From positions 838,956 to 902,955 of the forward strand of contig CAVOVB010000002.1 in assembly GCA_963699755.1 (NCBI GenBank): a stretch of DNA of 64,000 bases. Reading direction: 5' to 3'. Position 1 is the stretch's first letter; the number at the start of each line of letters is the position of its first letter. The position numbers were made by a program, and so were the translations under genes. The stretch is from an uncultured delta proteobacterium. GTDB lineage: Bacteria; Myxococcota_A; Polyangia; Polyangiales; Houyiibacteriaceae. A model generated the notes under the pieces. The model saw nothing but the letters and a program-made list of their open reading frames with translations, was not told the origin of the DNA and made no database searches. Positions 1 to 64,000 of the stretch are shown one piece after another.

Positions 1-46
1 AGGAGCTTGGCGATTGAATTTGACAAAATAGACGGAATAGACCAAG

Positions 47-661
47 ATGAAATCCATGGGTGCCACGAAAAAGAGCAAGGTCGAGTCGCTGGCCGCGGTG
101 GTTCGCGAAGAAGCCAGGCGATTGAAGCCGAAGGAGATCGAACGGCTGGTGCGGCACCCGAAAGTGGTCCGTCGTGCGTTGGCGTTTGCGGCCGAAACGC
201 TCGCCGAGGATGTGGACGCGGACGTGGCGCCGGTTCAAGTCCTTGGGCGTGGAGGCCGCGCCAAGACGGTGCCCGCGGCGGAGGCACGTCGCCGGTTGGC
301 AGCTCGTACCCGATCTGTCGAGGAGGATGCACTTCTGAGCTCCGAGGAGTTCGCGAAGAAGGCAGGACTCAAGAACCGGCAATCGGTGCACAACTGGCTC
401 AAGAAAGGGCGCGTGGTCGGCTGGACGGGTGCGAAACGCGGGGTCGTGTTTCCCGCGGCGCAGCTCGACGACCGAGGACGGCTCCCCGAGGGACTCGAAG
501 AGGTCCTCGCGCTCTTTGACGACGGGTATGCGGCGTGGGTCTGGTTGAGGACGCCCTTGCCGGCCCTCGACGGTCAAACGCCACTCGCGAGACTACGTGC
601 CGGCGAGCGCGAGACGGTGCTCGAAGCCGCACGAGGGGATGCTCAAGGTGACTTTGCGTGA
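47..661 (+). CDS. Xre/MbcA/ParS-type antitoxin (HTH + DUF2384-like C-terminus)
   Basis: C-terminal AWVWLRTPLPALDGQTPLARL motif; overlaps the downstream RES gene (GTGA). Confidence 0.8.
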   Translation: MKSMGATKKSKVESLAAVVREEARRLKPKEIERLVRHPKVVRRALAFAAETLAEDVDADVAPVQVLGRGGRAKTVPAAEARRRLAARTRSVEEDALLSSEEFAKKAGLKNRQSVHNWLKKGRVVGWTGAKRGVVFPAAQLDDRGRLPEGLEEVLALFDDGYAAWVWLRTPLPALDGQTPLARLRAGERETVLEAARGDAQGDFA

Positions 662-1248
662 GCCGGGGGTATAGCGTCCAACGGATTTCGACGCGGCTTG
701 TCGAGATTGAGCTCGATTCCGTCTACCGACTGATTCGAAAGAAGCACCGCCGGCGCCCGCTTCGGGTCGTGCCCACGCCGAGCCGGTTCAGCGACCCGAA
801 CGGGCAATACGCGGTGCTCTACGCGGCCGAATCGGTGCGGTGTAGTTCCTGGGAGGCGCTTGGGCGAAATCGCTTCACCCGCAAGAAGCAGCGCGAGCTG
901 CCTCGTTTCGAGGTGGAGGACCGCGTGATTGCGACGCTTCGTTCGACGGAGCCCCTGGCCCTGGTGGACCTTCGGGCCGATGGACCGGTGCGAATCGCGG
1001 CTCCGACCGGTGTTGCCCACGATGCGAATCATGCTGCGGCGCGCGCGCTTTCCGCCGCGACGCATGCGGGGGTGCCCGCCGCCGACGGGTTCGTTTATCA
1101 CTCGAGGTTTACGGGGGACGCGTGCGTTGCCGTGTTCTCTCGGGCTCTTGGCAAGCTTGATGCCGTGGCCGTGGAGCCGCTCATACGAAGCGCGGACTTC
1201 CTCGATGCGCTCGATGACTACGACATCACACTGACGACGCCCTCGTGA
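658..1248 (+). CDS. RES-domain toxin
   Basis: SRFSDP..YAVLYAAES..E..DGFVYHSRFTG pattern; coupled to the upstream antitoxin. Confidence 0.85.
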   Translation: MSRGYSVQRISTRLVEIELDSVYRLIRKKHRRRPLRVVPTPSRFSDPNGQYAVLYAAESVRCSSWEALGRNRFTRKKQRELPRFEVEDRVIATLRSTEPLALVDLRADGPVRIAAPTGVAHDANHAAARALSAATHAGVPAADGFVYHSRFTGDACVAVFSRALGKLDAVAVEPLIRSADFLDALDDYDITLTTPS

Positions 1249-1446
1249 ACCCCTCGGACCTTGACGGCGAGCAAACGAAAGCCCCGTTTCAACGGGATTC
1301 ATGTTTTCTTCGCAGGTGAGCGCGGAAGCATTGATCGTCGGGTGCGCTCGGCACCGAACCCCGGTTTCCCTCCTTTTTTCTCCTGGTCCTGTGCCTCGGA
1401 AGTTCGTGTGAACGAGGCACTCGCCCATTTCAAACGGAGGAACCCG

Positions 1447-1680
1447 ATGATTCAGAAGATCACTCAACAAGACGCCCGCCTTCTCGCGACTCGGGACGCC
1501 GTGCGCGCCATGGAACAAAGCGACTACGACGGCGTGAGCTGCGCGTGCTCCGAGGGCTTTGACGACCACCGCTTCGAGGGGCTCGGCGACGTGATTCTGT
1601 TGAACCCCGGGCTCGAGATCTCGGAGAACATCGTCCAGGCCTACGACGCGGTGTACCGGGAGACCTGGCAGCGCGGTTAG
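1447..1680 (+). CDS. Hypothetical 77-aa protein
   Basis: GGAGG RBS at 1436-1440; upstream hairpin gtgcctcg..cgaggcac. Confidence 0.55.
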   Translation: MIQKITQQDARLLATRDAVRAMEQSDYDGVSCACSEGFDDHRFEGLGDVILLNPGLEISENIVQAYDAVYRETWQRG

Positions 1681-1720
1681 TGCCCTCGCTCCGCGGGCTG
1701 AAGCCCGCGCGGCCTCGCCG

Positions 1721-1776
1721 TTCGCGCCGTGAGCCAGCTCTCCGAATCGGGCGAAAGAGCTGCCTCACGGCGCGAA
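1721..1776 (+). promoter_or_regulatory. Structured leader hairpin, copy 1
   Basis: 13-bp stem ttcgcgccgtgag/ctcacggcgcgaa enclosing cagctct/agagctg; abuts the AGGAG RBS. Confidence 0.6.
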
Positions 1777-1788
1777 AGGAGAGTCTCG

Positions 1789-2244
1789 ATGTCCGAGCCA
1801 AACGCCCAAACCGACGACCTGCACATCATCCGCGAGGTTCATTTGAACTACAGCCAAGACCGGCCCGTCCAGGCGCCGCTCACCGACAGCGATGCTGCGG
1901 CGGCGTTTCTTCGCGGGGTCGTGAAAGACACCACCCCAGAGCACGCGGTGGCCATCTACCTCGACCCGAAGAACCGCCCGCTTGGTTGGCGCATCGTTTC
2001 GATCGGCACCGACGTTTCGGCGCCTGTGAAGCCGCTCCTGGTCTTGCAGCCCGCGGTGTTGCTCGGGGCCAGTGCGATGATCTTTGCGCACAACCACCCT
2101 TCGGGAGACCTCGAACCGAGCCCGGAAGACAAGAAGCTGGCGGAGATGCTGTGCCAGGCCTGCACGCTGCTTGGCCTTCGGCTATTGGACAACCTCATCT
2201 GGACCGAGCTCGGAAGCACGAGCTACGGGCCGTACGCGAGGTAG
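1789..2244 (+). CDS. RadC-like JAB-domain protein
   Basis: E...IFAHNHPSGDLEPSPED motif. Confidence 0.9.
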   Translation: MSEPNAQTDDLHIIREVHLNYSQDRPVQAPLTDSDAAAAFLRGVVKDTTPEHAVAIYLDPKNRPLGWRIVSIGTDVSAPVKPLLVLQPAVLLGASAMIFAHNHPSGDLEPSPEDKKLAEMLCQACTLLGLRLLDNLIWTELGSTSYGPYAR

Positions 2245-2337
2245 CAGAGGGCTGCACGATGAAGAACGTGAGACAAGCCGGGGGAACCGAAACGCCGTAA
2301 TCGCGTGTACAGTGCAACACTTTGCGCATGCTCCGGC

Positions 2338-3333
2338 CTACATTACTAGCTCGTTTCGCTGAATCAGCGCGGCAATCTGTTGCGCTTCACCTTCCGTCAA
2401 CTGCGGTTGCGGGCTACGAACGCGGTTACCGATCGGATGACCGAGCTGTCGCAGGGTTTCCTTGATCACTGCGACCCGGGATTGGGGCTTGCTCTTGAGG
2501 GCGATCGGCGAGTGGAACAACAGCTTAAACGCGGCTCGCTGAAGCGATACGGGCGGGCCTAGGTCATTCATGAGCGGAATAAGATTCAAAATCTTGTCCT
2601 GCAAGCCCTGGGCGCGACCGACATCCTGACTGAGACAGGCGTCGTAGGTTTCGACGATCAGTCTCGGAGCCACAGACGGAAGAATCGCCATGGCACCTGC
2701 GCCACCACGTTTCAGAGTATCCGAGATGGCGAAGCTATGACCCGCAAAAATCGACTTCCGGTGGCCAGTGCGGAGCGTGCCCGTGCAGTCGATGTGAGCG
2801 CCCATCGCCCTCATATTGACGATGCTGTCTTTCATGCCGACCATTCCCTCGATCGACAGCAGCTTTGCAATCTGCTGCGGAGAGAAGAAGAGACCCGTCG
2901 CCTGTGGAAAGTGATAGTAGAAAATCGGCTTGCATGACGCGTCACAAAGCAGCGAGAAACAATCATATACCGCGTCGAATCCGACGGTAAAGTAGGTGGG
3001 CACGATCACAAGAAAGCCGTCGACGTCCCAACGGCCGACCTCCTCTATGAACTTCAGGGTTTCGAGCCTGCTACCAAACCCGGCCCCAACCACCAATGGA
3101 ACGCGACCAGCCACTGCTTCGATGGCGTCCTTCGTAACCTTGGTCCTTTCTTCGTAGCTCAGGTACGCAAACTCGCTGCCGCTGCCTAGGATGACCACGC
3201 CGTGGCAACCGCTCTCGACGTAGTAGTTGAGGAGGTGCTTTAACCCGGCGCTATCGAGTTCCTCGTTGTCCTTGAGCGGCGTCGGGACAATCACGTAAAT
3301 GCCACGGGGGGAGTCGCCGATTTCCGTTGCCAT
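2338..3333 (-). CDS. Dihydrodipicolinate synthase (DapA/NAL) family protein
   Basis: GIYVIVPTP, LGSGSEF, YHFPQATG and GMKDS motifs. Confidence 0.9.
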   Translation of the reverse strand: MATEIGDSPRGIYVIVPTPLKDNEELDSAGLKHLLNYYVESGCHGVVILGSGSEFAYLSYEERTKVTKDAIEAVAGRVPLVVGAGFGSRLETLKFIEEVGRWDVDGFLVIVPTYFTVGFDAVYDCFSLLCDASCKPIFYYHFPQATGLFFSPQQIAKLLSIEGMVGMKDSIVNMRAMGAHIDCTGTLRTGHRKSIFAGHSFAISDTLKRGGAGAMAILPSVAPRLIVETYDACLSQDVGRAQGLQDKILNLIPLMNDLGPPVSLQRAAFKLLFHSPIALKSKPQSRVAVIKETLRQLGHPIGNRVRSPQPQLTEGEAQQIAALIQRNELVM

Positions 3334-3539
3334 GGAGCTCACAGGCGAATGGTAACCCCAAATGCGCTTCTTTGGATCTGAGAAGGTCGGACTGTGCTCG
3401 GTGGAGTTCTCGGGATAGAGCGGCGGGAATACCTCTTGCCCCTGCTCCTTTGTGTCGCGCGACTGTTCTCCGAAGCTCTGCTCGGCGCGGCCAGGGTTCT
3501 CCAAGGCGGGCGCTCCATTCCCCGCTTTGCGGTGAACGC

Positions 3540-3735
3540 GCCCGCGGTCTTGCTCGGCGCGAACGCCATGATCTTCGCCCACAATCATCCTTCTGGAGAT
3601 CTTCAGCCGAGCCCCGAAGACAAGAAGCTGGCCGAGACGCTCTGCCAGGCCTGTACTCTGCTGGGCCTCCGACTTCTCGACAACCTCATCTGGACCGAGC
3701 TCGGAAGCACGAGCTACGGGCCGTACGCGCGATGA
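3540..3735 (+). pseudogene. 3' fragment of a second RadC/JAB gene
   Basis: Closely matches 2050-2244 (PAVLLGA..HNHPSGD..YGPYAR); the 5' half is absent. Confidence 0.85.
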
Positions 3736-3870
3736 GGTGGATCCAGGGATGGGCCAACAGAAGCACCGTCAAGCCAAGCGAACAATTACGTATAGATTGG
3801 TTTGCCCTCGCGTGTTCTGGTGAGCGCAGACATCAGCGAAAACGATCCCGCAATGAAGGAGGATGAAAGC

Positions 3871-4299
3871 ATGCCCAGAATAACCAAGAGCATCGATATT
3901 GGCGCACCTGTCGAGAAGGCATTCGCATACCTGGCGGACTCCCGAAACCTCCCCGAGTGGTTCGTAGGCGTCTCCGAAGTGACCGACGTAAGCGGCTCGG
4001 GCGTTGGCCAGCATAACCGCTGGACGTACACCATGATCGGGATTCCGTTCCGCGGAGAGAGCACGCTTACCGAGCACGTCCCAAACCAGCGTTTGGTCTT
4101 CGAGCAAAAGGGGGGAATGACCAGCACCATCACGTTCACCTTCGCACCGCTCGAGAGCGGCACGAAGCTGGGCTTCGACGTCGACTACACCATCCCAGTT
4201 CCCGTCTTGGGGAAGCTGGCCGAGAAAGCCGTGTTCAAGCGAAACCAAAGAGAGGCCGCTATGTCGATGGAGAACATCAAGGAACGATTGGAGGTCTAG
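3871..4299 (+). CDS. SRPBCC family protein
   Basis: SIDIGAPVEKAFAYLAD..NLPEW; AAGGAGG upstream. Confidence 0.85.
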   Translation: MPRITKSIDIGAPVEKAFAYLADSRNLPEWFVGVSEVTDVSGSGVGQHNRWTYTMIGIPFRGESTLTEHVPNQRLVFEQKGGMTSTITFTFAPLESGTKLGFDVDYTIPVPVLGKLAEKAVFKRNQREAAMSMENIKERLEV

Positions 4300-4383
4300 G
4301 GCGCCGTCCAATTCCACGAGCGTTCCGGCCCCGATCCATCTGCAGCCTTGACCCGCGCCGTGCGGTGAAGGCACACCCCATGA

Positions 4384-4701
4384 ATGGCCGAGGCGACCCC
4401 TGCCGATTGGCGCGACACCTGCGAGCATTGCGGACGCGCATTTGACGCGGGCGAGCCGCGGTGGCTCGAGCAGCGGCGCTACTTCGTTCACACCGAATGC
4501 GCGCGGTGGGAGCGATGGGAGACGCCGCCCTACCTCTGGAAGCTCAAGGAGCTGAGGAAGAGGTATCGCGTCGCGAGCTCCGAGGAGCGCGGGTCCATCG
4601 CACATGCAGGACGCGCGATTCGGGAGATGGAGCGGGCTTGGCCCGCGGATGCCCCCGCGTACGTGAGCCGGGTCCTGGCCGCGGTGCGTCGCGTGGGTTG
4701 A
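4384..4701 (+). CDS. Hypothetical protein with CxxC...HxxC putative zinc site
   Basis: CEHC...HTEC. Confidence 0.55.
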   Translation: MAEATPADWRDTCEHCGRAFDAGEPRWLEQRRYFVHTECARWERWETPPYLWKLKELRKRYRVASSEERGSIAHAGRAIREMERAWPADAPAYVSRVLAAVRRVG

Positions 4702-4827
4702 CCCAGCCAGGTGCTGAAGCCGACCTCGTCGCGCCCTTCTCAATGCTCCCCCCGGTCCCTGGTCAACCGCGTTGCCCCTGCTGCTTCGGCATGTCCGCGA
4801 GGGTGTGCTCGGCGCGCCCTGGGTTCT

Positions 4828-4881
4828 CCGTGGGCCGAGGAGACAGCTCTCCTGCTTCGGTGAGAGAGCTGCCATCCACGG
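4828..4881 (+). promoter_or_regulatory. Structured leader hairpin, copy 2
   Basis: ccgtgg/ccacgg outer stem and cagctctc/gagagctg inner stem before the AAAGGAG RBS. Confidence 0.6.
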
Positions 4882-4903
4882 CACACCAACAAAGGAGAAC
4901 ACC

Positions 4904-5095
4904 ATGAGCACCAAGAAGCACAGCATCTACGTCATCCAGGAAGGCACCCAGGGCAAGAGCTACTGGAACCGAGCCGGAGTTGCGTTTTTGAACAAGGACG
5001 GGAGCTTCACGTTGAAGCTCGACATCCTCCCTCAGACGAAGTTCCAGCTCCGCGAGGAACAGCCCGTCACCGAGGAGCATGTAACGGCCGAGTAG
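4904..5095 (+). CDS. 63-aa conserved small protein (DUF736-like, tentative), copy 1
   Basis: Strong RBS; KSYWNRAGVAFLNKDGSF motif; 4 copies in the window. Confidence 0.8.
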   Translation: MSTKKHSIYVIQEGTQGKSYWNRAGVAFLNKDGSFTLKLDILPQTKFQLREEQPVTEEHVTAE

Positions 5096-5109
5096 CGGCC
5101 GGCCCACGG

Positions 5110-5134
5110 CAACCAGGGCGCCCTGCCCCGGTTG
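5110..5134 (+). repeat. CAACCAGGGC-gccct-GCCCTGGTTG hairpin repeat (also at 9135, 12364, 15346, 16819, 19742)
   Basis: Six near-identical copies in the same orientation. Confidence 0.9.
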
Positions 5135-5268
5135 TCGCTCGCACGCACAGAAAACGCAGAAGCTGCGCCCAGAATCGCCCTGCAGGAAAGAATTACGTAT
5201 AGCGCGGCGCAATCCGGCGACCCCATGTTGCCTATGACCCCTCTGTGCGGGTCGGCCGGGGGTTTCTC

Positions 5269-5745
5269 ATGCGGTACTTGATTGGCTTTGTGTTGGCGCT
5301 GGCGTCGGTGGCTTCGCCTCTGAGCGTCGGCGCACAAGCCGGTGAGGAAGCGGTACCGAAGGTTGCCTTGGCTATCCATACGCAGCATCGTCTGCCGCCG
5401 CAACTGATGTTGCGGGCGAGCTATTACCTATACCTCGATGCCGATGAGAAAGGCCGTTCACGGGTTGAGCAGTGGCACCCTGAAGCTTTCGTTGACCCTT
5501 CCGAGCCCGAGCCGACGAGCACGCCAGAGGAACAAGACGGGTTCAGTCATCCTGTCTACGTTGACCCCGTTTCGGGCGCGCCCTTGGCCGTCCCCGAAGA
5601 CCCGCAAGTGCCGACCGCGCCACTGAAGGAAGAACAAGAGCGTAAGAGGAGGCGGCGAATTGGCATCGGGGTTGGCGTCTCCGTTGCTGTCGTTGTTATT
5701 CTGGCTGTGGTCGGGGGCGTGGCGGCGGGGCTTCGTGACTTGTGA
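5269..5745 (+). CDS. Exported protein with MRYLxGF signal peptide and C-terminal TM anchor
   Basis: MRYLIGF..SPLSVGAQ; RRRRR followed by a hydrophobic tail. Confidence 0.7.
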   Translation: MRYLIGFVLALASVASPLSVGAQAGEEAVPKVALAIHTQHRLPPQLMLRASYYLYLDADEKGRSRVEQWHPEAFVDPSEPEPTSTPEEQDGFSHPVYVDPVSGAPLAVPEDPQVPTAPLKEEQERKRRRRIGIGVGVSVAVVVILAVVGGVAAGLRDL

Positions 5746-5803
5746 GCCACGCCGCGAGGCGGGCGGCACCATGTGCAACGTCGGCGCGTTTGGGACGTAG
5801 CAG

Positions 5804-5952
5804 CGCACCCGCTGCGCCCCCACGCCCCAAACGCAAAAGGTGCACGCCGTAACCTGAGATTCCCGAACGAAACGGGGCTTCCACCTGGCACGCCTGATGC
5901 ACCTACGTAGCCGCACTTAGGGGCGCATAACGCCGCAACCGGGGAGGTTGTT
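5804..5952 (+). repeat. Inter-cassette repeat B (also 6399-6547, 7639-7782, and inverted at 18885-19036)
   Basis: cgcacccgctgcgccccc.cgccccaaacgcaaa ... GGAGG RBS directly before a start codon. Confidence 0.9.
5886..5901 (+). promoter_or_regulatory. Sigma54 promoter (-24/-12); identical copies at 6483-6498 and 7722-7737
   Basis: TGGCACGCCTGATGCA, GG-N10-GC spacing. Confidence 0.75.
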
Positions 5953-6387
5953 ATGAAGCTGAAAAGGCTACTTTGGATCGGAGCTGCGCTTGTGACGGTT
6001 CCGTTCGCGAGTGGCTGCGGGTACGGGTGTACTGATAGGGGCTGCTTTGCCGGAATAGAGGTTGCCCTCGTGCCGAGTGTCAGCTCCACATACGACGTCG
6101 AGCTTGTTCTGGATGGCGTCGTTGATGCGTTCACATGCATCAAGACCGAAGACGGTTGGTCGGTCGGCGACTCGACTGAGGGTGTGCTGTGGTTTGGGTG
6201 CGACGGCTCCGGGTTTCACGTACACGCAACTCCCGAAACGTTGGGGATTTCGGTCGCTGCCCAAGATGGAAGCTGGACGGGGTCCATAAGCGAGAGCCCG
6301 GACTACCGGTTTTATCAACCCAACGGAGCTAAGTGCGACGGAGCGTACGGCTGCGACCAAGCAGAGCTGACCGTACCGAAGGGATGA
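5953..6387 (+). CDS. Hypothetical lipoprotein
   Basis: Lipobox ASGC; RBS. Confidence 0.75.
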   Translation: MKLKRLLWIGAALVTVPFASGCGYGCTDRGCFAGIEVALVPSVSSTYDVELVLDGVVDAFTCIKTEDGWSVGDSTEGVLWFGCDGSGFHVHATPETLGISVAAQDGSWTGSISESPDYRFYQPNGAKCDGAYGCDQAELTVPKG

Positions 6388-6547
6388 AACTTCAACGACG
6401 CACCCGCTGCGCCCCCACGCCCCAAACGCAAACGCTGCGTGTCACGCCAAAGGAATCACCAGCAAAAACCGACCCCTCACCGTGGCACGCCTGATGCAGC
6501 CTCATCGACCGACTTAGTTGCGCTCTGCGCCTGAACGGGAGGTCGTC

Positions 6548-7030
6548 ATGCGGTATTTAGCTGGCTTTGTGTTGGTGGCGGCGTTGGTGGCTTCGCCGCT
6601 GAGCGTGGGCGCGCAAGGCGGTCAGGAAGCGCCCGCAGTGGAGCTTCAAGTGGACGAGGCTGGGGTAGAAGTTGTGCCGAGCCGGCCAGGGACAATTGAC
6701 GGATACACGCTTGAGGAGATGCAGCTTCGTGTGAAGCGAGCGAAAATCGGGCTCTGGAGCACGGCGGGCGCGACCGTCGTAGGGGGCGTGATCATTGGCG
6801 CCTGGTGGAATTGCGAGCATCGCGATGAACCGGCGGACGATGCCTTCTTTGCTTGCCCGGGAGCACTCTTTTCGGGCGTTGCCGTAGGTTTCTCAGGAGC
6901 CGTGGGGATGATCGTCACGGGTGCTTTGTTGGGCGCTCGCAAGCGAAAGCTGCGCGAACTGCAGGAAGCGCACTACGGAACACCGCGCAGAGTCCAATGG
7001 GACCTGGCACGGTCGCGGCTCGTGTTCTGA
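6548..7030 (+). CDS. Exported membrane protein with MRYLxGF signal peptide
   Basis: MRYLAGF..SPLSVGAQ; two hydrophobic segments. Confidence 0.75.
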   Translation: MRYLAGFVLVAALVASPLSVGAQGGQEAPAVELQVDEAGVEVVPSRPGTIDGYTLEEMQLRVKRAKIGLWSTAGATVVGGVIIGAWWNCEHRDEPADDAFFACPGALFSGVAVGFSGAVGMIVTGALLGARKRKLRELQEAHYGTPRRVQWDLARSRLVF

Positions 7031-7043
7031 GGGGAGGTTCACC

Positions 7044-7607
7044 ATGCGGTATTTAGTTGGCTTTGGAGCCCTTCTAGTTGCGTTGGGGACATGGGGAGTA
7101 GCGGGGTGCGGGGAGTCGCTTATTCCGTGTGATGATTTGGGAGCCGGCTGCGCCCTGAGCGATGGCAGCGTGGGCGTGTGCACGCATGAAGGCTGCAGAA
7201 AGGAGTCGGGGCCAATCTCGTGCAAACACGGTTACGCCAATCTATACGACTGGGAAGACGGAACTCTCTGCCGGTCATCGGATCTGCGAGAGGGCACGTG
7301 TCTCGACGGCGTGTGCGGAGGCGAACACTTCTGCGAAGGCGTCGTGTGCGACGAACCAGACAACCTCTGCGAAAGCGATCAATTCTGCAACTGGGAGGGG
7401 GTCTGCGAGTTCCGGCAAGTTACGAAATGCAACGATCGGAGCGATTGCACGTCCGACAAGTGCGATTCTGACGTAGGGTGCGTCTACATCAATCGCCCTA
7501 ACGGCGCTGAGTGCGTCTTGCCGGGTGCAGACTGGTTCTGCTGCGGGCTCGGATTAGCTTGTTGCGACTATGGAACTTGCAGGGACGGCGTCTGCATTGA
7601 TGAGTGA
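7044..7607 (+). CDS. Cys-rich lipoprotein (MRYLxGF family)
   Basis: MRYLVGF..VAGC; CxDxxxCTxDxC-like repeats. Confidence 0.8.
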   Translation: MRYLVGFGALLVALGTWGVAGCGESLIPCDDLGAGCALSDGSVGVCTHEGCRKESGPISCKHGYANLYDWEDGTLCRSSDLREGTCLDGVCGGEHFCEGVVCDEPDNLCESDQFCNWEGVCEFRQVTKCNDRSDCTSDKCDSDVGCVYINRPNGAECVLPGADWFCCGLGLACCDYGTCRDGVCIDE

Positions 7608-7782
7608 CGCCGGTGCGTTTGAGGTGCAGCCGTAGCCACGCACCCGCTGCGCCCCCGCGCCCCAAACGCAAAGCCTGCGCGCATCGGTAGCGGATTCCAC
7701 TGCAAAAGCTGGGCTCCCACCTGGCACGCCTGATGCAGTTACATAGCCGCACTTAGGGTCACGCTGCACCGGGGAGGTCGTC

Positions 7783-8469
7783 GTGCGGTACCTATTCGGA
7801 TTCCTGTGCATTTGGGCGTTGGGAGCGGTTGCGCTGGTCGGGTGCAGCGAGGAAACGCCCCTGCCATTGGAATGCGTGCAGGACGAGGATTGCGATGACG
7901 CCAACGAATGCACGGATGATAGCTGCGTAGAGAAGCGGAGATGGTTCGAAGGGAAGTACTACGGTAGGTGCGAAAACTCTGCGGTTGAATACGGAGAATG
8001 TGACTTCGACGGTCTCGACGATGCCCTCGGTGGTCTAGACGGCATTTGTGTCGCAGGGGTCTGCGAGAAGAACCCGTGCGATGATGGCAACGAGTGCACC
8101 CACGACCTATACGATTTCGAAGGTTCGTGCGACCATATCGGATGTGGCGGGTGCCAACCCTGCGACCGTAATGGGGAGCCTGGCATCTGCGATGGTGACG
8201 TTTGCGCAGAGTATCCCTGCAATGACGGCGTCATTTGCGAAGATGGTGACCTATGCACCTACGATTTTTGCGATTACACAGACGGAATGTGCGACTTCAA
8301 TCCGGTGTGTCTCAGCGGTCAATGCAGAGTTGCCTCGTGCGATCCAACCGATGGGTCATGTACCTTCACTCCGGCGCCAGACGGAACGCCGTGCTCCTGC
8401 GGGGGCGTGATCTGCATTTGCCCCGGCACTTACGTCTGCAGCAGCGGCGCTTGCGTATGCCAGCTCTAA
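7783..8469 (+). CDS. Cys-rich lipoprotein (MRYLxGF family)
   Basis: MRYLFGF..LVGC; CDDxNECTxD repeats. Confidence 0.8.
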   Translation: MRYLFGFLCIWALGAVALVGCSEETPLPLECVQDEDCDDANECTDDSCVEKRRWFEGKYYGRCENSAVEYGECDFDGLDDALGGLDGICVAGVCEKNPCDDGNECTHDLYDFEGSCDHIGCGGCQPCDRNGEPGICDGDVCAEYPCNDGVICEDGDLCTYDFCDYTDGMCDFNPVCLSGQCRVASCDPTDGSCTFTPAPDGTPCSCGGVICICPGTYVCSSGACVCQL

Positions 8470-8851
8470 AGGGAGGCACGCGACGTGGGTGCGTTTGAGG
8501 CGCAGCCGTAGCTCTCGAATAGCGGCGCTTGCTCGGGGTTGAGCGGCCTCATCTCCGCCTCGCATGTACATCAATCGCGGTTGCGGCGCCGCCGCCGGCA
8601 GAGTCCGATCGGCCGAGCGCGTGACATCGCTGTGAAGCGACCGTCCGTGTCGGCGACCCCTCTCTGGTCCAGCCTGCCGATGTGTCCCTCGGGCTCTGCC
8701 ATGCCTCCAAAGGTCTACTCCGTGCGCCCTGCGTTCTCCCAAGCCGTGCGCTCCCTTCCCCGCTCTCACGCCCTACACTCTCGCAACCGAGTGCCAGCGG
8801 AGCTGTCACAGCGTTTGCCAAGGTTCCAGTTGCTTCGCGGTGAGCGCGCCG

Positions 8852-8908
8852 GCCGTGGGCCGAGGAGACAGCTCTCCTGCTTCGAGTGAGAGAGCTGCCA
8901 TCCACGGC
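8852..8908 (+). promoter_or_regulatory. Structured leader hairpin, copy 3
   Basis: Near-identical to 4828-4881. Confidence 0.6.
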
Positions 8909-8929
8909 ACACAAGAAAAGGAGAACACC

Positions 8930-9121
8930 ATGAGCACCAAGAAGCACACCATCTACGTCATCCAGGAAGGCAACCAGGGCAAGAGCTACTGGAACCGCGC
9001 GGGGGTTGCGTTCTTGAACAAGGACGGGAGCTTCACGTTCAAGCTCGACATCCTTCCTCAGACGAAGTTCCAGCTTCGCGAGGAACAGCCGCTCGCCAAG
9101 GAGAAAGCCGCCGCCGAGTAG
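8930..9121 (+). CDS. 63-aa conserved small protein, copy 2
   Basis: Highly similar to 4904-5095; RBS. Confidence 0.8.
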   Translation: MSTKKHTIYVIQEGNQGKSYWNRAGVAFLNKDGSFTFKLDILPQTKFQLREEQPLAKEKAAAE

Positions 9122-9221
9122 CGGCAGCCCGCGGCAACCAGGGCGCCCTGCCCTGGTTGCCGCGGGGCCTCCATGAACTTAGGCCTTCACCTGCGATCCT
9201 CCGTTTGATACGATCGTTCCG

Positions 9222-9437
9222 ATGCATTTCCTGGAGTGGGTCGAAGAAGCGGAGTCGCTGCTCAGGCGCGATGGCGTCTGGCCCGATCAAGACGACGTCC
9301 GCGCTCGCGGTGTGCTTGAGGAAGCTGCCCTCCGAGGCCCCGAGCCCCTCGTCCACGCCGTCCGCGCGCTACGGCGGGACCAAGAGCTTTGCGAGACGGA
9401 GCTCCGCACCCGCCAGCGATCCTCGGCTCCTTCTTGA
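9222..9437 (+). CDS. ~70-aa hypothetical protein (WVEEAES.LR.DG family), copy 1
   Basis: Three paralogues, each just downstream of the hairpin repeat. Confidence 0.65.
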   Translation: MHFLEWVEEAESLLRRDGVWPDQDDVRARGVLEEAALRGPEPLVHAVRALRRDQELCETELRTRQRSSAPS

Positions 9438-9457
9438 AAGGCCCTGAGCACTAGGAC

Positions 9458-9485
9458 TTGACATCACGCATTTTCACCCTATTCT
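9458..9485 (+). promoter_or_regulatory. Putative sigma70 promoter of the TA operon
   Basis: TTGACA-N16-TATTCT. Confidence 0.45.
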
Positions 9486-9508
9486 GAGTGATAGATAATG
9501 TGATTTTG

Positions 9509-9859
9509 ATGCAATTCCGCGCCTTCATCGACGACAACCACTTCTCTCCTTCGAAGATTGCCGAGGCCCTGAGAACGACGAAAGGCGAGATCTCGGAAAC
9601 CCTCGGACTCGCCTCGGATGCGTTGACGCGGCGGCAGCGGATGGAGGCTGTGAAGACGCAGACCCGGCTTCGAGAGATGCTCGAGATCCTGAACCGCGTC
9701 GAGTCCGTGACCGGATCGCTCCTCGGAGCTTACGCGTGGTTTCGCTCGGAGCCGCTCCCTGGGTTCGGGGGGCAGACGCCCGATCAACTGGTTCGTGCGG
9801 GCAAGGCCAGCCAAGTGCACGCCTATCTCGATCGGGTGATGGCGGGTGGCTACGCATAG
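9509..9859 (+). CDS. Xre/MbcA/ParS-type antitoxin (DUF2384-like)
   Basis: AYAWFRSEPLPGFGGQTPDQLV..GGYA. Confidence 0.85.
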   Translation: MQFRAFIDDNHFSPSKIAEALRTTKGEISETLGLASDALTRRQRMEAVKTQTRLREMLEILNRVESVTGSLLGAYAWFRSEPLPGFGGQTPDQLVRAGKASQVHAYLDRVMAGGYA

Positions 9860-10388
9860 CTGGGGAATCCGGTTTCAGGGATCGGTCTACCGCGCACACA
9901 ATCCCGAATGGGCGTGGGATCCACTGTCAGGTGCGGGCGCCAAGCTCCACGGGGGTCGCTTCAACCGTCGAGGGCGTGCTGCGCTCTACACATCACTCGA
10001 CGTGCTGGTCGCCGTGCGGGAGGTGAGCCCCCTCGGTGCGCCCTTTCATCCTCTGACCTTGTGCCAGTATCGGGTCGAGTGCGAAAACGTCTTCGATACC
10101 CGAGACCCCAAAGCAATGAAACGCGAGAAGGTTTCCGAGGATCAGCTCGAGTGTCCGTTCTGGAATCAGGAGATGCTCGAAGGGCAGGTCCCGGCATCGC
10201 ATCGACTCGCCGAACGCCTCATCGAAAGAGGCTATGCCGCCATGATCGTCCGTAGCTTTGCGGACGGCGTCGGTCCTGAGGATATGAATCTGGTTCTCTG
10301 GAAGTGGACGAAGCGGCGGCCCCACAGGATCATCCTCTTCGATCCCGATCGTAGGCTTCCGAAGGATGGCTCCTCGTGGAGGAAGTAG
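9846..10388 (+). CDS. RES-domain toxin
   Basis: YRAHNP.WAWDPLSGAGA..GGRFN..ALYTS. Confidence 0.9.
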   Translation: MATHSWGIRFQGSVYRAHNPEWAWDPLSGAGAKLHGGRFNRRGRAALYTSLDVLVAVREVSPLGAPFHPLTLCQYRVECENVFDTRDPKAMKREKVSEDQLECPFWNQEMLEGQVPASHRLAERLIERGYAAMIVRSFADGVGPEDMNLVLWKWTKRRPHRIILFDPDRRLPKDGSSWRK

Positions 10389-10567
10389 GGGTTATTGGCG
10401 GGCTTGTCTGGCACTTGGAAGACGACTGCGGCCGCGGTCGTGGCGGAGAAGCGTCGGGGCCCGCGGGAATGCCCCTCTTGCAGAGCTCGATTTGGATAGG
10501 GCTAGGCATCGCCTCCAGTTCGGGGGGGACGAAGCCGATCTTTCGTTCTACTCTCCGCGGGGAGCTC

Positions 10568-11380
10568 ATGATGTTTCCCGCCCCAAGACCCTTGGCCGAG
10601 GACTTCGGTCGTACGGAAGTGACCATCGATGGCGCCACCAAACCCGTTTGGCGAAGTGGCAACGGTCCCGGCGTGGTCATCATGCACGAGGTGCCAGGCA
10701 TTACGCCTGAGGTGGCGCGGTTCGCCCGGATCGTGCGCGACCGCGGGTTCACCGTGTTCTTGCCGGAGATGTTTGGGACGGTCGATAAGCCGGTGAGCGG
10801 TGGGTACGCGATCGCTTCGATGCTTCACTGCTGCATCTCGCATGAGTTCCACGTTCTCGCGGCAGGCGGGTCTAGTCCCATTACCGACTGGCTCCGCAAG
10901 CTCTGTCATCAAGTGCATGAGGAGCTCGGTGGACCTGGGGTCGGTGCCCTCGGCATGTGCATGACCGGCAATTTCGCTCTTGCGCTGATGGTTGACCCTT
11001 CCGTTATGGCTCCCGTGTTGTCTCAGCCCTCGCTGCCTTTTCCGTTTGGAAAGAAGCGCAGCCGTGCGATTCACGTTTCACCCGAGCAGCTTGAGGCGAT
11101 CAAGCGACGCGTGCGCGAAGAGAATGTCAAGGTGCTGGGTCTTCGGTTCACGGCCGATCGAGTCTGCACCCGCGCTCGTTTCGAGACGCTTCGCCGGGAG
11201 CTCGGCGAGGGATTCGAGGCAATCGAGATCGATTCCGGACCAGGCAATCCCTGGGGAATCAAGCAAATCGCGCACAGCGTCCTCACCGAAGAGCTCGTCG
11301 ATGACGATGGGCATCCAACGAAGCAGGCGCTCGATCGCGTGCTCGGATTCTTCGAAGAGCGGCTCAGAGCGTCTGGCTAG
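10568..11380 (+). CDS. Dienelactone hydrolase family protein
   Basis: MHEVPG; GMCMTG nucleophile elbow; AHSVLT. Confidence 0.85.
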   Translation: MMFPAPRPLAEDFGRTEVTIDGATKPVWRSGNGPGVVIMHEVPGITPEVARFARIVRDRGFTVFLPEMFGTVDKPVSGGYAIASMLHCCISHEFHVLAAGGSSPITDWLRKLCHQVHEELGGPGVGALGMCMTGNFALALMVDPSVMAPVLSQPSLPFPFGKKRSRAIHVSPEQLEAIKRRVREENVKVLGLRFTADRVCTRARFETLRRELGEGFEAIEIDSGPGNPWGIKQIAHSVLTEELVDDDGHPTKQALDRVLGFFEERLRASG

Positions 11381-11429
11381 CCAATATCGTCGCGTTGCGA
11401 TGTGAGAAGATTCGGGACTAGCCCGCATC

Positions 11430-11692
11430 GTCGTGTCGGGATTGTGCCCACTGTAAGCCAGGCGTACGGCACGATTCTCGGGGTCTTCGCCTCGGACCGC
11501 CTCGACTGCATCGGCCACTTCCCTCACAAGCAAGGGAACGACGAAGTCCCCGGCTGGGTCCGCTCCGGCGCGAACTTCGATCTGAAACGCTTCGAGCTTC
11601 TTTGGGAGCGCGTCGCCAATTTCGTCGCGGCGCAGAGGCAGGCAACGGTCACCGAGGAGGCATCGCCTCGTCCCGAGTCTCCCGCGGCTTGA
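11430..11692 (+). pseudogene. C-terminal fragment of a lipase-like alpha/beta hydrolase
   Basis: GIVPTVSQ..SDRLDCIGHF resembles DGIVP..DHLD; N-terminus absent. Confidence 0.45.
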
Positions 11693-11809
11693 GAGCTAGC
11701 TGCTCCACAGCTTGTCCGAAGGCGGTGCCGATCTTTTGATTGGTCCAATGCGCTTCGCGTGTAGCACGACAATGCCGTTCGCGACGTCGGACCGGCGCCC
11801 GCTCGCGGG

Positions 11810-12056
11810 TACGAGCACGCTCTTCTCCGGCCTCAGAGGCACCGGCAAGACCATGGCCGCCAAGGTGATCGGACGGACGCTCGAATTGGACGTCTATCGA
11901 ACGAATCTCCCGGAGGTGGTCTCGAAGTGGGTTGGGGAGACCGAGAAGAACCTCTCGCGAATGTTCGCCCACGCGCAGCATAGCAAGGCGCTCTTGCTCT
12001 TTGACGAGGCTGACGCGCTCCTCGGGAAGTGCACATGAGTCTCTGACGCGTACGAC
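11810..12056 (+). pseudogene. AAA+ ATPase internal fragment
   Basis: GTGKTMAA..VVSKWVGETEKNL..LLFDEADAL, then a stop. Confidence 0.8.
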
Positions 12057-12155
12057 CCCCTCGAAACGCGCAGACTCACGAAAGAGGCTGAGCATGAATG
12101 GCCACGCGGCCCTCCGTACCTGTGCCCATATCGGATCGTCGTTGGGCTCGAACAC
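12057..12155 (-). pseudogene. Contractile tail-sheath C-terminal fragment
   Basis: VFEPNDDPIWAQVR..FM..LFR..FEG. Confidence 0.55.
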
Positions 12156-12164
12156 CGCCCCCGC

Positions 12165-12349
12165 GCACCAAGAAGCACACCATCTACGTCATCAACACCA
12201 CCGATAACGGCAAGAGCTACTGGAACCGCGCGGGGGTCGCCTTCGGGAACAGGGACGGGAGCTTCACGTTCAAGCTCGACATCTTTCCTCAGACGAAGTT
12301 CCAGCTTCGCGAAGAACAGCCCGCTACGAAAGCGGAGGCCGCCGAGTAG
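12165..12349 (+). pseudogene. 63-aa small protein, copy 3 (RBS and ATG lost)
   Basis: TKKHTIYVI..KSYWNRAGVAF intact; the start is replaced by the sheath fragment. Confidence 0.75.
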
Positions 12350-12606
12350 CGCCCTGCCCGCGGCAACCAGGGCGCCCTGCCCTGGTTGCTTGCTCACACG
12401 CATAGAAACCGAGGCGCACGTCCTGCGCGGTTTTCGGCCGACCGGTGAAAAGTCCAATCGTTCTCAGGAGCCGTCTCGTCGATGGAGGCGCAACCTTTGC
12501 GTACGCGAAATAGCTAAAGAATTACGTATAGCCACAGGTCCTACGGCGACCCAAGTCGCATTGTGTGACCGGCCCGAGCCGGCCGGGTGCAAGCGGGGAG
12601 GTTGTG

Positions 12607-15243
12607 ATGCGCTACTTATTCGGATTCCTATGTGTCTGCGCGCTCGGAGTGATGCCCTTGGCTGGGTGTACTGAGAGCAAACAAGAGCCGGACCTCGAGT
12701 GGCCGCCGAACGCGACGGTGTACTTCGATCAGTACGGCATCCTGAGCGCCGACTGCGCGACCGACGAAGACTGCGCGATGGTGATCGGCTACTACCACGC
12801 CGCGGATCGGTTCGTGCAGATGGATTTCCGGCGGCGATTTGCCACGGGTCGGCTGACCGACATCATGGACAAGGCCGTCGCGCAGGTTTTCGGCGTCGCC
12901 GAGATTGCCGCCCAGAGCCGTGCTCTCTTTTCGACGCGTGATGGGCAGCCGGTAGAGGAGTTTGTCCTCTCGCGAGCATCGGACAAGACCATCGCGATGC
13001 TGGAGGCATACAGCGCGGGGGTCAATCAGTGGATTGACGACGTGCGCGACGGAAACAATGGAGCCGTTTTCCCCCGCGAGTTCGATGCCCCGTTATTCGT
13101 CTACGGCCCGGACGACATCCCCGAGTGGACCCCGCAAGACAGCATCGCTGCAGTACTGGCCGCCATTGACCGAGAGTCCAACTTGGAGGACTACGAAGCG
13201 CTGGCGGGGGCCGCACGCGAGGCGATTCAGGACGACGATCGGTTCTTCGATCTATGGGCTACCCGTCCGCTCCCATCATCGATTCTTCCTCCGGGCTGGA
13301 TGCCGGGAGCTTCTCAAGAGTCTTCTGCAAAGGCGCCGCCAATCACCAAGCAAGAGCCCCAAAGTAACTCTCTTCATGCGGGTCGAGCGCTTCAGCGTCT
13401 CCACGACCGCCTGGCGCAAACGGAAGAGCTCTTCGGATCGATTCTCGGCACCGGTCTTGAGGGCGGCTCCAACAACTGGGCGATTGCTCCCTCACGGAGT
13501 GGGACGGGGAACGCTCTATTCGCTGCGGACGGGCATCTCAGGTTGAGCCAGCCCACCGAATGGTATTTCGCGCATCTCGATGCAAGAACGCACGGAAGCG
13601 GACAGCTCCACGTAGTTGGAGGGACCTCGGCGGCTTTACCATGGGTCATCTATGGTCAGAACGAGGACATCGCATGGGGATCGACGAGAACCTTTCTTGA
13701 TATGAGCGATCTCTACATCGAGGAGCTCGCCACGGATGCGGAAGGCGCTCCAATCGGTGTGCGGTTCGAGAACGAGACGGTGCCGTTCACGCGGGTATCC
13801 TTCACTGTGACATTCAATGATGGAAGCACCGAAGAGCACGAGCTCCTCTTCGTCCCCCACCATGGGCCCGTGCGCGAGATCGACCTGGCCAACGGTGTCG
13901 CCGTCACACTTCGTTGGACGGGAAGTGATACCGATACGGACATCGAGTATCTGGGGGCGTTGAATGCAGCGGAAAGCGTGTTGGAAGCCCGAACCGCACT
14001 TGAGAACTCTACGACGCGAGGAGCCAATTTTGTGGTCATCGACACCGAGGGCAACATTGGCTGGTTTCCCTACAACCGCGTCCCCAAACGTACCTGGGCA
14101 ACGGATCTCCTCGGTGAAGCCCATCCCATGCTGCCGCTCGACGGCCGCTGCGAGACTCCAGAGCGCTGCTACGAATGGACCGAGTACTTCGCTTACGATG
14201 ACCTTCCGCAAGCCTTGAATCCGAGCGAGGGCTTCATCGCCACGGCCAACAACGATATGACGGGGCACCTATTCGATGGTGACCCGACCAACGACGGCTA
14301 TCCACCCTTGCAGACCGTACTCCCTATCCTTGGTGCTCGCCACACTCGTATCGTAAGCCTGATCCAAGAGCTCGGCTCAGAGCAGACTGCAGAAACGATG
14401 CATCAAATTCAGCATGACACCTATTCGCTGCTCGCCGAGCGCATGCTGCCAAGCTTCATCGAAATCGCGGAGTCCGACATGACGACGTTGACAGAAGCGG
14501 GACAGAAGGTCCTGAACGCCCTCAAGTCGTGGGAATCGCTCACCTGCCCGACGGGTGTCGATGGCTACTACATGGACTCTCCGCTCACGGACGATTCCCG
14601 GGAGCTTCTCGAGTCGTCTGGTTGTGCCGCATTTCACGCCGTCTACTACAAGTGCGATCTGGCGCCGAGGAATCAACCCACGTTCTACCGCTGGCTGTAC
14701 TTCTACTCCGTGTATGATCCGAGCCGACTGCGTAGAGGGGATGTATATTGGGATGATCCCGGCACTCCGGAAGAGGAGACGAAGTATCAAGTGATCGAGG
14801 AGTGCTTCGACCAGGCAGGGCGCTTGCTCATCGACGACCTCGGCCTAGGGAACGACGAGACGAAGTGGGTGTGGGGGCGCTTGCATGGGCTTGTTCTGAC
14901 CTCCGATCTCGATGCCTTTCTTCAACCGCAGTACAACAACCCGCCTCCCGGCGGCACGCTCTTTGCGAACTCGGGTGGAGCTCTGACCATCAGCCCAACC
15001 AATCCTTCGTTAGGCTCATCTGGTTTCGTTCAGCGAAATGGCTCCGTGCAGCGCCTGATCTGCGAGGCGCTGCCGACAGGTCCGAGCTGCACCGTCGAGG
15101 TGCCAGGGGGGCAGTCCGGCCACATCACCTCGGAACACTACGACGATCTGCTGTTCAAGTACCTCGATGGTGAGCCGATCGACCTGCCCTTTGACATCGA
15201 CGAGGCGAAGGCCAACGCGGTGAGGACGGTCACCTTCGAGTAG
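12607..15243 (+). CDS. Penicillin acylase family (Ntn hydrolase) lipoprotein with MRYLFGF leader
   Basis: GYYHAADRFVQMD; GSNNWAI; ATANND; PGGQSG. Confidence 0.92.
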   Translation: MRYLFGFLCVCALGVMPLAGCTESKQEPDLEWPPNATVYFDQYGILSADCATDEDCAMVIGYYHAADRFVQMDFRRRFATGRLTDIMDKAVAQVFGVAEIAAQSRALFSTRDGQPVEEFVLSRASDKTIAMLEAYSAGVNQWIDDVRDGNNGAVFPREFDAPLFVYGPDDIPEWTPQDSIAAVLAAIDRESNLEDYEALAGAAREAIQDDDRFFDLWATRPLPSSILPPGWMPGASQESSAKAPPITKQEPQSNSLHAGRALQRLHDRLAQTEELFGSILGTGLEGGSNNWAIAPSRSGTGNALFAADGHLRLSQPTEWYFAHLDARTHGSGQLHVVGGTSAALPWVIYGQNEDIAWGSTRTFLDMSDLYIEELATDAEGAPIGVRFENETVPFTRVSFTVTFNDGSTEEHELLFVPHHGPVREIDLANGVAVTLRWTGSDTDTDIEYLGALNAAESVLEARTALENSTTRGANFVVIDTEGNIGWFPYNRVPKRTWATDLLGEAHPMLPLDGRCETPERCYEWTEYFAYDDLPQALNPSEGFIATANNDMTGHLFDGDPTNDGYPPLQTVLPILGARHTRIVSLIQELGSEQTAETMHQIQHDTYSLLAERMLPSFIEIAESDMTTLTEAGQKVLNALKSWESLTCPTGVDGYYMDSPLTDDSRELLESSGCAAFHAVYYKCDLAPRNQPTFYRWLYFYSVYDPSRLRRGDVYWDDPGTPEEETKYQVIEECFDQAGRLLIDDLGLGNDETKWVWGRLHGLVLTSDLDAFLQPQYNNPPPGGTLFANSGGALTISPTNPSLGSSGFVQRNGSVQRLICEALPTGPSCTVEVPGGQSGHITSEHYDDLLFKYLDGEPIDLPFDIDEAKANAVRTVTFE

Positions 15244-15435
15244 AAGGAGGACTGCGATGGAGTCGCATCCAGAGGGCACGATGTGCGACCTCGGATCGTT
15301 TGAGCGCCAAACCGACGAGCCCTAGCGCTGGAGCGTAGCCCACGGCAACCACGGCACCCTGCCCTGGTTGTCTGCCAGGGCCGAAGAGCCCCTTGACCCT
15401 TCTCCCAAGATCTTCGCTCTGGTACGATCGAGCCC

Positions 15436-15645
15436 ATGGATCTGTCGGACTGGGTCGAAGAAGCGGAATCGATCCTGCGATTGGACGGCTTATGGCCGGA
15501 ACAGGATGAAGAGCGAGCTCGAGGCGTTCTCGAGGAAGCGGCATTGCAGGGTCCCGCGGCCGTTACTCAGGCGATCTACGTGCTTCGGCGAGAGCTGAGG
15601 GAACGAGGCCGAGGCGTTCGCGATCAAAGCGTCCCCTGCAGATAG
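15436..15645 (+). CDS. ~70-aa hypothetical protein, copy 2
   Basis: Paralogue of 9222-9437. Confidence 0.65.
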   Translation: MDLSDWVEEAESILRLDGLWPEQDEERARGVLEEAALQGPAAVTQAIYVLRRELRERGRGVRDQSVPCR

Positions 15646-15803
15646 TAAATTCAAACGCCCTTTCGGCTTCGTGCGCCAGGCGACATAACGTCTAGTACCG
15701 CATCCCGACAGGCTAAGAGAGTTGGTGAAGGGCAAAACGGCAGCTCTCCGGGGACTTGCGCACCAGCAGGCTAGATTTGCCCAAGTGAAAGTAAATCTCT
15801 ACA

Positions 15804-16634
15804 TCAGTCACCGGCGAAAGGCGGGTCACCGGGCGCGCGGTACTTGTCCAAGGGACTGCGCACGGCGTCACTGCCATAGTACCAACCGTTTCCATCGAGC
15901 TCTTCGAAGAGAAGGTGCATGGCGGAGCGCGTGCCCTCTTCTGGTGACTTCATCCCGAGGTCGGCGGGCGACTTGCCAGAGGACTCGGCGTAGGGCCGGG
16001 TCAGGTCTGTCTCAATAAACCCGGGCGTACATGCGTTGATGCGCAGCGAAGGGTGATTCTGCGCAAGGCACATGGTGAGGCTATTGGCGCAAGCCTTGGA
16101 GAGTCCATAGGCGTCTGCCTCGTCGCCGGCTTTGACTGCGGCGCTCATGAGCGCGTCGATGGCGCCCCACTCCACCTTCGGGTCCACAAAGAACCTTTGT
16201 TTGTCCTGATCACATTTGGCCACGTACATGGGCCCGGAAGCGGATGTGATGTTCACCATGCGCCCCGAGCTTTTGTCGAGCAAAGACAGGAAGGAGTCGC
16301 TCACGCGTTTGATGCCGCGCACATTCACATTGAGTACGGTCTCAAGCGCGTCCGAACCGAGCCCAATGCCCGCGTTGTTGACGATGCCGTAGAGCGACTC
16401 CCCATTCACCGCTGCCTTTACTTGCTCCGCCGCTGCCGCCACGGAGTCGTCGCTTGCCACATCGAGCGCCACCACCTGCACTCGGTCGGAAGCGATGGTC
16501 TCACAAGCCTTCTTGCCGCGTTCCGCATCGCGAGACCCCAGAAAAACGAAGGTATCATCGTGATTTCTTAAAATGGCCTGCACAATGGCGAGGCCGATTC
16601 CTTTGTTTGCTCCGGTTACCAAAATCCTTCGCAT
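15804..16634 (-). CDS. SDR family oxidoreductase (carbonyl reductase-like)
   Basis: TGANKGIG, NNAG, YGLSK. Confidence 0.92.
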   Translation of the reverse strand: MRRILVTGANKGIGLAIVQAILRNHDDTFVFLGSRDAERGKKACETIASDRVQVVALDVASDDSVAAAAEQVKAAVNGESLYGIVNNAGIGLGSDALETVLNVNVRGIKRVSDSFLSLLDKSSGRMVNITSASGPMYVAKCDQDKQRFFVDPKVEWGAIDALMSAAVKAGDEADAYGLSKACANSLTMCLAQNHPSLRINACTPGFIETDLTRPYAESSGKSPADLGMKSPEEGTRSAMHLLFEELDGNGWYYGSDAVRSPLDKYRAPGDPPFAGD

Positions 16635-16912
16635 ATCATCCTCCTGGAGTCAGAGGGGTACGAACTCCTCGAGCGAACCGCAAGGCCATGCACAAGATCC
16701 GGATCTTATTTCGCAACGGTCTTGCGAGCCGCGTCCAGATACGGGCGGCACCACGTGCGATGTCGGCGCGTTCGAGCGGCAGTCGGACGACCCCTAGCGC
16801 TAGCGCGCAGCGCACGGTCAACCAGGGCGCCCTGCCCTGGTTGTCTGCCAGGCCCCGTCGAAGAGCTTCTTGGCTCGTCTCCCAAGATCTTCGCTCTGAT
16901 ATGATCGTACTC

Positions 16913-17143
16913 ATGGATCTGGCGGACTGGGTCGAAGAAGCGGAGTCGCTCCTACGAAGGGACGGCCTACGGCCCGAAGAGGATGAAGAGCGAGCTCGAG
17001 GCGTTCTCGAGGAAGCGGCATTGCAGGGCCCCGCGGCCGTCACCCAGGCGATCTACGCGCTGCGAAGGGAGCTTCGCGACGCAGATCGACGCGTCCGCGG
17101 CCAAAGTGCGGCTGCAGGGTGGAAAACATTTCGCTGGCCATAG
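16913..17143 (+). CDS. ~70-aa hypothetical protein, copy 3
   Basis: Closely similar to 15436-15645. Confidence 0.6.
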   Translation: MDLADWVEEAESLLRRDGLRPEEDEERARGVLEEAALQGPAAVTQAIYALRRELRDADRRVRGQSAAAGWKTFRWP

Positions 17144-17208
17144 ACAAGGGGGCATTGCGCGGAGAGGATCTCGAAGATCTTCTCGCCGACGGGATACCGC
17201 CTCCACTC

Positions 17209-18357
17209 ATGAACGACGCATTCCATTCCGAGTATCCATCGATCGAGCACCTCCGGGAAAAGGCCCGAAAGCGCATGCCGGGATTCGCGTTCGACTACCT
17301 CGAGAGCGGTTGCAATTCCGACATCAACCTCGCGCGCAACACCGCGGACATCCGCAAAGTGCAATTGCGCCCGTACTACATCGGCCACTATGCGGGATCG
17401 AGTCTTCGGACCGAGCTCTTCGGGGTGAGCTACGAGGCCCCCTTCGGCATCGCTCCGATCGGTTTGCAGGGGCTGATGTGGCCAAAGGCGTGCGAGATCC
17501 TCGCCAAGGCCGCCCATGAGCACAGGATCCCCTTCGTCCTGAGCACGGTGGGCACCGCCAGCATCGAGACGGTCGCCGAGCTCACGGAGGGACGCGCCTG
17601 GTTCCAGCTCTACCATCCCGCCGAGGACGAGCTGCGCGACAAGCTTCTCGAACGCGCCGCCGAGGCCGACATGCCGGTTCTCGTCATCCTCGCCGACACC
17701 CCGACCTTCGCCTATCGCCCGAGGGAGATCCGAAACGGGCTCTCCATCCCGCCCCAGATGAATCTCCGCAACGTCCTCCAGATGATGACCCATCCGACCT
17801 GGTCGTTCTCGCAGCTCTTGGCCGGGGCTCCGGAGTTCAAAACGATGCTCCCCTACCTTCCGAAGGGCCTGAGCATGAAACACCTCGGCCTCTTCATGAA
17901 CCAGACGTTTTCCGGCCGACTCAACGAGGACAAGATCAAAGCCATCCGCGACAAGTGGAAAGGCAAGCTGGTCGTGAAGGGCATCGTCACGGAAGAGGAT
18001 GCCGAAAAGGTTCTCGCGCTCGGAGCGGACGGCTTCATTTGTTCCAACCACGGTGGGCGCCAACTCGACGCCGGGCAATCCACGATCAAGCCGATGACCG
18101 AGCTCGCCAAGAAGTACGGGGACCGGACCACGGTGATGATGGACAGCGGCCTGCGTTCCGGGCCGGACGTGGCCTGCGCGTTGGCAAGCGGCGCGAAATT
18201 CACCTTCCTCGGCCGCTCCTTCATGTATGGGGTCGGCGCCCTTGGAAAAGATGGAGGCTTGCACACCATCACGATGATCAAGCGCCAGCTTCAGCAGGTC
18301 ATGGAGCAGTTGGGATGCGAACGCGTCGAGGACTTCCCCAAGCACCTCATTTCGTGA
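17209..18357 (+). CDS. FMN-dependent alpha-hydroxy acid dehydrogenase (L-lactate dehydrogenase-like)
   Basis: SNHGGRQLD, WFQLY, DSGLRSG. Confidence 0.93.
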   Translation: MNDAFHSEYPSIEHLREKARKRMPGFAFDYLESGCNSDINLARNTADIRKVQLRPYYIGHYAGSSLRTELFGVSYEAPFGIAPIGLQGLMWPKACEILAKAAHEHRIPFVLSTVGTASIETVAELTEGRAWFQLYHPAEDELRDKLLERAAEADMPVLVILADTPTFAYRPREIRNGLSIPPQMNLRNVLQMMTHPTWSFSQLLAGAPEFKTMLPYLPKGLSMKHLGLFMNQTFSGRLNEDKIKAIRDKWKGKLVVKGIVTEEDAEKVLALGADGFICSNHGGRQLDAGQSTIKPMTELAKKYGDRTTVMMDSGLRSGPDVACALASGAKFTFLGRSFMYGVGALGKDGGLHTITMIKRQLQQVMEQLGCERVEDFPKHLIS

Positions 18358-18443
18358 GCGGATAGGGTTCGGAGGAGGCTGGCGCCTGATTGTCGGCCCT
18401 CACGTACAAGGCGCATTGAACCCGGCGCGGGACATGCCCCCCT

Positions 18444-18884
18444 TCAGAACACGATTGCCACAGCGCTCGTGCCGGACCGGTCAAAGGAACGATTAACCTG
18501 CCCCGCCGACACGCCCAGGGCCACGCCGACAATCAGAGCAGCAACACCAAGGGAGACGCCCACTCCGATGGCCACTCGCCGCCTACGCTGCTGCGCCTCC
18601 TCACGCTCGAGCTCTTCGACTGTCGGTGGTGCAGTTGGCGTCACCTCCAGACTGGCAGAATCGACCTCCAGCTGTAGCTCTGGCTGAGGCGCAGACTTGG
18701 TGGGGTCCACGAAGGCTTCGGGATGCCAACGCTCGAGGCGCGATCGGGTCGGCTCAGCCGATTGCACTGGCTTCTCCGCATTGGGCTCGGCCGACTTGCC
18801 TTCCGCTTCCGCTTGCGCCCCAACGCTCAGAGGCGAAGCCGTCAGCCACGCGAGCACGCACATCGATCTGAATAGGTAAAGCAT
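18444..18884 (-). CDS. Exported protein of the MRYLxGF/SPLSVGAQ family with C-terminal TM
   Basis: Shares WHPEAFVDP and RRRR..IGVGVS with 5269-5745; preceded by inverted repeat B. Confidence 0.7.
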   Translation of the reverse strand: MLYLFRSMCVLAWLTASPLSVGAQAEAEGKSAEPNAEKPVQSAEPTRSRLERWHPEAFVDPTKSAPQPELQLEVDSASLEVTPTAPPTVEELEREEAQQRRRRVAIGVGVSLGVAALIVGVALGVSAGQVNRSFDRSGTSAVAIVF

Positions 18885-19536
18885 CACAATCCCTCCGATT
18901 GCGCCCGCCCGTATCGAGTCGGTCACATGAGGCAAGTTGGGTCGCCGGGCGGCGCCGAGCCATACGTAATTCTTTACTTGCCAAGCGATGGCCCGCGCAG
19001 CTTTTGCGTTTGGGGCGTGGGCGCGCAACGGGTGCGCGGTGCGGAGCTCGCCATCCTCGTCCAAGGCCGCGTGGAGATCGAGGGGGTGCGTCACATGCCT
19101 GGAGGTGAGCTACCCCATACGGTGCCACCGCTACCTGCAATACGCTTGACCCCGGCGGGAGGGGCACGACGATGTCGGAGCCGCCGTGGCCGTCGTCGAG
19201 AGAGGTGAAACGCTCGCCGTCAATAGATAGGGGGAGAGCCAGACTCGCTGCTTCGGACTCGACGGGTAACGGCGCGCTTCCATGGCTTTGTCCTTTTTGC
19301 CGTTTGCGGCGAAAAGGGCATCAGGAACGGCTCACGCTCTCAGTGGTGCAAGTTGCGTTCCTCCCAGATTCGTATGTCTTTCCATAGCGCGGAGCCGTTG
19401 CCGGATGCAGGATGCGCGTTCGCTCGTTGGTGTTGCACAAGTCCTGCGCGAATCGCGGAGACAAAAAGGATCAAACTAGACTTGTACGGGTGTCGGCTCC
19501 TGAGATCGGCTTGCTCCGTTCCCCTAGTCTCGCGGC

Positions 19537-19727
19537 ATGAGCACCAAGAAGCACACCGTCTACATCATCGAGACCAGCGACAAGCGCAAGAGTACCAAAA
19601 CCGCGCGCGGTCGGCTTCGAGACCAAGGACGCGAGCTTCGCGTTCAAGCTCGACGTCTTCCCATAGACCAAGTTCCAGCCTCGCGAGGAAAAGCCCGCCG
19701 TTCAAGAGGAGGTCCTTGCCGAGTCAC
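19537..19727 (+). pseudogene. 63-aa small protein, copy 4 (frameshifted)
   Basis: MSTKKHTVYII, then indels; followed by the hairpin at 19742. Confidence 0.75.
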
Positions 19728-19791
19728 TGCCGGCCTCCAGGCAACCAGGGCGCCCTGCCCTGGTCGTCTGCCAAGTTTCGGGCCGCGGGTC

Positions 19792-20811
19792 CTAGGGCAT
19801 GCGCGAGGCGATGTCTCTTGCGGTTTCAACGATGGTGTCGCGCAGCGGGCGCGCTCGCCAGTCGAGCCAGGTCCTCGCTTGCTGGTTGGAGAGGTCTATA
19901 TGCTCGCCAAGCCGGGGAACGATCAGGGCGACGGCTTTGTCGAACCGCCCAACGATGCGTACGAGCCAGTTGGGGAGAACCCGAGTCGGCACTTTGTAGC
20001 CGGCTGCTCTGATCTGCTCGGCGAGCTCGGCGTAGGAGCACTCTTCACCAAACAGAATGAATCGCTTTCCCGCCGCACCAGGCGCTCGCAGCGCGGCGAC
20101 ATGTGCGATCGCAACATCCCGCACGTCTACGATGGGCAGATACAGACGCGGAACGCCAGGTATGTCACGGTGAAGCAACTTGCGAATGAGCTCGTTTGAC
20201 GTGTTGTTGGTGCCGAGCAGCGACGGGCCCAGCACGTAGGCCGGGTTCATCACGGCCAGCTCCATGGGGGAATCTTCCGACAGGCCCTCGATGAATTCCC
20301 ACGCTGCGCGCTCGGCGAGAGTCTTGCTCTTTTCATATGCCGCCAGCGGTTGGTCGAGGTCCGACCAGTCGCTCTCGTCGAGGGCCTCCCCGCGATCGCC
20401 TTTCTCGTTGTGAACGATCGCGGCGATGGACGAGGTCATGACCACGCGTGAAACGCCTGCAGCCTGCGCGGCACGCAAGACGCGGAGAGTCCCATCTCGG
20501 GCAGGGCGGATGAGATCCTCCTCGTGCTCAGAGGGTGCCGCCGGCAGAGGCGAGGCCGTGTGAAGCACGTACTGAGCACCTTCGACCGCTGCCGACCATC
20601 CGTCGTCCTCGAGGAGGTTGGTGGCGACGAAGGATAAACGCGCTGCGGCCTCATCGTCGAGCGCGAGCGCCGCCCGGATCGCAGGTGCCTTGTCGAGGCT
20701 GCGCAGTGTCCCACGGACACGGTAGCCTTCGCGCAGCAGCTCGCGTATGCAGTGCAGCGCGATGAACCCCGAGGCCCCAGTCACCGTCACGAGTGTCGTG
20801 TTCTCCGTCAT
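19792..20811 (-). CDS. NAD-dependent epimerase / aldehyde reductase (extended SDR)
   Basis: VTGASGFIA, HTASP, YEKSK. Confidence 0.92.
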   Translation of the reverse strand: MTENTTLVTVTGASGFIALHCIRELLREGYRVRGTLRSLDKAPAIRAALALDDEAAARLSFVATNLLEDDGWSAAVEGAQYVLHTASPLPAAPSEHEEDLIRPARDGTLRVLRAAQAAGVSRVVMTSSIAAIVHNEKGDRGEALDESDWSDLDQPLAAYEKSKTLAERAAWEFIEGLSEDSPMELAVMNPAYVLGPSLLGTNNTSNELIRKLLHRDIPGVPRLYLPIVDVRDVAIAHVAALRAPGAAGKRFILFGEECSYAELAEQIRAAGYKVPTRVLPNWLVRIVGRFDKAVALIVPRLGEHIDLSNQQARTWLDWRARPLRDTIVETARDIASRMP

Positions 20812-21091
20812 CTGGTGTGTCTCCTCAGAATTCGATCGACCGGAGAATCGTCGATGTTTCCACGCTCGGGGTCAACCCAAACCTGCCCCCATGCTTCCGT
20901 TGCTCTCCGCGCTTTTCGCAACCGTCCGACCGTACCGTCCGGCGATCTCGCGGTAGGCCAGTCTGTCCCTGTTTCGATGCTGAGCTGCGATGTCCTCAGG
21001 TGTCCGCTCCGTGCGGTCAGGAGTGTCCAAGGCACGAGCTGCTGGAACAGGGCGGGGGACAGTGAGCGCTTCGCCGGTGGGGGCCTCCGGA

Positions 21092-22240
21092 CTAGGTGAG
21101 CCCCTTGTTCGGGTTGATCAGGTATTTCTCGCCTGTCGCCTGCTTTCCGTAGACCGAGATGGCGTCGAGGGTCAGGGCTTCCGCGAGGGAAACTTCCTGC
21201 GTGTAGCTGCTCGCGAAGGTTGTCTTGATTTCGGCAGCAACGCGTTCCTTCAATTTCCGAGAAGCTTCGGGGCCGATCTTCTGGAGAAACGGAAACAGCA
21301 ACCAGCCGCCCACGCCCCAGGCCATGCCAAAGCTTCGGGTGAGGACGATGGGGCTGCGATCGAGGCCGCCATAAATGTAGACCTGCTTGTATGTGGTCGT
21401 GCCGTACGGGCTGTACGGGGCCCCTCTTGCACTCGCGGCCGCTTCCATGCAGGTGAGGATCTGCCCCGCCAGCGTGCCGCCGCCGATGGCGTCGAAGGCC
21501 AGTGTCGCGCCCGTGGCGATGAGCGCGTCGGTCAGATCTTTCATGAACGTCGGTTCGCTGGAGTTGCAAACATGGCTGGCACCCATGCCCCGGAGCAGCG
21601 CGACCTGTTCGGCTTTGCGCACGATGTTGACCAGCGGCACCTCATCCGCGAGGCAGACCTTCTGCAGCATCTGGCCGAGATTGGAGGCCGCTGCGGTGTG
21701 TACGAGAGCGCTGTGGCCCTCGAGGCGCATGGTTTCGACCATGCCGAGCGACGTCAGAGGATTGACGAACCAGAACGCGCCCTGTGCTGGCGTGGTGCCG
21801 TCGGGCAAAGGAAGTGCCTGGTTTGCGGAAACGCAGCGGTACTGCGAGTACATGGCTCCGCCGATGATCCCGACGGTCTTGCCGATCAACGCCTGCGCGG
21901 ACTTGTCGGCACCGGCCGCGACCACGATGCCGGCGCCTTCGTTACCCACCGCCATCGACTTATCGACCCGGGCTGCCATTGCAGGCATGAGCTTGTCGGG
22001 AACGCTTGCGGTGACGACCGGACGATCCGCGCTGCCCGAGGCGCGCAGGGTCGTAGGGTCCGCGGCACCGAAGAGCAGGCCAAGATCGGACGGGTTGATC
22101 GGCGATGCTTCGACATGGACCAGCACCTCATCGTCTTTGGGTTCTGGGATAGGCACCGTCACGAGCGACAACTCGAGCGTGCCGTCCCGTTTGATGATCG
22201 ATCGCAACTGCAGCGCGTCACCCGAAAGCTTCTTGGTCAT
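21092..22240 (-). CDS. Zinc-binding (MDR) dehydrogenase family protein
   Basis: ASPINPSD, GNEGAG, HTAAASNLGQM. Confidence 0.9.
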   Translation of the reverse strand: MTKKLSGDALQLRSIIKRDGTLELSLVTVPIPEPKDDEVLVHVEASPINPSDLGLLFGAADPTTLRASGSADRPVVTASVPDKLMPAMAARVDKSMAVGNEGAGIVVAAGADKSAQALIGKTVGIIGGAMYSQYRCVSANQALPLPDGTTPAQGAFWFVNPLTSLGMVETMRLEGHSALVHTAAASNLGQMLQKVCLADEVPLVNIVRKAEQVALLRGMGASHVCNSSEPTFMKDLTDALIATGATLAFDAIGGGTLAGQILTCMEAAASARGAPYSPYGTTTYKQVYIYGGLDRSPIVLTRSFGMAWGVGGWLLFPFLQKIGPEASRKLKERVAAEIKTTFASSYTQEVSLAEALTLDAISVYGKQATGEKYLINPNKGLT

Positions 22241-22478
22241 GGTGTGGTCGATTCGGTGAGACCCTGACCGGAGCGGTCAGCGTCCAGGGCTGATTGTAAG
22301 AACAAACGCCCGTGCCGTGTTCCAGGAACTGAGCCTGGGAGCGAGAACGACGCGATTCGGGACCCGAATGGGCGAAGAGAGGGCGAAGCTCGCCACGGGG
22401 GTCCACAATGGAGCTTGCATGTTGGAGTGCATGTGGCTCGCCCGCTAGACTTCTGAATGGGAGCTTGGGGGACCTGGC

Positions 22479-23279
22479 ATGGCGAATAGCTCGACATTGA
22501 GTCGAATGGGACTCCTGGTCGGTGCGGGATTTCTGATCGCCGCGGCATTGCTGGTTTCGAACGCCCCGTCGGGCCTGAGGATGTTCGGACAGGGCGGGCA
22601 CTACTCGAAGGTAGGCCAGTCGGTCGTCGAGAAGGTGCGCGACCTCGCGGCCCTGACCACGGTCGAGGTCGTCGAGTCCACGACCATCGACAAAGGCAAC
22701 GACTTCGGCTGGCTCAACTGGGCGCGAGGCGACCGGGTCTTCATGTTCGTCGTCGCGAAGATCGGCGCCGGCATCGACTTCGAGCAGTTCTATACAGAGA
22801 GCTTCGAGGTCGACAGCGAGTCCGGCACCGTTTTCGTTCAGATGCCCCCCGCAGAGATTACCTACGTGGCCATCGACAACGCGCAAACGCAGGTCATCGA
22901 CCGAGACACCGGCCTCTTCACCAAGGGCGACCCCAAGCTAGAGTCCGACGCAAGGCAGGTCGCAGAACAGGTCCTCCGAAACGCTGCCATCGAGGCGGGG
23001 ATCCTCGACCGAGCGCAAAAGAACGCGCGCGCGATCATCGAGGGACTGCTGCTCGAGCTCGGGTACACGCGCGTGGTGTTCGGGCGCGACCGGGTGTCAA
23101 GTATGCTGAGGCCGTCCGGCTCACGATTCAGACGCAACCAAGTCGGGCAGGAAACCCGCGAGCGTGCTCATCTCTTCGTGGCAATGGACGGCAAGCGCGC
23201 GACCGAAGGACATCCGAGCGAGGATCCGGCGAACCCAAGGACGGTTTCCGATTGCACCAGGTGCTTCGCTCCGATCTGA
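22479..23279 (+). CDS. DUF4230-like protein; 3' end probably runs on into the adjacent relic
   Basis: N-terminal TM; AGIDF..LP..EI; AGIL..A..NA pattern ends near 23085. Confidence 0.65.
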   Translation: MANSSTLSRMGLLVGAGFLIAAALLVSNAPSGLRMFGQGGHYSKVGQSVVEKVRDLAALTTVEVVESTTIDKGNDFGWLNWARGDRVFMFVVAKIGAGIDFEQFYTESFEVDSESGTVFVQMPPAEITYVAIDNAQTQVIDRDTGLFTKGDPKLESDARQVAEQVLRNAAIEAGILDRAQKNARAIIEGLLLELGYTRVVFGRDRVSSMLRPSGSRFRRNQVGQETRERAHLFVAMDGKRATEGHPSEDPANPRTVSDCTRCFAPI

Positions 23280-23515
23280 GTGCCTGGGCGCTTGTCTTCC
23301 CAGGCCATCCAGACGTGGTCCCGCGGGTGCCAGCGTCTGTAGTGCTCGGTGGTCTGCATGTATTTCCCGAACCATCAGCCGATCATCTTTGGTGAAACGC
23401 CTGGCATGCGTGTGAGGACGGCGACGTGAAGAACGCCGTCGGGCAGCTGCTCGACCCCGCTGAGATAAGGCAGCGTTTCGGGGGTCAGGAGCGTGGGGAG
23501 GTCTTCGAGCTTCAT
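23121..23515 (-). pseudogene. DAPG hydrolase (PhlG-like) pseudogene
   Basis: VLTRMPGVSPKMIG*WF..YRRWHPRDH; HCHEEMSTLAGFLP in another frame. Confidence 0.7.
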
Positions 23516-23730
23516 GTCGCGACCTGCATGAACAGGACCAGCCCGACCAAAAGGATCGCGAACGCGGCCATCCCGTGTCGGCGCGTGGGAGCGGAGACGC
23601 CGCTGTTCTTGTCGATCCATTGCGGGAGGAACAACATCCACGCCTTGCCCGACTCACGGTATGCGCGGATCGACGCGTAGATGCTGTACCAAAATCCGAC
23701 TATCAATAGAGCCAGTACGGGCTTGGACAT
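23512..23730 (-). CDS. Small membrane protein
   Basis: Two hydrophobic segments; ATGA overlap with the downstream gene. Confidence 0.55.
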   Translation of the reverse strand: MSKPVLALLIVGFWYSIYASIRAYRESGKAWMLFLPQWIDKNSGVSAPTRRHGMAAFAILLVGLVLFMQVAT

Positions 23731-23736
23731 GGGCGC

Positions 23737-24135
23737 CTAGAGCGAGCACCAGGGGTGGCCGTCTTGGCCCGGAATGCAGCTTCCTTCCAGGACCTGTGGT
23801 GCGGGGCAGTCGGCGGCGAGGCAACGTTCGCACAGGCGGATTGGCAAAAAGAACGATGGCGAGCGTACCTTGCTGCCGTCAGCGATAGAGCCGATGGCTT
23901 GGAGTTGGGCCGTCAGCTCAGGAGCAGTCAGCTCGGGATCCAAAACGGTGGGAGATTCGCAGCTTGCGTCCGGGCGGACGGCGCCGTGAATCGCGAGGGC
24001 CCCATCGAGCGGGTCGAAAGCCCCAACGCCGCCGCTTCCACCGGTGCCGCCGTCATCATGTCCACCAGTCGAGCCCGAGCATGCGACGGTGAGGACTGCG
24101 CCGACGATGAAGACCATTTCCGCAAACTTCGGCAC
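23737..24135 (-). CDS. Hypothetical lipoprotein (possibly truncated)
   Basis: LTVAC lipobox followed by a Gly-rich linker. Confidence 0.45.
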   Translation of the reverse strand: MPKFAEMVFIVGAVLTVACSGSTGGHDDGGTGGSGGVGAFDPLDGALAIHGAVRPDASCESPTVLDPELTAPELTAQLQAIGSIADGSKVRSPSFFLPIRLCERCLAADCPAPQVLEGSCIPGQDGHPWCSL

Positions 24136-24351
24136 TGCCGAAGGAGACTAGCATGGAACATGCCTCGCAATGCTCCGGCATCCTCGCGAGCTGGATCGGA
24201 GGATTAGACTAACGCCGAGGCGCGGCGGTCTCGAGCTCTGTGGTTGACCGTGTTTCCCTTCCCGACGTATTCTGGCGCTTCACTGATCTGCTGACCGTTC
24301 GCGTAAGCCTTCATCGTTGGCGGTCCCCATGCTCACGTGGAGGGTTCTCCG

Positions 24352-25980
24352 ATGTATTTGCACGTTTCGCAACTCAATGACCGCGCTCCGCTGCTGCTTC
24401 CCTCCGCCGCGTTGTTCGGACTGTTCCTGCTGGCGAGCCCCGCATTGGCGGATGGCTCGCTGAGTGTCGGGACCTGTGTGCGCGACATCACACCCATCTC
24501 GCCAAGTCTGGCGACGGCCTACGAGGCCGCGTTCGGTGTGCCTGCCGTCGTCAATCACACCGACCCGATCTACATGGCCGGCTTTGGGAATGGCCGCGAG
24601 GCGACTGACTACAATGATCGCCTATGGGCGCGCGGCGTGGTGCTCGACCGGGGGGATTCGCGCGTTGCGATCGTCAGCATCGACTTGGTTGGGTACTTCA
24701 AGAACGAGGTCGACACGATCCGTGCGCTCGTCTCGCCTTCATCGGAGATCGACTTCGTCCTCGTGTCGAGCACGCACCAACACGAAGGGCCCGATACGCT
24801 CGGCTTGTGGGGCCCCGACGAGACCACCACGGGAATCGACTACGCCTACCTCGATTTCGTGAACACCGCCGTGGCGGACTGCATCGACGAAGCCTCGGCG
24901 AGCCGCGAGAAGGCGCGCATCTACTACGCCACCACCAACAGCGCAGGCCTCTCGCTGGGCGTTGATCCGGAGGACGATGGCTTCGGCGTGGCGGACGGCA
25001 AGGTGCTCGAAGGCGACGAGGCACTCGCCCCAGCCACCGAAGGTCGCATCGTCGACCCGACGATCGCCACGATGCAGCTCACTGCGCGCAACGGCAGCTC
25101 GCTCGAAGTGCTCGCCACCCTCGTGAACTTCGGGAGTCACCCGGAGAGCCTTGGCTCGAACAACACGCTCATCACCTCGGACTTCCCGCACTACGTTCGG
25201 GAGCGCATTGAAGCCGAGTACGGTGGAGTCGCAATTTGGATGGCTGGCGACCTGGGCGTGCTCCAGGGGCCCCTCGATATCGACGTCGAGGACCCGGAGA
25301 CCGGTATGCCCGCGCCGCAGCGCACCTTCCGCTTCGCCGAAGTCCACGGCACCCAGCTCGCCGAGCGCGCAATCGAGGCGATCGACGCTGTGCGTTTCGG
25401 AGGGAACAAACGCCCAAGTCCCAAGAATGGCGCACCGGCACCCGAAATTTCCTACGCCACAGTCGACCCTCTAGCGATCCGGCTCGACAACCCGTACTTC
25501 CGCTTCTTCACCGCAATCGGCGTCCTCGACGTGCGGCGGGACCTCTTCACGAACGGCGTGCCCGATGACTCGGTAGGCTTTCCCTTCCCTCCGCCCTTCG
25601 ACGTGATCCCACAATCGCTCGGCGAGGATCTTCAGACTGAGGTAAGCGCGGTGCGCATCGGCAAGGGTGCCATTGCGGTGGTGCCGACCGAGCTCGACCC
25701 GCAGATCGGCGGGACCTATCGGAGCGCCCTGGTGAACGCGACCGGAGCTGAGCATAGCTTCATCGCTGGCCTTGCAAACGACCAGATCGGTTACCAAGTT
25801 CCGTTCGAGAAGTTCGACCCGAGCTGTCACATCTGTGCGCCCTTCGTTCTGGGTGGCGTTCCGCAGCTCTGTCCGCTCTTCCCGAACATCGACTGCAGCA
25901 CCGTGTTCCAGAACAATGTGGGAGCAGACGTGAGTCCAAAGGTAACCGACGCGATCCACGAGGCAATCGGCGGCCTCTGA
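24352..25980 (+). CDS. Neutral/alkaline ceramidase-like secreted protein
   Basis: STHQHEGPDTLGLWG; NFGSHPE; GLANDQIGY. Confidence 0.75.
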   Translation: MYLHVSQLNDRAPLLLPSAALFGLFLLASPALADGSLSVGTCVRDITPISPSLATAYEAAFGVPAVVNHTDPIYMAGFGNGREATDYNDRLWARGVVLDRGDSRVAIVSIDLVGYFKNEVDTIRALVSPSSEIDFVLVSSTHQHEGPDTLGLWGPDETTTGIDYAYLDFVNTAVADCIDEASASREKARIYYATTNSAGLSLGVDPEDDGFGVADGKVLEGDEALAPATEGRIVDPTIATMQLTARNGSSLEVLATLVNFGSHPESLGSNNTLITSDFPHYVRERIEAEYGGVAIWMAGDLGVLQGPLDIDVEDPETGMPAPQRTFRFAEVHGTQLAERAIEAIDAVRFGGNKRPSPKNGAPAPEISYATVDPLAIRLDNPYFRFFTAIGVLDVRRDLFTNGVPDDSVGFPFPPPFDVIPQSLGEDLQTEVSAVRIGKGAIAVVPTELDPQIGGTYRSALVNATGAEHSFIAGLANDQIGYQVPFEKFDPSCHICAPFVLGGVPQLCPLFPNIDCSTVFQNNVGADVSPKVTDAIHEAIGGL

Positions 25981-25993
25981 GGCCAGCGATCGG

Positions 25994-27145
25994 ATGAGTG
26001 CAGCTTCGGGCTACGACCACCAAACGGCTGCGATGCGGCTCGCCGTCGCGGCCCTCGTTGCCTTCGTAGCCGGGCCGACACGCGCCCATGTCGTCTACGG
26101 CACCCCTACCCTGTCTCTGCTGACGCAGGATGCGGACCTCGTGCTACGCGTACGCATCATCGATCCCTCTAGCGACCTTCCGCTCGCAGGCTCTTCGGCG
26201 CGCGATGCGGGCGTGGTCGCCAAGGTCCTGCAGGCGCTCAAGGGCAGCTACGCCGAAGAACGCGTGGCGTTTGTGCAGCACGGCCACGGCTCCCCCGAGT
26301 ACGAGAAAGGAGAGGAGGTAATGGTCTTTCTCAAGCGCATCGAGCGCAGCCCAGAGCTCGGGGGGCGCGCCGTGGCGAGCCGCATCCACTGGGTCTCCGA
26401 ACAGGAGGCCGGCGCCCGGTTTGCGGTCAATGCGCGCGTCCGAGCGGACGTGGTTGCGGCGGTTCGAGCCTACACACAAGTCGAGGCGCTCGCGCCCGAA
26501 GCCCGGCCGGAGGCCATGCATCGAATCACGCTGGAGCTCCTCGCCTCACCCCATCCGATGCTCTCCTCCTCGGCTCTCCGAGATCTGGTGATGGCCGGCG
26601 ATGCCTCGCTTCTCAGCGCCCAGGATCTCCCGGTCCTGGAACCTTTGCTTGGGAGCCCTGCGACTTCCATCGGCATACGCATCGGCCTGCTCGTCGAGCT
26701 CGAACGCCGGGGCCTTGTCGACGGCCCAGCACGTTGGGCCAAGCTCTTGCGCACGACGACGGGCAAAGACCGTCTCGCCGCCGTGCGCGCCAGCGCGGCG
26801 CACCCGAGCGAGCCGGTGACCGCGGAGCTTCTTGCGCTGCTGGCGAACGACGACGATCAGCTCGTGGCCGCGGCAGCGGTGGCGCTAGGAACCGCTGGCA
26901 ACGATGCAGCGATAGCCCCACTGGCGAAACTACTCGCGTCCGACGAGTCGCGTGTGCGGATGGCGGCGATCCGTGGCCTCGGGCGGGTAGCCACGCCGCG
27001 TGCGAGGGAGGTGCTGGTGAAGACCGCGGCAGCGCATCCCGACGCGTCGACGCGTCGACGGGCCGGCGCCGAGGTGCGACTGCTCGATCGGCACACGACC
27101 TCCGCGGGCGCCATCCGCGAACGCGCTAGTTCTCCACAGCAGTGA
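25994..27145 (+). CDS. Secreted HEAT-repeat protein
   Basis: Signal peptide; repeated AAxALG..VRMAAIRGLG. Confidence 0.75.
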   Translation: MSAASGYDHQTAAMRLAVAALVAFVAGPTRAHVVYGTPTLSLLTQDADLVLRVRIIDPSSDLPLAGSSARDAGVVAKVLQALKGSYAEERVAFVQHGHGSPEYEKGEEVMVFLKRIERSPELGGRAVASRIHWVSEQEAGARFAVNARVRADVVAAVRAYTQVEALAPEARPEAMHRITLELLASPHPMLSSSALRDLVMAGDASLLSAQDLPVLEPLLGSPATSIGIRIGLLVELERRGLVDGPARWAKLLRTTTGKDRLAAVRASAAHPSEPVTAELLALLANDDDQLVAAAAVALGTAGNDAAIAPLAKLLASDESRVRMAAIRGLGRVATPRAREVLVKTAAAHPDASTRRRAGAEVRLLDRHTTSAGAIRERASSPQQ

Positions 27146-27224
27146 TTACAGGAGGGCCAACGCCACTCTAGTGGGGCATTTCTTTGATTCGTTCGAGGAT
27201 GATCACTACCTCCGCAACCTGCGC

Positions 27225-27353
27225 TCAACTAGCCTTCGGTGCTTCCTTCAGGCGTGGCACCGGTACTTCGAGGAGCTCAAACGAAGGCGAATCGACCATC
27301 CCTTCGGGCCGAGCCCGCAATACCCATTGGCGATTATTGGTGCGTTCAGGCAT
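27225..27353 (-). pseudogene. 5' fragment of an NADP-dependent oxidoreductase (CurA-like)
   Basis: NRQWVLRARPEG..FEL.EVPVP.L, then a stop. Confidence 0.6.
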
Positions 27354-27432
27354 GCATCCTCCATGGCGCTCGCGAGCGGATCGCGACGCCGCAGCGATCG
27401 AAGTCACGAATGGCCGCGCAACGCATGCGCTT

Positions 27433-27534
27433 TTGCTCGCACAGCTCTTTGCGATGCCCCAACTTCACGACCAGCACCAGATCGGGGGACTCGATGCGGC
27501 AGATCACGGGGCAGTCACCGACGCGCAGGCGGCG
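27433..27534 (-). pseudogene. Degenerate RelE toxin 3' fragment
   Basis: RRLRVGDCPVICRIESPDLVLVVKLGHRKE aligns with the RelE at 57821-58084. Confidence 0.6.
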
Positions 27535-27568
27535 GTCGGCGGGTATCGGGATGGATGAGGCCGCGCGG

Positions 27569-29062
27569 CTCATGATTGGTCACATCTTTTGGCGATGAGA
27601 AAGCCTTGGGCGAGGTCGAGAAGCTTGAGGTAGCCACGACCGAGCACGAGCCAGCCCGGTTCGCCGTTTCGTTTCAGGTGTCCTCCGAGCCGTGCAATGG
27701 CGAGCAGGGCCTGGCGAAGCGTGGGGTGTTTGGGAAGTGGTTTCTCGGCGACGTGGCGCAAGACATCGAGTTCGACCGAGGACAGCACGGTCTCGGCCGG
27801 TTGCTTTGCTCCTTCCTGCGCCATCGTTCTGAGCCGCAGCAGGTTCCACGCGATCGGTAAGAAGAGCGCCAGTGCGTTGACCAGGGTCCGATAGCTCCCT
27901 AGTTCCCGCTTCTCGTACGCACACCCCGTCTTGAGCGCCTTGAAGAGCTCCTCGATCTTCCATCGATGCCGATAGCCATCGACCACCGCCAGGATTTGTT
28001 CCTGCGTGTCGATTGGCTCGGTCGTCATCAGCGTCCACTCCACCGGCTCCACTTCATCCGGAGCGTCGACCTCCCGCACCCAGACGATATTGAGTGGCAC
28101 GGCGTACGCCTCTTTCTTTCGATGGTAGTGCGGTGCTCGAATCTCGACGGCACCAGCTCCGATCGTCAGTGTTGCTTGCCGCGATTGGCGAGGAAGCCGT
28201 TGTTTGGTGTTGGCGCGAAATCGGGTCTTGGTTCGTTTGGACAGATGCACGTCGCGCGTGCACACGATGGAGCTCGACGACACGAATTGCTTGAGTTTGT
28301 TGGGCTCGTCGGCCTCGGCGTGCAGTCGACGATTGCCACCGGCGCGGATAATGAAGCGGTACCGTCCGCTCACGAGTTTGCGCAAAAGCGCATAGTCGTC
28401 GGCTTCGCTATCCATCACATGAATCAGCGAAGAAGCGTCTTCGAAGACGGTCTCCGTCTGTTCGACCGTCGACATCCATCGGTCTTGTTCGTTGGGCCAG
28501 CCCTCTGCGCCGTGTGGAATCTTCTCACCGCGAAGCCGTCGCTGCCGCATCGTGTTGTTGCCCCGCGCCCACGGGCTCAGGCCGACGACGCCAAGCGCGA
28601 CACCATCGAGCCCTGCTGCCATCGCGATATGCCCGAACAGCGTTCGGCCTGCGTATTCGCCCAGCCCCTCTCGCGGCGTGCCGAATTGAAACAAGGTCGT
28701 GTCCTGTACACAAAGCACCGCATCTCGATTGGCACACCGGCCTACCGTCGCTTGGATGTGCGGCGCCAAGATGCGATCGGCATCGACGCGGTCATTGCTG
28801 ACAAACCGGTAGAAGGCCTCCAGCTCCGCTTCGGTCATGGCGTTGGGAAACCCCACATCCGGCTTCGCCTCGAGCGCTTCAGCGATCTTCTCTAGCCTCG
28901 TATTCAGCCTCTGGTCTCCAAGAGCCGCCCCCGCGTATTCGCTTTGGACCAGTCGTTTGTCTTCCCCCATAGACCAGGTAGATCACAGCGGCGCCGACCC
29001 AGCAACACCGCTCCCTAACCGATCGAAATCAGACCGCCTTTCGACTTGTGTAGGATCATGCG
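27569..29062 (-). mobile_element. IS4-family (IS50-like) insertion sequence
   Basis: Imperfect terminal IRs catgat....caca at both ends; flanks ccgcgcgg / ccgcgcgc as a probable target duplication. Confidence 0.8.
27570..28970 (-). CDS. IS4-family transposase
   Basis: LGDQRLNTRL; QDTT; DSEAD; YRHRWKIEELFKALKTG (YREK). Confidence 0.95.
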   Translation of the reverse strand: MGEDKRLVQSEYAGAALGDQRLNTRLEKIAEALEAKPDVGFPNAMTEAELEAFYRFVSNDRVDADRILAPHIQATVGRCANRDAVLCVQDTTLFQFGTPREGLGEYAGRTLFGHIAMAAGLDGVALGVVGLSPWARGNNTMRQRRLRGEKIPHGAEGWPNEQDRWMSTVEQTETVFEDASSLIHVMDSEADDYALLRKLVSGRYRFIIRAGGNRRLHAEADEPNKLKQFVSSSSIVCTRDVHLSKRTKTRFRANTKQRLPRQSRQATLTIGAGAVEIRAPHYHRKKEAYAVPLNIVWVREVDAPDEVEPVEWTLMTTEPIDTQEQILAVVDGYRHRWKIEELFKALKTGCAYEKRELGSYRTLVNALALFLPIAWNLLRLRTMAQEGAKQPAETVLSSVELDVLRHVAEKPLPKHPTLRQALLAIARLGGHLKRNGEPGWLVLGRGYLKLLDLAQGFLIAKRCDQS

Positions 29063-29133
29063 CCGCGCGCCCTGTTGGGTTTCGCGTGTTTGGGACCGTT
29101 CGGGTCGCTTTTTTGGGCGGGCCGTGGTTTTGG

Positions 29134-30786
29134 CTAGGCCTTGCGTGGCGCGCTGTCGGCGCCTTCGAACCAGGGCTCGTCGGTGACCGGGTTCATCGTG
29201 TGACCGGTGATTCGGGGCACGATCGAGTCGCGCTGTTCTTCGACCAAGGAGCCGTAGCGCTGCCACCAGTGTTCGGCATCGGCTCGCGTCCAAGCGGGGA
29301 GGTCGAGCTGGTCGAGGGCGTCGGCGAGCGCCTCTGCCGACCTGGGTCGGTCGTCTTTGTTCTTGGCCAAGCAGGAGAGGATGAGCTGCTCGAGCTGCTT
29401 TGGGACGGGCTCGCCGCGCGCTCCACGGATGGGAGGCGGGGCGGCCTCCACCTGCTGCATGCAGATTTCGAACACGGTGCCGCCGTCGAAGACGGGCCGA
29501 CCGGCGAGTAAGTAATAGCCCACTGCGCCGAGTGAATAGAGGTCGCTTCGCGCATCGACCTCGTTCGGTGCGTTGACTCCCTCGGGGCTCAGGTAGTACG
29601 GCGTCCCTTGGATGGAACGGGCGTCGCTCGACTCGGAGTCGTCCACGTCCGAGATGCGCTTCACGAGCCCGAAGTCGACGACCTTGACGAAATCGTAGGA
29701 CCCGCCCTGCCGCGTGAGCATGATGTTGCTCGGCTTGACGTCGCGGTGAATGAACCCGACCGAGTGCGCTTCGTCGAGCGCGAGGGCGACGTCGCGGAGG
29801 ATATGGACGACGCGCGACACGGGTTGAGGCCCGGTGGCTTCGACGATGTCTTGAAGGCTTGCGCCGTCGAGCAGCTCCATCGCGTAGTAGAACAAGCCCT
29901 CCGGCGTGCGCCCGTAGTCGTAGATCGTGATGGTGTGCGGATGCTTGAGTGTCGCCGTCAGCTGCACTTCGCGCCGAAAGCGGTCGTGCACCTCGCGGCC
30001 GCCGAGCTCGGGTCGCAAGAGCTTCACCGCCGTGGGGCGCTTGAGCATGCCGTGCGTCGCCTGATAGACGACGCCCATCGCGCCTTCTCCGAGCTTGCGC
30101 TCGAGCTGGTACTGACCGAGGCTTCGGATGCTGCTCACTTCGCTCCGCAGGCGATGAATGACGTAAGACGCGATGCTCGACAGACCGACGCTCAGCGTCC
30201 ACCACATGGTCGTCATCAGGGCGGTCGAGATGATGATGGTGCTCCGTTCGAAGCCACGGGTGTCGTAGTCGACCATGCGCCACATCTCAGGGTCGACGTC
30301 GCGGTAGTGCAGCGCCATCATGCCAACGAGCGGGACGCCGATGAGGAGACCCAACATGGCGGTGTGTCGCGCCGTGCTCGGCACGAAGACCGCGCGCGAG
30401 AAGAGGGCAAACGAGAGCGCAAATGCGGTGATGACATCGGCACCAACCTCCGGTGGAATCGTCATCCCCATGCCGATGTAGCCCACCGAGGCGAATAGCA
30501 GGCCCATCGTCTCGGCGGCGATCACAGTCGAGAGCGGCCGCGGGCCGCCGCGGCAGACGAGCCACATCGCCAAGCACGGAACGATGGCCGACGCGTGAAG
30601 CCAGAAACCCGGCTCGCCCAACTTCTCGAGAAGCGTCCCCGACGCCAGTCCGATGAAGATCCGAAAGACCAAGCCAATCGCTCCTGCGGCGGCGATGCTC
30701 AAGCCAAAGGACGCGACGCGACTCTGATAGAACGCTTTGGCTTCGGGGGTCGTGAAGAAGGGGCTGGTGCTGGCGCTGGTGCTCAC
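29134..30786 (-). CDS. Membrane-anchored Ser/Thr protein kinase
   Basis: N-terminal TMs; GEGAMG, HRDVKPSN, DFG. Confidence 0.95.
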   Translation of the reverse strand: MSTSASTSPFFTTPEAKAFYQSRVASFGLSIAAAGAIGLVFRIFIGLASGTLLEKLGEPGFWLHASAIVPCLAMWLVCRGGPRPLSTVIAAETMGLLFASVGYIGMGMTIPPEVGADVITAFALSFALFSRAVFVPSTARHTAMLGLLIGVPLVGMMALHYRDVDPEMWRMVDYDTRGFERSTIIISTALMTTMWWTLSVGLSSIASYVIHRLRSEVSSIRSLGQYQLERKLGEGAMGVVYQATHGMLKRPTAVKLLRPELGGREVHDRFRREVQLTATLKHPHTITIYDYGRTPEGLFYYAMELLDGASLQDIVEATGPQPVSRVVHILRDVALALDEAHSVGFIHRDVKPSNIMLTRQGGSYDFVKVVDFGLVKRISDVDDSESSDARSIQGTPYYLSPEGVNAPNEVDARSDLYSLGAVGYYLLAGRPVFDGGTVFEICMQQVEAAPPPIRGARGEPVPKQLEQLILSCLAKNKDDRPRSAEALADALDQLDLPAWTRADAEHWWQRYGSLVEEQRDSIVPRITGHTMNPVTDEPWFEGADSAPRKA

Positions 30787-30967
30787 GCCGGGAGCTTACT
30801 ACGGGCGGGTGAAGCATGGAGGAAAGGCGCATTCGGGCGGGGCGCATGGACTGTTGTTTTCGCCGTGGTTCTGACAGGGAGTCGAAAGCGGCGATTTCCG
30901 TGTTGAAGAACCTGCGGGGATGGATCAGATCTCGACGGAGAGAACCTCAACCCCGAAAGAGGCACGC

Positions 30968-32830
30968 ATGACCGTACAGCCGACCGCAATCGTCTTCCCC
31001 ACCGAGCTCAAGAGCGACGAAGCAAAAGAGTTCATCCGAGAGGTGGTTGCGCTTTGCAAGCCGGCGGCCATCCATTTCTGCGACGGCTCGGAAGAGGAGT
31101 ATACGACGCTCTGCAACCGCCTCGTCGAAGCGGGAACCTTCATCAAGTTGAGCGAGGAAAGGCGGCCCAACTCCTACGCGGCGTTTTCGGACCCGGCGGA
31201 CGTAGCTCGCGTCGAGGACCGGACGTTCATTTGCAGCCTGCGCAAGGAGGACGCCGGCCCGACGAACAATTGGACGGACCCCCATGAGATGAAGGCGACG
31301 CTCGCCGGTCTCTTCAAAGGATGCATGGCCGGCCGGACGCTGTACGTGATTCCGTTTTGCATGGGGCCGCTCGGCTCGGAGATTTCACAGCTGGGCATCG
31401 AGATCTCCGACTCGGCCTACGTCGCGGTGAACATGCGGCTCATGACGCGCATGGGCAAAGCCGTGTACCAGTACCTCGAGGGGGATGGCTTCGTTCGATG
31501 CGTGCACTCCGTCGGCTCCCCGCTTGCTGAGGGTCAGAAGGACGTCCCCTGGCCCTGCAACAACGAGAACAAGTACATCGTCCACTATCCCGAGGAACGG
31601 GCGATCTGGTCGTTTGGAAGCGGCTACGGCGGCAACGCCCTGCTCGGCAAGAAGTGCTTCGCGCTCCGGATCGCCTCGGTGATGGCGCGCGACGAGGGAT
31701 GGCTGGCCGAGCACATGCTGATCCTCGGCGTGGAGAGCCCCGAAGGAGAAAAGACATACATCGCTGGTGCGCTCCCGAGCGCATGTGGAAAGACCAATCT
31801 CGCGATGCTCGAGCCGCCCAAGGTGTTCGCCGACGAAGGATGGAAGATCACGACGATCGGGGACGACATCGCCTGGATCAAGCCGGACGCGAAAGGGCAG
31901 CTCCGGGCGATCAATCCCGAGGCGGGGTTCTTCGGCGTCGCGCCGGGCACGTCGGCCAAATCGAACAAGAACGCGATCGAGTCCTGTCGTGCGAACAGCA
32001 TCTTCACGAACTGCGCACTCACGCCGGACGGCGACGTCTGGTGGGAAGGGCTGACCGATGACCCGCCCCCCGAGCTCACCGACTGGCGCGGCCAGAAGTG
32101 GACACCGGGCTGCGGGCGGCCCGCAGCGCACCCGAATGCGCGCTTCACCGCGCCGGCATCACAGTGTCCGGTCATCGATCCGGATTGGGAGAACCCGGAG
32201 GGCGTCCCGATTCACGCTTTCCTCTTCGGTGGGCGCCGCGCGACGACGATGCCGCTCGTCGTTCAGTCGTTCAACTGGGCCTACGGCGTCTTCATGGCGG
32301 CGACGATCGGATCCGAGCAAACCGCGGCAGCCGGTGGCGAGGTCGGCAAGGTGCGGCGGGACCCCTTCGCCATGCTGCCGTTCTGCGGCTACCACATGGC
32401 GGACTACTTCAATCACTGGCTCGAAATCGGGCGAAACACGCCGAAGCCTCCTCGGATCTTCTTGATCAACTGGTTCCGTAAGGACGAAAACGGCAAATTC
32501 GTGTGGCCGGGCTTCGGCGAGAACATGCGAGTGCTTCGTTGGATCGTCGACCGCGTACGCGGCCGAGCAGGTTCCACCGAGAGCCCACTCGGCTGGATGC
32601 CGCAATACGAACAGCTCGATTGGCGGGGCCTCGACTTCCCCAAGCAGAAGTTCAAAGAGGTCATGAGCGTGGACCGCGAAGAGTGGAAGAAGGAGCTCTA
32701 CGATCAAGAGTCCTTGTTCGATCGACTCTATGACAAGCTTCCGCGCGAGTTCGGTCACATGCGGGAGCTCACGCTTTCGGCCCTCTGGCGTTCGCCAACG
32801 GTTTGGGAGCTCGCCCCCGAGCGCTTCTAG
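30968..32830 (+). CDS. pckG: Phosphoenolpyruvate carboxykinase (GTP)
   Basis: [35 protein letters not shown]. Confidence 0.97.
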
Positions 32831-32966
32831 CTCGCGTCACGTAGTGCATCCACGCCGGCATCGTGTGACGCGTCCACCGCATCGTGACCCGGCCAGACCG
32901 TAGGCCGGGCTTTCGTTCGAATTCCAACAGGCCACGCAGCCTGTGGTGTTCGCTCCGTTCTTCCGG

Positions 32967-33512
32967 CTAGCGACGATCGGCGGGGATGAGCATCGAGAGG
33001 GGGCTGCGGTAGTAGCGATCGAACTCTTCGGGGTCGAGCGCGAGGAGCAGCGGAATGACGGCTTCCTCCTCGACGTCGAGATGGGCATCGAGTGTGCGAT
33101 CGTGGGCTTGCAGAGCGCGGAGGACCGGCTTGTCGGTGAAGCGTCGTGTGGGATCGGCCGGATCGGCGGGGCGCGCCAAGGAGCGAAAGGCCTCGGCGAC
33201 CTCATCGGCGCGGGCATGGAGCTCGCTGTGCCCGGTGCGCGCCTCGTCCAATGAGATTCCCCATCGATACTCGAGGTAGGGGTAGAGCTTCCGCTCCTCG
33301 TACGCTTCGTGGCTCCGCATCGCCGCAATCCAGCGATCGAACAGAGAATGCAAGCCCGCAAACTCCTCGCCGGCGGCTCGGTCGACCAGGAAGCGGCTCA
33401 CCCTGCGAAAATTCGCATGGGACCCGAGCAGGAGCGCTTGCGTGCGAAACCGGGGATGCGCCTTCCAATCCTCGCGAGGGATGTTTGGCACTACAACGGC
33501 GACGGCGTTCAT
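32967..33512 (-). CDS. Hemerythrin-like domain protein
   Basis: HEAYEE..LYP and HLDVEE..IP motifs. Confidence 0.75.
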   Translation of the reverse strand: MNAVAVVVPNIPREDWKAHPRFRTQALLLGSHANFRRVSRFLVDRAAGEEFAGLHSLFDRWIAAMRSHEAYEERKLYPYLEYRWGISLDEARTGHSELHARADEVAEAFRSLARPADPADPTRRFTDKPVLRALQAHDRTLDAHLDVEEEAVIPLLLALDPEEFDRYYRSPLSMLIPADRR

Positions 33513-33854
33513 GACGGCTCCTTTCCTGAAAGGCGATGGAACCTTTGTCTCGGGGCGGAAGCGTCAAGGCTTATGATGGAGGGCGGGCGCAGAGCGTTGG
33601 CCATCCTGCGATTCGGCGCCACGGCCGCGGGTCCCGCGGCAAAGGTCTGTCCGCGTGGCGACGACGAGGCGGGGGTTTTGCCGTGTTTCTAGGGTTCGCG
33701 CTGGGGTCGGTCGGGTTTACTTCCAAACCGTTTGGCTTGCGGATTATTCGTGCGACTTGCTGCCAAACGGTTCCGTGTCCGCCCCGGCGAAAACCGCGTC
33801 AGCCGCGTGTAGTGCTCGGGGTGCGGCGGAGCTGGGGTTTCTTCTAGCGCCGCA

Positions 33855-34853
33855 TCAGCCTTCGCGAAGCTGCGTGGCCTGTGGGGCTTGGTGTGCTGAC
33901 GCAGCTTCGAGGCCTACGAGTTGGCGACTGCGTTCGTAGAGGCGTTGGGCCATCTGCTCGTCGTGGGCGTGGGGGCTTGGGGATTCGAGCGGCCAGCCGC
34001 CTGCGTTCTTGGATTTGTCGCGGTAGGTGCCGGTCTGGCTGTAGTAGGCGCCTGGGTGATCTGCGACGTCGGGAGCGAGCGCGGCGTAGAGGGTGGTTTG
34101 GGTCCCCTCCCATGGCTCGACCATGCCCATCATGCGCATGAACGGTCGCGTCACGCGTTGCATCCAGGCCGGCATCGTGTGACGCATGAGCTCCGTCCTG
34201 ACCCAGCCCGGATGAACACTGACCGCGGTGACGCCCGTGCCCTCGAGACGCTTCGCGAGTTGCTTGGCGTGCAGCACGTTCGCCAACTTGGACTGCGCGT
34301 AGGAGGCCCAGCCTTCGTACTTGCGATTTTCGAAATGGAGATCGTCGAGAACGATGACGCCTTCGCGGCCCATGGCCATGTCGTGGTAGCAGCTCGAGAC
34401 CACGACCACGCGGGCGGGTGCGCTCTTTTTCAAGGTGTCGAGGAGGAGCTCTGTCAGGAGAAAATGGCCGAGATGGTTGACGCCGATCTGGGTTTCGAAT
34501 CCATCGGACGTTTTGCCTTGCGGCGTGTTCATCACACCGGCGTTGTTGATCAAGAGGTGGAGGGAATCGTGAGCGCCGAGGTAGCCGTCGACGAAGGCGC
34601 GGACGGAGCTCAGGTCGCCGAGATCGAGCCTGCGCACTTCGAGATCGGCGTTCGGGACTTCGGCGCGAATCTCGTCGGCGCGCGCGGCACCCTCTGCCTC
34701 GTTTCGGCATGCGAGCGTCACGGACGCGCCCTGCTTGGCGAGCTGTTTGGCGGTGACGAAACCGATGCCGGAGTTGGCGCCGGTGACGATGACGCGGCGG
34801 CCGTGGAGATCTTGGCTCAGGACTTCGGGGGGACACATGAGAGGTTGGGGCAT
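33855..34853 (-). CDS. SDR oxidoreductase (retinol dehydrogenase-like)
   Basis: TGANSGIG, NNAG, YAQSK. Confidence 0.92.
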   Translation of the reverse strand: MPQPLMCPPEVLSQDLHGRRVIVTGANSGIGFVTAKQLAKQGASVTLACRNEAEGAARADEIRAEVPNADLEVRRLDLGDLSSVRAFVDGYLGAHDSLHLLINNAGVMNTPQGKTSDGFETQIGVNHLGHFLLTELLLDTLKKSAPARVVVVSSCYHDMAMGREGVIVLDDLHFENRKYEGWASYAQSKLANVLHAKQLAKRLEGTGVTAVSVHPGWVRTELMRHTMPAWMQRVTRPFMRMMGMVEPWEGTQTTLYAALAPDVADHPGAYYSQTGTYRDKSKNAGGWPLESPSPHAHDEQMAQRLYERSRQLVGLEAASAHQAPQATQLREG

Positions 34854-34951
34854 GATGGGGATCTAGCGGTGAGGGGGCTGGGGTCAATGGGCCCTTGTGG
34901 AGGACGGATCGGCCATGACGCCGCAGTCGCTGCCAGAGGGCCCGCGCTCTT

Positions 34952-35503
34952 TCACGAGCCCGTGGGTTGCTGGGTCTTCCGAAGGGGCTCGAGGGGATAC
35001 CCTTTCTCTTCGAGTCGACGCAGGATGCCGTCGTAGGTGGCCTCGTCGAGCGTTGGGGTGCGGCTGAGGATCCAGAGATAGTCGCGGCTCGGGTGGCCGA
35101 CGACGGCGTATTGGTACTCGGGACCCAGGTCGATGATCCAGTAGTCGCCCCAGAACGGGCCGAAGAACGACACTTCGAGCTTGGCGTTGGTGTCCCGGTC
35201 GACGACGCGCGCCCTTCCCTCGGCCACATCCTCCGGGCCATCGAGGCTGTCTTTGCGGCACTTGTTGAGGACGTCGATTTCGCCATCGCTCCGAAGGGTG
35301 TAGGTGGCCGTGGTCCCGGTGCACCCCTCTTGATAGCGCTGCGGGTAGCTCGCAATCTCGTACCAGGTGCCGAGGTAGCGCTCGAGCGCGACTTCGGGAA
35401 CCGTTTCGAGCGCTGGGAGCTGCAGACGCTCGGTGGTGGTTTTGCTGCAGCCGATGAGGGCAATGGCGGAGGCGAAGGCGAGGAGCAGCCGGGGACGATG
35501 CAT
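34952..35503 (-). CDS. Lipocalin family lipoprotein (Blc-like)
   Basis: RYLGTWYEIA; YLWILSRTP; lipobox LIGC. Confidence 0.92.
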   Translation of the reverse strand: MHRPRLLLAFASAIALIGCSKTTTERLQLPALETVPEVALERYLGTWYEIASYPQRYQEGCTGTTATYTLRSDGEIDVLNKCRKDSLDGPEDVAEGRARVVDRDTNAKLEVSFFGPFWGDYWIIDLGPEYQYAVVGHPSRDYLWILSRTPTLDEATYDGILRRLEEKGYPLEPLRKTQQPTGS

Positions 35504-35543
35504 GTCGGGTAGCTACCATGGAATCGCGGCCCGGACCCGCGCG

Positions 35544-35618
35544 CCCGACGTCTGGGTGGTGGGGCAACAGCTCGGCGACGGCGGCTCCACGGGCTTGATC
35601 TTTCAGTATCGGCCTTGA
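35544..35618 (+). pseudogene. Orphan 3' end of the beta-propeller gene at 48898-49818
   Basis: DVWVVGQQLGDGGSTGLIFQYRP* vs DVWAVGQQLGEGGSTGLIFHYRP*. Confidence 0.8.
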
Positions 35619-35655
35619 GCGATTGGCTCGGGCGGTGCGCGCATCGATGCCGCTG

Positions 35656-36603
35656 TCAGCCCTGCACGCGATTGTGTTGCACACCGAGGTCGATGAGCCC
35701 GTCCCCGCTGCCGATGTGGGACTCGACGACATCACCCGGCTTCAGGTATTCGGAGCGCTTGGCCTGCGACCCGAGAAACAGACGCCAGCGCGTCGCTTCG
35801 GGCAGGAGCGCGGCGAGCCTTTGCATCCTCGGAGACGGAACACGGAGGGCGCAGCCCGAGGGGGTCCCCGTCGCAATCAGGTCGCCAGGGTGCAGATCCT
35901 GGAGGCCGGAGAGCTCGGTCAGCGTATCGGCTGGCGAATGAACGAGCTCGCTGGTCGACGCCTCCTGCCGGACCTCGCCATTGACGCGGAGAGTGAGCCG
36001 AAGATCGCGGAGATAGTGTATGTCACCTGGCTCGAGCAAACAAAGATGAGGGCCGACCGGGCCGAACGTGCGGTAGCTCTTGCCCTTGTAGAACTGCATC
36101 TGCGGAAGCTGGACATCACGCGCCGAGTAGTCGTTGACGATAGTCACGCCTGCGACGAGCTCGTGCAGATTCTCGTCGGTCACGACCCGGGGTGCCGTGA
36201 TGTCGCGCCGGATGACGAGCCCGAGCTCGATCTCGTAGTCGAGCAGAGCGACGTGACTGGGGCGGACGACGTCGCTATCGGGCGACACGATGCAGCTCGA
36301 GGCTTTTCGAAACAGCATGTTGAAGGATTTCGCGTCGGGATCGACACCCGATTCCATCATGTGGGAGCGGTAGTTCGCTCCGAGACAGATGAGCTGCTGA
36401 TTGCGCGTCACGGGCGACAAGACCTGCACATCGTCTCGGCGTAGCTCGTTTCCGCGAAGGTCGGCGAGGTCACGGCTCGAGGCGTGCTGAACGAGCTCGC
36501 CGGTGCTGGCGAAGTCGCCGGGAATCGGGGTGATCGTTTGAGCGCGAACGACGCCCCATTGAATGCGGCTCTGGTGGGTGTAGCGGACTACGTGTACGGC
36601 CAT
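35656..36603 (-). CDS. Fumarylacetoacetate hydrolase family protein
   Basis: LDYEIELG; NDYSARD; GDLIATGTP. Confidence 0.92.
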   Translation of the reverse strand: MAVHVVRYTHQSRIQWGVVRAQTITPIPGDFASTGELVQHASSRDLADLRGNELRRDDVQVLSPVTRNQQLICLGANYRSHMMESGVDPDAKSFNMLFRKASSCIVSPDSDVVRPSHVALLDYEIELGLVIRRDITAPRVVTDENLHELVAGVTIVNDYSARDVQLPQMQFYKGKSYRTFGPVGPHLCLLEPGDIHYLRDLRLTLRVNGEVRQEASTSELVHSPADTLTELSGLQDLHPGDLIATGTPSGCALRVPSPRMQRLAALLPEATRWRLFLGSQAKRSEYLKPGDVVESHIGSGDGLIDLGVQHNRVQG

Positions 36604-36607
36604 GTTC

Positions 36608-37681
36608 TCATCCCATTGCCTTGAATAGGCGGTAAAGCGTGCGTGGCGTCACGTCGGGGTTGCGCCCAAAGACCCGCGCGAGGGCCTTCAGGTTTGCGAG
36701 CGAGAGCTCGGGGCGGATGAAGCTTTTCGGCATCACGGGCCCCCACTGTGACATCGCTCTGCGGCTCACCTCATGGACGCCCATGGGGTGATCCGACGTG
36801 AAGACGTCGCCATCGCTGTACATTTCGTGCTTGGCGCCCCAGGGGTCGTTCCAGTAGTCGAACACCTGGCTTCCGAGGATGTGTCGGCCGACGCCCCATG
36901 CGTGGCGCCAGCCCCGCTCCTGCATCCATCGTTGGCCCGTCGCGACCGCATCGGCGTCGACGACCTCGTAGGCACAGTGGGCGAACTGAGGCGCGAAACC
37001 CTGCACGATGGCGACGGTGTGGTGGTCGCTGGGCGTGGCGCCGAGATCCATGCGCAAGAACACGACCGCCGGCGACCCGTCCGGAAGCACCTGCACGTCG
37101 CTCGGAATGAGGCCAAAGTGTCGCGTGTACCAGGCGGAGCTGTCTTGAAATCGTGGCACTTCGAGAACCACGTGTCCGAGCTTCGTCAACTCGGGCGGAG
37201 CCATGGCGGAGCGCTGTCCGTCGTTGATGCGCGACTGCATGGCAGGGCTGTTGAGACGAAGCGGCGCGCGATGGGCGAGCGGCTCGACCTCGGACCGCCC
37301 GTGCACAGCCTCGACCAGGAAGCCAGCCGGATCGTTCAGTCGAACCCGTTCGCCGCCGCCAGGCAGGTCCATCGGCTCGATCGAGCTCGCCTCCCGAAGC
37401 CGGCTGAGCGCGTCGAGCTCTTGGCGTGTCGCAACCGCGAGGGCGAAGCCCACGAAGCGAGCCTTGGGGGCTCGTTTCACCGCGCAACAGAAGGGCGAAG
37501 GGCCCGTGTTGCGAAACCAAAGCCCGTCGTCGGCTCGATGCGCGACGTGCAGCCCAAAGTCGGTGAGAAAGCGCTCTGCTTCTTCGAGGCTCGGGCACTC
37601 GAACATCAGGTACGCAAGCTCGACCGCCTTCGACGTCGGGTCGGGGCATCGACTCGGTTGGGGTGTCGCAAGCGAAATCAT
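36608..37681 (-). CDS. VOC family protein (extradiol dioxygenase-like)
   Basis: KLGHVV; DHHT; WGVGRHILGSQVFDYWNDP. Confidence 0.85.
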   Translation of the reverse strand: MISLATPQPSRCPDPTSKAVELAYLMFECPSLEEAERFLTDFGLHVAHRADDGLWFRNTGPSPFCCAVKRAPKARFVGFALAVATRQELDALSRLREASSIEPMDLPGGGERVRLNDPAGFLVEAVHGRSEVEPLAHRAPLRLNSPAMQSRINDGQRSAMAPPELTKLGHVVLEVPRFQDSSAWYTRHFGLIPSDVQVLPDGSPAVVFLRMDLGATPSDHHTVAIVQGFAPQFAHCAYEVVDADAVATGQRWMQERGWRHAWGVGRHILGSQVFDYWNDPWGAKHEMYSDGDVFTSDHPMGVHEVSRRAMSQWGPVMPKSFIRPELSLANLKALARVFGRNPDVTPRTLYRLFKAMG

Positions 37682-39354
37682 CGGGCTCCTCCAGTGGTGG
37701 CAGCATCCGCGAGGGAGGCTCGCGGGCCGTTCGTGTCCGATGAGCGGGACCGCGCCGTCGCGGTTCCGAGAAGATCGCACACCTCGCGAACCAGGCGCGG
37801 TACTTCGGTCATCGGACCATGGTGCATGACGGTGCGGTCCGGACGGACGACGGCCGACCAGCCGACCGGCGCCAGCGACGGCACGAACGCGCCGCTGATG
37901 TCTTCCCACACGTGCGCAGCGCTCCGCCGATGCAAGCGCTGGCCGCGATGGCAGAGCTGAATGCAAGATCCGCCCGCAGCGCGCCAATCGGCCGCTGCAT
38001 CACCGAGCTGCGGCTCGGGATCGATGCCGAAGCCGACCAGCGCCAAGCCCTCGCCCAGCGCATCGTCACTCCAGCAGCCTCTTTCGCCTTGCTGAACCCA
38101 GGCCTGCGGGAACAGGGCGCCCCGAGTCAGCTGTGTCCCCTGCCCGCGCGAGGGTCGGCGCCCGCGCTCGACGAAAAGACCGCGGTCGAATTGATTCTGC
38201 GGCTTGATTTTGAGGTCTTCGAAGTACGAGCGTGCGGCTGGGATCAAGCGCAGGGTGCGCATGAGCAAACCCGTGCCGAGCGCCTGCATGCGGCTCGTGG
38301 GCATGATGATGCGCCCCAAAAACCTCGCGAGATCGATCATCGCTTTGGCGTGCGGTCGCCGCTCCTGATCGTAGCTTTGCAAAATGGCGGGCTCTGCGCG
38401 CCCTCGTAGCACCCAAGCCAGCTTCCAGCTGAGGTTCGCGGCGTCACGTAGCCCTGCGACGAGCCCCTGCCCGGCAAACGGCGGCGTGATGTGCGCGGCG
38501 TCGCCCGCCAGGAACACGCGGCCCTTCTGAAAGCGCTCCACCGTGCGTGCGTGAAAGCGATAGACCGCGGTCCGCTCGACCTCCATGTCGTCGGGGCTGC
38601 CCCAGGGCAACAGAAGCTCGCGCACCTTCTCTGGGCGCTCCATCTCCTCTCTGCTTTCGCCTGCATGCAGCATGAACTCCCAGCGCTGCCGGCCTCCTGG
38701 CGCGGGCATGTGCGGCGCGGGGCGCTTCGGATCGCAGATAAACTCGATGTGGTCGATCGACGTCGAGGCGAGCTTCGCGTCGACGATCAGCCAGTCCTCG
38801 ACGTAGGTTCGTCCTTCGAATCCCACGCCGAGCTTTTTTCGCACGATGGATTTGGCGCCATCCGCGCCGATGAGATACTGCGCGTGGATCGTTCGCTCGG
38901 TGCCGGCTTCGTCGCGAAGCCGCGCGACGACCCCGTCGGGTTGCTCGGCGAGGTCGATCAGCTCGACCCCGAGCGCGACCGTGACGTGGGGATAGCCGCG
39001 AACGCGTGCACGAAGCACGGCCTCGAGCTCGGGCTGATAGAACGTCACGAGCTTGGGATGTCCGTCCAAACAGCCAGCGGTTTGGAGGCGCGCCAACTGA
39101 CCGACGTACGGCGAGAGGTAACGCACCTCTGGAATCGCGATGGTTTCAAACGACCCTTCGGGCAGCCCCGCCGACTGCAAAATGCGCAACGCCTCATTGT
39201 CGAGCGCGATGGCGCGCGGCTGCGGGAAGATGCGGGTCGCCGCGTCGATCGCGAGCGTGCGCACCCCGTAGCGGCCGAGCAGGTTGGCGATGGCAGCCCC
39301 GACCGGGCCAAAGCCCACCACCAACACCTCCGTCTTGTCGTCGAGCTGGGTCAT
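37678..39354 (-). CDS. FAD-dependent aromatic hydroxylase (MhpA-like)
   Basis: GFGPVG; GADGAKS; LAGDAAHITPPFAGQG. Confidence 0.92.
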   Translation of the reverse strand: MTQLDDKTEVLVVGFGPVGAAIANLLGRYGVRTLAIDAATRIFPQPRAIALDNEALRILQSAGLPEGSFETIAIPEVRYLSPYVGQLARLQTAGCLDGHPKLVTFYQPELEAVLRARVRGYPHVTVALGVELIDLAEQPDGVVARLRDEAGTERTIHAQYLIGADGAKSIVRKKLGVGFEGRTYVEDWLIVDAKLASTSIDHIEFICDPKRPAPHMPAPGGRQRWEFMLHAGESREEMERPEKVRELLLPWGSPDDMEVERTAVYRFHARTVERFQKGRVFLAGDAAHITPPFAGQGLVAGLRDAANLSWKLAWVLRGRAEPAILQSYDQERRPHAKAMIDLARFLGRIIMPTSRMQALGTGLLMRTLRLIPAARSYFEDLKIKPQNQFDRGLFVERGRRPSRGQGTQLTRGALFPQAWVQQGERGCWSDDALGEGLALVGFGIDPEPQLGDAAADWRAAGGSCIQLCHRGQRLHRRSAAHVWEDISGAFVPSLAPVGWSAVVRPDRTVMHHGPMTEVPRLVREVCDLLGTATARSRSSDTNGPRASLADAATTGGAR

Positions 39355-39456
39355 TTCGGAACCTCTCGATCGGCCGCCGGGCCGAGCAAGTTGATGCTTT
39401 TATCATAACTGATGATCTTGTCAACTCTCTTTTCTGGTGCTAGAAGCGCTGGAAGA

Positions 39457-40209
39457 ATGTCGAGAAACACCCCCTCTGCCGGCTCGGCCCCATCCGGGCG
39501 CGCCGCCGACGCACCTGCCGAGCCTCGGGATTCGCGCCGCCGGCGCCAAACGCGAAACCGCCTGCTCCGTGCAGCGCTTCGACTGATGGCGGACCGGGGC
39601 ATGGAGGGTGTGGCCATCCAAGAGATCACCGAGGCCGCGGACGTGGGCTTCGGCACCTTTTACAACTACTTCGAATCCAAAGAGGCGATTCACGACGCGC
39701 TCGTGAGCGAGGTCTTCGAGGGCTTCGGCGCGGCGCTCGATCTCATCGCGGAGCGCGTCGAGGACCCAGCGGAAGTCTTCGCGGCGTCGGTGCGCTACAC
39801 GTTGCAGCGCGCTCAGCAGGAGCCGCTCTGGGGGCGCTTCCTGGTTCGGGTCGGCTTTGGGTCGCGCGTGCTCGAGCAGGGGCTTGCCCCTCGCATGCTT
39901 CGCGACCTGCAGCGCGGCGTCACGGCTGGACGCTTCCGCGCAGACGATCTGCCGATGACCATCGTGGCCGTTCGCGGGGCCGTGCTCAGCGCGGTCGACC
40001 TGCACGCCAGGCTCGCCGACCGCGATGCAGGCGATCGGGCGTTCGCAACCCTCGTGGACGGCGACCGTGAGAGGATGCCCGAGCGATGCGCTGCGGTGCT
40101 GCTCGGGCTGCTCGGCCTCGATCGCGATGAAGCGGCGCGAGTCGCCTGCCGTCCCCTACCGACCATCGAGCTACCGCCCAGCAATCTGCAGTCTGTGCCG
40201 GTGAGGTAA
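39457..40209 (+). CDS. TetR family regulator
   Basis: IQEITEAADVGFGTFYNYFESKE; divergent from the catabolic operon. Confidence 0.92.
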   Translation: MSRNTPSAGSAPSGRAADAPAEPRDSRRRRQTRNRLLRAALRLMADRGMEGVAIQEITEAADVGFGTFYNYFESKEAIHDALVSEVFEGFGAALDLIAERVEDPAEVFAASVRYTLQRAQQEPLWGRFLVRVGFGSRVLEQGLAPRMLRDLQRGVTAGRFRADDLPMTIVAVRGAVLSAVDLHARLADRDAGDRAFATLVDGDRERMPERCAAVLLGLLGLDRDEAARVACRPLPTIELPPSNLQSVPVR

Positions 40210-40254
40210 TTCGCGCTACTCGGGCCGTGTGGCGAGGAGGGGGTTGAACGGGAT

Positions 40255-41121
40255 ATGTTTGGGCGCGTGAGGCTGATTGCGCGCTGGATTTTGGGGGGGC
40301 TCTTGCTGATGGTCGTCGGTACCGCGACGGCTAGCGCAGAGGAGCCGCGGGCCGATTGTGCCTGGAGAACCGGCGAGAAGCTTGGCTTTGGTTTTGCGGA
40401 GATCTGCACGCCACCGAGCGTTCCCAAAGGCCTCCTCGGAGAGAGTCCCGACGGGGGGCTCGCGCCGTTCTGGATGAGCGCCGCGCCGCTTCCGTGCTCC
40501 CGTGGAAACCATGGAACGAGCGATTGCCCGGTGGCGACCTCGATCCTCTCGGCGCGATCGAGAGCGAAGGACGTGCTCGAGCCGCGCGGCGTCGCCCTCG
40601 TCGACGGCAAGACGGCCTACGGGGTCTGCGGCATGCGCTTTGGGGGGCGCCTTCCGACGCGCGCCGAACGCGAGCTTGCGCGCTACTCGGCAGCGGTCGC
40701 GACACTCGTGAGCATGAAGGAGCCGGACGAGCCTGATCCGCGAATCGGGGAGCTGCCGGAGTGGACGCAGGTCGGAGATTGCACCAACCCTTCGCAGCCG
40801 GACGAAGGCTGTCGGCTCGTCCTCTTTCCGCCCGTTCTGACTCGTGAGAGGAGCAAGCACAGCATGCTTCAAGCGTGCCAAGCGTCCTTCGCCCCCGGTT
40901 CGATCGAGAGTGCGATTCAGCCCGGCGCTCCGTGCGTCGGTGGCAGCTGCACGGTCCGCATCCTGCCCGCGCTCCAGCCCGAGGCGTTCGAGCTCACCTG
41001 CGAGCCCACCCGCATCCATGCGACGGAGTCTCCGGCCGAGCCCAAGGCGGAGCGAGCCGCGTTCCGCTGCGTCCTGCCGGAGTCGGCCCTCGGCGTGGTG
41101 GGTGGGAAGACCGCGCGCTGA
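40255..41121 (+). CDS. Hypothetical secreted Cys-containing protein
   Basis: Signal peptide (ASA); long ORF. Confidence 0.6.
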   Translation: MFGRVRLIARWILGGLLLMVVGTATASAEEPRADCAWRTGEKLGFGFAEICTPPSVPKGLLGESPDGGLAPFWMSAAPLPCSRGNHGTSDCPVATSILSARSRAKDVLEPRGVALVDGKTAYGVCGMRFGGRLPTRAERELARYSAAVATLVSMKEPDEPDPRIGELPEWTQVGDCTNPSQPDEGCRLVLFPPVLTRERSKHSMLQACQASFAPGSIESAIQPGAPCVGGSCTVRILPALQPEAFELTCEPTRIHATESPAEPKAERAAFRCVLPESALGVVGGKTAR

Positions 41122-41162
41122 TGCTGCGTGCGAGCACGGTTCACCGGGGGTAAGATTACGAG

Positions 41163-42155
41163 TTGGAGGGTGCGAGTCCGCAAGCGGTGGATCGGGCGGA
41201 TGAAAGCGGCACGGGCGAGCAGGTTTGTCTCGAGTTCTCGAGAAAGCCTTCGGAGCTGCTTTACATGCTGGGAGCGTTTTGGCCCTCCCGAGGGCTTTCC
41301 GAGACGAGGCCGACGACGGGCTTTCGAGCGAGGTGGACCGGTCAGCGGATAAACTCCGAGAAGGTGGCCGAGCTCAACGTGCTCGCGGGCTTGCCGGCAG
41401 ACGCGGGCGTTTCGATTCTTCATCCGCATGTGTTCGGCTTTCCGCTTCACATGTCCATACTCACGCACCGTCGCTTCCCCGTGCCGATATGGCGAGTCCT
41501 ACAAATACGAAACACGCTGGTGCAACATCAATCGATTGCCGACGATGCTGCGCTCGATTTCGAGGTGGGCGTTACGACGCAGCGCATCCTCGCGCGGGGC
41601 GCCGAAATGGATCTTCACACCGAGGTGCGCGTCGAAGATGTGTTGGCCTGGGAAAGCCTGGTGACTTTCTTCACCCCGGGCCGCTTCGGAGAGCCAGAGG
41701 ATCCGTCGCCGCTCGCGTCTTCTCCGAGCGTCCGAGGTGAGGTGATGGAGAGCTGGCGGATGCCCGAGTCTGGAGCTTTTCGGATGGGTCGCTTCACCGG
41801 AGACCACAACGGCATCCATCTTTCGGACAGCTATGCGAAAGCGTTCGGCTTCCGCCGGGCGCTCTATCACCCGCCGGTGGTTCTCGGACATTGCTTGGCG
41901 CGATTGACCTCGTTGGGCTCAGGGCAGGTGACCCGGCTCGACGCATGGCTGAAGGGACCCGTCTACAAAGGGAGCGTCGTCACCCTTCGCGTCGAGCCCG
42001 CACCAGCTGGCGGCCCGCTTGCCTTTGCGCTGTGTGTGGAATCCGACGACCGCCCCGCACTGCTAGGACGAATGGCGTGGGATGTTCCCCCGACATCGGG
42101 AGGGCTGGTCGACGAAGCGCACTCCAACGAAGCTTCGAACCAGCCGAGGCCGTAG
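41163..42155 (+). CDS. MaoC-like acyl dehydratase (start uncertain)
   Basis: TGDHNGIHL..AKAFGFRRA..H hydratase motif. Confidence 0.75.
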   Translation: MEGASPQAVDRADESGTGEQVCLEFSRKPSELLYMLGAFWPSRGLSETRPTTGFRARWTGQRINSEKVAELNVLAGLPADAGVSILHPHVFGFPLHMSILTHRRFPVPIWRVLQIRNTLVQHQSIADDAALDFEVGVTTQRILARGAEMDLHTEVRVEDVLAWESLVTFFTPGRFGEPEDPSPLASSPSVRGEVMESWRMPESGAFRMGRFTGDHNGIHLSDSYAKAFGFRRALYHPPVVLGHCLARLTSLGSGQVTRLDAWLKGPVYKGSVVTLRVEPAPAGGPLAFALCVESDDRPALLGRMAWDVPPTSGGLVDEAHSNEASNQPRP

Positions 42156-42772
42156 ACGGCCAGGATCACTGCGAACGCCATCAGACGAACGAGCAACCAG
42201 TCTCTACGCGCTAGCTTTTGTTGCCTCCAATTGTTTCGATCCGCGGCGACAAAACGAACGGCGTCCAACTGCCTTTGCGTTGCATCGCGCATGCCAAGTG
42301 AAAAGACATCAAGACGCGCGACGCGGCGATCTGCATCCGTTGCCTGAACGCAGCGTGGTGCAAGCCCTGCATGGGTGGACGCGAGGCCTTTGCACTCTCC
42401 GCCGAGGGAGAGGAGTGCCGCGTGACATTGGCTTTCACTCGGATACCCGCGATGGGGACAGCAAAGTCCGGAGTATAGGGATGTGGTGTCACACGGTGGA
42501 TGCGACTCAGCCGCGTGCTTTTCGCGCGCGTTGGTCCGCATGACGAGCATGACGACCATCCTGCGGGACTCGAGAATAAGTACGTATAGACCGTCGTGCG
42601 GCCTTGCGAGACTCTCGTGGATCCGAAAGACCAGTGGTGCCCTGTTGCGTCGCTCCTTTCGAAAGGGTTCTAAGAGGAGGCCAAGACGAAGAAACTAGTA
42701 TCGATGAAATGCCGAGGGAAGTTGCGCAGATTCGTTGGAGCTCCTCGCCGCCATGGTGCGGGCGGGCGCTCA

Positions 42773-44782
42773 TTAATTGAAGAGCGTTCGTTCGCGGCGG
42801 TGGACTTGGATGATCGGGTTGCGGCCGAGGAGCCAGGTGGGGTCGTTGCCTGGGGGGAGGATTTGGAGGCGGCCGCCGTGCTCGCCTTCGAGGTGGCAAA
42901 AGGCGCAGGGGCTGGTGAGGTTGTCGGCGTCGTCGGTGCCGCCGTTGGCGCGGTACTGCACGTGGTGGAGGGTGACGTTGCGTTGGTGGCAGACGGGGTT
43001 GGTGCAGCGGTAGCGATCGCGGCGGTAGATCTGCTCCCATTTGTCCGAGGTGCCTAACTGGGGGACCCATGTTTGCCAGAAGGTCGTGCAGAGGAACTGG
43101 ATGAAGCTTTCGTCGGGGAAGTGCTTGCGGTGGAGGCGTTCGAGTTGGCGGTAGTGGAGGAGGAGATCGCCGGGGACGCGGATTCGCAACGTGATCTTGG
43201 CGGATGGACCTACGGATATCTGGACAGGTTCTTTCGCGGCCTCGTCTTCGGGGGTTACGGATATCTGGACAGTGGGATCGGGCGCGGGCGCGCGGGCCTC
43301 TTCTCTGCGGGCGGGTTCATGGGGTTCATGGCATCCGTCGCGGTCGGGTTCGGACAGCGGGTCGCGGATGACCCGGCGCAAGAGCTCGCCGCTGAGGATG
43401 GCGCGTTCGGCGGCTTCGACTTGTTGGAGCTGGGCTTCGCTTGGGGGTGAGCCGTCGGTCTCGCCCAAGAAGCGGGTGGCCATTTCTACGGCTTGAACTT
43501 CTTCGCGGAGGTGTTTGAAGGTGCGGCGGGTGGCGCGGGTGAGCCAGGCGCGTTCGGTTTCGGGGGTGGCGACGCGGGCGATGAGCTGGGCGGCTTCGAA
43601 GCCGATGCGGCCTTTTTGGAGGGCGTCGATGAGGTGGTCGAGGCGCTCGGTCCGGCGGGCGAGGCTGAGTTTGCTGCGGAGGGAGGCGCGCGAGATGCCG
43701 AGGCGTTCGCGCGCGTAGTGGGCTTCGCTGGCGAAGCCGAGGGCTTGCCAGCCGCGGAGGGCGAGGAAGCGTTGGGCGATGCGGCCGAAGAAGAGATCGC
43801 GACTGGCGAGCTCGGCGCTGTAGTGACGGATGCGGGTGTCGAGTGTTTCGATGCCCGTGGGGAGGTCACTCGGGTCGGGGGCCTCGCCTGGATCGGGATC
43901 GGTGGGGACCGCGGGGCGGCTTTGAAGCTCGGCTTCGGCTTGCAGGTGTTGGAGGCGTTGCATCTGCGCGCGCCACGCGGCGTGTTCGGCTTCGGCTTCT
44001 GTGGAGAAATTGTTTTCGGATGCCGGGATGAGCTCGAGCAGGGAGATGGTGGCTTCGGCGAGGAGGGATTCGAGGAAGTGGGCGCCGGTGGATTTGCCGT
44101 CCATGTGCTCGACCATCATGCGCGTGGCTTCGAGCGCCCAGGCTTCTTCGACGGGGAGCGTGAGGGAGAGCGTGCGCGTGAGGTCTTCGTCGTCATCAAG
44201 CTGCGGCTCCGGCGGTGAGGCTGGTGATTCTGTTGAGCGCGATGAGCCTGGTGAGCCCGGCGACTCTTGCGAGCTCAACGCGATGCGCATCGCCGCGACT
44301 GTCTTGTCGCGTGCAATCTGGAGGAGCGCGGCTTCGGTTTCGGGGGTGGCGTGGCGGGCGAGGAGCTCGGCCATGGACCAGCCGATGGCGCCGGCTTCGA
44401 GTGACTCTGTTAAACGAGGGAGCGATTGGAGGCGGCGTGCGAGGGTGCGGGTTTCGGCGGCCCAGCGACCGCCGCGATTGCAGCGCTCGAGTGCGTATGC
44501 GCCGAGGGTGGAGAAGCCGAGCTCGTGGATGCCTTCGCCGAGGCGGTGAAGCGCCTGGCCGATGCGCAGTCGGAGGCGGCCCGCGCCGCGGGCTAGGCGG
44601 TGGAGCTCGGCGTCGAGCTGGGTGAGATCGCCGAGCGTGCGAGGTGCTTGGGGCTGGGCGTGCTGGTTGTCTCGGGGTTGCTGGGGGCTTTGTTGAGGAG
44701 CTCTGGGGCGTGTGGACGGGGGCGAATGGCCGGGGATTGGGAGCAGGAGGGGCGTCGGGGAGTGCGAGGGGGAACTTCGCAT
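42773..44782 (-). CDS. Large HNH endonuclease (DUF222-like helical region + C-terminal HNH), copy 1
   Basis: RDRYRC..PVC..HHVQYRANGGTDD..NL...CAFCH...H. Confidence 0.9.
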   Translation of the reverse strand: MRSSPSHSPTPLLLPIPGHSPPSTRPRAPQQSPQQPRDNQHAQPQAPRTLGDLTQLDAELHRLARGAGRLRLRIGQALHRLGEGIHELGFSTLGAYALERCNRGGRWAAETRTLARRLQSLPRLTESLEAGAIGWSMAELLARHATPETEAALLQIARDKTVAAMRIALSSQESPGSPGSSRSTESPASPPEPQLDDDEDLTRTLSLTLPVEEAWALEATRMMVEHMDGKSTGAHFLESLLAEATISLLELIPASENNFSTEAEAEHAAWRAQMQRLQHLQAEAELQSRPAVPTDPDPGEAPDPSDLPTGIETLDTRIRHYSAELASRDLFFGRIAQRFLALRGWQALGFASEAHYARERLGISRASLRSKLSLARRTERLDHLIDALQKGRIGFEAAQLIARVATPETERAWLTRATRRTFKHLREEVQAVEMATRFLGETDGSPPSEAQLQQVEAAERAILSGELLRRVIRDPLSEPDRDGCHEPHEPARREEARAPAPDPTVQISVTPEDEAAKEPVQISVGPSAKITLRIRVPGDLLLHYRQLERLHRKHFPDESFIQFLCTTFWQTWVPQLGTSDKWEQIYRRDRYRCTNPVCHQRNVTLHHVQYRANGGTDDADNLTSPCAFCHLEGEHGGRLQILPPGNDPTWLLGRNPIIQVHRRERTLFN

Positions 44783-44808
44783 GATTACTGATATTTATAG
44801 CCTCGATA

Positions 44809-44824
44809 CTGAACGTTTGTAAAG
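44809..44824 (-). promoter_or_regulatory. LexA-box-like site overlapping a putative -35 of HNH copy 1
   Basis: CTTTAC-AAAC-GTTCAG; TTTACA-N18-TATAAA; the site is identical upstream of copy 2. Confidence 0.5.
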
Positions 44825-44915
44825 TGCTTTTTGGGGTTATCGGTCGATGTGGCCGGGCGTTGCGTGGGGTTGGTCGATTTGTGGGACGCGCGCGCGGCGG
44901 GGGGCGGCGACGAGG

Positions 44916-45683
44916 TCAGAACTTGCCGTTGTCGTTCTTCCACTCTGACTTCGGGGCGACTGGTTCGATTGTGTCCCAGTGCTCGACGACCTTTGCGTTT
45001 GCGAGGCTGAAGAGGTCGTAGAAGGCGGTGTGGACGCCGGCGAGGGTGCCTTCGCTGACGGTGAGGACGAATGAGCCCTCTGCGAGGATGCGGTGCAGGT
45101 GTTGGTAGTCGACGAGGGGGGCGCCGTCGTGCGCGGCTTCGAGCGCGGCCCTCCAGGCGGCGATGCCGTCGGTGAGATTGGGGTTGTGTTGGGCGAGCTC
45201 CGCATCGACGTAGCGGGGGAGCAGGTCTAGGCGACGGGGGATTAGGACGTCTTGCACGAGGTTGCGGACTAGGCGGCGGTTTTCGTCGGTGCGGTCGAGA
45301 TCCGTCGGGGTGGTTGGGCCGTCGACCATGCTGCGACCGGACGGGTTTGGGCCGCGACGGGGTTGGATGTTGTCCCAGTGTTCGACGGCCTGGTCCGCCT
45401 CGAAGCGAAACACCTCGAAACCGATTCGGCGTGTGGCAAAGTCGTACTCGGTGTGGGCGAAGACGAAGTCGCCGTCGGCGAAGGCACGAACGATGTTCAC
45501 GCGCGGGTTGGTCTTCGACAGGCGGGCGAAGAGCGCGGCCAGGCCTTCACTGCCTTCGTGCGTTTGCGGATTGTGCTGGATGTACTTCGACTCGTTGACG
45601 ACGGCCGCGGCAGCGGGGTCGCCTGTCTCGATGCCCTTTAGGAGCTTTCGGATTAGGTTCTTGCGTTGCTCGGGGGTGGTCAT
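44916..45683 (-). CDS. Tandem SnoaL/NTF2-like protein
   Basis: Two QHNP...EHWD repeats. Confidence 0.88.
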   Translation of the reverse strand: MTTPEQRKNLIRKLLKGIETGDPAAAAVVNESKYIQHNPQTHEGSEGLAALFARLSKTNPRVNIVRAFADGDFVFAHTEYDFATRRIGFEVFRFEADQAVEHWDNIQPRRGPNPSGRSMVDGPTTPTDLDRTDENRRLVRNLVQDVLIPRRLDLLPRYVDAELAQHNPNLTDGIAAWRAALEAAHDGAPLVDYQHLHRILAEGSFVLTVSEGTLAGVHTAFYDLFSLANAKVVEHWDTIEPVAPKSEWKNDNGKF

Positions 45684-45700
45684 GTGCGCCTGATAGGATT

Positions 45701-46093
45701 TCAGCGAGCCGCGCGCGGGCGTGCGGTATTGATTGCGGGGATGTCCCAGGCTTCTGCGAGGCGGCCGTCGACGATGCGCCAGACGACGACGGCGTCGATC
45801 TCGAGCGCGGTGCCTTCGAATGCCATGGTGTCGCGGACGTGGGCGACGACCAGCTCATCTCCGAAGGCTGTGACTGAGAGCGGTTCGACCGCGAAGGTGC
45901 CGCCCGTCCCGGCTCCTAGCTTGTCGAAGAAGGCTTGTAGGCCGGCGACACCGACGTAGTCGCCTTGGACATCCGGCAGGCGGGGGTTGAAGAAGTGCCA
46001 GACGAAGTCCTCCTCGAAGAGGTCCGCCCAGCTGGCGAGGTTGCCGAGGTCGACACGCTTCAGAAGGGAGACGTTTGGATGCTCTTCGGACAT
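45701..46093 (-). CDS. SnoaL/NTF2 family protein
   Basis: DLFEEDFVWH..VWRIVDGRLAEAWD. Confidence 0.85.
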   Translation of the reverse strand: MSEEHPNVSLLKRVDLGNLASWADLFEEDFVWHFFNPRLPDVQGDYVGVAGLQAFFDKLGAGTGGTFAVEPLSVTAFGDELVVAHVRDTMAFEGTALEIDAVVVWRIVDGRLAEAWDIPAINTARPRAAR

Positions 46094-46132
46094 GGCGGGC
46101 TCCTTGGGGTTGGGGCTAGCTAGGGGTTCCGC

Positions 46133-46504
46133 CTAGGTGAGCCTTGTTTGACTGGGAAACGAGATTTCGAGCACGAGGCAGCCTTCTTCGGTGCGGAAGG
46201 GGCCGTGGGGTTCGCCGGGTGGGCGGCTCGCGTAGTCGCCCTTCTCGAGCCAGCGATCGAAGGCGGCGTCGTAGAGGCTTCCTTCGACGATGAACACCTC
46301 TTCGGGGTAGTCGTGTGACTTGCTGCCAAAAGGGGTCGTGTCGGTGCCCGGGGCGAAGCGCGTGAGGCGGGTGTAGTCGCCGGACGCCTCGTCGATCGCG
46401 AGGGTGAGCTCTTCGGCCATGCCTTCGAGGCCTTCGATGGGTTGCCAGTCGCCGCGGTGCTCGTCCGAGAGCGGATTCCAATAGGTGCGTGTCGTCTTCG
46501 ACAT
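46133..46504 (-). CDS. Cupin-domain (ChrR-like) protein
   Basis: HDYPEEVFIVEG..RPPGEPHGPF. Confidence 0.85.
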   Translation of the reverse strand: MSKTTRTYWNPLSDEHRGDWQPIEGLEGMAEELTLAIDEASGDYTRLTRFAPGTDTTPFGSKSHDYPEEVFIVEGSLYDAAFDRWLEKGDYASRPPGEPHGPFRTEEGCLVLEISFPSQTRLT

Positions 46505-46640
46505 GGTGCGGAATGGTAGCTGAAGCCCTAGTCTTCATACACCTCGGACCTTCGGCGTGTCGAAGCCGTTCCAGCTCATGATGGTGGGCTCGGTTACGGT
46601 TTCTTGGCCCTACGCGTTCAATTGGTCCTTACGGACGTGC

Positions 46641-47048
46641 ATGAGGACAACTCCAACGCGAATTCTCCACTCCGCTCTGTTCTTGGGGCTGGTACTCGGT
46701 GGCTGCGGCAGTAGCTCAAACGGCGGCGGCGGCGGAACGGCTGGCTCGACCGGTGGCGCAGGCGGACAGGCCGGAAGCGCCGGAGCAGCTGGCGGTGGAG
46801 GGGTCGCCGGCGGGGGCGGCACGGCAGGCGGCGGAGGCAGCGGTTGCGCGACCAACGACGATTGCGACGCGGCGGACTACTGCGCCTCGGATGTCTCGTG
46901 CGACGAACCGGGAGAGTGCCTGGCACGACCGCTCACGTGCCCATTGGTGTTCGACCCGGTGTGCGGATGCAACGGCACGACGTACAGCAACTCATGCGAG
47001 GCTGCGGCCGCGGGTGTCAGGGTCGAGTTTGATGGGGCCTGTCCGTAG
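46641..47048 (+). CDS. Lipoprotein with Kazal-type domain
   Basis: LGGC lipobox; PVCGCNGTTYSNSCEA. Confidence 0.85.
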   Translation: MRTTPTRILHSALFLGLVLGGCGSSSNGGGGGTAGSTGGAGGQAGSAGAAGGGGVAGGGGTAGGGGSGCATNDDCDAADYCASDVSCDEPGECLARPLTCPLVFDPVCGCNGTTYSNSCEAAAAGVRVEFDGACP

Positions 47049-47068
47049 GGGTGGGCAGGCGCGGCCTG

Positions 47069-47917
47069 TTAGCTCGACCCGGTGCTCAGGAACTCGGAGA
47101 TGAGCTCGGCTACTCTCTGGGGTTCGTCTTCTTGAAGGAAGTGGCCGCAGTTGGGCAGCGCGGTGAGCTCGGCTTCGGGGTGGTCTTGTTGCAGACGGCG
47201 CATGGTTTGGGCGATGTCGGGGAGTGCGCGGTCGTTTTCGCCGTAGATGAGGCGGATGGTGCCTTGGTAGCCGGGGAGCGCGCGGGCGATTTGGGCGAGG
47301 CCGGCGGTGCCTAGGCCGGAGGCTGCTTTGAGGAGGGCTTTGCGCGCGGCGGGATCGGTGAAGGGGGCGGTGTACGGGGTGAGGACTTCGCGGTTGAGGC
47401 GGCCTTTGTTAACGACGCCGAGCTTCATCGCGGCGACGATGCCCTTGGGGCTCACGAGGTAATCGCGGAGGCCGGGCGTTTTCAGGGCGAGGAGGAAGAG
47501 CTTCACCGCCCAGGAAGTTTCCGGGTAGACCAAGGTGTTGAGCACGACGAGCTTTTGCACGCGGTGGGGGTGGCGAACCATCCAGTAGAGCCCGACGGGG
47601 CCGCCGAGGTCGTGCACGCAGAGGTGCGTGTCGCCGATGCCGAGCGCGTCGAGGAATGCGTCGAGCGTGTCGGCGTAGAAGTCGTAGTCGTACGCGGCGT
47701 CGAGGGGCTTATCGGAGAGGCCGTAGCCCGGCAGGTCGAGCGCGATGGCGCGATGGGTTTTGCCGAGCTCGGGGAGGATGTTGCGGTAGAGGTGGCTGCT
47801 GGTGGGGAAGCCGTGAAGGAGGAGGATGGGCGGGACGTTGGGATCGGGGGCGCCGGATTCTAGGTAGTGGAGGCGGAGGGACTTGGCTTGGGTGTAGTGG
47901 GAGATTGGGGCTGGCAT
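47069..47917 (-). CDS. Alpha/beta hydrolase (haloalkane dehalogenase-like), copy 1
   Basis: HGFPTSS; VHDLGG; GHFLQED. Confidence 0.9.
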   Translation of the reverse strand: MPAPISHYTQAKSLRLHYLESGAPDPNVPPILLLHGFPTSSHLYRNILPELGKTHRAIALDLPGYGLSDKPLDAAYDYDFYADTLDAFLDALGIGDTHLCVHDLGGPVGLYWMVRHPHRVQKLVVLNTLVYPETSWAVKLFLLALKTPGLRDYLVSPKGIVAAMKLGVVNKGRLNREVLTPYTAPFTDPAARKALLKAASGLGTAGLAQIARALPGYQGTIRLIYGENDRALPDIAQTMRRLQQDHPEAELTALPNCGHFLQEDEPQRVAELISEFLSTGSS

Positions 47918-47934
47918 TGGAAGGGAGAGGCTAC

Positions 47935-48140
47935 CACGTGGCGCGGGCAACAGGCCGCGCGGCCTTCGGGTTGGCCGCGGCCTTGCTCCGGCCTGCGCAG
48001 GGTGTGCACGCTGATCTCGAGGGCGCGCGCGAGCTCTTTTTTGGCTGAGGCCGACGTCGGCTTCGGTCCGCTCTCGAATCTCGAGATCGTCCGTCATCCA
48101 TGGACGAGGCCGGCTCTGTATTGCCGATGCACGCCGCGCT
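47935..48140 (-). pseudogene. Heavily deleted relic of the BrnT-like toxin / HTH antitoxin module
   Basis: MTDDLEIRE.TEAD joined to VGLSQK..ARALEISVHTLR; matches 61064-61420 with internal deletions. Confidence 0.75.
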
Positions 48141-48632
48141 TTACGGCAGCTTCCACTCGCCGTTCCAGTCGGACCAGCCCGCGCCGGTGTCGCCGATGAA
48201 GTTGCCTTGGAACTTCTGATTGCCTGTGATGCCTTCGTACTTGCCGGTCCCGCCTACGAAGCGTTCCGTGCCGGGGCATGCGGGCATCTTTCCGGAGCAC
48301 TGCCACTCGACGAAGATCGTGTCGCCATCGGCGTCGGTCACCACGCAAGTGCCTCTTGCATCGGCGTGTCCTTTGTTGACGTCGTTGTAGATCGAGCAGT
48401 CGACGCGGGACTTGTGCATGAAGCCCTTGCCCTTGTCGTTGAACATGACGCCGGGCACGATGCCGGCGTAGATCGTCCGGTCTTCTCCAAGCTTCTGGAT
48501 CTTCCCGGTGAAGGTCCAGCCGTAGTGACCGGAGTATTTCCCGCTCTTTGGTAGATCGCCCGCGTCGACGGACGAAGTGAAAGCGAGCGTGGCGAGTGCG
48601 AATAGCGATACGATGGAAATTGTGCGAGTCAT
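48141..48632 (-). CDS. Hypothetical secreted protein
   Basis: Signal peptide; GGTGKYEGITG motif; AGGAG RBS. Confidence 0.75.
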   Translation of the reverse strand: MTRTISIVSLFALATLAFTSSVDAGDLPKSGKYSGHYGWTFTGKIQKLGEDRTIYAGIVPGVMFNDKGKGFMHKSRVDCSIYNDVNKGHADARGTCVVTDADGDTIFVEWQCSGKMPACPGTERFVGGTGKYEGITGNQKFQGNFIGDTGAGWSDWNGEWKLP

Positions 48633-48897
48633 CGTTCTTGCTCCTTGTCCTAAACCAGTTTGATGGGCAGCGCCGGACGCGGCGTTTCGCGCTTGTGCGC
48701 GGAAGCCGCACGATCGCACCTTCGTGCTGGAATTCCTAGAGGCCCCCGTGAAGCGCCTTTAGGGAGGGGACACGGAGGGACCGCTCGCCGCTCGTTTGGG
48801 GCTTTGGCCAGGGCGTGCGTCCGTCTGTTCAGGTCTTTGCCTCACAGGAAGGGCGGTCTCGGTGACCGAGGGGGGGAAGAGGCCTTATCCTGATCGG

Positions 48898-49818
48898 ATG
48901 AGGATCTGGGGGGTCATTCTCGTGTTCGTCGGTGCGTGCGGGGACGGTTCGGGCAGCGACTGGACGTCGGCGCGAAGCGCGCCAAGCCTTTTCGCGGCGA
49001 TCGATGTGTGGGCGTTTGCGCCGACCGACGTGTGGGTCATCGACGGGAGCTCGAGCATCCAGCGCTTTGATGGCGACGGTTGGAGCGCGCTCGACACCGG
49101 GAGCAACGGCGGGCTTCAGTGCATCTTCGCGCTGTCGCCGACCGAGGTGTGGCTTTGCTCGGGCGGCGACCTCTTGTTCTACGATGGCGCGACGTTCGAG
49201 CCGATGAATGTGTCTCAGCCGACTGGGCTGAGCGGGCTGACCGACGTCTGGGCCTCTTCTCCGAACGACGTGTGGGCGGTGGGCGATGACGCCATCGTCG
49301 CCCACTACGACGGCAACGCGTGGGGGCGCACGATCGCCGGCTCACCGTTCAAGAGCTCGATCTGGGGCTCTGGGCCCAGCGATGTCTACACGCTTTCGAC
49401 GTTCGATCTCGTGCACTACGACGGATCGACTTGGACCGAAGTCGACCTCGACGCGGGCGCCGGCGACGGTCAAGTCTGGGGAACCAGCGCGAGCGACGTT
49501 TGGGTGATGTCGGACAGCTCCGAGCTCAGTCATTTCGACGGCGCGCAGTGGGAGACGATCGACACCTTCGACTTCGTCGGTGACTTGAGCGCGGTCTGGG
49601 GTCCTTCGCCGGACGACCTCTGGGCAGTGGGCAGCGCCGGCGCGATCGCGCACTACGACGGCAAGTCGTGGCGGCAAGTCGCGCATCAGAAGATCGGCGC
49701 GCCCTACCTACGCCTCTTCCTCGCCGTGCACGGAACGTCTTCGACCGACGTCTGGGCGGTTGGGCAACAGCTCGGCGAGGGCGGCTCGACGGGGCTGATT
49801 TTCCACTATCGGCCCTGA
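48898..49818 (+). CDS. Beta-propeller repeat lipoprotein
   Basis: Repeated VWG.S..DVWAVG..HYDG..W. Confidence 0.8.
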   Translation: MRIWGVILVFVGACGDGSGSDWTSARSAPSLFAAIDVWAFAPTDVWVIDGSSSIQRFDGDGWSALDTGSNGGLQCIFALSPTEVWLCSGGDLLFYDGATFEPMNVSQPTGLSGLTDVWASSPNDVWAVGDDAIVAHYDGNAWGRTIAGSPFKSSIWGSGPSDVYTLSTFDLVHYDGSTWTEVDLDAGAGDGQVWGTSASDVWVMSDSSELSHFDGAQWETIDTFDFVGDLSAVWGPSPDDLWAVGSAGAIAHYDGKSWRQVAHQKIGAPYLRLFLAVHGTSSTDVWAVGQQLGEGGSTGLIFHYRP

Positions 49819-49860
49819 GCGAGGCGGGACGTTGGCTTCGGTTGGATTGAAGGCGCGGTG

Positions 49861-50703
49861 TTAGTCCGACCTGGTGTTCAGGAACTCAGCGATCAGTTGC
49901 CCTACTCTTTTTGGTTCGTCTTCTTGAAGGAAGTGGCCGCAGTTGGGCAGCGCGGTGAGCCGGGCTTCGGGGTGGTCTTGTTGGAGGCGGCGCATGGTTT
50001 GGGCGATGTCGGGGAGCGCGCGGTCGTTTTCGCCGTAGATGAGGCGGACGGACGCTCCGTAGCCGGGGAGCGCGCGGGCGATTTGGGAGAGGCCGCCGAT
50101 GCCTAGGCTGGAGGCTGCTTTGAGGAGGGCTTTGCGCGCGGCGGGATCGGTGAAGGGGGCGGTGTACGGGGTGAGGACTTCGCGGTTGAGGCGGCCTTTG
50201 TTAACGACGCCGAGCTTCATCGCGGCGACGATGCCCTTGGGGCTCACGAGGTAATCGCGGAGGCCGGGCGTTTTCAGGGCGAGGAGGAAGAGCTTCACCG
50301 CCCAGGAAGTTTCCGGGTAGACCAAGGTGTTGAGCAGGACGAGCTTTTGCACGCGGTGGGGGTGGCGAACCATCCAGTAGAGCCCGACGGGGCCGCCGAG
50401 GTCGTGCACGCAGAGGTGCGTGTCGCCGATGCCGAGCGCGTCGAGGAATGCGTCGAGCGTGTCGGCGTAGAAGTCGTAGTCGTAGGTGACGTCGAGGGGC
50501 TTGTCAGAGAGGCCGTAGCCCGGCAGGTCGAGCGCGATGGCGCGATGGGTTTTGCCGAGCTCGGGGAGGATGTTGCGGTAGAGGTGGCTGCTGGTTGGGA
50601 AGCCGTGCAGGAGGAGGATGGGCGGGACGCGGGGATCGGGGGCGCCAGATTCTAGGTGGTGGAGGCGGAGGGACTTGGCTTGGGTGTAGCGGGAGGTTGG
50701 CAT
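49861..50703 (-). CDS. Alpha/beta hydrolase (haloalkane dehalogenase-like), copy 2
   Basis: Near-identical to 47069-47917. Confidence 0.9.
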   Translation of the reverse strand: MPTSRYTQAKSLRLHHLESGAPDPRVPPILLLHGFPTSSHLYRNILPELGKTHRAIALDLPGYGLSDKPLDVTYDYDFYADTLDAFLDALGIGDTHLCVHDLGGPVGLYWMVRHPHRVQKLVLLNTLVYPETSWAVKLFLLALKTPGLRDYLVSPKGIVAAMKLGVVNKGRLNREVLTPYTAPFTDPAARKALLKAASSLGIGGLSQIARALPGYGASVRLIYGENDRALPDIAQTMRRLQQDHPEARLTALPNCGHFLQEDEPKRVGQLIAEFLNTRSD

Positions 50704-50794
50704 TGGGGGGGGTGAGGGTACCATGGGGAGGCGCGTCGACTTTGTCCCTTGCTGCAGTCCGTGTGCGGTCAGTCGGTTGCGCTAGCGGCGCGAG

Positions 50795-51817
50795 CTACCA
50801 GCCGAGCTCGGCGCTCAGGAACTCGATCGTTTTGTCGGCCATCAAGGCGTGGGTCTGCACACCCGGGTGGTAGTTGTCGCAGGCGAGGTCGACGAGCTCG
50901 TCGAGCTCGAGGTCGGCGCCGGTGACCCGGGCATCGCCGGCAGCGGCGAGCTCGGCGATGGCCGCGTCGATCGCCGAACGCGCGAGCGCTCTCTCCGAGG
51001 GGTCGGGGAGCTGCGGCCAAATGCACGCGATCAGCGCGTCCGGGTGCTGAAGGCGAATCTGCTCCAGAAGCGACACGTAGGCAGGTACGAACCCACTGGG
51101 GAGCTCGCCTGCGACGAAGTCGTTGGCGCCAAGAGAGACGAAGACCGCGTCGGCCGGGCGGATCGTGCCGGTGCTGCCGGCCTCGGTGCCGATCACTCGG
51201 TCGTACAAGGGAAGCATGGCCTCACGGACGATCCCCTTGCCCGCCCACGCTACGGTGCTGAGCTCGGCGTCGAGCGCCCGGGCCGCGATGGCGCCCCAGG
51301 TCACGAAGTGGTTTTGGGCGCGCGAGTCGCAGACCTCGTTGGAGCCGTCGACGCCGTCGCCCGTGCTCCACGAGTCGCCCACGATCTCCAACTGGCGGGT
51401 CGGCCGCGGCACCGAGAGCGGCTCCCCGTCGACCTCCACACCGACGACCACGGTCGGTCCGTTCAAGGCTTCGGTGCGACGGTAGACCTCGATGGTGTGT
51501 TCGCCGTCCGGAAGATTCGACGCGAGGTCGTAAGTCTCGCCGACGACATCGGACACCTCTAACGGATCGGGCCGGGCGTCGCCGTCGACGACCACCGTGA
51601 AGTAGCGTCCGCCGCGAAACGTGGCTCGCGCGCCGGTCCCGCGGAAGCGAACCACGAAGCCGCTACCGGACCAGGAAAGACGAACTGCGCCCGGATCGGA
51701 ATCGTCGAAGCGGCCCACGTAGAGCAGGTCGTCCACCGGCGATGGACCGGCGTCGTCGTTGTCCCCACAGGCGAGAACGAAAAAGAGGGCACACAGCGAG
51801 AGCTTGGCCGAGCGCAT
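50795..51817 (-). CDS. SGNH/GDSL esterase lipoprotein (CE2-like)
   Basis: IVGDSWSTG; LGANDF; YHP. Confidence 0.85.
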   Translation of the reverse strand: MRSAKLSLCALFFVLACGDNDDAGPSPVDDLLYVGRFDDSDPGAVRLSWSGSGFVVRFRGTGARATFRGGRYFTVVVDGDARPDPLEVSDVVGETYDLASNLPDGEHTIEVYRRTEALNGPTVVVGVEVDGEPLSVPRPTRQLEIVGDSWSTGDGVDGSNEVCDSRAQNHFVTWGAIAARALDAELSTVAWAGKGIVREAMLPLYDRVIGTEAGSTGTIRPADAVFVSLGANDFVAGELPSGFVPAYVSLLEQIRLQHPDALIACIWPQLPDPSERALARSAIDAAIAELAAAGDARVTGADLELDELVDLACDNYHPGVQTHALMADKTIEFLSAELGW

Positions 51818-51991
51818 GCCGCACCTTAGTCCATCGAAAGCGGGTTCGAACAGAGCGATTCGAGACAGTGCCGTTCTAGGCTGGGGTGGTCCCCCGCGGG
51901 AAGCTTCTGCTCCTGCGATCGCCGGAACAGCCTGACGATGGGCACGGCGCTTGGGGATGCAAGCGGTGAGACGCTACGCGGAAGTTGCGAG

Positions 51992-53973
51992 CTAGTTGAG
52001 CAGCGTTCGTTCGCGGTTTCTGACGCTGATGATGGGGTGGCGGCCTAAGAGCCAAGTGGGGTTCTTGCCTGGGGGGAGGATCTTCAAGCGGCCTCCGTGT
52101 TCGCCTTCGAGGTGGCAGAAGGCGCAGGGGCTCGTGAGGTTTTCCGGGTCGTCGGTGCCGCCGTTGGCGCGGTACTTCACGTGGTGGAGGGTGACGTTGC
52201 GGTTTTGGCAGACCGGGTTGGTGCAGCGGTAGCGATCTCGGCGGTAGATCGCTTCCCATTTGTCGGAGACGCCCAGGTGGGGGACCCAGGTTTGCCAGAA
52301 GGTCGCGCAGAGGAACTGGATGAAGCTTTCGTCGGGGCGCTTTTTCCGGTGGAGGCGTTCGAGTTGGCGGTAGTGGAGGAGGAGATCGCCGGGGACGCGG
52401 ATTCGCAACGTGATTTTGGCGGATGGACCTACGGATATCTGGACAGGTTCGTTCGGTGCCTCGTCGTTGGAGGTTACGGAAATCTGGACAGTGTCGTTCG
52501 GGGGTTCGGCTTCGGGGGTTACGGATATCTGGACAATGGGATCGAGCTCGGGCGCGCCGGCCTCATCTTTGCCGGCGCGTCCATTGTGTTCGTCGTATTC
52601 GGATTGACGATCGCGGATGACTCTTCGCAGGAGCTCGCCGCTTAGGATGGCTCGTTCAAGCGCCTGCATTTGCTCGACTTGCCGTTCGCTTGGTGGGGAG
52701 TGATCCGATTCGTTGAGGAAGCGGGTGGCCATTTCGACGGCTTGCACTTCTTCGCGGAGGTGTTTGAAGGTGCGGCGGGTGGCGCGGGTGAGCCAGGCGC
52801 GCTCCGTTTCGGGGGTGGCGATGCGGGCGATGAGTTGGGCGGCTTCGAAGCCGATGCGGCCTTCTTGGAGGGCGTCGATGAGCTGGTCGCGGCCCTCAGT
52901 GCGGCGGGCGAGGCTGACTTTGCTGCGGAGCGCGGAGCGCGACATGCCGAGGCGTTCGCGTGCGTAGTGGGCTTCGCTCACGAAGCCGAGGGCTTGCCAG
53001 CCGCGGAGTGCGAGGAAGCGTTGGGCGATGCGGCCGAAGAAGAGATCGCGACTGGCGAGCTCGGCGCTGTAGTGACGGATGCGTGCGTCGAGTGCTTTGA
53101 TGCCCGTGGGGAGGTCACTCGGGTCGGGGGCCTCGCCGGGATTTGGGTCAGTGGTGACGGCGGGGCGGGTTTGGAGCTCGGCTTCGGCTTCTTGGTGTTG
53201 GAGGCGTTGCATCTGCGCGCGCCATGCGGCGTGCTCCGCTTCCATCTGCGCGTAGATGTCGGTTTGATCGGTTCGGTCGGCTTGATCGATTTCTTGGGCT
53301 CGCGCGGAGGCGGTGAGCTCGAGGAGGGAGATGGTGGCTTCGGCGAGGAGTGATTCGAGGAAATGGGCGCCGGTGGACTTGCCGTCCATGTGCTCGACCA
53401 TCATGCGCGTGGCTTCGAGGGCCCACGCCTCTTCGACGGGGAGCGTGAGTGAGAGGGTGCGGGCGAGCTCGTCGTCGTCGGTTGGGTCGGGTGAGGCTAA
53501 TGATTCTGGGGGGGTCAGCGCGATGCGCATGGCTTGGACTGTTTTGCCGCGTGCGATGGTGAGCAGTGCGGCTTCGGTTTGCGGGGTGGCGTGGCGTGCG
53601 AGGAGCTCGGCCATGGACCAGCCGATGGAGCCGGACTCGAGTGCCTCTGTTAAATGAGGGAGCGATTGCAGGCGGCCTGCGAGGGTGCGGGTTTCGGCGG
53701 CCCAGCGAGCACCGCGATTGCAGCGTTCGAGCGCGTATGCGCCGAGGGTTGAAAAGCCGAGCTCGTGGATGCCTTCTGCCAGGCGGTGGAGGGCTTGGCC
53801 GATGCGGAGACGGAGACGGCCGGCGCCGCGGGCTAGCCGGTGGAGCTCGGTGTCGAGTTGGGTGAGCTCGGGGGCTGGAGGAGCTGGGTGAGCCCGGGGA
53901 GCGCTGGATTGAGTTGAGGGAGGCCTTGGAGAGGAAATGCTAGGCGCTGGGAGTGCGAGGGGGAACTTCGCAT
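51992..53973 (-). CDS. Large HNH endonuclease, copy 2 (conserved ATG out of frame; open from 53614)
   Basis: Paralogue of 42773-44782; ATG at 53973 is one base off the conserved frame. Confidence 0.8.
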
Positions 53974-53999
53974 GATTACTGATGTTTATAGCGTAGATA

Positions 54000-54015
54000 C
54001 TGAACGTTTGTAAAG
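54000..54015 (-). promoter_or_regulatory. LexA-box-like site / promoter of HNH copy 2
   Basis: Same 16-mer as 44809-44824. Confidence 0.5.
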
Positions 54016-54130
54016 TGCTTTTTGGGGTTATCGGCCGGCAACGGGCGATGTTGCGCGCTTTCGTTCTAGTTCGAAGTTCCTCGCTCGGTTCGTCGAGAAC
54101 GGGCGCCCCTCGGACGGGGCGCGCGACCGG

Positions 54131-54457
54131 TTATCGGCTCTTCGCCTTGGCTGCGGATGGCCCGCGGCCTGCTGCGCGGCGGACGATGTTGGGGTGACGG
54201 GCTGCGATTTTGAGGAGGGCGATGGCGGGGCCTTCGGGTTGGCGGCGGCCCTGCTCCCAGTTGCGCAGGGTGTGCACGCTGATCTCGAGGGCGCGCGCGA
54301 ACTCTTTTTGGCTGAGCTTGGTGAACCTTCGGAGCGCCACGATGTCTCTGCCGGACTCGATTCGGCCTTCCATGATGCGGCGGCGCGTGGTCGCGCGGAT
54401 CATGTGTTTGAAGTCGCGTTCGGTGAGCTCCGGGATTTCTAGGTCGTCGTCATTCAT
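54131..54457 (-). CDS. XRE-HTH antitoxin
   Basis: LSQKEFARALEISVHTLRNWEQGRRQPEGPA. Confidence 0.9.
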   Translation of the reverse strand: MNDDDLEIPELTERDFKHMIRATTRRRIMEGRIESGRDIVALRRFTKLSQKEFARALEISVHTLRNWEQGRRQPEGPAIALLKIAARHPNIVRRAAGRGPSAAKAKSR

Positions 54458-54750
54458 TAGTAGATGTCGCTACAGGCGAGGTAGAGCTGTCGCTCGTGCT
54501 TGTTGGCGCGGCGTACGCTGATGATGCGGACGACATCGTTGGATGGAGCGGTCCACACGACCGTGATGAGCCCCTGGGGGATTGCGCCAACGGAGATGAA
54601 ACGAGCTTCGTCTCCGGGATAGGTTTCATCGAGCTCGTCGAAGCGATCGGCCTCTCAGATGAAGATGGGCTTTGCGTCTTCGAAGCGTAGGCCGTGCTTT
54701 CGTTGGTTGGCATCGTTCTTTGCGGGATCCCACTCGAAGCGGATCGACAT
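54457..54750 (-). pseudogene. BrnT-family toxin with in-frame TGA
   Basis: MSIRFEWDPAKNDANQRKHGLRFEDA..I*..RIISVRRA; stop at 54655-54657. Confidence 0.85.
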
Positions 54751-55006
54751 TGGAAGTGTCGTCTTTCAAGAGTGGTAAGTCAATGGCTTACCGCTGGGTT
54801 TGGAAGGGAACGCTGCATTGCGACGGTTGTCGGCCGTCGTCGGGGGAAGTTGCGTGATTGCGCGCGGCCGTGGCGCGGACCGAAGGCACGCGTTCGTTAC
54901 AACGGCATCGGGCTCGGGCGCGCCGGCCCCATCATTGCCGGCGCGTCCATCGGGTTCATCGCGTTCGCATAGGTGATCGGGGAAAGCGGGCGCGAGTTGC
55001 TGTGCT

Positions 55007-55534
55007 TCATGGGATGGCGGATGCGATCGCGTCGACGGGCAGGAGCATGGGCTGGGGCTCGCCGTGTAGGAGGCCCTCGCGCACGCCTTCGAGTGGGACG
55101 AAGCCGAGGGATCGATAGAAGCTCACGCTTTGTGGCTTGGCATCGGTGACGATTGCGACGCAGCCGAAACGGTCGCGTTGTTCGACGGCGAGGGAGAGCA
55201 CGTGGCGAAGGAGCGCGCTGCCGACGCCGTGGCCTTGGGCGCGCGTGTCGACACCCAGGCGTGCCAGACGCAAGACGGGCAGTGGATAGGTCGGCAGATG
55301 TTTGCGGAGGCGAGCGCTCGGTACCCGCGCCCGTTCGATGGACGAAGCCGCGACCGTGGCGAAGCCGACGATCCGGTCGTCGACGACGGCGACGTAGGTC
55401 ACACCGAGGTGCAGCTTGAATTGGTTCTGGCCGGCGTAGTGTTCGAAGAAGCGGTCGAGGTCGTCCTGCCCGCACGAGAAGCCGCTGCGGTCGTCGTCGC
55501 GGGCGAGCGGACGAATCTCAATCGCCTTGGCCAC
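55007..55534 (-). CDS. GNAT-family toxin
   Basis: FSCG..LD.F; LARLGVD..QGHGVG; FYRSLGF. Confidence 0.9.
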   Translation of the reverse strand: MAKAIEIRPLARDDDRSGFSCGQDDLDRFFEHYAGQNQFKLHLGVTYVAVVDDRIVGFATVAASSIERARVPSARLRKHLPTYPLPVLRLARLGVDTRAQGHGVGSALLRHVLSLAVEQRDRFGCVAIVTDAKPQSVSFYRSLGFVPLEGVREGLLHGEPQPMLLPVDAIASAIP

Positions 55535-55793
55535 GCATCAACTTGCGCAGGGCCTCGGTGGGCGCAGGTGGGCTCGCGATCAGCTCCGCGATGCGGTCGA
55601 AGGCTTTGTCGTCGAGGACTAGACGGGCGGGTACCAAGGCCTCATCGGGAAGCTCCGTGCGGGCCTCGATGAAGTAGAGCAGCGCCTGCTCCACCACGAA
55701 GTTCTTCTTGAGCCCGCGGCTCTCGACAAACCGGTCGAGCCTTTCCTTGGTGGCCTCCGAAACGGTGGCCGAGATTTGAGATTGCTTGCTCAT
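55518..55793 (-). CDS. RHH / DUF1778-like antitoxin
   Basis: N-terminal RHH-like strand; C-terminal PPAPTEALRKLM; overlaps the GNAT gene. Confidence 0.8.
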   Translation of the reverse strand: MSKQSQISATVSEATKERLDRFVESRGLKKNFVVEQALLYFIEARTELPDEALVPARLVLDDKAFDRIAELIASPPAPTEALRKLMRGQGD

Positions 55794-56023
55794 CGTTGCT
55801 CCGGACGCGTGTCTAGGAAAAACATGGCTTCCAAAGGAAAAACTAGCATTGGCCTGACCTGCCGGCAAGATGGGGTTGGTCGGCATGGTTGGCTATCGGC
55901 CGGCGGCGGCGGGAGTGGCGTGCTTTCGTTGCAGCTCGTCTCGTCTTCGGGGGTCACGGATATCTGGACAACGGGTCGTCACTCGCTATCGCCTCTTCTC
56001 CGATTGGCGGCTTCATTGCTTTG

Positions 56024-56438
56024 CTATGGTTTCTTGAACCCGAAGTCCGGCTTCTCTCCGCGGATGAGCATGTCCAGGAACTTCTCGATGCGTCTCTGTC
56101 TGGTTTCGGGTCGCTTGGCCGTGGTGAGTGCGTAGGCGATGGCGAATCGATTGGTCTTGTTCAAGGTTTCAAAGCATTGTTTCGCTCTGGGCTCGCGTTC
56201 GACCGCTGCCAGGAAATCCGCGGGCAGTTTCATTTCGCTTGCCGCGTAGGCATTCTTCCAGCGTCCGTCCGCCTTCGCGGCGCGGACCTGCACCAGCCCC
56301 GGCTCCTGCATGCGACCCTCGCCGATCAAACGCTCCGCATGCTCTCGGTTCCGCTTGGACCAAGTGCTCCGAGGTTTTTGCGGACGCAAAGGTCTTGGCT
56401 TTCGCTCGGTCGGGTTCGGGGATGGGATCAGAAAGCAA
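56024..56438 (-). pseudogene. YdeI/OmpD-associated family gene with internal deletion
   Basis: PEPD...KTFAS N-terminus joined out of frame to STWSKRN..AKADGRW..AKRPETR. Confidence 0.75.
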
Positions 56439-56447
56439 TGACGCGAC

Positions 56448-56867
56448 TCAGCGTGCGTTCGTGAATGGATTGAAGCACTCGATGTCGAGGGCTTCGACCT
56501 GGCGGACGTTGCGGGTGGCGAGGATGAGGCCGTGGACATGGGCGGTGGCAGCGAGGAGGCCATCGACCGTGGGGATGGGATTGGGCGCGCCCAGTTTGCC
56601 CCAGGTGCGTGCGATGGGGAGCGTCACGGGAAGGATCCGGTCTTCGAACTGAGTGCAGAGCCCGGAGAGCCAGCGGCGGAGGCGCGCGGCGGATTTTGGA
56701 TCGCGCTTGCGGATGCGCTCGATGCCGCGTTCGATTTCACCGACGACCAGCACGCTGAGGTAGGCGTCGGCTTCGTCGAGCGCGCCGAACCAGTCCCGGA
56801 CGGCGGAGTTGCAGCGGCTGCCCTTGCGAAGCTCGGAGACGACGTTGGTGTCAAGGAGATAGGCCAT
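56448..56867 (-). CDS. VapC/FitB PIN-domain toxin
   Basis: YLLDTNVVSE; DGLLAATA; TRN..NPF. Confidence 0.93.
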   Translation of the reverse strand: MAYLLDTNVVSELRKGSRCNSAVRDWFGALDEADAYLSVLVVGEIERGIERIRKRDPKSAARLRRWLSGLCTQFEDRILPVTLPIARTWGKLGAPNPIPTVDGLLAATAHVHGLILATRNVRQVEALDIECFNPFTNAR

Positions 56868-57087
56868 CGTCACGGTCGACGTCGCGCTCGATCGCGAAGT
56901 CGGCGTCGGCGCCGACATCGGGCATCGAGAGCAGCGCTTCTTTGAACGAGCGGCTCGGGCGGCCGAGCAGCACCTCGCGCAGGATCGCCCGATGCTCGGC
57001 CTCGGCCGACACCCCGTTCTTGGCCGCGCGCACCTTCAACGCGCGGACGACGGACTCTTCGAGCTCTCGGACGATGAGTTGGGCCAT
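56851..57087 (-). CDS. FitA-like RHH antitoxin
   Basis: MAQLIVR.L..ALKVRAA..G.S.EAE.R.IL. Confidence 0.9.
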   Translation of the reverse strand: MAQLIVRELEESVVRALKVRAAKNGVSAEAEHRAILREVLLGRPSRSFKEALLSMPDVGADADFAIERDVDRDDGLSP

Positions 57088-57095
57088 TTGCTGCT

Positions 57096-57112
57096 TGATA
57101 TCAATGATATCA
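57096..57112. promoter_or_regulatory. Putative FitAB-type operator
   Basis: TGATATCA-A-TGATATCA just upstream of the antitoxin start. Confidence 0.6.
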
Positions 57113-57192
57113 TTTGGAGTCCGGTTGTCAATGCTCACGACTGGCTATCGGACGGTGGTGGCGGAAGTTGCGCGATTGCGCGCGTCCGTGGC

Positions 57193-57780
57193 TCAGTGAG
57201 CGCCGTGCATCATCGAGGGGTCGTGGGCCTGGCCGGTTCGTGCCGTCCATGTTTCGGCGTCGACGACTTCCTGTCGGTAGGTGGAATAACAGCGCGTGCA
57301 GGCTTGCAGGGTGTCCGACGTGGCTCTCAAGACCGCTTGCGCATCGCGCGCGTCGGCGGCCTCACCGATCGCGTCGGCCTTGCGATGGAAATCGAGCGCC
57401 ATCTCCGTGAAGCCATCGGCGCCAGCGCCCATGTGCTCACACATCTGCTGCATCTGGGGAGATGACCCGATGCGGGCAGAGGCAACGCCGATCGCTTCCC
57501 AATCCTCGCGGGCGAGGCCGTCGCCGATGCGCTCAATCGCCACGAGGTGATCCTGCATGTTCTGCTTCTGGTGCCAGGCCATCATGGGCTGCAACGGCAC
57601 CGGGCGCCGAGGGTCGAGCGCATTGAGCTCGGAGACGGGCTGGCAGGCGTCGCTCGAAGCCGCCGGCACCCGAGCTTGATCGACTGGTTGTGCTGGCGTC
57701 GGTTTGCCTTCGCACGCTGTCATGAGAAGCGCGGCAAGCGCCGCCAACGTGTATCGCATGATGGGATTGTTCGAGCTCAT
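57193..57780 (-). CDS. Cytochrome c'-like lipoprotein with CxxCY in place of CxxCH
   Basis: MTAC lipobox; helical body; ACTRCYSTYRQ. Confidence 0.7.
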   Translation of the reverse strand: MSSNNPIMRYTLAALAALLMTACEGKPTPAQPVDQARVPAASSDACQPVSELNALDPRRPVPLQPMMAWHQKQNMQDHLVAIERIGDGLAREDWEAIGVASARIGSSPQMQQMCEHMGAGADGFTEMALDFHRKADAIGEAADARDAQAVLRATSDTLQACTRCYSTYRQEVVDAETWTARTGQAHDPSMMHGAH

Positions 57781-57820
57781 TGGGAAGGGGCCGTGGCATG
57801 GGGTGAGGGTAGCTCGCGCT

Positions 57821-58084
57821 CTACTCTTCGTACACCTCGCGGCGCTGGCCGATCTTTACGATCACCACGACATCGGGCGGCTCGATACGGTAGACCACGC
57901 GGTAGTCGCCGACACGGAGGCGGCGGGCGCCTCGGAGGCTGTAGCGGAGGGGCTTGCCGAGCTCGAAGGGGTGGGCGGCGAGCTTCTTTTCGATGGCGCG
58001 GCGTATTTGGTGTTTAGCCGACTTGGGGAGGGCGGGGATGTCGTCGGTGACGACGCTTCGCAGGTACTCGATGCGATAGGTCAA
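57821..58084 (-). CDS. RelE/StbE family toxin
   Basis: GKPL..L.G.RRLRVGDYRVVY; TTG start overlaps the antitoxin stop. Confidence 0.9.
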   Translation of the reverse strand: MTYRIEYLRSVVTDDIPALPKSAKHQIRRAIEKKLAAHPFELGKPLRYSLRGARRLRVGDYRVVYRIEPPDVVVIVKIGQRREVYEE

Positions 58085-58302
58085 TCCCACGCCTCATCGT
58101 GGGAGACCCGGCGCTGCTTCTTCTTCAGGCGCGCATCGGCCACCTTGGAGAAGTAGCGGTCTTCCTGGTACTCGAGAGCCTCTTCGATGAGGCGGAGGCT
58201 GGTCCGTGAAATCGACTCCTCGCACTCGTCTGCCAAGCGCTCGATGGCCGCGTACGTCGCGTCGTCGATCGTGATGTTGATTCGTTTCTTCTGGGTGGGC
58301 AT
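58081..58302 (-). CDS. Antitoxin of the RelE toxin
   Basis: RINIT RHH-like N-terminus; coupled to relE. Confidence 0.85.
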   Translation of the reverse strand: MPTQKKRINITIDDATYAAIERLADECEESISRTSLRLIEEALEYQEDRYFSKVADARLKKKQRRVSHDEAWD

Positions 58303-58526
58303 TTGCATAGTGTAACACTTTTGCATCACTTGGAGCGCGCCGCACGGGCGCGCGCCGAAGGCGCGCGTTCCTTCCGCTAGCTCGGATCACCGCGCCATCG
58401 ACACCGGACTCCCGGATATCTGGACAGAGGCATCGGGTTCGGGCGCGCTGGCCTTTTCTTTGCCGGCGCGTCTATCGTGTTCACTGGGTGCGGGTCGTCA
58501 GTGGGTCCTGTGTCGATTGAAGCGTC

Positions 58527-58826
58527 TCACGTCGCGAGCTTGGGAAGAGGCTTGGGGAGCTTCGAGATGCGCTTTGCGGCTTCGTAGAGGTCGACGGCGC
58601 GTTGCGCGGCGAGCCAGAACTCGGCGGTGGTGTCGAATGCGGCGGCGAGCTTCAGGGCCATCTCGGCGGTGACGGCGGTGCGGCCGTTGACGATGCGGTT
58701 GATGACCTTGATGTCGCAGCCGAGGTGATCGGCGAGAGCCTTCTGGGTCAGGCCGAGCGGCTCGAGGTATTCCTCATGGAGGATTTCGCCAGGTGTGGTG
58801 GGCTTGCGGTTGATTTTTCGTATCAC
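58527..58826 (-). CDS. higA: HigA family antitoxin
   Basis: TPGEILHEEYLEPLGLTQ..MALKLA..FW...Q. Confidence 0.92.
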   Translation of the reverse strand: MIRKINRKPTTPGEILHEEYLEPLGLTQKALADHLGCDIKVINRIVNGRTAVTAEMALKLAAAFDTTAEFWLAAQRAVDLYEAAKRISKLPKPLPKLAT

Positions 58827-58840
58827 GGTGCCGAGCTCCT

Positions 58841-59128
58841 TCAGTGGTAGTCGACGATGTCGACATCGGCTGGGCCGTTGGGTGTCCAGCGGAAGATGAT
58901 GCGCCACTGGTCGTTGATGCGGATGGCGTGAAGACCGCGCATGCGCCCCTTCAGCGCCTTGAGGCGGTTGCCCGGTGCGTTGAGGTCCCGAAGCGAGCCG
59001 GCGTAGTGCAGGATGTCTAGCTTTCGAATCACGACTCTTTGGAGCAAGGCCCATCCAACGGGCCTGGTGAGGGTTTGGTTTGCGAAGAATTCTTTGACCA
59101 CGCGGCTCTTGAAACTCTGAATCGCCAC
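58841..59128 (-). CDS. higB: HigB family toxin
   Basis: PGNRL.ALKG..IRINDQWRIIFRW..DIVDYH. Confidence 0.92.
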   Translation of the reverse strand: MAIQSFKSRVVKEFFANQTLTRPVGWALLQRVVIRKLDILHYAGSLRDLNAPGNRLKALKGRMRGLHAIRINDQWRIIFRWTPNGPADVDIVDYH

Positions 59129-59134
59129 GCAGTC

Positions 59135-59153
59135 TATACCTTATGATGGTATA
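59135..59153. promoter_or_regulatory. Putative higBA operator
   Basis: Inverted repeat TATACC-N7-GGTATA. Confidence 0.55.
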
Positions 59154-59394
59154 CCTTGCTTAGGCATGGATCAAGCAGAAAGCCATGTGGCCCCGCCGCG
59201 GTACCGGGCTGCAGTTTGGGTTTCGTCATCGATGGGTTATCGGCCAGCGGCGTCGGGAGTTGCGCGTGTGCGGGCGCCACGGGCGCGCGCTGGAGGCGCG
59301 CGTTCCTTCGGCTAGCTTGAATCACGGCGCGATCGACGCTGGACCCACGGATATCTGGACCGAGTGGCTACGTTGGTTCCGGTAAGCGGAGGGC

Positions 59395-59622
59395 TCAGCG
59401 CTTGGCGAGGTCAGCCAGGACGTCGGCGGCGAGGCGCCCTTCCCCGGCTTGGAACGAGGCCCATGCTTGCCCGATGGCGGCGTGGAGCGCGGCGCGCTCG
59501 GCCTCGTCGAGACTGTCACCCGCGTCGTCGATGACGAGATCGAGCTCGGTGCCTTCGGGAAGGTCCGTCGGCGCGTCCACGATGAGACGGCCGTTCCGAA
59601 CTCGGGCGCGAATCGTCGACAT
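59395..59622 (-). CDS. Putative antitoxin; toxin partner absent
   Basis: ARVRNGRL..PTDLPEGTEL; C-terminal G.G..A.DVLA.L tail; scaffold follows. Confidence 0.65.
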   Translation of the reverse strand: MSTIRARVRNGRLIVDAPTDLPEGTELDLVIDDAGDSLDEAERAALHAAIGQAWASFQAGEGRLAADVLADLAKR

Positions 59623-59699
59623 CATGGTGAGAGTAGCACGCGACCTTGGGTGGGCCTAGCGCGTGTGGGACCCACGGATATCTGGACAGAGGTGGGCTT

Positions 59700-60044
59700 C
59701 TACTTCTTCCTACGGCGTGTGCGTGGCGCTTTGGTCGTCGGCTTCTTCGGTGACGCGGCGTTGAGCTCGAGGCGAAGACCGAGGGCGGCGACGTACTTCT
59801 CTAGCGTGGAGACGCGGACGTCGTGGCCGGACTCGAGGCGGCTCACGATGGCTGCGGAGGTTTGCATGAGGGCGGCGACTTGGGTTTGGGTTTTGCCACT
59901 CGAGCGCCGGCGTTCGGCCATTTGGCGGCCAAACGCCAACCGCGCTTCCACGTCGGCCACCATGGCAGCGAACCCTGGCTCGCGCGCGTCGCGCTCGGCG
60001 ATGTAACGTTCGAGGTCGTCTCTTGGTTTCGATTGGCGTGCCAT
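59700..60044 (-). CDS. XRE-HTH antitoxin
   Basis: TQTQVAALMQTSAAIVSRLESG..TLEKYVAALG. Confidence 0.88.
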   Translation of the reverse strand: MARQSKPRDDLERYIAERDAREPGFAAMVADVEARLAFGRQMAERRRSSGKTQTQVAALMQTSAAIVSRLESGHDVRVSTLEKYVAALGLRLELNAASPKKPTTKAPRTRRRKK

Positions 60045-60090
60045 TGTTTTTATCACATTTAGTATGCCTTTTGTGAGATGGCAATCCGGG

Positions 60091-60250
60091 TCAGCGCTTC
60101 GCTGCCCTGCCCCTGCTTCGCCAGTCCGCGAGGCGGCGCTCGGCGAGCTCGATGATGCGAGCTGGGGTCCTTTGGGTCTTCTTCGTGAAAGCTTCGAGGG
60201 CCAGCAGGACCTGCTGGGCCCTTCCCTCGGGGCTGAACAGCACCCGAAAC
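60091..60250 (-). pseudogene. 5'-truncated Gp49-like RelE toxin
   Basis: RVLF..LLALEAFTKKTQRTP..IELAERR; the upstream half is replaced by scaffold. Confidence 0.8.
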
Positions 60251-60617
60251 GGTTTCGCAGAACCGCCATCGTCTCCGGTGCATGGTTGCTTATCGGCCAG
60301 CGGCGCCGGAAGTTGCGCGTGTGCGCGCGCCCGCGGCGCGCGCCGAAGGCGCGCGTTCGGACTCCCGGATATCTGGACAGCGTTGCCTTCGTCTCCGGGA
60401 CTCACGGATATCTGGACAACAGCATCGCGCTCGGGCGCGCCGGCCTCTTTTTTGCCGGCGCGTCCATCGGGTTTATTGCGCTCGCCGACTCCCGGATATC
60501 TGGACTGGGGTGGCTTCGGTTGCAGTTAGGTTGTCAAGGAACGATCGGACCCGCTTGGCACCCGAAGCGGTTTCGTAGAACCGCCAGCGCCTGCGGTGCA
60601 TGGTTGGTTATCGGGCG

Positions 60618-60683
60618 CCGCCAGACGTAGCCAGCTGCTGCAGCGATGTCATCGAACGCGCGAGGCGTGATGACGATTCGCAC
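60618..60683 (-). pseudogene. ParE-like toxin N-terminal stub
   Basis: GTG overlapping the upstream stop; MRIVITPRAFDDIAAAAGY, then scaffold. Confidence 0.6.
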
Positions 60684-60895
60684 TACTCGAGGCTTGCTTT
60701 GAGCTTGGCGAATGCTTCGTCGCGTGAGAGGCCCTCCCCCGCACGCACCGACGCCATCGCGGCCTCGAAGCCGGCCTCTTGCTCTTCGGTGAGCTCAGGG
60801 GGCTCGTCGATGGGGACGAGCACGTAGCGGCCCTTCTCGAGGGCTTTGAGCTCTTCGGGAACGTCGACGCCGTTCCAGTTCACGATGACGGCCAT
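60683..60895 (-). CDS. Putative antitoxin
   Basis: 70 aa; LTEEQEAG..A.ASVRAGEG; coupled to the ParE-like stub. Confidence 0.65.
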   Translation of the reverse strand: MAVIVNWNGVDVPEELKALEKGRYVLVPIDEPPELTEEQEAGFEAAMASVRAGEGLSRDEAFAKLKASLE

Positions 60896-61063
60896 GGGCA
60901 AAGCATACCTTCCCTCTTGCTTGGGTTCGAGGAGTGGGTTGGGCATGCTTGGTTATCGGACGCCGGCGGCGGAAGTTGCGTGATTGCGCGCCCGTGGTGC
61001 GTGCTAGAGGCGCGCGTTCGTTCGGACTCCGGGATATCTGGACTGGGGGGTTCTGGTGAACGG

Positions 61064-61387
61064 TTATCGGCTCTTCGCCTTGGCTGGGGATGGGCCGCGG
61101 CCTGCTGCACCGCGAATGATGTTGGGGTGACGGGCTGCGATTTTGAGAAGCGCGATGGCGGGGCCTTCGGGTTGGCGGCGGCCTTGCTCCCAGTTGCGCA
61201 GGGTGTGCACGCTGATCTCGAGGGCGCGCGCGAACTCTTTTTGGCTGAGGCCGACGAAGCGCCGGAGCAGAACGATGTCTCTACCAGACTCGATCCGTCC
61301 CTCGCGGATGCGTCGCCTGACCGGCGCGGGAATCATCCGCCGGAAATCGGCTTCTGTCAGCTCGCGAATGTCGAGGTCGTCAGTCAT
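61064..61387 (-). CDS. XRE-HTH antitoxin (paralogue of 54131-54457)
   Basis: Highly similar protein. Confidence 0.9.
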   Translation of the reverse strand: MTDDLDIRELTEADFRRMIPAPVRRRIREGRIESGRDIVLLRRFVGLSQKEFARALEISVHTLRNWEQGRRQPEGPAIALLKIAARHPNIIRGAAGRGPSPAKAKSR

Positions 61388-61512
61388 CAGTAGAAGAAAC
61401 CCGCTTTGTATTGGCGATAGCGTTCGCGCGGTTTCGCGTCTTCGAACCGTACGCCGTGCTTTCGTTGGTTGGCATCGTTCTTCGCGTGATCCCACCCGAA
61501 GCGGATCGACAT
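61387..61512 (-). pseudogene. BrnT-family toxin with central deletion (41 aa)
   Basis: MSIRFGWDHAKNDANQRKHGVRFEDAKP fused to the 3' end. Confidence 0.8.
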
Positions 61513-61814
61513 TGGAAGTGTCGCCTTTCAAGAGGGGTAAGTCAATGGCTTACCCTCGGGCTTGGGGCCGGACTTGCCGGCGGGACTCCCGGATATCTGG
61601 ACAGCTTCGTCCCGCGCCTCGTGTTCGGGGTCACGGATATCTGGACAGGAGGGGCTCCTACATCGGCGGCTTCAGTGGTAGTTAGGTTGTCAAGGAACGA
61701 TTCGACCGGCTTGGCCCACGAAACGATTTTGTAGAACCCGCATCGTCTGCGGTGCATGTTTGGTTGTCGGACGGTGGCGGTGAGAGTTGTGTGCTTTCGT
61801 TCGAACTCGAAGCC

Positions 61815-62375
61815 GTGTTGGTTCTTCATTGCACACAGAAGCTATTGCGGGCGGCGGGGGAGCGCGGAACGGGGCAAGTCCCCGACGCAGATCCACTCGA
61901 CTCGTGGCATGCGAACCTCTTTCACTGGGAGCGGCGCAAGTGCGTCATCGTCGTGAACGATCGCACGCTCTTTCCGGTCCTCCTTTTCGGGGTGAAGAAG
62001 CCACAGCTCTCGGACCTTCCTCGTACATTCACGGAGCGGTTTTGCTCATTGCTGCACGAGCGAAAGGTGCCGGCTTACGTCGTTGACCACGTGCGTCAGC
62101 TCTACAGCGAAGCCCATCTCGCCACCACGAGCGACCGAAGCGTCACGGGCTCGCTCAACCAGCTCGTCTACGAGCTGAAATGGGTGGTGGCCAACCACCG
62201 AGTCGCCAGTCCGACCTTGGGGACCCGAGAGGTCGACGAGTTCCTTTGGGCTTGGGCCTCCCTTCAGATCCCGGAGTTCCGCGTCGCCGAGGCTTTGACC
62301 GATCGATTCCTCGCTCGGTTCGTCGAGTCCGGCCGTCCAGATCTTGCGCAAGCTAGGGAGATGCTCCCCCGCTAG
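61815..62375 (+). CDS. DUF6933-like hypothetical protein
   Basis: LHCTQKLL..SWHANLF..RRKC..VND.TL..T.DRSV.GSLN. Confidence 0.7.
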   Translation: MLVLHCTQKLLRAAGERGTGQVPDADPLDSWHANLFHWERRKCVIVVNDRTLFPVLLFGVKKPQLSDLPRTFTERFCSLLHERKVPAYVVDHVRQLYSEAHLATTSDRSVTGSLNQLVYELKWVVANHRVASPTLGTREVDEFLWAWASLQIPEFRVAEALTDRFLARFVESGRPDLAQAREMLPR

Positions 62376-62486
62376 GTCGATCACGCAGATAAGGTCTCCC
62401 AACGTGCATTGGCCTGAAGGGGCGCAGCTCCCCTGCGCGAATCGACGCCATCGCGGCTGGCGGACATCCTGTCGGCTCTGCTTTGG

Positions 62487-62810
62487 TTACGCCGAGGCGG
62501 CGGCGCCGATTGCCCTGCCCACTTGCTTTCGGTTTACGCCGAGGGCGAGGAGGGTGCGGATGAGGAGGTCGACGGAGACGCTTGGGTCGCCGGCTTCCAT
62601 TTTGGCGACGCGGGATTGGCTGGAGCCGATGAGGTCGGCGACTTGGGTTTGGGTGTAGCCGAGGCTCTCTCGGCGCTTCCTGAGTAGCGCGGCCAGGGAG
62701 AGCTGGAGCTCGATGTACTCGGCTTCCTCGTCGGTGAGGCCGAGGAAGTCCTTGGCGGAGCCGAATCTCCACCCCTGGGCCTCGAGCCGACGTCGTTTTG
62801 ATTCCTTCAT
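62487..62810 (-). CDS. XRE-HTH antitoxin
   Basis: GW..GSAKDFLGL..TQ..A..GSSQSRVAKMEAGDPSVS. Confidence 0.9.
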   Translation of the reverse strand: MKESKRRRLEAQGWRFGSAKDFLGLTDEEAEYIELQLSLAALLRKRRESLGYTQTQVADLIGSSQSRVAKMEAGDPSVSVDLLIRTLLALGVNRKQVGRAIGAAASA

Positions 62811-63157
62811 CGGAAGCCTCCCTCGGGGCCCTCGTCGTAGCGCCGTAGGCGGCGCGAGGCACGCCGGATCGCCGTGGTCGGCGTGCCGCGAGTCTTCTTC
62901 GAGAACGCATCCACGACGACAATCGCATCGGCATCGAGGCGGTAGATGATCCGCCACGTTTGGCCTCGTTCGTGATCCGGAATGCGCAGCTCATGGCAGC
63001 GCGGGCCGATCGAGGGCATGGGTCGTGATTCAGGCATGGAAAGTGTTTCGCCTCTTTGCAGTCTCCTCAGAAGCAATCCAGCTCGCTTTCGCGCCTCGGC
63101 CGAGAAGGCAGGACTCCGCACCGTCTCGCCGAGCCAAACGAGCGGCTTATCCGGCAT
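62807..63157 (-). CDS. Gp49-like RelE/ParE toxin
   Basis: SRPMPSIGPRCHELRI..WRIIYR..FSKKT. Confidence 0.9.
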   Translation of the reverse strand: MPDKPLVWLGETVRSPAFSAEARKRAGLLLRRLQRGETLSMPESRPMPSIGPRCHELRIPDHERGQTWRIIYRLDADAIVVVDAFSKKTRGTPTTAIRRASRRLRRYDEGPEGGFR

Positions 63158-63173
63158 GAAGCCAGGTTTCTTC

Positions 63174-63191
63174 TATGTCATATTCGACATA
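63174..63191. promoter_or_regulatory. Putative TA operator
   Basis: Inverted repeat TATGTC-N6-GACATA. Confidence 0.55.
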
Positions 63192-63709
63192 GACTTGCAA
63201 CCGAAATGTCATGATTCTTCGTCATGGGAGTTCTCGGTCGCTTGCGCGCGAAGTTGCGCGATTGCGTGCGCCCGCGGCGCGCGCCGAAGGCGCGCGTTCC
63301 TTCCGTCCGCTAGCTTGGCTCACGGTGCGGTCGACGCCGGACTCCCGGATATCTGGACAACGTTGCCTTCGTCGTTGGGACTCACGGATATCTGGACAGC
63401 GGGGACGTTGTCTTCGGGGGTCACGGATATCTGGACAGTCGTATTGGGCTCGGGCGCGCCGGCCCCTCCGTTGCCGGCGCGTCCCTCGCGCTCATTGCGT
63501 GCAGTTTCGGCTTCTCGACTCCCGGATATCTGGACTGGCGTGGCTGCGTCGCTTTCGGTGGGTCGGACGCGAGGTTGGGGTTCGGTTGTCAAGGAACGCT
63601 TGGACTGGGTTGGCGCCCGGACCGAGCTCGTAGAACCGCCATCGGCTGCGGCGCATGGTTGGTTATCGGACGATGGCAGCTGGAGTTGCGTGCTTTCGTT
63701 GACTTCGCG

Positions 63710-64000
63710 GGGATCGAGGCCGAGGCGTTTGTCCTGCGCGTGCGTGGGGAGGCGATGTTCCGCGTACACGTGGGTGAAGACGAGTTTTTCGAGCTCGGGC
63801 TGCGCGACGGCACCTTGGTGGTGGACCGAACCGAGGGTCGTGAAATCAGCGAAGGTTTTTCTGGGCGCTTCACCCGCGATGCGCCGAACGCCGAAGGCTT
63901 CGTGGCCGTCGTCGATCGCTTCAGCATCGAGCTCTTCGGGGACTGCGAGGTGATCACGGCAAGCGCGTTCCAAGGCAGCGACAGCCGCGGAATCGAGCTC
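63710..64000 (+). pseudogene. GH32 C-terminal-domain-like fragment, 5' truncated, runs off the window
   Basis: Plus-frame LVVDRT..F..VVDRFSIELFG..VITASAF..RGIEL. Confidence 0.5.

Follow-up and report, generated by a model that had tools for sequence, protein, structure and literature searches.

The 64,000-nt stretch of the genome G000 analyzed here (the window) contains six genes with a MRYL-type leader, which start at 5269, 6548, 7044, 7783, 12607 and, inverted, at 18884, just where an earlier note had located them. The GGAGG-type ribosome binding site (RBS) assigned there to all six does not hold for 5269, where the upstream sequence reads GGGGG. Two leader sub-types can be distinguished, one with a lipobox (...GC; 7044, 7783 and 12607) and one without cysteine (...SVGAQ; 5269, 6548 and 18884). 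Upstream of the first leader gene lies a small repeated gene (MSTKKH..., 63 aa; 4904..5095, + strand), the first of four copies that set the cassette groups apart; a palindrome follows it at 5110. It has no Pfam family, and the Atlas returned unnamed clusters with DUF736 as a weak lead only (0.76). On the same strand follow an SVGAQ leader gene with a C-terminal hydrophobic segment (5269..5745), whose body is 95% identical to a gene of the genome G020; a lipoprotein cargo gene with a non-MRYL leader (5953..6387); an SVGAQ leader gene (6548..7030) that lacks the gene end described below and comes from a family whose members end in a conserved sequence of their own, RRVQWDLARSRLVF; two Cys-rich lipoprotein genes with lipobox leaders (7044..7607 and 7783..8469); and a lipoprotein gene assigned to the penicillin acylase family, as expected, by a match to PF01804 (12607..15243). 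The inverted SVGAQ leader gene (18444..18884, − strand), also without that end, is related to 5269 and 6548. The bodies had been described as unrelated; they do differ, but represent three kinds only, since those of 5269, 6548 and 18884 have segments in common and those of 7044 and 7783 show a weak likeness.

Orphan gene ends and promoter modules in the array

All five predicted relics of a parental gene end (hereafter tails) are present on the + strand, each closed by a stop codon: EPRREAGGTMCNVGAFGT (5744..5800), the core DAGAFEVQP overlapping the stop of the 7044 cargo (7606..7635), the core DVGAFEAQP (8482..8511), the variant GTMCDLGSFERQTDEP (15275..15325) and EPRPDTGGTTCDVGAFERQSDDP (16726..16797). 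A tail follows the stop codon of 5269, 7044, 7783 and 12607 but not that of 6548 and 18884, and the relic at 16726 has no leader gene before it. Ahead of it lies the start of a gene for a divergent short-chain dehydrogenase, and this block of dehydrogenase and tail is 96% identical in G023. Among the cargo proteins of the window we found no match to the choice-of-anchor Q model NF041518, which is represented there only by the relics outside genes.

The −24/−12 consensus of sigma54 promoters is TGGCAC-N5-TTGC. Repeat B occurs in three copies (5803..5900, 6399..6497 and 7639..7736, all + strand), whose sigma54-type elements are indeed identical and consist of the same 15-mer TGGCACGCCTGATGC at 5886, 6483 and 7722; RpoN is encoded in the genome. 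As a link from a tail to the next MRYL leader, the role proposed for it, repeat B serves once (7606 to 7783) and not elsewhere; copy 1 precedes 5953, whose leader is different, and no tail stands before copy 2. A second promoter-like module, AAGAATTACGTAT...CGGCGACCC, lies upstream of 5269 (5184..5223, + strand), of the acylase gene (12517..12560, + strand) and of 18884, where it is fused to the first half of repeat B (18939..19037, − strand). Its position suggests that it is a promoter.

Assembly or binning of a metagenome rich in repeats might produce such an array artificially, and G000 is listed with 9% contamination. However, contigs from independent sediment runs (run X1) span 6401-7119, 7157-7641 and 7627-8509 with 2-8 differences, and the same pattern occurs in 39 other genomes. 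Because the junctions are bridged independently and the pattern recurs, this explanation is largely refuted, and we regard it as extremely improbable. In sediment contigs, other modules are also found joined to repeat B and to tail ends, and in run X7 seven different sequences follow position 8511; these joints are short-sided and possibly stem from other loci or organisms. Contigs with joints that go back (5838-5185 and 5847-5256) contain inserted letters and are short-sided, and they are compatible with other orders of the modules.

Intact parents and the distribution of tails

Intact genes running from a MRYL-type leader through to CDVGAFEVQP and a stop codon, as the earlier note had anticipated, are present in this genome and in relatives. 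All six candidates tested exceeded the NCBIfam cut-off for the choice-of-anchor Q domain (25 bits for NF041518): three in G000 scored 48-88 bits and three in relatives 66-77 bits. Some intact parents stand behind the same sigma54 module as in the window; the module of repeat B copy 3 precedes them in L150 and L116, and L116 holds a complete parental unit in the order tail, repeat B, sigma54 element, leader, Q body, tail. Tails are strongly enriched after leader genes: they follow 10 of the 20 leader genes of this genome, leaving 10 tail-less, compared to 5 of 4,595 other called genes (three divergent tails were added by hand, and genes were called with a simple purpose-made caller), and end 2 of 379 other lipobox-like genes. 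The tail was found in 39 of 54 genomes of this genus of sediment myxobacteria and in none of 33 genomes from sister genera, as judged by a DNA pattern that is itself genus-specific. The shared-end gene architecture is thus real and found genus-wide. Tail-bearing cargo sits within integrase-bearing elements at tRNA-Ser, tRNA-Arg and tRNA-Cys genes, and viral contigs contained no exact 21-nt match to the tail.

We compared 38 tail-bearing non-parent cargo genes with 13 parents. The majority (23) match none of the parents and form 16 clusters, which include SGNH hydrolase, secretory lipase, DUF3089 and acylase proteins. The remaining 15 are partly similar to intact parents, and Cys-rich cargo has repeats in common with the parental N-terminal stalk; some Cys-rich cargo may be parents shortened by deletion. 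This similarity would suit a passive origin, in which tandem parents decayed by internal deletion and insertions and left the tails as inert leftovers in mosaic islands, and so would the leader gene at C2:364806-366020, which retains the parental beta-helix without the parental end, and the third positions of Val and Gly codons in orphan tails, which vary as in coding DNA. Deletion cannot, however, create the acylase, SGNH, lipase or DUF3089 bodies, and the same cargo is found with different tail variants. Orphans also outnumber parents (83 versus 29) and keep their core across species, and tails shorter than 30 nt are rare: 74 of 82 tails located from the 3' end match across at least 30 nt and 8 fall below this length. 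We consider passive decay unlikely.

Separate histories of leader, body and promoter

Leader and body histories disagree both in pair comparisons and in the acylase tree. Among nine pairs with bodies at least 90% identical, five have leaders that are only 52-65% identical; signal peptides evolve fast, so these pairs are weaker evidence when taken alone. Conversely, 24 pairs have leaders that agree at 88% identity or more, and in half of these pairs the bodies are unrelated. Leader type mostly follows the body on the acylase tree, with 4 changes versus 16 in shuffles, but at least four leader changes are required and a single MRYL clade is rejected (p-AU 3e-81). Orthologous slots holding different cargo also exist. 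In G023 the slot and leader start of 7044 hold a body of the 7783 type, and the 7783 body itself is found in G005 (99.5% identical) behind the other promoter and in G023 (90%) with a different leader. Similarly, the 5953 body occurs in G020 (90% DNA identity) with a MRYL leader, the other promoter and a tail. These swaps have their breakpoints at the RBS, at the lipobox, within the leader or in the Gly linker. In one SGNH family the tail was joined at two different points, one being a short match that truncates the enzyme end.

The earlier note pictured a landing frame whose interior is swapped. The interior is indeed swapped, but not within a single whole frame: promoter, leader and tail each switch independently, other repeats shuffle too, and the 15 parent-like cargo genes may include deletion products. 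The further suggestion that cargo thereby acquires an export signal that it had lacked was not supported by the comparison. The wider acylase family already has lipoprotein leaders of its own, so the acylase leader was replaced rather than newly given, and 5953 carries a leader in both genomes (non-MRYL here, MRYL in G020). A flank test on cargo pairs gave six one-sided, three two-sided and one intermediate case, only modestly above the control of tail-less gene ends in the same loci (15, 16 and 11, respectively). Control gene ends thus often change neighbours as well, and the islands are therefore mosaic anyway, which favours passive decay to that extent.

Proposed exchange through shared ends

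It appears that exported proteins are reshuffled by swaps at the shared ends, and no dedicated enzyme was found; the proposal that the arrays work without an integrase agrees with our search, in which no recombinase was consistently linked to them. For an integron, the best IntI score (TIGR02249) was 88.7 bits against a cut-off of 265, six of seven tail folds examined for attC-like hairpins were no better than shuffles, and downstream flanks are not conserved. Tyrosine recombinases gave 22 matches in the genome and none in the region of the window. A large serine recombinase lies beside one array, where its end seems to run into tRNA-like sequence. The tails do not fit att sites of such an enzyme: matches to the recombinase occur in 23 of the 54 genus genomes and are absent from G074, G010, G004, G005 and G015, which have 3-11 tails each, and a tail was found in one of 14 other neighbourhoods fetched, several of which are short contigs. 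The only reverse transcriptase of the genome (C1:2565-4418) is far from the arrays. No REP/RAYT or TIRYT element was found in the window, the sequence after GTAG is not conserved, and 3 of 12 REP/TIRYT copies have a leader or tail at 10 kb or less, compared to a background of 6%.

These results bear on a reading in which the tail is itself a selected working site, either the target of an unrecognised recombinase or an enhancer or RNA hairpin through which the next promoter is controlled. The sharp lower length limit near 30 nt fits it, as does the rare codon TTT, present in 77 of 85 orphans compared to 23% genome-wide; but 21 of 30 parents have TTT as well. GCGTTTG of the tail is complementary to CAAACGC of repeat B at a fixed spacing in 13 of 112 cases, and the copy at 5777 folds with a z of −2.2; against this, six of the seven folds do not beat shuffles, repeat B is missing beside the other 99 tails, Rfam gave no match, and the tail core has no clear dyad symmetry by eye. 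Together with the recombinase counts, this makes a working site of either kind doubtful, and we would give it little weight.

From the parents, the enrichment, the swaps of leader, body and promoter and the breakpoints, all of which were seen directly, we infer a route by homologous recombination at the short shared ends; it is the most likely mechanism and a moderately probable one. In islands of the genus, choice-of-anchor Q lipoprotein genes would have multiplied as units, each composed of promoter module, RBS, leader, body and end, and the first ~70 and last ~30-38 bases of the parent would have turned into dispersed anchors of homology. Other exported proteins may have come to lie between these anchors through rare in-frame joins close to the lipobox or the Gly-rich linker and through joins at short matches just ahead of the parent's last codons. 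Ordinary homologous recombination at the anchors could then move bracketed cargo, leader and promoter from one array, island or species to another, with DNA presumably coming in via transformation (ComEC and DprA are encoded), satellites or other islands. Stretches of 30-38 bases with mismatches are near the lower limit for RecA, and the lower length limit of the tails may exist because tails below ~30 bases recombine too poorly to spread. The surface proteins and exported enzymes would thereby form a co-regulated set of variable composition. A more far-reaching version, which we put forward tentatively and hold to be rather improbable, is that the parent's last 30-38 bases were domesticated as a selected recombination address, forming with the leader a genus-wide two-anchor cassette system that captures exported genes, supplies each with one of the two promoters and passes them from one species to another via host recombination or an unrecognised enzyme.

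Several known systems resemble parts of this design. The erp genes of Borrelia (OspE/F-related, with an 'upstream homology box') are lipoprotein genes at a single allelic locus of the cp32 prophage and, as far as the available text of the source describes them, combine a common promoter, leader and sorting sequence with bodies of many origins, frequent recombination and mobile DNA (PMC10016077). Here, too, a shared promoter and leader stand on unrelated bodies, and mosaics and the acylase tree indicate, by comparison alone, recombination between members; the likeness is an analogy, Borrelia being of a different phylum. Unlike erp, the array units occur in several kinds of islands, with two promoter modules and enzymes among the cargo, and have a second anchor from the parent's coding end, whereas the available portion of that paper describes no 3' relic for erp (PMC10016077). 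The PeSL cassettes of T4-like phages share short repeated regulatory modules, proposed as homologous recombination sites at which unrelated genes are shuffled without an integrase (PMC2839356, PMC4122927), and tail, repeat B and promoter stand between genes as PeSLs do (PMC2839356). According to the accessible parts of these papers, PeSLs are non-coding phage elements with a sigma70-like promoter and a terminator stem-loop, for which circles were shown (PMC2839356, PMC4122927), whereas the present array, known from sequences alone, is in a cellular genome and has a sigma54-type element, weak folds and coding or once-coding anchors. In terminal reassortment of type III effectors an export-signal terminus is likewise shuffled onto other genes, in the excerpts available (PMC2668190, PMC2935791); here, however, the leader is of the Sec/lipoprotein type, both ends are shared and the tested cargo already had an export signal. 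Ragged orphan gene pieces in arrays, homologous recombination and proposed circles also feature in the accessible account of rhs C-terminal displacement, but an rhs orphan is a conserved core with a variable tip, and ours a conserved end with a variable middle (PMC2935791). Integron cassette arrays are similar in their co-directional unrelated genes split by a repeat and in nearby toxin-antitoxin pairs, and differ in that our array has no IntI and no attC-type structure and its cassettes carry promoters and share leaders. The S. aureus lpl cluster comprises tandem island lipoprotein genes with shuffling proposed via conserved DNA, and by the part of the source at hand its conserved middle and variable ends are the reverse of the array (PMC4470592).

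A literature search that covered few subscription journals and no supplements turned up neither orphan choice-of-anchor Q ends nor the MRYL leader family, and no precedent for a second anchor from the parent's coding end. Shared leaders of the erp type and PeSL promoter cassettes each represent one half of the array design. In this genus the two termini of one cellular gene family survive as short anchors; they enclose at least 16 cargo clusters in dozens of species, and the parent is still present. The array makes module exchange through short conserved linkers, a long-standing idea, directly testable in a bacterium, and its 30-base tag can be used to search an uncultured sediment lineage for variable exported enzymes.

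Leader genes, tails and intact parents

We recovered the six leader genes (MRYL-type export-signal starts; 5269, 6548, 7044, 7783, 12607 and, on the minus strand, 18884), the five orphan CDxGAFE-type 3' ends (tails) and the three repeat B copies that the earlier note had placed in the window. Tails followed four of the six genes but not the other two, three genes lay behind a second promoter-like module, and the bodies (cargo) differed as claimed but were of only three kinds. A profile built from 14 leaders detected 19 leader genes in the source genome G000, where the window spans C2:838956-902955, and one further gene brought the total to 20. Using a 30-nt weight matrix trained on protein-motif tails, with three divergent tails added by hand, we placed a tail at the end of 10 of the 20 leader genes, comprising 2 intact parents, 2 in-frame fusions and 6 orphans, the corresponding numbers being 5 of the 4,595 other genes (2 parents and 3 other cargo genes) and 2 of the 379 other lipobox-like genes. 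Ranked by third-position GC, five of the six window leader genes fall at or below the genome's 3rd percentile, and the two parents reach the 38th and 46th percentiles.

The supposed intact head-to-tail parents do exist: all six full genes with a CDVGA(F/Y)E end exceeded the choice-of-anchor Q (NF041518) cut-off, and five of them start with a MRYL-type leader. The module of 7783 (repeat B, sigma54-type element, RBS and leader) also precedes intact parents in the relatives' loci L150 and L116, the latter holding a complete unit with a tail at either end. We take the element to be of the -24/-12 (sigma54) type, with one mismatch to the consensus; RpoN is encoded in G000. Among 112 distinct tails with full flanks, 83 were orphans and 29 ended a parent-like frame; additional parent sequence 5' of the tail core was absent in 23 tails, its length having a median of 9 and a maximum of 94 bases. 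When 82 tails, including those of parents, were searched from the 3' end, 74 matched over at least 30 nt. That tails are passive relics is unlikely, and of all observations this lower limit to tail length, near 30 nt, is the hardest to reconcile with passive decay; that the tail is a selected site is about as unlikely.

An intact parent gene at G000:C3:110301-112931 (partly in locus L032) sits between the halves of a decayed tyrosine-transposase gene on the opposite strand, which suggests that whole parent units are also mobile. At G000:C7:1-2903 (L033) parents of a different leader type stand in tandem with their own sigma54-type elements, and the cargo after them has a relative with a MRYL-type leader at C10:17359-18129.

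Exchange of leaders, bodies and tails

The body of the lipoprotein gene at 5953, which has a non-MRYL leader, is 90% identical to a gene of the relative G020 that carries a MRYL leader and a tail and is preceded by the second promoter; identity begins right behind the lipobox and stops right behind the stop codon. The 7783 body recurs in G005 (99.5% identity), where the promoter switches at the RBS, and in G023 (90% identity), where the tail is longer. In G023 it comes behind the upstream gene end and the leader start that also precede the body of 7044. Orthologous slots with different cargo, which the earlier note proposed to look for, are present. The window and G005 share a 1.6-kb backbone (84% identity), followed by different genes in G005. 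Among 96 genes, bodies were at least 90% identical in 9 pairs, and in 5 of these, from three families, the leaders shared just 52–65% identity. Leaders were at least 88% identical in 24 pairs, 12 of which had unrelated bodies. SGNH genes are fused in frame to the tail in G000, and in locus L107 they are joined at a short match to the tail's last 17 bases.

For the penicillin acylase (12607) we calculated a quick tree from the mature parts of 50 sequences, those among the best 70 relatives whose N-terminus could be used (the labels of two were changed by eye); it required 4 leader changes vs 16 for shuffles and rejected a single MRYL clade. With the closely similar bodies behind dissimilar leaders, this supports the predicted discordance of leader and cargo histories. 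The idea that cargo acquires its export signal did not hold for the acylase: more distant relatives already have lipoprotein leaders of their own, so that the signal was exchanged, not gained.

The 101 leader genes from G000 and from loci selected for holding a tail, 13 of them parents, formed 33 clusters. After five duplicates were dropped and two window genes added, 38 tail-bearing non-parents were obtained, of which 15 matched a parent, chiefly via Cys-rich repeats, and 23, spread over 16 clusters, matched none. The cargo identified comprised acylase, SGNH hydrolase, secretory lipase, DUF3089 and YCF48-like repeats.

Some evidence weighs against the recombination route that we favour (see below). 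In the flank test 6 cargo pairs were one-sided, 3 two-sided and 1 intermediate, the control giving 15, 16 and 11, respectively. Shuffling also affects a 63-aa gene, a six-copy palindrome and the RRVQWDLARSRLVF end of a second gene family. Contigs of four sequencing runs support the window order and contain other joins at module edges as well, events within one strain being beyond their reach.

Occurrence and surroundings

A search of 185,579 species genomes yielded the exact tail pattern in 46 loci, mostly titled as Myxococcales, Polyangiales, Polyangiaceae or Deltaproteobacteria MAGs, with two 'uncultured bacterium', two 'Coxiellaceae' and one Gemmatimonadota. The last (L103) contains an intact MRYL-leader parent gene with exact tail, reflecting either cross-phylum transfer or mis-binning. 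Allowing 2 mismatches, we found the pattern in 39 of 54 genomes of the same genus but in none of the 33 genomes that represented 17 further genera of its family, and the tail pattern was absent from 16 genomes of other families, these counts being drawn from related and incomplete genomes with a DNA pattern that would overlook versions particular to other lineages. The reversed pattern gave no matches. The Q domain is more widespread than the tail (22 of 24 genus genomes, 9 of 16 others). The leader-tail pattern is real and genus-wide.

The runs containing the window stretch are sediment metagenomes, and the array's surroundings are island-like (RES/Xre pairs, RadC-like genes, DUF3768). A RadC-like JAB gene (1729-2244) and its truncated second copy (3540-3735) enclose a DHDPS-family gene. 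The 63-aa gene belongs to no Pfam family, DUF736 being a weak lead; its four copies (4904-5095, 8930-9121, 12167-12349, 19537-19735) are each followed by the palindrome CAACCAGGGCGCCCTGCCCTGGTTG, and relatives' arrays hold multiple copies as well. The family ending in RRVQWDLARSRLVF (6548-7030 and loci L047, L052 and L061) is conserved at start and end and variable in the middle, with up to four copies per array. An IS4/Tn5-type transposase (27570-28970) lies outside the array. Positions 43200-63550 form a separate array bounded by repeats, where GGATATCTGGAC occurs 18 times, with no copies elsewhere in the genome, within longer repeats that surround two HNH-domain genes (42773-44782, 51992-53614) as well as numerous genes of toxin-antitoxin type (GNAT, PIN, HTH).

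Mechanism and relation to known systems

Diversification without an integrase, as proposed earlier, agrees with our searches: we found no integron integrase and no tyrosine recombinase in the array region. No linked reverse transcriptase was found, nor a serine recombinase or tyrosine transposase on which the arrays would depend. ComEC and DprA are both encoded. Integrase-bearing elements adjoining tRNA-Ser, -Arg and -Cys contain tail-bearing cargo; in these satellite- or prophage-like elements (L037, L038, L036) the tail-ended cargo is exported, and those at tRNA-Ser and tRNA-Cys share paralogues at 53% identity. We lean towards a route in which cargo would be captured rarely, via joins at short matches, and would then spread by homologous recombination at leader and tail.

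Borrelia erp genes combine one promoter/leader origin with bodies of many origins (PMC10016077). In the way they work, the leader-tail arrays resemble both erp and the PeSL shuffling of T4-type phages (PMC2839356; PMC4122927); they are reminiscent of rhs displacement and terminal reassortment (PMC2935791, PMC2668190), and are the reverse of lpl (PMC4470592); they belong to none of these systems. We found no description of the leader-tail system in the literature searched. The mechanism is one that we infer; shared-leader shuffling is known, and what sets these arrays apart is a second anchor derived from the parent's coding end.

Follow-up and report, generated by a model that had tools for sequence, protein, structure and literature searches.

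The 64,000-nt stretch of DNA analysed here (the window) holds an island in which toxin-antitoxin (TA) units stand in rows beside an HNH endonuclease gene, in a genome (G000) of the uncultured sediment myxobacteria (Polyangiales) that host such arrays. Cassette joints fall at two repeats: Q, a motif that also stands before dprA, comF and tad/flp pilin genes across the order, and S, a piece of HNH coding DNA. We favour, with a probability of about 0.45, an account in which the cassettes are exchanged by transformation-fed homologous recombination at Q and S, the HNH gene acting as donor of repeats and possibly stimulating the process by nicking. The initial annotation had described an integron-like gene-capture platform on one dedicated tandem scaffold of blocks P, Q, R, S and T. 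The integrase-free array, an order that differs between genomes and the joints at repeat blocks bear out the platform in part, and all five blocks lie where they had been placed; the single scaffold, however, dissolves, since Q is a host promoter motif, P is toxin gene, and S and T are HNH coding DNA. Apparently, neither the array nor its link to a competence promoter has an earlier account: literature searches (outside subscription papers and supplements) returned no description of the array or of the Q promoter, and no promoter of the Q type was found in print for Myxococcota. The features, by window position and strand, are:

42700..42727, minus: degenerate Q, only the -35 box good, downstream of HNH1
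42773..44782, minus: HNH copy 1 (HNH1), 669 aa, intact, PF01844
43214..43332, minus: HNH1 linker, containing S twice (as VQIS codons) and T once
44809..44824, minus: SOS-box-like site overlapping the -35 of the sigma70-type promoter of HNH1
44837..44864, minus: Q before HNH1
44916..51817: non-TA cargo between the HNH copies (two SnoaL, cupin, Kazal, two alpha/beta hydrolases, antitoxin stub, beta-propeller, GDSL esterase)
51963..51990, minus: degenerate Q two bases past the HNH2 stop codon
51992..53973, minus: HNH copy 2 (HNH2), frameshifted near the 5′ end, HNH motif intact, PF01844
52433..52590, minus: HNH2 linker, three S copies and T
54000..54015, minus: SOS-box-like site of HNH2
54028..54055, minus: Q before HNH2
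54131..54750, minus: BrnT-like toxin (premature stop) and HTH antitoxin
54827..54960, minus: Q (54827-54854), preceded by Q2 hairpin and T
55007..55793, minus: TacA-like antitoxin and GNAT toxin, intact
55893..55975, minus: Q (55893-55920), preceded by one S
56024..57087, minus: FitA-PIN pair (intact) and YdeI/OmdA stub
57145..57172, minus: Q before FitA-PIN
57193..58308, minus: RHH-ParE pair (intact) and cytochrome-c′-like lipoprotein gene
58335..58482, minus: T-S-R-Q2 segment without its Q
58527..59128, minus: HigB-HigA pair, intact
59237..59365, minus: S-R-Q2-Q segment, Q at 59237-59264
59395..59690, minus: orphan AF2212-like antitoxin, leader joined directly to S
59700..60283, minus: internally deleted Gp49/RelE toxin (block P is its 5′ end) with HTH antitoxin
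60290..60635, minus: half Q (60608), toxin stub P (60522-60601) fused to S-T-S-S-Q2, Q (60290-60317)
60615..60946, minus: small antitoxin-like gene and truncated ParE
60953..61050, minus: S-Q2-Q segment, Q at 60953-60980
61064..61510, minus: second BrnT (deleted) and HTH antitoxin
61573..61791, minus: Q (61764-61791), toxin stub P, S-S
61800..62375, plus: DUF6933 gene, opposite strand
62487..63157, minus: Gp49 toxin and HTH antitoxin, intact
63231..63690, minus: longest segment, with Q (63663-63690), toxin stub P, S-T-S-S-S, R, Q2 and Q (63231-63258)
63700..64000, plus: GH32 gene, 3′ part, truncated where the contig stops

As first described, the cargo is mostly TA (nine pairs and one orphan antitoxin) and runs with the HNH genes (21 of 23 genes or stubs in 54-64 kb); the non-TA genes at 44916..51817 recur in congeners in other orders. 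The tandem unit of 318 or 430 bp did not survive, Tandem Repeats Finder (TRF) giving only the 39- and 45-bp periods of S, and the repeats do not begin upstream of HNH2, the first Q already lying upstream of HNH1 (44837). The array is cut off where window and contig end together; a search for its continuation on other G000 contigs found no S and no HNH gene. An Rfam scan gave 0 matches and a tRNA scan was empty. Assembly artefact is ruled out by the recurrence of arrays in several assemblies and in public contigs, and the HNH2 frameshift stretch (53679-54091) is matched without a difference by a short-read contig from run X1, possibly the source sample.

In the direction of the genes, Q reads CGCAAC-N16-CGATAA. 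The window holds 11 full copies, which score 23-50 bits where about 0.2 sites are expected per 64 kb at 12 bits, and the spacing is constant in 43 of 43 aligned sites. Nearly every cargo has a Q, and Q also stands before TA and Rpn genes in other families. Across the order it is followed by an in-frame start 4-9 nt downstream at 15 of 24 dprA loci and 19 of 27 comF loci, those of G000 included, and it precedes flp operons in 10 of 40 orphan loci as well as the tad/flp pilin genes of G000. A matrix built from 40 core-gene sites of other genomes gives 62 matches on G000 against 16 on the reversed control, and array sites make up 8 of the top 11. Judged by these positions, Q is a promoter motif that is also found at core genes, and probably a copy of a host alternative-sigma promoter of the FliA/WhiG family; its promoter activity and its sigma factor are inferred. 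Sigma28 promoters have the -10 consensus GCCGATAA; that of Q is like it, with a fixed spacer and a start 6-7 nt downstream. The -35 consensus of FliA is TAAA; the CGCAAC of Q departs from it and resembles -35 boxes of the ECF type. The FliA/WhiG-like sigma candidate of G000 is short (198 aa) and below the family cut-off. Start codons after Q are mostly leaderless. Since Q would drive dprA, comF and the tad/flp pili, the cargo is probably switched on during DNA uptake. However, a pattern search did not find Q at comEC, comEA, radC or recA, and in a motif-plus-start test on G000 spacer 16 was not enriched over 18 (6 versus 5 genes), so that the regulon may be one of predation or pilus state rather than competence.

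Four other identities of Q were rejected. As coding sequence it would be anomalous, its third positions being conserved and its second variable; as a hairpin it is unstable (z 0.1-0.9); as an end of the HNH element it fails because it is missing from many HNH copies and, where present, stands anywhere from 4 to 25 nt from the HNH -35. A dif site consists of a XerC arm, 6 bp and a XerD arm; there is no XerD-like arm at Q and no dif, and dnaA at C1:985686 puts the region away from the terminus.

P belongs to a Gp49/RelE toxin gene, whose coding sequence begins with it, and is present as four stubs or deletions. The 5.35-Mb genome has 18 exact copies of S (reversed control 0), all within 43214-63535, four of them in the HNH ORFs and 14 outside. 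It aligns with HNH linker DNA and encodes VQIS, T is likewise linker DNA, and both linkers hold S copies plus T, the initial annotation having placed both blocks inside the HNH ORFs; in deletion derivatives the HNH promoter is joined straight to S. Two families whose HNH proteins are 40% identical have a 12-bp S-like motif in common in their linkers. G028 contains 41 copies of it (control 0); most form inverted pairs within the linker (fold z -5.5), but the motif is also found upstream of a DUF4258-MqsA TA pair, outside ORFs. Elsewhere folding is weaker (z -2.1 to -2.4 for T, -2.5/-1.0 for the S cluster, about 0 for Q2). The proposed tie to the HNH family holds for S, which accompanies HNH in 25 of 29 HNH-positive genomes (of 55) and in G000 is confined to the window, and for clustered Q arrays, which, scored in the 15 assemblies with at most 30 contigs, occur in 7 of 11 HNH-positive versus 0 of 4 HNH-negative ones. 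Q as such is found in 44 of the 55 genomes of the genus, many of them HNH-less, and in other families.

The cargo order, which an invariant array would have kept, is reshuffled: by hand-coded orders, between 1 of 20 and 6 of 11 adjacencies are common to G000 and five congeners. Cargo is 93-96% identical to that of G011 and G015, where topA is 81-82% and dprA 73-76% identical; the Gp49 toxin at 62487..63157 is 99% identical to a copy in G063, the core-gene controls being those of G011 and G015 only, not of G060-G063. Near-identical cargo also stands beside different neighbours in distant species. Of 27 site pairs with 90 nt or more in common upstream of Q, 16 part within the first 15 nt beyond it, and 12 of 27 pairs that share DNA upstream of an S cluster diverge within 10 nt past it; in 10 of 27 and 11 of 27 pairs, respectively, there is no switch at the repeat, and the pairs are not independent. 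At Q the identity step is sharp (0.3 to 0.9 at Q+29), the same long upstream context being joined to different cargo, and public contigs have joints at S, T and Q too.

The two genes annotated as paralogues of about 660 aa with a C-terminal HNH are indeed paralogous (PF01844; 79.6% nucleotide identity; the sole copies in G000), but the ATG of copy 2 is out of frame with its body. HNH1 is built of two helical/ParB-like HTH repeats, an intramolecular RHH pseudo-dimer and a C-terminal zinc HNH; catalytic and zinc residues are conserved. The HNH family counts 4189 clusters (E<=0.001). A Foldseek search at E<=0.001 returned nothing, and the best VIA Z-scores, 6.2 (Spo0J) and 5.1 (single-chain Arc), are weak matches. 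HNH genes occur without arrays in G014 and G047, and the fragmented genome G042 has an array without detected HNH.

In the recombination account, the cassettes of a hypervariable island would be its TA modules, its HNH gene and part of its enzyme genes, each made up of a Q promoter, a sigma70 promoter/operator of its own, the genes and, optionally, S/T/R/Q2 repeat DNA, Q being the host promoter of dprA, comF and the tad/flp pili. S and T would be linker pieces spread by duplication and deletion of a mobile HNH gene. Host recombination (RecA/DprA) between shared repeats may then gain, lose and reorder cassettes from DNA taken up largely from congeneric species, the repeats supplying the homology otherwise missing between genomes about 80% identical. 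The SOS-inducible HNH would be a selfish resident that seeded S and may boost local recombination by nicking, dispensable for each event. It counts against this account that recombination by RecA would have little to work on in Q, a short site of 28 bp whose spacer varies; the strong strand bias described below is left unexplained by it.

A dedicated HNH driver is, in our estimate, unlikely. Here HTH and RHH would bind S or a single-stranded S hairpin, HNH would nick one strand, and repair or strand displacement would copy, delete and insert cassettes, timed by SOS and Q; this is the system first proposed, with S rather than the whole scaffold as its site. The S-like motif shared by two families, the hairpin-forming inverted pairs of G028, there also before a TA pair, and the conserved active-site residues are consistent with it, as are the dispersed, sharply bounded G028 copies, 87-93% identical to each other. 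So is the synonymous strand bias, in which HNH1 ranks third and HNH2 second among 3609 genes (G+T at four-fold sites 0.16 and 0.15, mean 0.46, sd 0.05), with windows reaching 17-29 points in 9 of 14 related regions. Yet one G046 copy lacks the bias and 2 of 7 G028 copies show it reversed, S, in contrast to the target of a homing nuclease, lies within the very gene that encodes the enzyme, G014, G036 and one G028 subfamily have HNH copies without S or arrays, and half of the switches are at Q, a host motif. Competence-coupled capture without an integrase, in which an HNH nickase induced by both SOS and competence, with a pseudo-dimeric DNA-binding body, would act on the hairpin site of its own linker, splice incoming single-stranded cassettes carrying the DNA-uptake promoter into the array and leave a strand-biased mutation scar, we judge unlikely.

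Quite unlikely is the action in trans, on Q or S, of a site-specific recombinase whose gene lies elsewhere, be it a large serine integrase, a RAYT-like Y1 enzyme or Xer; phiRv1/SCC-type stacks and CALINs would be the models. The sharp step at Q+29 would suit it, at least one serine recombinase is encoded in each of 5 array genomes tested, and Q is the promoter of a RAYT-like gene at 5 loci. But Q is accounted for as a promoter, has a variable spacer with no fixed core and no inverted arms, and does not fold. Nor does any array have a recombinase nearby, and the early remark that none is visible stands for the whole 64-kb window. IntI (TIGR02249) exceeded its cut-off in 0 of 5 array genomes, the nearest tyrosine recombinase (PF00589) on C2 is more than 520 kb away (G000 sequence up to the contig end), and PF07508 matches lie on other contigs in 5 of 5 genomes, with no large serine recombinase near an array. 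The attC hairpin pattern is RYYYAAC...GTTRRRY; a simple form of it matched once in 42-64 kb, inside HNH1. Y1/RAYT genes are absent beside arrays; Y1 was not detected in G061 and is distant elsewhere, where RAYT-like genes lack S/T/Q2 flanks. The domain scan took in 150 of 152 chosen ORFs, namely singletons and representatives of clusters, 90 aa or longer. An integron integrase, a linked serine recombinase and an adjacent RAYT were not found and were dropped. As improbable is a passive TA graveyard, a permissive island where intragenomic duplication and deletion erode selfish modules down to promoters and gene ends, tight joints reflect selection and DNA uptake plays no part: broken toxins in 4 of 9 TA pairs, three more toxin stubs, many HNH fragments and a likeness to chromosomal TA erosion (PMC13617665) agree with it, but not near-identical cargo beside different neighbours in distant species, an extended upstream stretch that leads, from Q onwards, into one cargo here and another there, or one promoter for nearly all cargo and for TA and Rpn genes of other families.

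The recombination account would make of the island an integron-like array with no need of an integrase. Q itself, a conserved, apparently undescribed promoter that Polyangiales have at dprA, comF and tad pili, offers a direct way to test how these myxobacteria control competence or predation. That so many unrelated selfish genes (TA, HNH, Rpn, RAYT-like) stand under it suggests that addiction or nuclease expression coincides with DNA uptake, which casts the conflict of mobile elements with transformation in a new light. For the large HNH family, so far uncharacterised, S provides a named candidate site, and the strand bias a mutation signature.

Competence-sigma regulons are those of ComX and the cin-box. 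Q resembles them, and the Bdellovibrio regulon in which FliA controls the tad operon (PMC5430801), in that one putative alternative-sigma promoter stands before dprA, comF and pilin genes; it differs in its -35, its mostly leaderless starts and its selfish users. Sedentary chromosomal integrons and CALINs (V. cholerae; PMC12614218) likewise have co-oriented, small, TA-rich cassettes in variable order, an SOS-boxed catalytic gene at one end and probable feeding by natural transformation. Variable order of co-oriented cassettes, by which integrons and CALINs are recognised, is found here, whereas IntI and attC are lacking, each cassette has its own promoter and the joints are host promoter plus nuclease-coding DNA. 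The TA clusters of Photorhabdus share clustering, high turnover and toxin pseudogenisation and are tied to transposases and integrases (PMC13617665) rather than to repeats and an HNH gene. P1 Ref, a free-standing homing/RecA-dependent HNH (PMC4713147), is alike as a possible SOS-time stimulus of recombination; unlike it, the HNH here is chromosomal and has a pseudo-dimeric ParB-like HTH/RHH body, its activity being predicted. The array differs from REP/RAYT systems in that the Y1 transposase is not flanked by the same repeats, from IscB/OMEGA/HEARO in having no RuvC, no full IscB match (NF040563 at 32 bits against a cut-off of 175, over the HNH part alone) and no Rfam RNA, and from phiRv1/SCC stacks in having no serine integrase nearby and uninterrupted HNH motifs in both copies.

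REP13E12/DUF222-HNH genes combine a long helical N-terminus with a C-terminal zinc HNH, are multicopy, carry a LexA-type box and serve as attB of phiRv1; our literature searches found no paper on them. The present family shares the long helical N-terminus, the C-terminal zinc HNH, dispersed copies and a LexA-type box, and differs in phylum, in cassettes that are not docked in the HNH motif and in the absence of DUF222 (PF02720), PF01844 being the only domain match. PF02720 is present in 13% of the members of one look-alike Atlas cluster.

The array is real: between about 42 and 64 kb of the window, a row of cassettes, mostly toxin–antitoxin (TA) modules, is joined at the repeat blocks Q (CGCAAC-N16-CGATAA in the gene direction) and S. 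The initial annotation described cargo that is mostly TA and co-oriented with the HNH genes, and from 54 kb onwards 21 of the 23 genes do run in that direction; the cargo there comprises nine TA pairs, of which five look intact and four have a broken toxin, together with an orphan antitoxin and YdeI, DUF6933 and GH32 pieces. Since the window ends with contig C2 of the genome studied (G000), the right side of the array is cut; near-identical DNA is present in sediment, salt-marsh and soil metagenomes. The single scaffold built of 318- or 430-bp tandem units, as first proposed, is absent: TRF reports periods of 39 and 45 bp only, and P, S/T and Q each have a different origin. P begins six bases after Q, and its translation is the N-terminal part of a Gp49/RelE toxin, of which a compared genome, G062, has a complete copy. 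S encodes VQIS, part of the flexible HNH linker ahead of the second RHH strand, and T is likewise linker DNA; the intergenic S-T-S-S-S aligns to the linker and to no other part of the HNH gene, and in deletion derivatives the HNH promoter is fused directly to S. Exact S occurs 18 times genome-wide, every copy lying at 43.2–63.5 kb of the window. Full Q sites number 11, far above background, and their spacing is constant in 43 of 43 aligned sites. Two alpha/beta hydrolase copies (47069–47917 and 49861–50703; 95% identical) also lie in the window, with a BrnA-like antitoxin stub fused at 47940–48100.

Judged from its genomic positions, Q is a putative host promoter motif. The exact pattern is found in 44 of 55 genomes of the genus, and HNH in 29. 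Orphan Q sites lie 6–7 nt ahead of the start of a flp/tad pilin operon at 10 of 40 loci, plus G000, and others lie at the same distance from dprA, comF, a RAYT-like gene, TA pairs and an activator of the FHA-sigma54 type. Sites in G000 include:

G000 C5:31625, C10:217074, C1:892596, C10:53846 and C3:692730 (L175–L179): putative CGCAAC-N16-CGATAN promoter sites, before dprA, comF, the flp/tad operon and the FHA-sigma54 activator

This motif is order-wide and the starts are mostly leaderless; in the order as a whole, 15 of 24 dprA and 19 of 27 comF loci have it together with an in-frame start 4–9 nt downstream, those of G000 among them. With a matrix built from 40 core sites of other genomes, 8 of the 11 best-scoring positions in G000 are array sites, and all 11 array Q sites are recovered among 62 matches (reversed control, 16). 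Five genomes of other families, picked for prior motif matches, carry the exact motif 17–28 times each (control, 0–1), and at the 30 loci read there it precedes dprA, comF, flp, three Rpn genes, HicA and ParE modules. Two results count against the promoter reading: in G000 the motif plus start is counted 6 times with a spacer of 16 and 5 times with one of 18, and a pattern search found no Q at comEC, comEA, radC or recA of G000; by eye, comEC and radC have sigma54-like boxes instead. The −10 element of Q matches the sigma28 consensus. In Bdellovibrio, tad is reported to be driven by FliA (PMC5430801), and G000 carries a 198-aa FliA/WhiG-like gene scoring below the cut-off; an ECF sigma is the alternative candidate. 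The dprA, comF, flp/tad and FHA-sigma54 set is a candidate regulon for competence or predation in Polyangiales. A literature search, with subscription journals and supplements outside its scope, found no description of the array or the promoter.

Cargo order varies between genomes, with 1/20 to 6/11 adjacencies (order coded by hand) common with G000; the same units stand in other orders in G011, G023 and G060–G063 and on short contigs of G022, G042 and G058. Across 93 Q sites, same-cargo identity climbs immediately past Q, from roughly 0.3 to 0.9. Among 27 pairs (not independent, like all Q and S pairs here) sharing at least 90 nt upstream of Q, 16 diverge within 15 nt after it and 10 stay alike, and upstream similarity is lost within 20 nt in 155 of 215 pairs with a cargo leader in common. 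The 70 S clusters give 27 pairs that have upstream DNA in common; 12 of these diverge no more than 10 nt past S and 11 remain similar. Public contigs supply additional joints at S, T and Q. The cargo is 93–96% identical to that of G011 and G015, whose topA and dprA are 81–82% and 73–76% identical; best cargo matches in G060–G063 reach 95–99%, core-gene controls covering G011 and G015 only. The most likely mechanism, to which we give a probability of roughly 45%, is that host recombination, supplied by DNA uptake, acts on the Q and S repeats and that the cargo is expressed while DNA is being taken up. Curing of the chromosome by transformation, as treated in PMC12378983, would favour TA modules primed at uptake, and transformation is reported to feed true integrons too (PMC12614218).

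A possible but less probable reading makes the HNH protein a dedicated nicking driver. Both HNH genes are confirmed as the sole two copies in G000. The ATG of copy 2 is out of frame, and that part is identical in a contig from run X1, which is possibly the sample of origin. Close HNH relatives are in records titled Polyangiales or Myxococcales SG8_38. In the predicted structure (pLDDT 86), two helical repeats weakly resemble ParB/Noc; an intramolecular RHH pair is present too, as is a zinc HNH whose catalytic residues are conserved. The HNH promoter overlaps a box resembling the G000 recA box and the M. xanthus SOS box reported in PMC9705874. Ranked by C/A bias at four-fold sites, copies 2 and 1 come second and third among 3609 genes. 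The bias is local, opposed to the replichore in G000 and reaches 17–29 points in 9 of 14 related regions; one G046 copy lacks it, and 2 of 7 G028 copies show the reverse. This bias points to repeated one-strand exposure or resynthesis. Among 15 related assemblies of at most 30 contigs, a small sample, clustered Q arrays occur in 7 of the 11 genomes that have HNH and in none of the 4 that lack it; G014 and G047 have HNH without arrays; in G042, which is fragmented, an array is present and no HNH was found. In G028, HNH is a mobile gene with dispersed copies, whose boundaries are sharp and lie about 100 nt ahead of the start and at the stop. That genome contains 41 copies of an S-like 12-mer (control, 0); most of them form a hairpin in the linker (z −5.5), and the 12-mer also precedes a TA pair adjoining an HNH copy.

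The array works like an integron array yet fails integron tests, and a recombinase acting in trans is improbable. As first noted, none is linked to the array: TIGR02249 (integron integrase) exceeded its cut-off in 0 of 5 array genomes, serine recombinases lay on other contigs in 5 of 5, Y1 genes were distant or not found, no attC or XerD pattern was found, and the 150 ORFs scanned from arrays and flanks held no recombinase. Passive erosion, for which PMC13617665 may be cited, is similarly doubtful.

Several loci elsewhere bear similar features. About 20 dispersed HNH copies in G028 (L099–L115) form two subfamilies with opposite strand bias, one having a 14-bp inverted repeat within the linker, with remnants nearby too. 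In G003 (L073:9560–10380), three S copies separate an RHH antitoxin from a PIN toxin; G+T at four-fold sites is very high on that strand. At L121, L125, L130, L147 and L149 a RAYT-like Y1 gene occupies a fixed locus of the core genome; Q is its putative leaderless promoter, and it has no evident REP sequences on its flanks. The Rpn/YhgA (Transposase_31) genes of G081 (L235, L240, L245) each start about 10 nt downstream of Q. Back-to-back Q pairs flank a terminator-like palindrome at L088:12177–12268 and L145, each Q facing a TA operon. Left of the array, window 9446–10390 (G000:C2:848443–849343) holds a probable Xre/RES-type TA pair and small mobile-looking genes, without Q. Local strand bias at synonymous sites, opposed to the replichore, far exceeds the genome background at window 42000–64000 and at G000:C1:1–120000, where its sign flips near 70 kb; because the skew at the end of C2 is also that of the first 70 kb of C1, these contigs may be neighbours. 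L174 (G000:C1:29000–35000), which contains the most strand-biased gene of G000, is a second Q-bearing TA island (RelE-HI1420-like, DUF4160-DUF2442 and others) adjoining defence genes.

Follow-up and report, generated by a model that had tools for sequence, protein, structure and literature searches.

A short DNA motif within HNH nuclease genes and along an upstream toxin–antitoxin array: a candidate self-target

Why should the same 12-mer recur within two nuclease genes and again between the genes upstream of them? In the window, by which we mean the whole stretch of 64,000 nucleotides, from a sediment myxobacterium, that was analyzed, the + strand carries 18 exact copies and one with a single mismatch (52478), 19 in all, and the − strand none, even when two mismatches are allowed. 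Every start listed in a first-pass annotation of this DNA was right, as was their common orientation. The exact 12-mer is expected by chance 0.005 times per window and 0.41 times per genome. The genome-wide count that the annotation had called for placed all exact copies of the 5.35 Mb assembly (18/18) inside the window; with up to one mismatch there were 25 matches, and the six outside the window were isolated, scattered near-matches. Since the genes lie on the − strand, the functional reading of the motif is GTCCAGATATCC, which encodes V-Q-I-S. As first described, the core is quasi-palindromic and both coding and intergenic, being in frame in the HNH genes and present in intergenic clusters. 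Contigs publicly available from one sequencing run, X1, agree with parts of the region to within 0–6 differences, and one covers the copy at 59349; as X1 is possibly the source sample itself, this agreement argues, weakly, against gross assembly error. The contig itself ends at window position 64000. The two genes and their promoter-side motifs are as follows.

42773..44782, − strand: HNH gene 1, 669 aa (Pfam HNH match, AF2 model, fold matches, internal repeat)
43214..43270, − strand: two in-frame cores of gene 1, starts 43214 and 43259, 45 bp apart
44809..44824, − strand: upstream of gene 1, a LexA-like box (CTTTACAAACGTTCAG) that overlaps a sigma70-type −35
44836..44863, − strand: second motif, "box2" (GCAAC-N15-CCGATAAC), upstream of gene 1
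51992..53973, − strand: HNH gene 2, sharing 78% identity with gene 1; 5′ part frameshifted
52433..52534, − strand: three in-frame cores of gene 2, starts 52433, 52478 (one mismatch) and 52523
54000..54015, − strand: LexA-like box upstream of gene 2
54027..54054, − strand: box2 upstream of gene 2

As judged from their sequences, both genes encode a DUF222/13E12-related HNH nuclease with an intact HNH. The frameshift of gene 2 lies between the ATG (53973) and the conserved body. PF01844 (HNH) was matched by 53/55 diverse homologues, in which the catalytic His, Asn and Cys columns are invariant or nearly so, and a profile of the HNH protein gathered 2301 cluster representatives at E ≤ 1e-10. The product of gene 1 has an internal repeat (38% identical, E 4e-13) and is predicted to contain two ParB/KorB-like HTH repeats (about aa 50–174 and 311–440), a split ribbon-helix-helix (RHH; aa 202–250 and 529–575), a disordered linker bearing VQIS (aa 474–525) and a zinc-finger HNH (aa 592–635); the AF2 model has a pLDDT of 76 and a disordered N-terminus. 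The fold matches to ParB, KorB and RHH proteins are weak (Z 5.2–6.0, the tool's caution line being 8; Foldseek E 2.6), with Spo0J at Z 6.0 (rmsd 2.3 over 91 residues), KorB at 5.5–5.6 and ParB at 5.4. PF17762 was weakly matched by 2/55 homologues, and the ParBc (N-terminal CTPase) domain had no Pfam match among the 55. The protein resembles the DUF222/REP13E12 family in being multi-copy, with a helical N-terminal region and a C-terminal HNH; it differs in its duplicated HTH region and in the lack of a PF02720 (DUF222) match to the window's own HNH proteins, a profile that 4/55 homologues do match (best E 1.4e-6). An IscB/OMEGA assignment was rejected: the HNH stretch alone matches NF040563 (IscB-type; 28.5 bits against a cut-off of 175), there is no Rfam match, and the Pfam and NCBIfam profiles found no RuvC or Nop domain in the homologues.

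Selection on the peptide or on the DNA was assessed by a codon test, comparing 53 VQIS motifs in 26 genes with the same residues elsewhere. In the motif, Val was GTC and Gln was CAG in 53/53 cases (CAG elsewhere, 37%), Ser was TCC in 53/53 (elsewhere, 24%) and Ile was the rare ATA in 43/53, as against 1/401 elsewhere; codons are thus not free in the homologues. The close homologues are kin, and rare codons persist at their other invariant columns too (CGA in 22/26 at one Arg; mean homozygosity at invariant columns, 0.77). Such shared codons would suit a reading in which VQIS/QMS is a protein motif whose linker fragments were scattered by illegitimate recombination, with a core conservation that is merely apparent and comes from recent copying and gene conversion. 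So would the linker derivation of the intergenic pieces, and the paralogues of one genome (G280), whose coding regions are 97% identical with promoters less alike, as after conversion. We regard this reading as improbable. It sits poorly with the rare ATA and the fixed TCC, and it is largely refuted by a flank search that was blind to the core: among 46 intergenic places, 38 had a perfect core, three had one mismatch and five were unrelated chance matches. The intergenic mismatch rate was 0.6–1.6% in the core and 16% in the immediate flanks, so that cores are about ten to twenty-five times better kept. We conclude that selection acts on the DNA of the motif, in the gene and between genes. The codon bias and the intergenic conservation uphold what the first-pass annotation had proposed, a near-invariant core in variable surroundings (about 1% against 16%) under selection on the nucleic acid, and the intergenic copies have not decayed with their flanks. 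Some protein constraint may act as well: in the model, the final VQIS forms a short strand. For annotators the lesson is that what looks like a conserved peptide motif (VQIS/QMSG) can in fact be a DNA site.

Where do the extra copies come from? Cores are 45 bp apart in both HNH genes (two and three copies) and 39 or 44 bp apart in intergenic clusters, as reported earlier; the clusters also show gaps of 88 and 99 bp. The proposed 39/45-bp periodicity holds as to these values and fails as a fixed period, for relatives vary widely: in-gene spacings of 39, 42, 45, 51, 63 and 105 (15/15 multiples of three), and between-gene spacings of 16–99 (22/34). In the window, three of the four intergenic inter-core pieces still read VTPEDNVPA, VSPNDEGNV and VSPGDEGNA. 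On these readings the inter-core pieces are relatives of the gene linker, not unique spacers, and the 39/45-bp spacing reflects tandem duplication of the linker rather than a CRISPR arrangement. Of 48 gene-derived fragments lying outside genes, 38 contain the core position, and in G050 a TA operon, uninterrupted in G071, is split by an insertion of 120 nt with three cores. Around the genes, 62 extra cores lie upstream and none on the opposite strand, while the six scored downstream are before or within a further HNH gene copy; extra sites in this genus are therefore upstream only of the HNH gene. Sequence comparison shows the extra copies to be linker-derived and confined to the neighborhood of that gene.

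Beyond the genus, a DNA sister site, mostly CAGATGTCCG, is found in the linker of 23/27 distant genes, with the motif Ser encoded by TCC in 39/49 cases (141/844 elsewhere). The pattern Q-[ANN residue]-S-[GNN residue] occurred in 64 of the 96 linkers that were delimited in 50%-identity representatives (shuffled linkers: mean 3.6, maximum 11), and its second position takes Met over Leu/Val, as expected from an ANN codon rule and again at odds with scattered debris. Extra clusters lie near 5/27 distant genes; 22/27 loci have none. G609 (7.7 Mb) has 15 extra sites near the gene against 0.5 expected, on both sides, in opposite orientation and among housekeeping genes, and its tandem pairs fall only within 519–528 kb, around the gene. 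G472a has ten units regularly spaced at 64–71 bp, G656b five extra sites, G251 three and G356 four among TA genes, the only TA array at these five loci. The G609 and G472a clusters share about 10–14 nt at most with the gene, which also speaks against debris. In the explanation that we favor, the 12-mer would be the lineage version of a double-stranded DNA site found across the family, S-[AGC]-GAT-[GAC]-TCCG, whose GGA and TCC halves form an imperfect inverted repeat and which the nuclease gene carries in frame in its variable linker. That the nuclease gene carries its own site, as first suggested, is the best-supported reading and extends across the phylum.

The annotation had left three options, a binding site, a recombination core or an RNA repeat. 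A double-stranded binding site fits best; the RNA option, with no Rfam match and no unique spacers, is unsupported. We hold it very improbable that the copies form a guide-RNA array or serve a chromosomal regulator rather than this HNH protein, even though the ten G472a units are regular and all genus copies are co-oriented. Both orientations occur in G609 and G656, neither the region in the window nor seven related loci gave an Rfam match, nine spacer folds gave z of −2.0 to +1.6, and the inter-core pieces are related among themselves and matched no phage sequence; a guide system would also lack a Nop or RuvC domain here, and for a host-factor site one would expect copies outside these 20 kb of the 5.35 Mb genome. 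A CRISPR-like array was rejected (no unique spacers, no Rfam match, and no Cas families among window proteins or homologues).

The strand-biased domain, the cargo between the genes and the core-bearing array upstream are as follows.

42001..64000, no strand: strand-biased domain, + strand G/T-rich, gene strand C/A-rich
44916..51817, − strand: cargo block between the HNH genes; its modules recur shuffled in relatives
54131..54853, − strand: box2 (54826–54853), broken BrnT-like toxin ORF, XRE/MqsA-like antitoxin (54131–54457)
55007..55919, − strand: box2 (55892–55919) and TacA-GNAT toxin–antitoxin pair
55958..55969, − strand: intergenic core, 55 nt past the end of an OmdA/YdeI-like ORF
56448..57171, − strand: box2 (57144–57171) and FitA-PIN (VapBC-type) pair
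57821..58305, − strand: ParE/RelE toxin and small antitoxin-like ORF
58414..58425, − strand: intergenic core, 102 nt past the HigA stop
58527..59263, − strand: box2 (59236–59263) and HigB-HigA pair
59349..59687, − strand: two intergenic cores (59349, 59676) either side of a small ORF
60289..60505, − strand: box2 (60289–60316), GC-rich stem module, cores 60367, 60406 and 60494
60952..61043, − strand: core 61032 (21 nt past an XRE stop) and box2 (60952–60979)
61591..61646, − strand: two cores, 44 bp apart
61752..62375, + strand: DUF6933 ORF, opposite-strand cargo
62487..63257, − strand: box2-like site (63230–63257) and Gp49 toxin–XRE antitoxin pair
63347..63689, − strand: four cores (63347, 63386, 63425, 63524) and box2 (63662–63689)

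The cargo block encodes two SnoaL proteins, a cupin, a CE2 esterase and two alpha/beta hydrolases 90% alike, with Kazal-repeat and beta-propeller-like ORFs on the + strand. Core 59676 lies 13 nt past an XRE gene stop, and the elements at 60289..60505 are joined to a Gp49-type toxin gene of which a 5′ stub is left. Modules shared across genomes keep their orientation (62/62) and differ in order; their junctions have no single fixed base, many being near box2 or inside genes, and the strain junctions at 59688, 61649 and 61652 each fall just after a core. In this genus, then, cores punctuate an upstream array of orientation-locked, shuffled TA and cargo modules that has no integrase. The nearest PF00589 (tyrosine recombinase) matches are >400 kb from the array, none was present in 145 ORFs scanned around relatives' arrays, and the TIGR02249 (IntI) profile, run without a positive control, gave no match in five genomes. 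The first-pass annotation mentions neither the shuffled array, box2, the LexA-like box nor the strand bias.

Orientation-locked, shuffled, TA-rich modules beside an enzyme gene with a LexA-like box recall chromosomal integrons, as excerpts of PMC3108266 describe them. Could a trans-acting tyrosine recombinase use box2 as its site, the HNH gene being a passenger cassette? Many homology blocks do begin 20–36 nt ahead of box2, and a sister motif precedes excisionase/integrase genes at 12–13 genome places. We nevertheless find this hard to credit, given the distance to any tyrosine recombinase. Box2, like the core, is a direct repeat and not an attC-type inverted pair, spacer folding is ordinary, an ATG follows 5–7 nt downstream in 36/57 sites, as for the promoter of a leaderless mRNA, and box2 is absent from distant loci that carry the core. 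Unlike in integrons, no IntI was found, the locus has no attC-type inverted hairpin sites and its junctions are imprecise; its modules bring their own promoter-like box, and the adjacent enzyme is an HNH nuclease whose gene contains the repeat.

The reading that we favor, at roughly even confidence, is that an SOS-induced protein binds the site that its own gene carries and nicks DNA close by, leading to local copying and cassette shuffling. The predicted target of the HNH protein would be GTCCAGATATCCG, probably bound via the paired HTH and/or RHH domains. Slightly less surely, but still likely, LexA would release the gene under DNA damage: the LexA-like box precedes 21/24 HNH genes and one recA. 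Against this, 4/17 of its positions depart from the LexA consensus of M. xanthus (PMC9705874), and no such box was found before the genome's own lexA. Perhaps, and here we fall just short of even confidence, the bound HNH nicks DNA in cis, after which strand displacement primed at the nick, along with recombinational repair, would copy patches of the linker and would duplicate, delete and rearrange the modules upstream. Cores left intact would be used again and thereby kept, and TA modules, being addictive, would stay. If this model is true, the locus would be an integrase-free integron analogue under SOS control and the protein a natural single-chain, site-specific nickase; only tentatively would we propose a new class of damage-induced diversifying elements, in which a single HNH nickase with an in-gene loading site would nick in cis and, through strand-displacement copying aimed upstream, build and reshuffle an integron-like TA/cargo array with neither integrase nor transposase. 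Unlikely, in our estimate, is that the protein binds the site merely to silence or titrate itself (KorB-like looping), RecA reshuffling an ordinary plastic TA region between repeats and the nuclease target lying elsewhere. ParB/KorB-like HTH and RHH are repressor-type folds, sites lie 60–160 nt ahead of box2 in several arrays, and the G609 and G472a clusters lie in intergenic DNA beside the gene, where no cargo array is present; such an operator array leaves unexplained the patchwork centered on the linker, the TA-operon insertion, the upstream-only polarity and the strand bias.

Tandem quasi-palindromic sites, both inside the gene and close to it, and the weakly matched ParB/KorB/Noc-type HTH also recall ParB/KorB-parS and iteron–initiator systems, without the ParB CTPase domain or a ParA partner, with a nuclease present and with a site unlike parS. 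In the case of lambda O, the origin lies inside the O gene. Its binding to iterons is described in excerpts of PMC3017604. REP-RAYT and TIGR-Tas likewise have short repeats beside an enzyme gene; here, unlike REP-RAYT, the gene is not an HUH transposase (no Y1/Y2 family appears in the Pfam or NCBIfam matches of the 55 homologues) and the repeats are not genome-wide, and, unlike TIGR-Tas as excerpted from PMC12045711, there is no Nop domain, box C/D or spacer unit. Mycobacterial 13E12/DUF222 genes are LexA-bound, inversion and gene-conversion hotspots (recombination hotspots in M. tuberculosis) of undefined function, and the excerpts of PMC3381160, PMC13157036 and PMC13061034 describe for these repeats no DNA site inside the gene that has copies close by and an array of cassettes. 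Self-targeting, if true, would explain such hotspots in other bacteria. DUF222/13E12-type HNH genes are widespread, and with a precise candidate substrate inside the gene itself, one protein and one oligonucleotide would suffice to test the activity of the family directly.

In the model that we favor, synthesis would run upstream from the gene and displace the antisense strand, the geometry of one-ended rolling-circle capture, by an HNH enzyme. This direction agrees with an antisense strand rich in G+T and with an array that lies upstream only. ISCR/IS91 elements, with their LexA-controlled enzyme and one-sided capture of adjacent DNA (excerpts of PMC13393415), would be similar, and the strand bias fits single-strand displacement. 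They differ in that the enzyme here is HNH, not HUH, no oriIS/terIS hairpin ends could be delimited, and the HNH gene was not found on plasmids or viruses; its homology begins at the −35 box and ends at or near the stop codon, without hairpin ends or a clear target duplication. Among 2319 long ORFs (mean skew −0.08, sd 0.09) the two HNH genes are the most C/A-biased (−0.70 and −0.68). Cargo skew is opposite by strand (−0.33, n = 39, against +0.09, n = 31), and the skew continues downstream too, weaker. Within the genus, the genes of G037 and G038 carry a single core, lack an array and show little or no skew; among distant HNH genes the skew ranges from −0.55 to +0.47.

The first-pass annotation had reported 19 copies of a 12-nt core (GTCCAGATATCCG) in the window, and we found all of them where it had placed them, on one strand. 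Counted genome-wide, as it had proposed, exact copies number 18 in the 5.35-Mb assembly, all of them in the window (0.41 expected). Five cores lie within two genes for HNH nucleases, where they read GTC CAG ATA TCC and encode VQIS, and 14 are intergenic.

42773..44782, minus strand, HNH gene 1
51992..53973, minus strand, HNH gene 2, frameshifted

The 39/45-bp periodicity stood as a matter of spacing, but a repeat-spacer structure did not. All 15 in-gene gaps between cores are multiples of three, 12 of the 34 intergenic gaps are not, and the pieces between cores are relatives of the gene linker, as judged against a shuffle control that was weak, identity having been computed relative to the shorter piece. 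Thus, the 39/45-bp spacing reflects tandem duplication of a unit of 13-15 codons. CRISPR-like spacers were rejected because of the same kinship. The proposed search of the inter-core DNA gave no phage match, and plasmid matches for the 63300-63560 cluster reached only E 0.8; tandem cores were not found in viral contigs. In the linker of one homologue, P0015, the peptide CPDIR ahead of VQIS may be a core in another frame; if so, the site would be kept whatever the frame.

Codon usage and a test blind to the core both bear out the claim that selection acts on the nucleic acid. Across 53 VQIS motifs in 26 genes, GTC, CAG and TCC are invariable and isoleucine is ATA 43 times, as against one of 401 other places in the same genes, so that codons are not free in homologues. 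Rare codons are also kept at other columns of close homologues (the 90 "other" columns tabulated include three motif columns), and this kinship weakens the codon argument. For that reason, we located intergenic places by their 20-nt flanks alone. Of 46 such places, 38 held a perfect core, three a core with one mismatch and five unrelated sequence. Mismatch was 0.6% (41 places) or 1.6% (42 places) in the core versus 16% in the flanks. Debris, in which intergenic cores would decay like their flanks, is therefore unlikely.

The 12-mer is found without mismatch in 35 of 88 genomes of the family; 28 of the 54 other genomes of the window's genus hold at least one copy, and clusters are confined to that genus. 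Among 96 linkers delimited from 147 family representatives, 64 carry Q-x-S-y, with x ANN-coded in 79 and y GNN-coded in 87 of 103 cases. The suggestion that the nuclease gene carries its own site also held: in-frame cores are present in both HNH genes, and a site of the form S[AGC]GAT[GAC]TCCG, most often CAGATGTCCG, was found in 23 of 27 distant genes. The variant outside the gene matches the one inside, except at one locus (L007), where one base differs. We conclude that the self-site is real, selected as DNA and family-wide, with a cassette array that is lineage-specific.

Extra clusters near the gene were found at five of the 27 distant loci (G609, G472a, G656b, G356 and G251) and at none of the other 22. 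In G609 (L140, C19:519-528 kb), 15 extra sites occupy four intergenic regions around the gene, among housekeeping-type neighbours; they are inverted upstream and direct downstream, and tandem pairs occur nowhere else in that genome. At L150 (G472 C22, the G472a locus), the stretch 250-850 nt upstream from the HNH gene holds ten tandem units of 64-71 bp, each with a site on the opposite strand. G356 belongs to another family; there, four copies of that locus's own variant lie among toxin-antitoxin (TA) genes upstream of the HNH gene. Within its TA array (L074:500-5400), 23S_rRNA_IVP four-helix genes occur repeatedly, with long CTGATCCTGTTC-type microsatellites on either side. Two HNH copies in G280 (L070 and L072; C1:3694 kb and 1254 kb) are 97% identical over the stretch between the -35 box and the stop, with unrelated flanks, and each has a second, inverted site within the gene.

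The product of HNH gene 1 has 669 residues (structure model pLDDT 76). In the model, two helical repeats, 38% identical to each other, give weak but consistent matches to the DNA-binding domains of Spo0J, KorB, ParB and Noc (Z 5.4-6.0), and two predicted strand-helix-helix halves (residues 202-250 and 529-575) jointly match AvtR (Z 5.2), a ribbon-helix-helix protein. The disordered linker with VQIS sits immediately ahead of the second half. Foldseek returned no structural match at E<=0.001. The His and Asn residues of the zinc-finger HNH are invariant or nearly so in diverse homologues, and likeness to IscB or McrA is confined to this part. Pfam HNH was matched by 53 of 55 diverse homologues, and one to five VQIS motifs occur in 109 of the 120 best close homologues. 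Full-length homologues were not found in plasmids or in viral contigs, the latter giving HNH-domain matches only.

Upstream of HNH gene 2 lie modules and fragments of TacA-GNAT, FitA-PIN, RelE, HigBA, Gp49-XRE and BrnT-XRE type. Seven relatives draw on the same pool (about 75-98% identity) in a different order, with orientation kept in 62 of 62 module matches. Sixty-two extra cores share the strand of the last gene copy and lie upstream of it; six scored as downstream actually precede or fall inside a gene copy that the scoring had overlooked (the gene end was not located in 2 of 22 sequences). A pure operator array would make the cores binding sites only, a possible but doubtful reading. Module junctions are patchy rather than exact, and 38 of 48 gene-derived fragments outside genes include the core position. 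The clean case is an insertion of roughly 120 nt with three cores in a TA operon of G050 that is intact in G071. Rearrangement by a trans-acting integrase seems improbable; no tyrosine recombinase was found near the arrays. A search for precise element ends or target duplications found none. The attC/integron and dif/Xer readings were rejected, as there were no inverted boxes and no dif-like match. Structured RNA was likewise rejected, with no Rfam match and unremarkable folding, and an RNA site or host-factor site is very unlikely.

Several other elements were seen in these regions. At L064 (G068 C7, about 553995-554133), a mini-derivative has a LexA-like box and start region followed by two cores, without the gene body. 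Two alpha/beta hydrolase copies in the window (47069-48097 and 49861-50724) are about 90% alike, the first preceded by an XRE antitoxin gene fragment. An IS4-type DDE transposase (27570-28970) lies 14 kb downstream of the HNH genes, with no link to the cores seen.

CTTKACA-nnn-GTTCAG overlaps the -35 in 21 of 24 HNH genes, distant genes among them; one recA is preceded by a similar LexA-like box. A second motif, box2 (GCAAC-N15-CCGATAAC), stands upstream of most modules and of both HNH genes, with a fixed spacer in 53 of 74 sites and an ATG 5-7 nt downstream in 36 of 57. Box2 looks like an alternative-sigma promoter rather than a crossover site. Its geometry fits the sigma28 promoter consensus; no FliA above the cut-off was found in the genome. 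The GTTCAG half of the LexA-like box is shared with the Myxococcus xanthus SOS box (PMC9705874). At 12-13 other places, a sister of box2, (G/A)CAAC-TTTT-G-rich-CAAAA-CCGATAA, stands ahead of excisionase, integrase or mobilisation genes, often 3-7 nt before the start codon; it is probably a common promoter of integrative elements.

Sister motif sites in the window's genome (G000)
C1:463177
C1:1566083
C1:1570427
C1:1224721
C1:1951225
C3:1903
C3:19409
C5:79476
C6:152621
C8:3820
C8:211583
C10:2282
C11:84833

We propose, with about even confidence, that the encoded HNH protein would bind its own core site and, once LexA is cleaved, nick the DNA in cis; repair and displacement synthesis would copy linker patches and reorder the upstream modules, and intact cores would be the ones used again. 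Small phage HNH domains are known strand-specific nickases (PMC3592412), and related mycobacterial 13E12 genes are LexA-bound and are hotspots of inversion and conversion (PMC3381160, PMC13157036, PMC13061034). The system would work in the manner of an SOS-controlled integron or of ISCR, but neither IntI and attC-type sites nor the HUH transposase of ISCR was found, and hairpin ends of the oriIS/terIS kind were not seen. The HNH genes are related to DUF222/13E12 genes and may belong with them; 4 of the 55 diverse homologues match DUF222. Among the papers listed by searches of the non-subscription literature, none described a site carried within a gene or an array of this type.

Of 2319 long ORFs, the strongest C/A bias at fourfold sites belongs to the two HNH genes. 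The bias of the cargo averages -0.33 on the gene strand and +0.09 on the other (kin are not independent), so it tracks the DNA strand and not the gene. If contig C2, which ends with the window, continues into C1, a join that synteny with G072 suggests within a repeated module, the bias sets in some 90 kb upstream, is strongest at the HNH genes and is weaker downstream, a profile also seen in G071, G072 and G074. G037 and G038 have little or no skew and no array, and TetR-region orthologues away from the HNH gene have no skew in G071 and G038. The PEPCK gene, as a synteny control, had no orthologue in five genomes. At distant HNH genes the sign of the skew varies, and some skew also persists downstream. 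A replication-terminus effect is unlikely, dnaA being about 0.99 Mb from the position inferred through the C2/C1 join; the local sign is opposite to the weak replichore sign. By established chemistry, the G+T excess on the antisense strand would be the expected trace of a displaced, deaminated antisense strand. The biased domain spans roughly 170 kb (G000 C2:800000-902955 and C1:1-68000), with a sign flip near C1:68 kb; at C1:14.6-60 kb and C2:822 kb there are further genes with a strong C/A bias.
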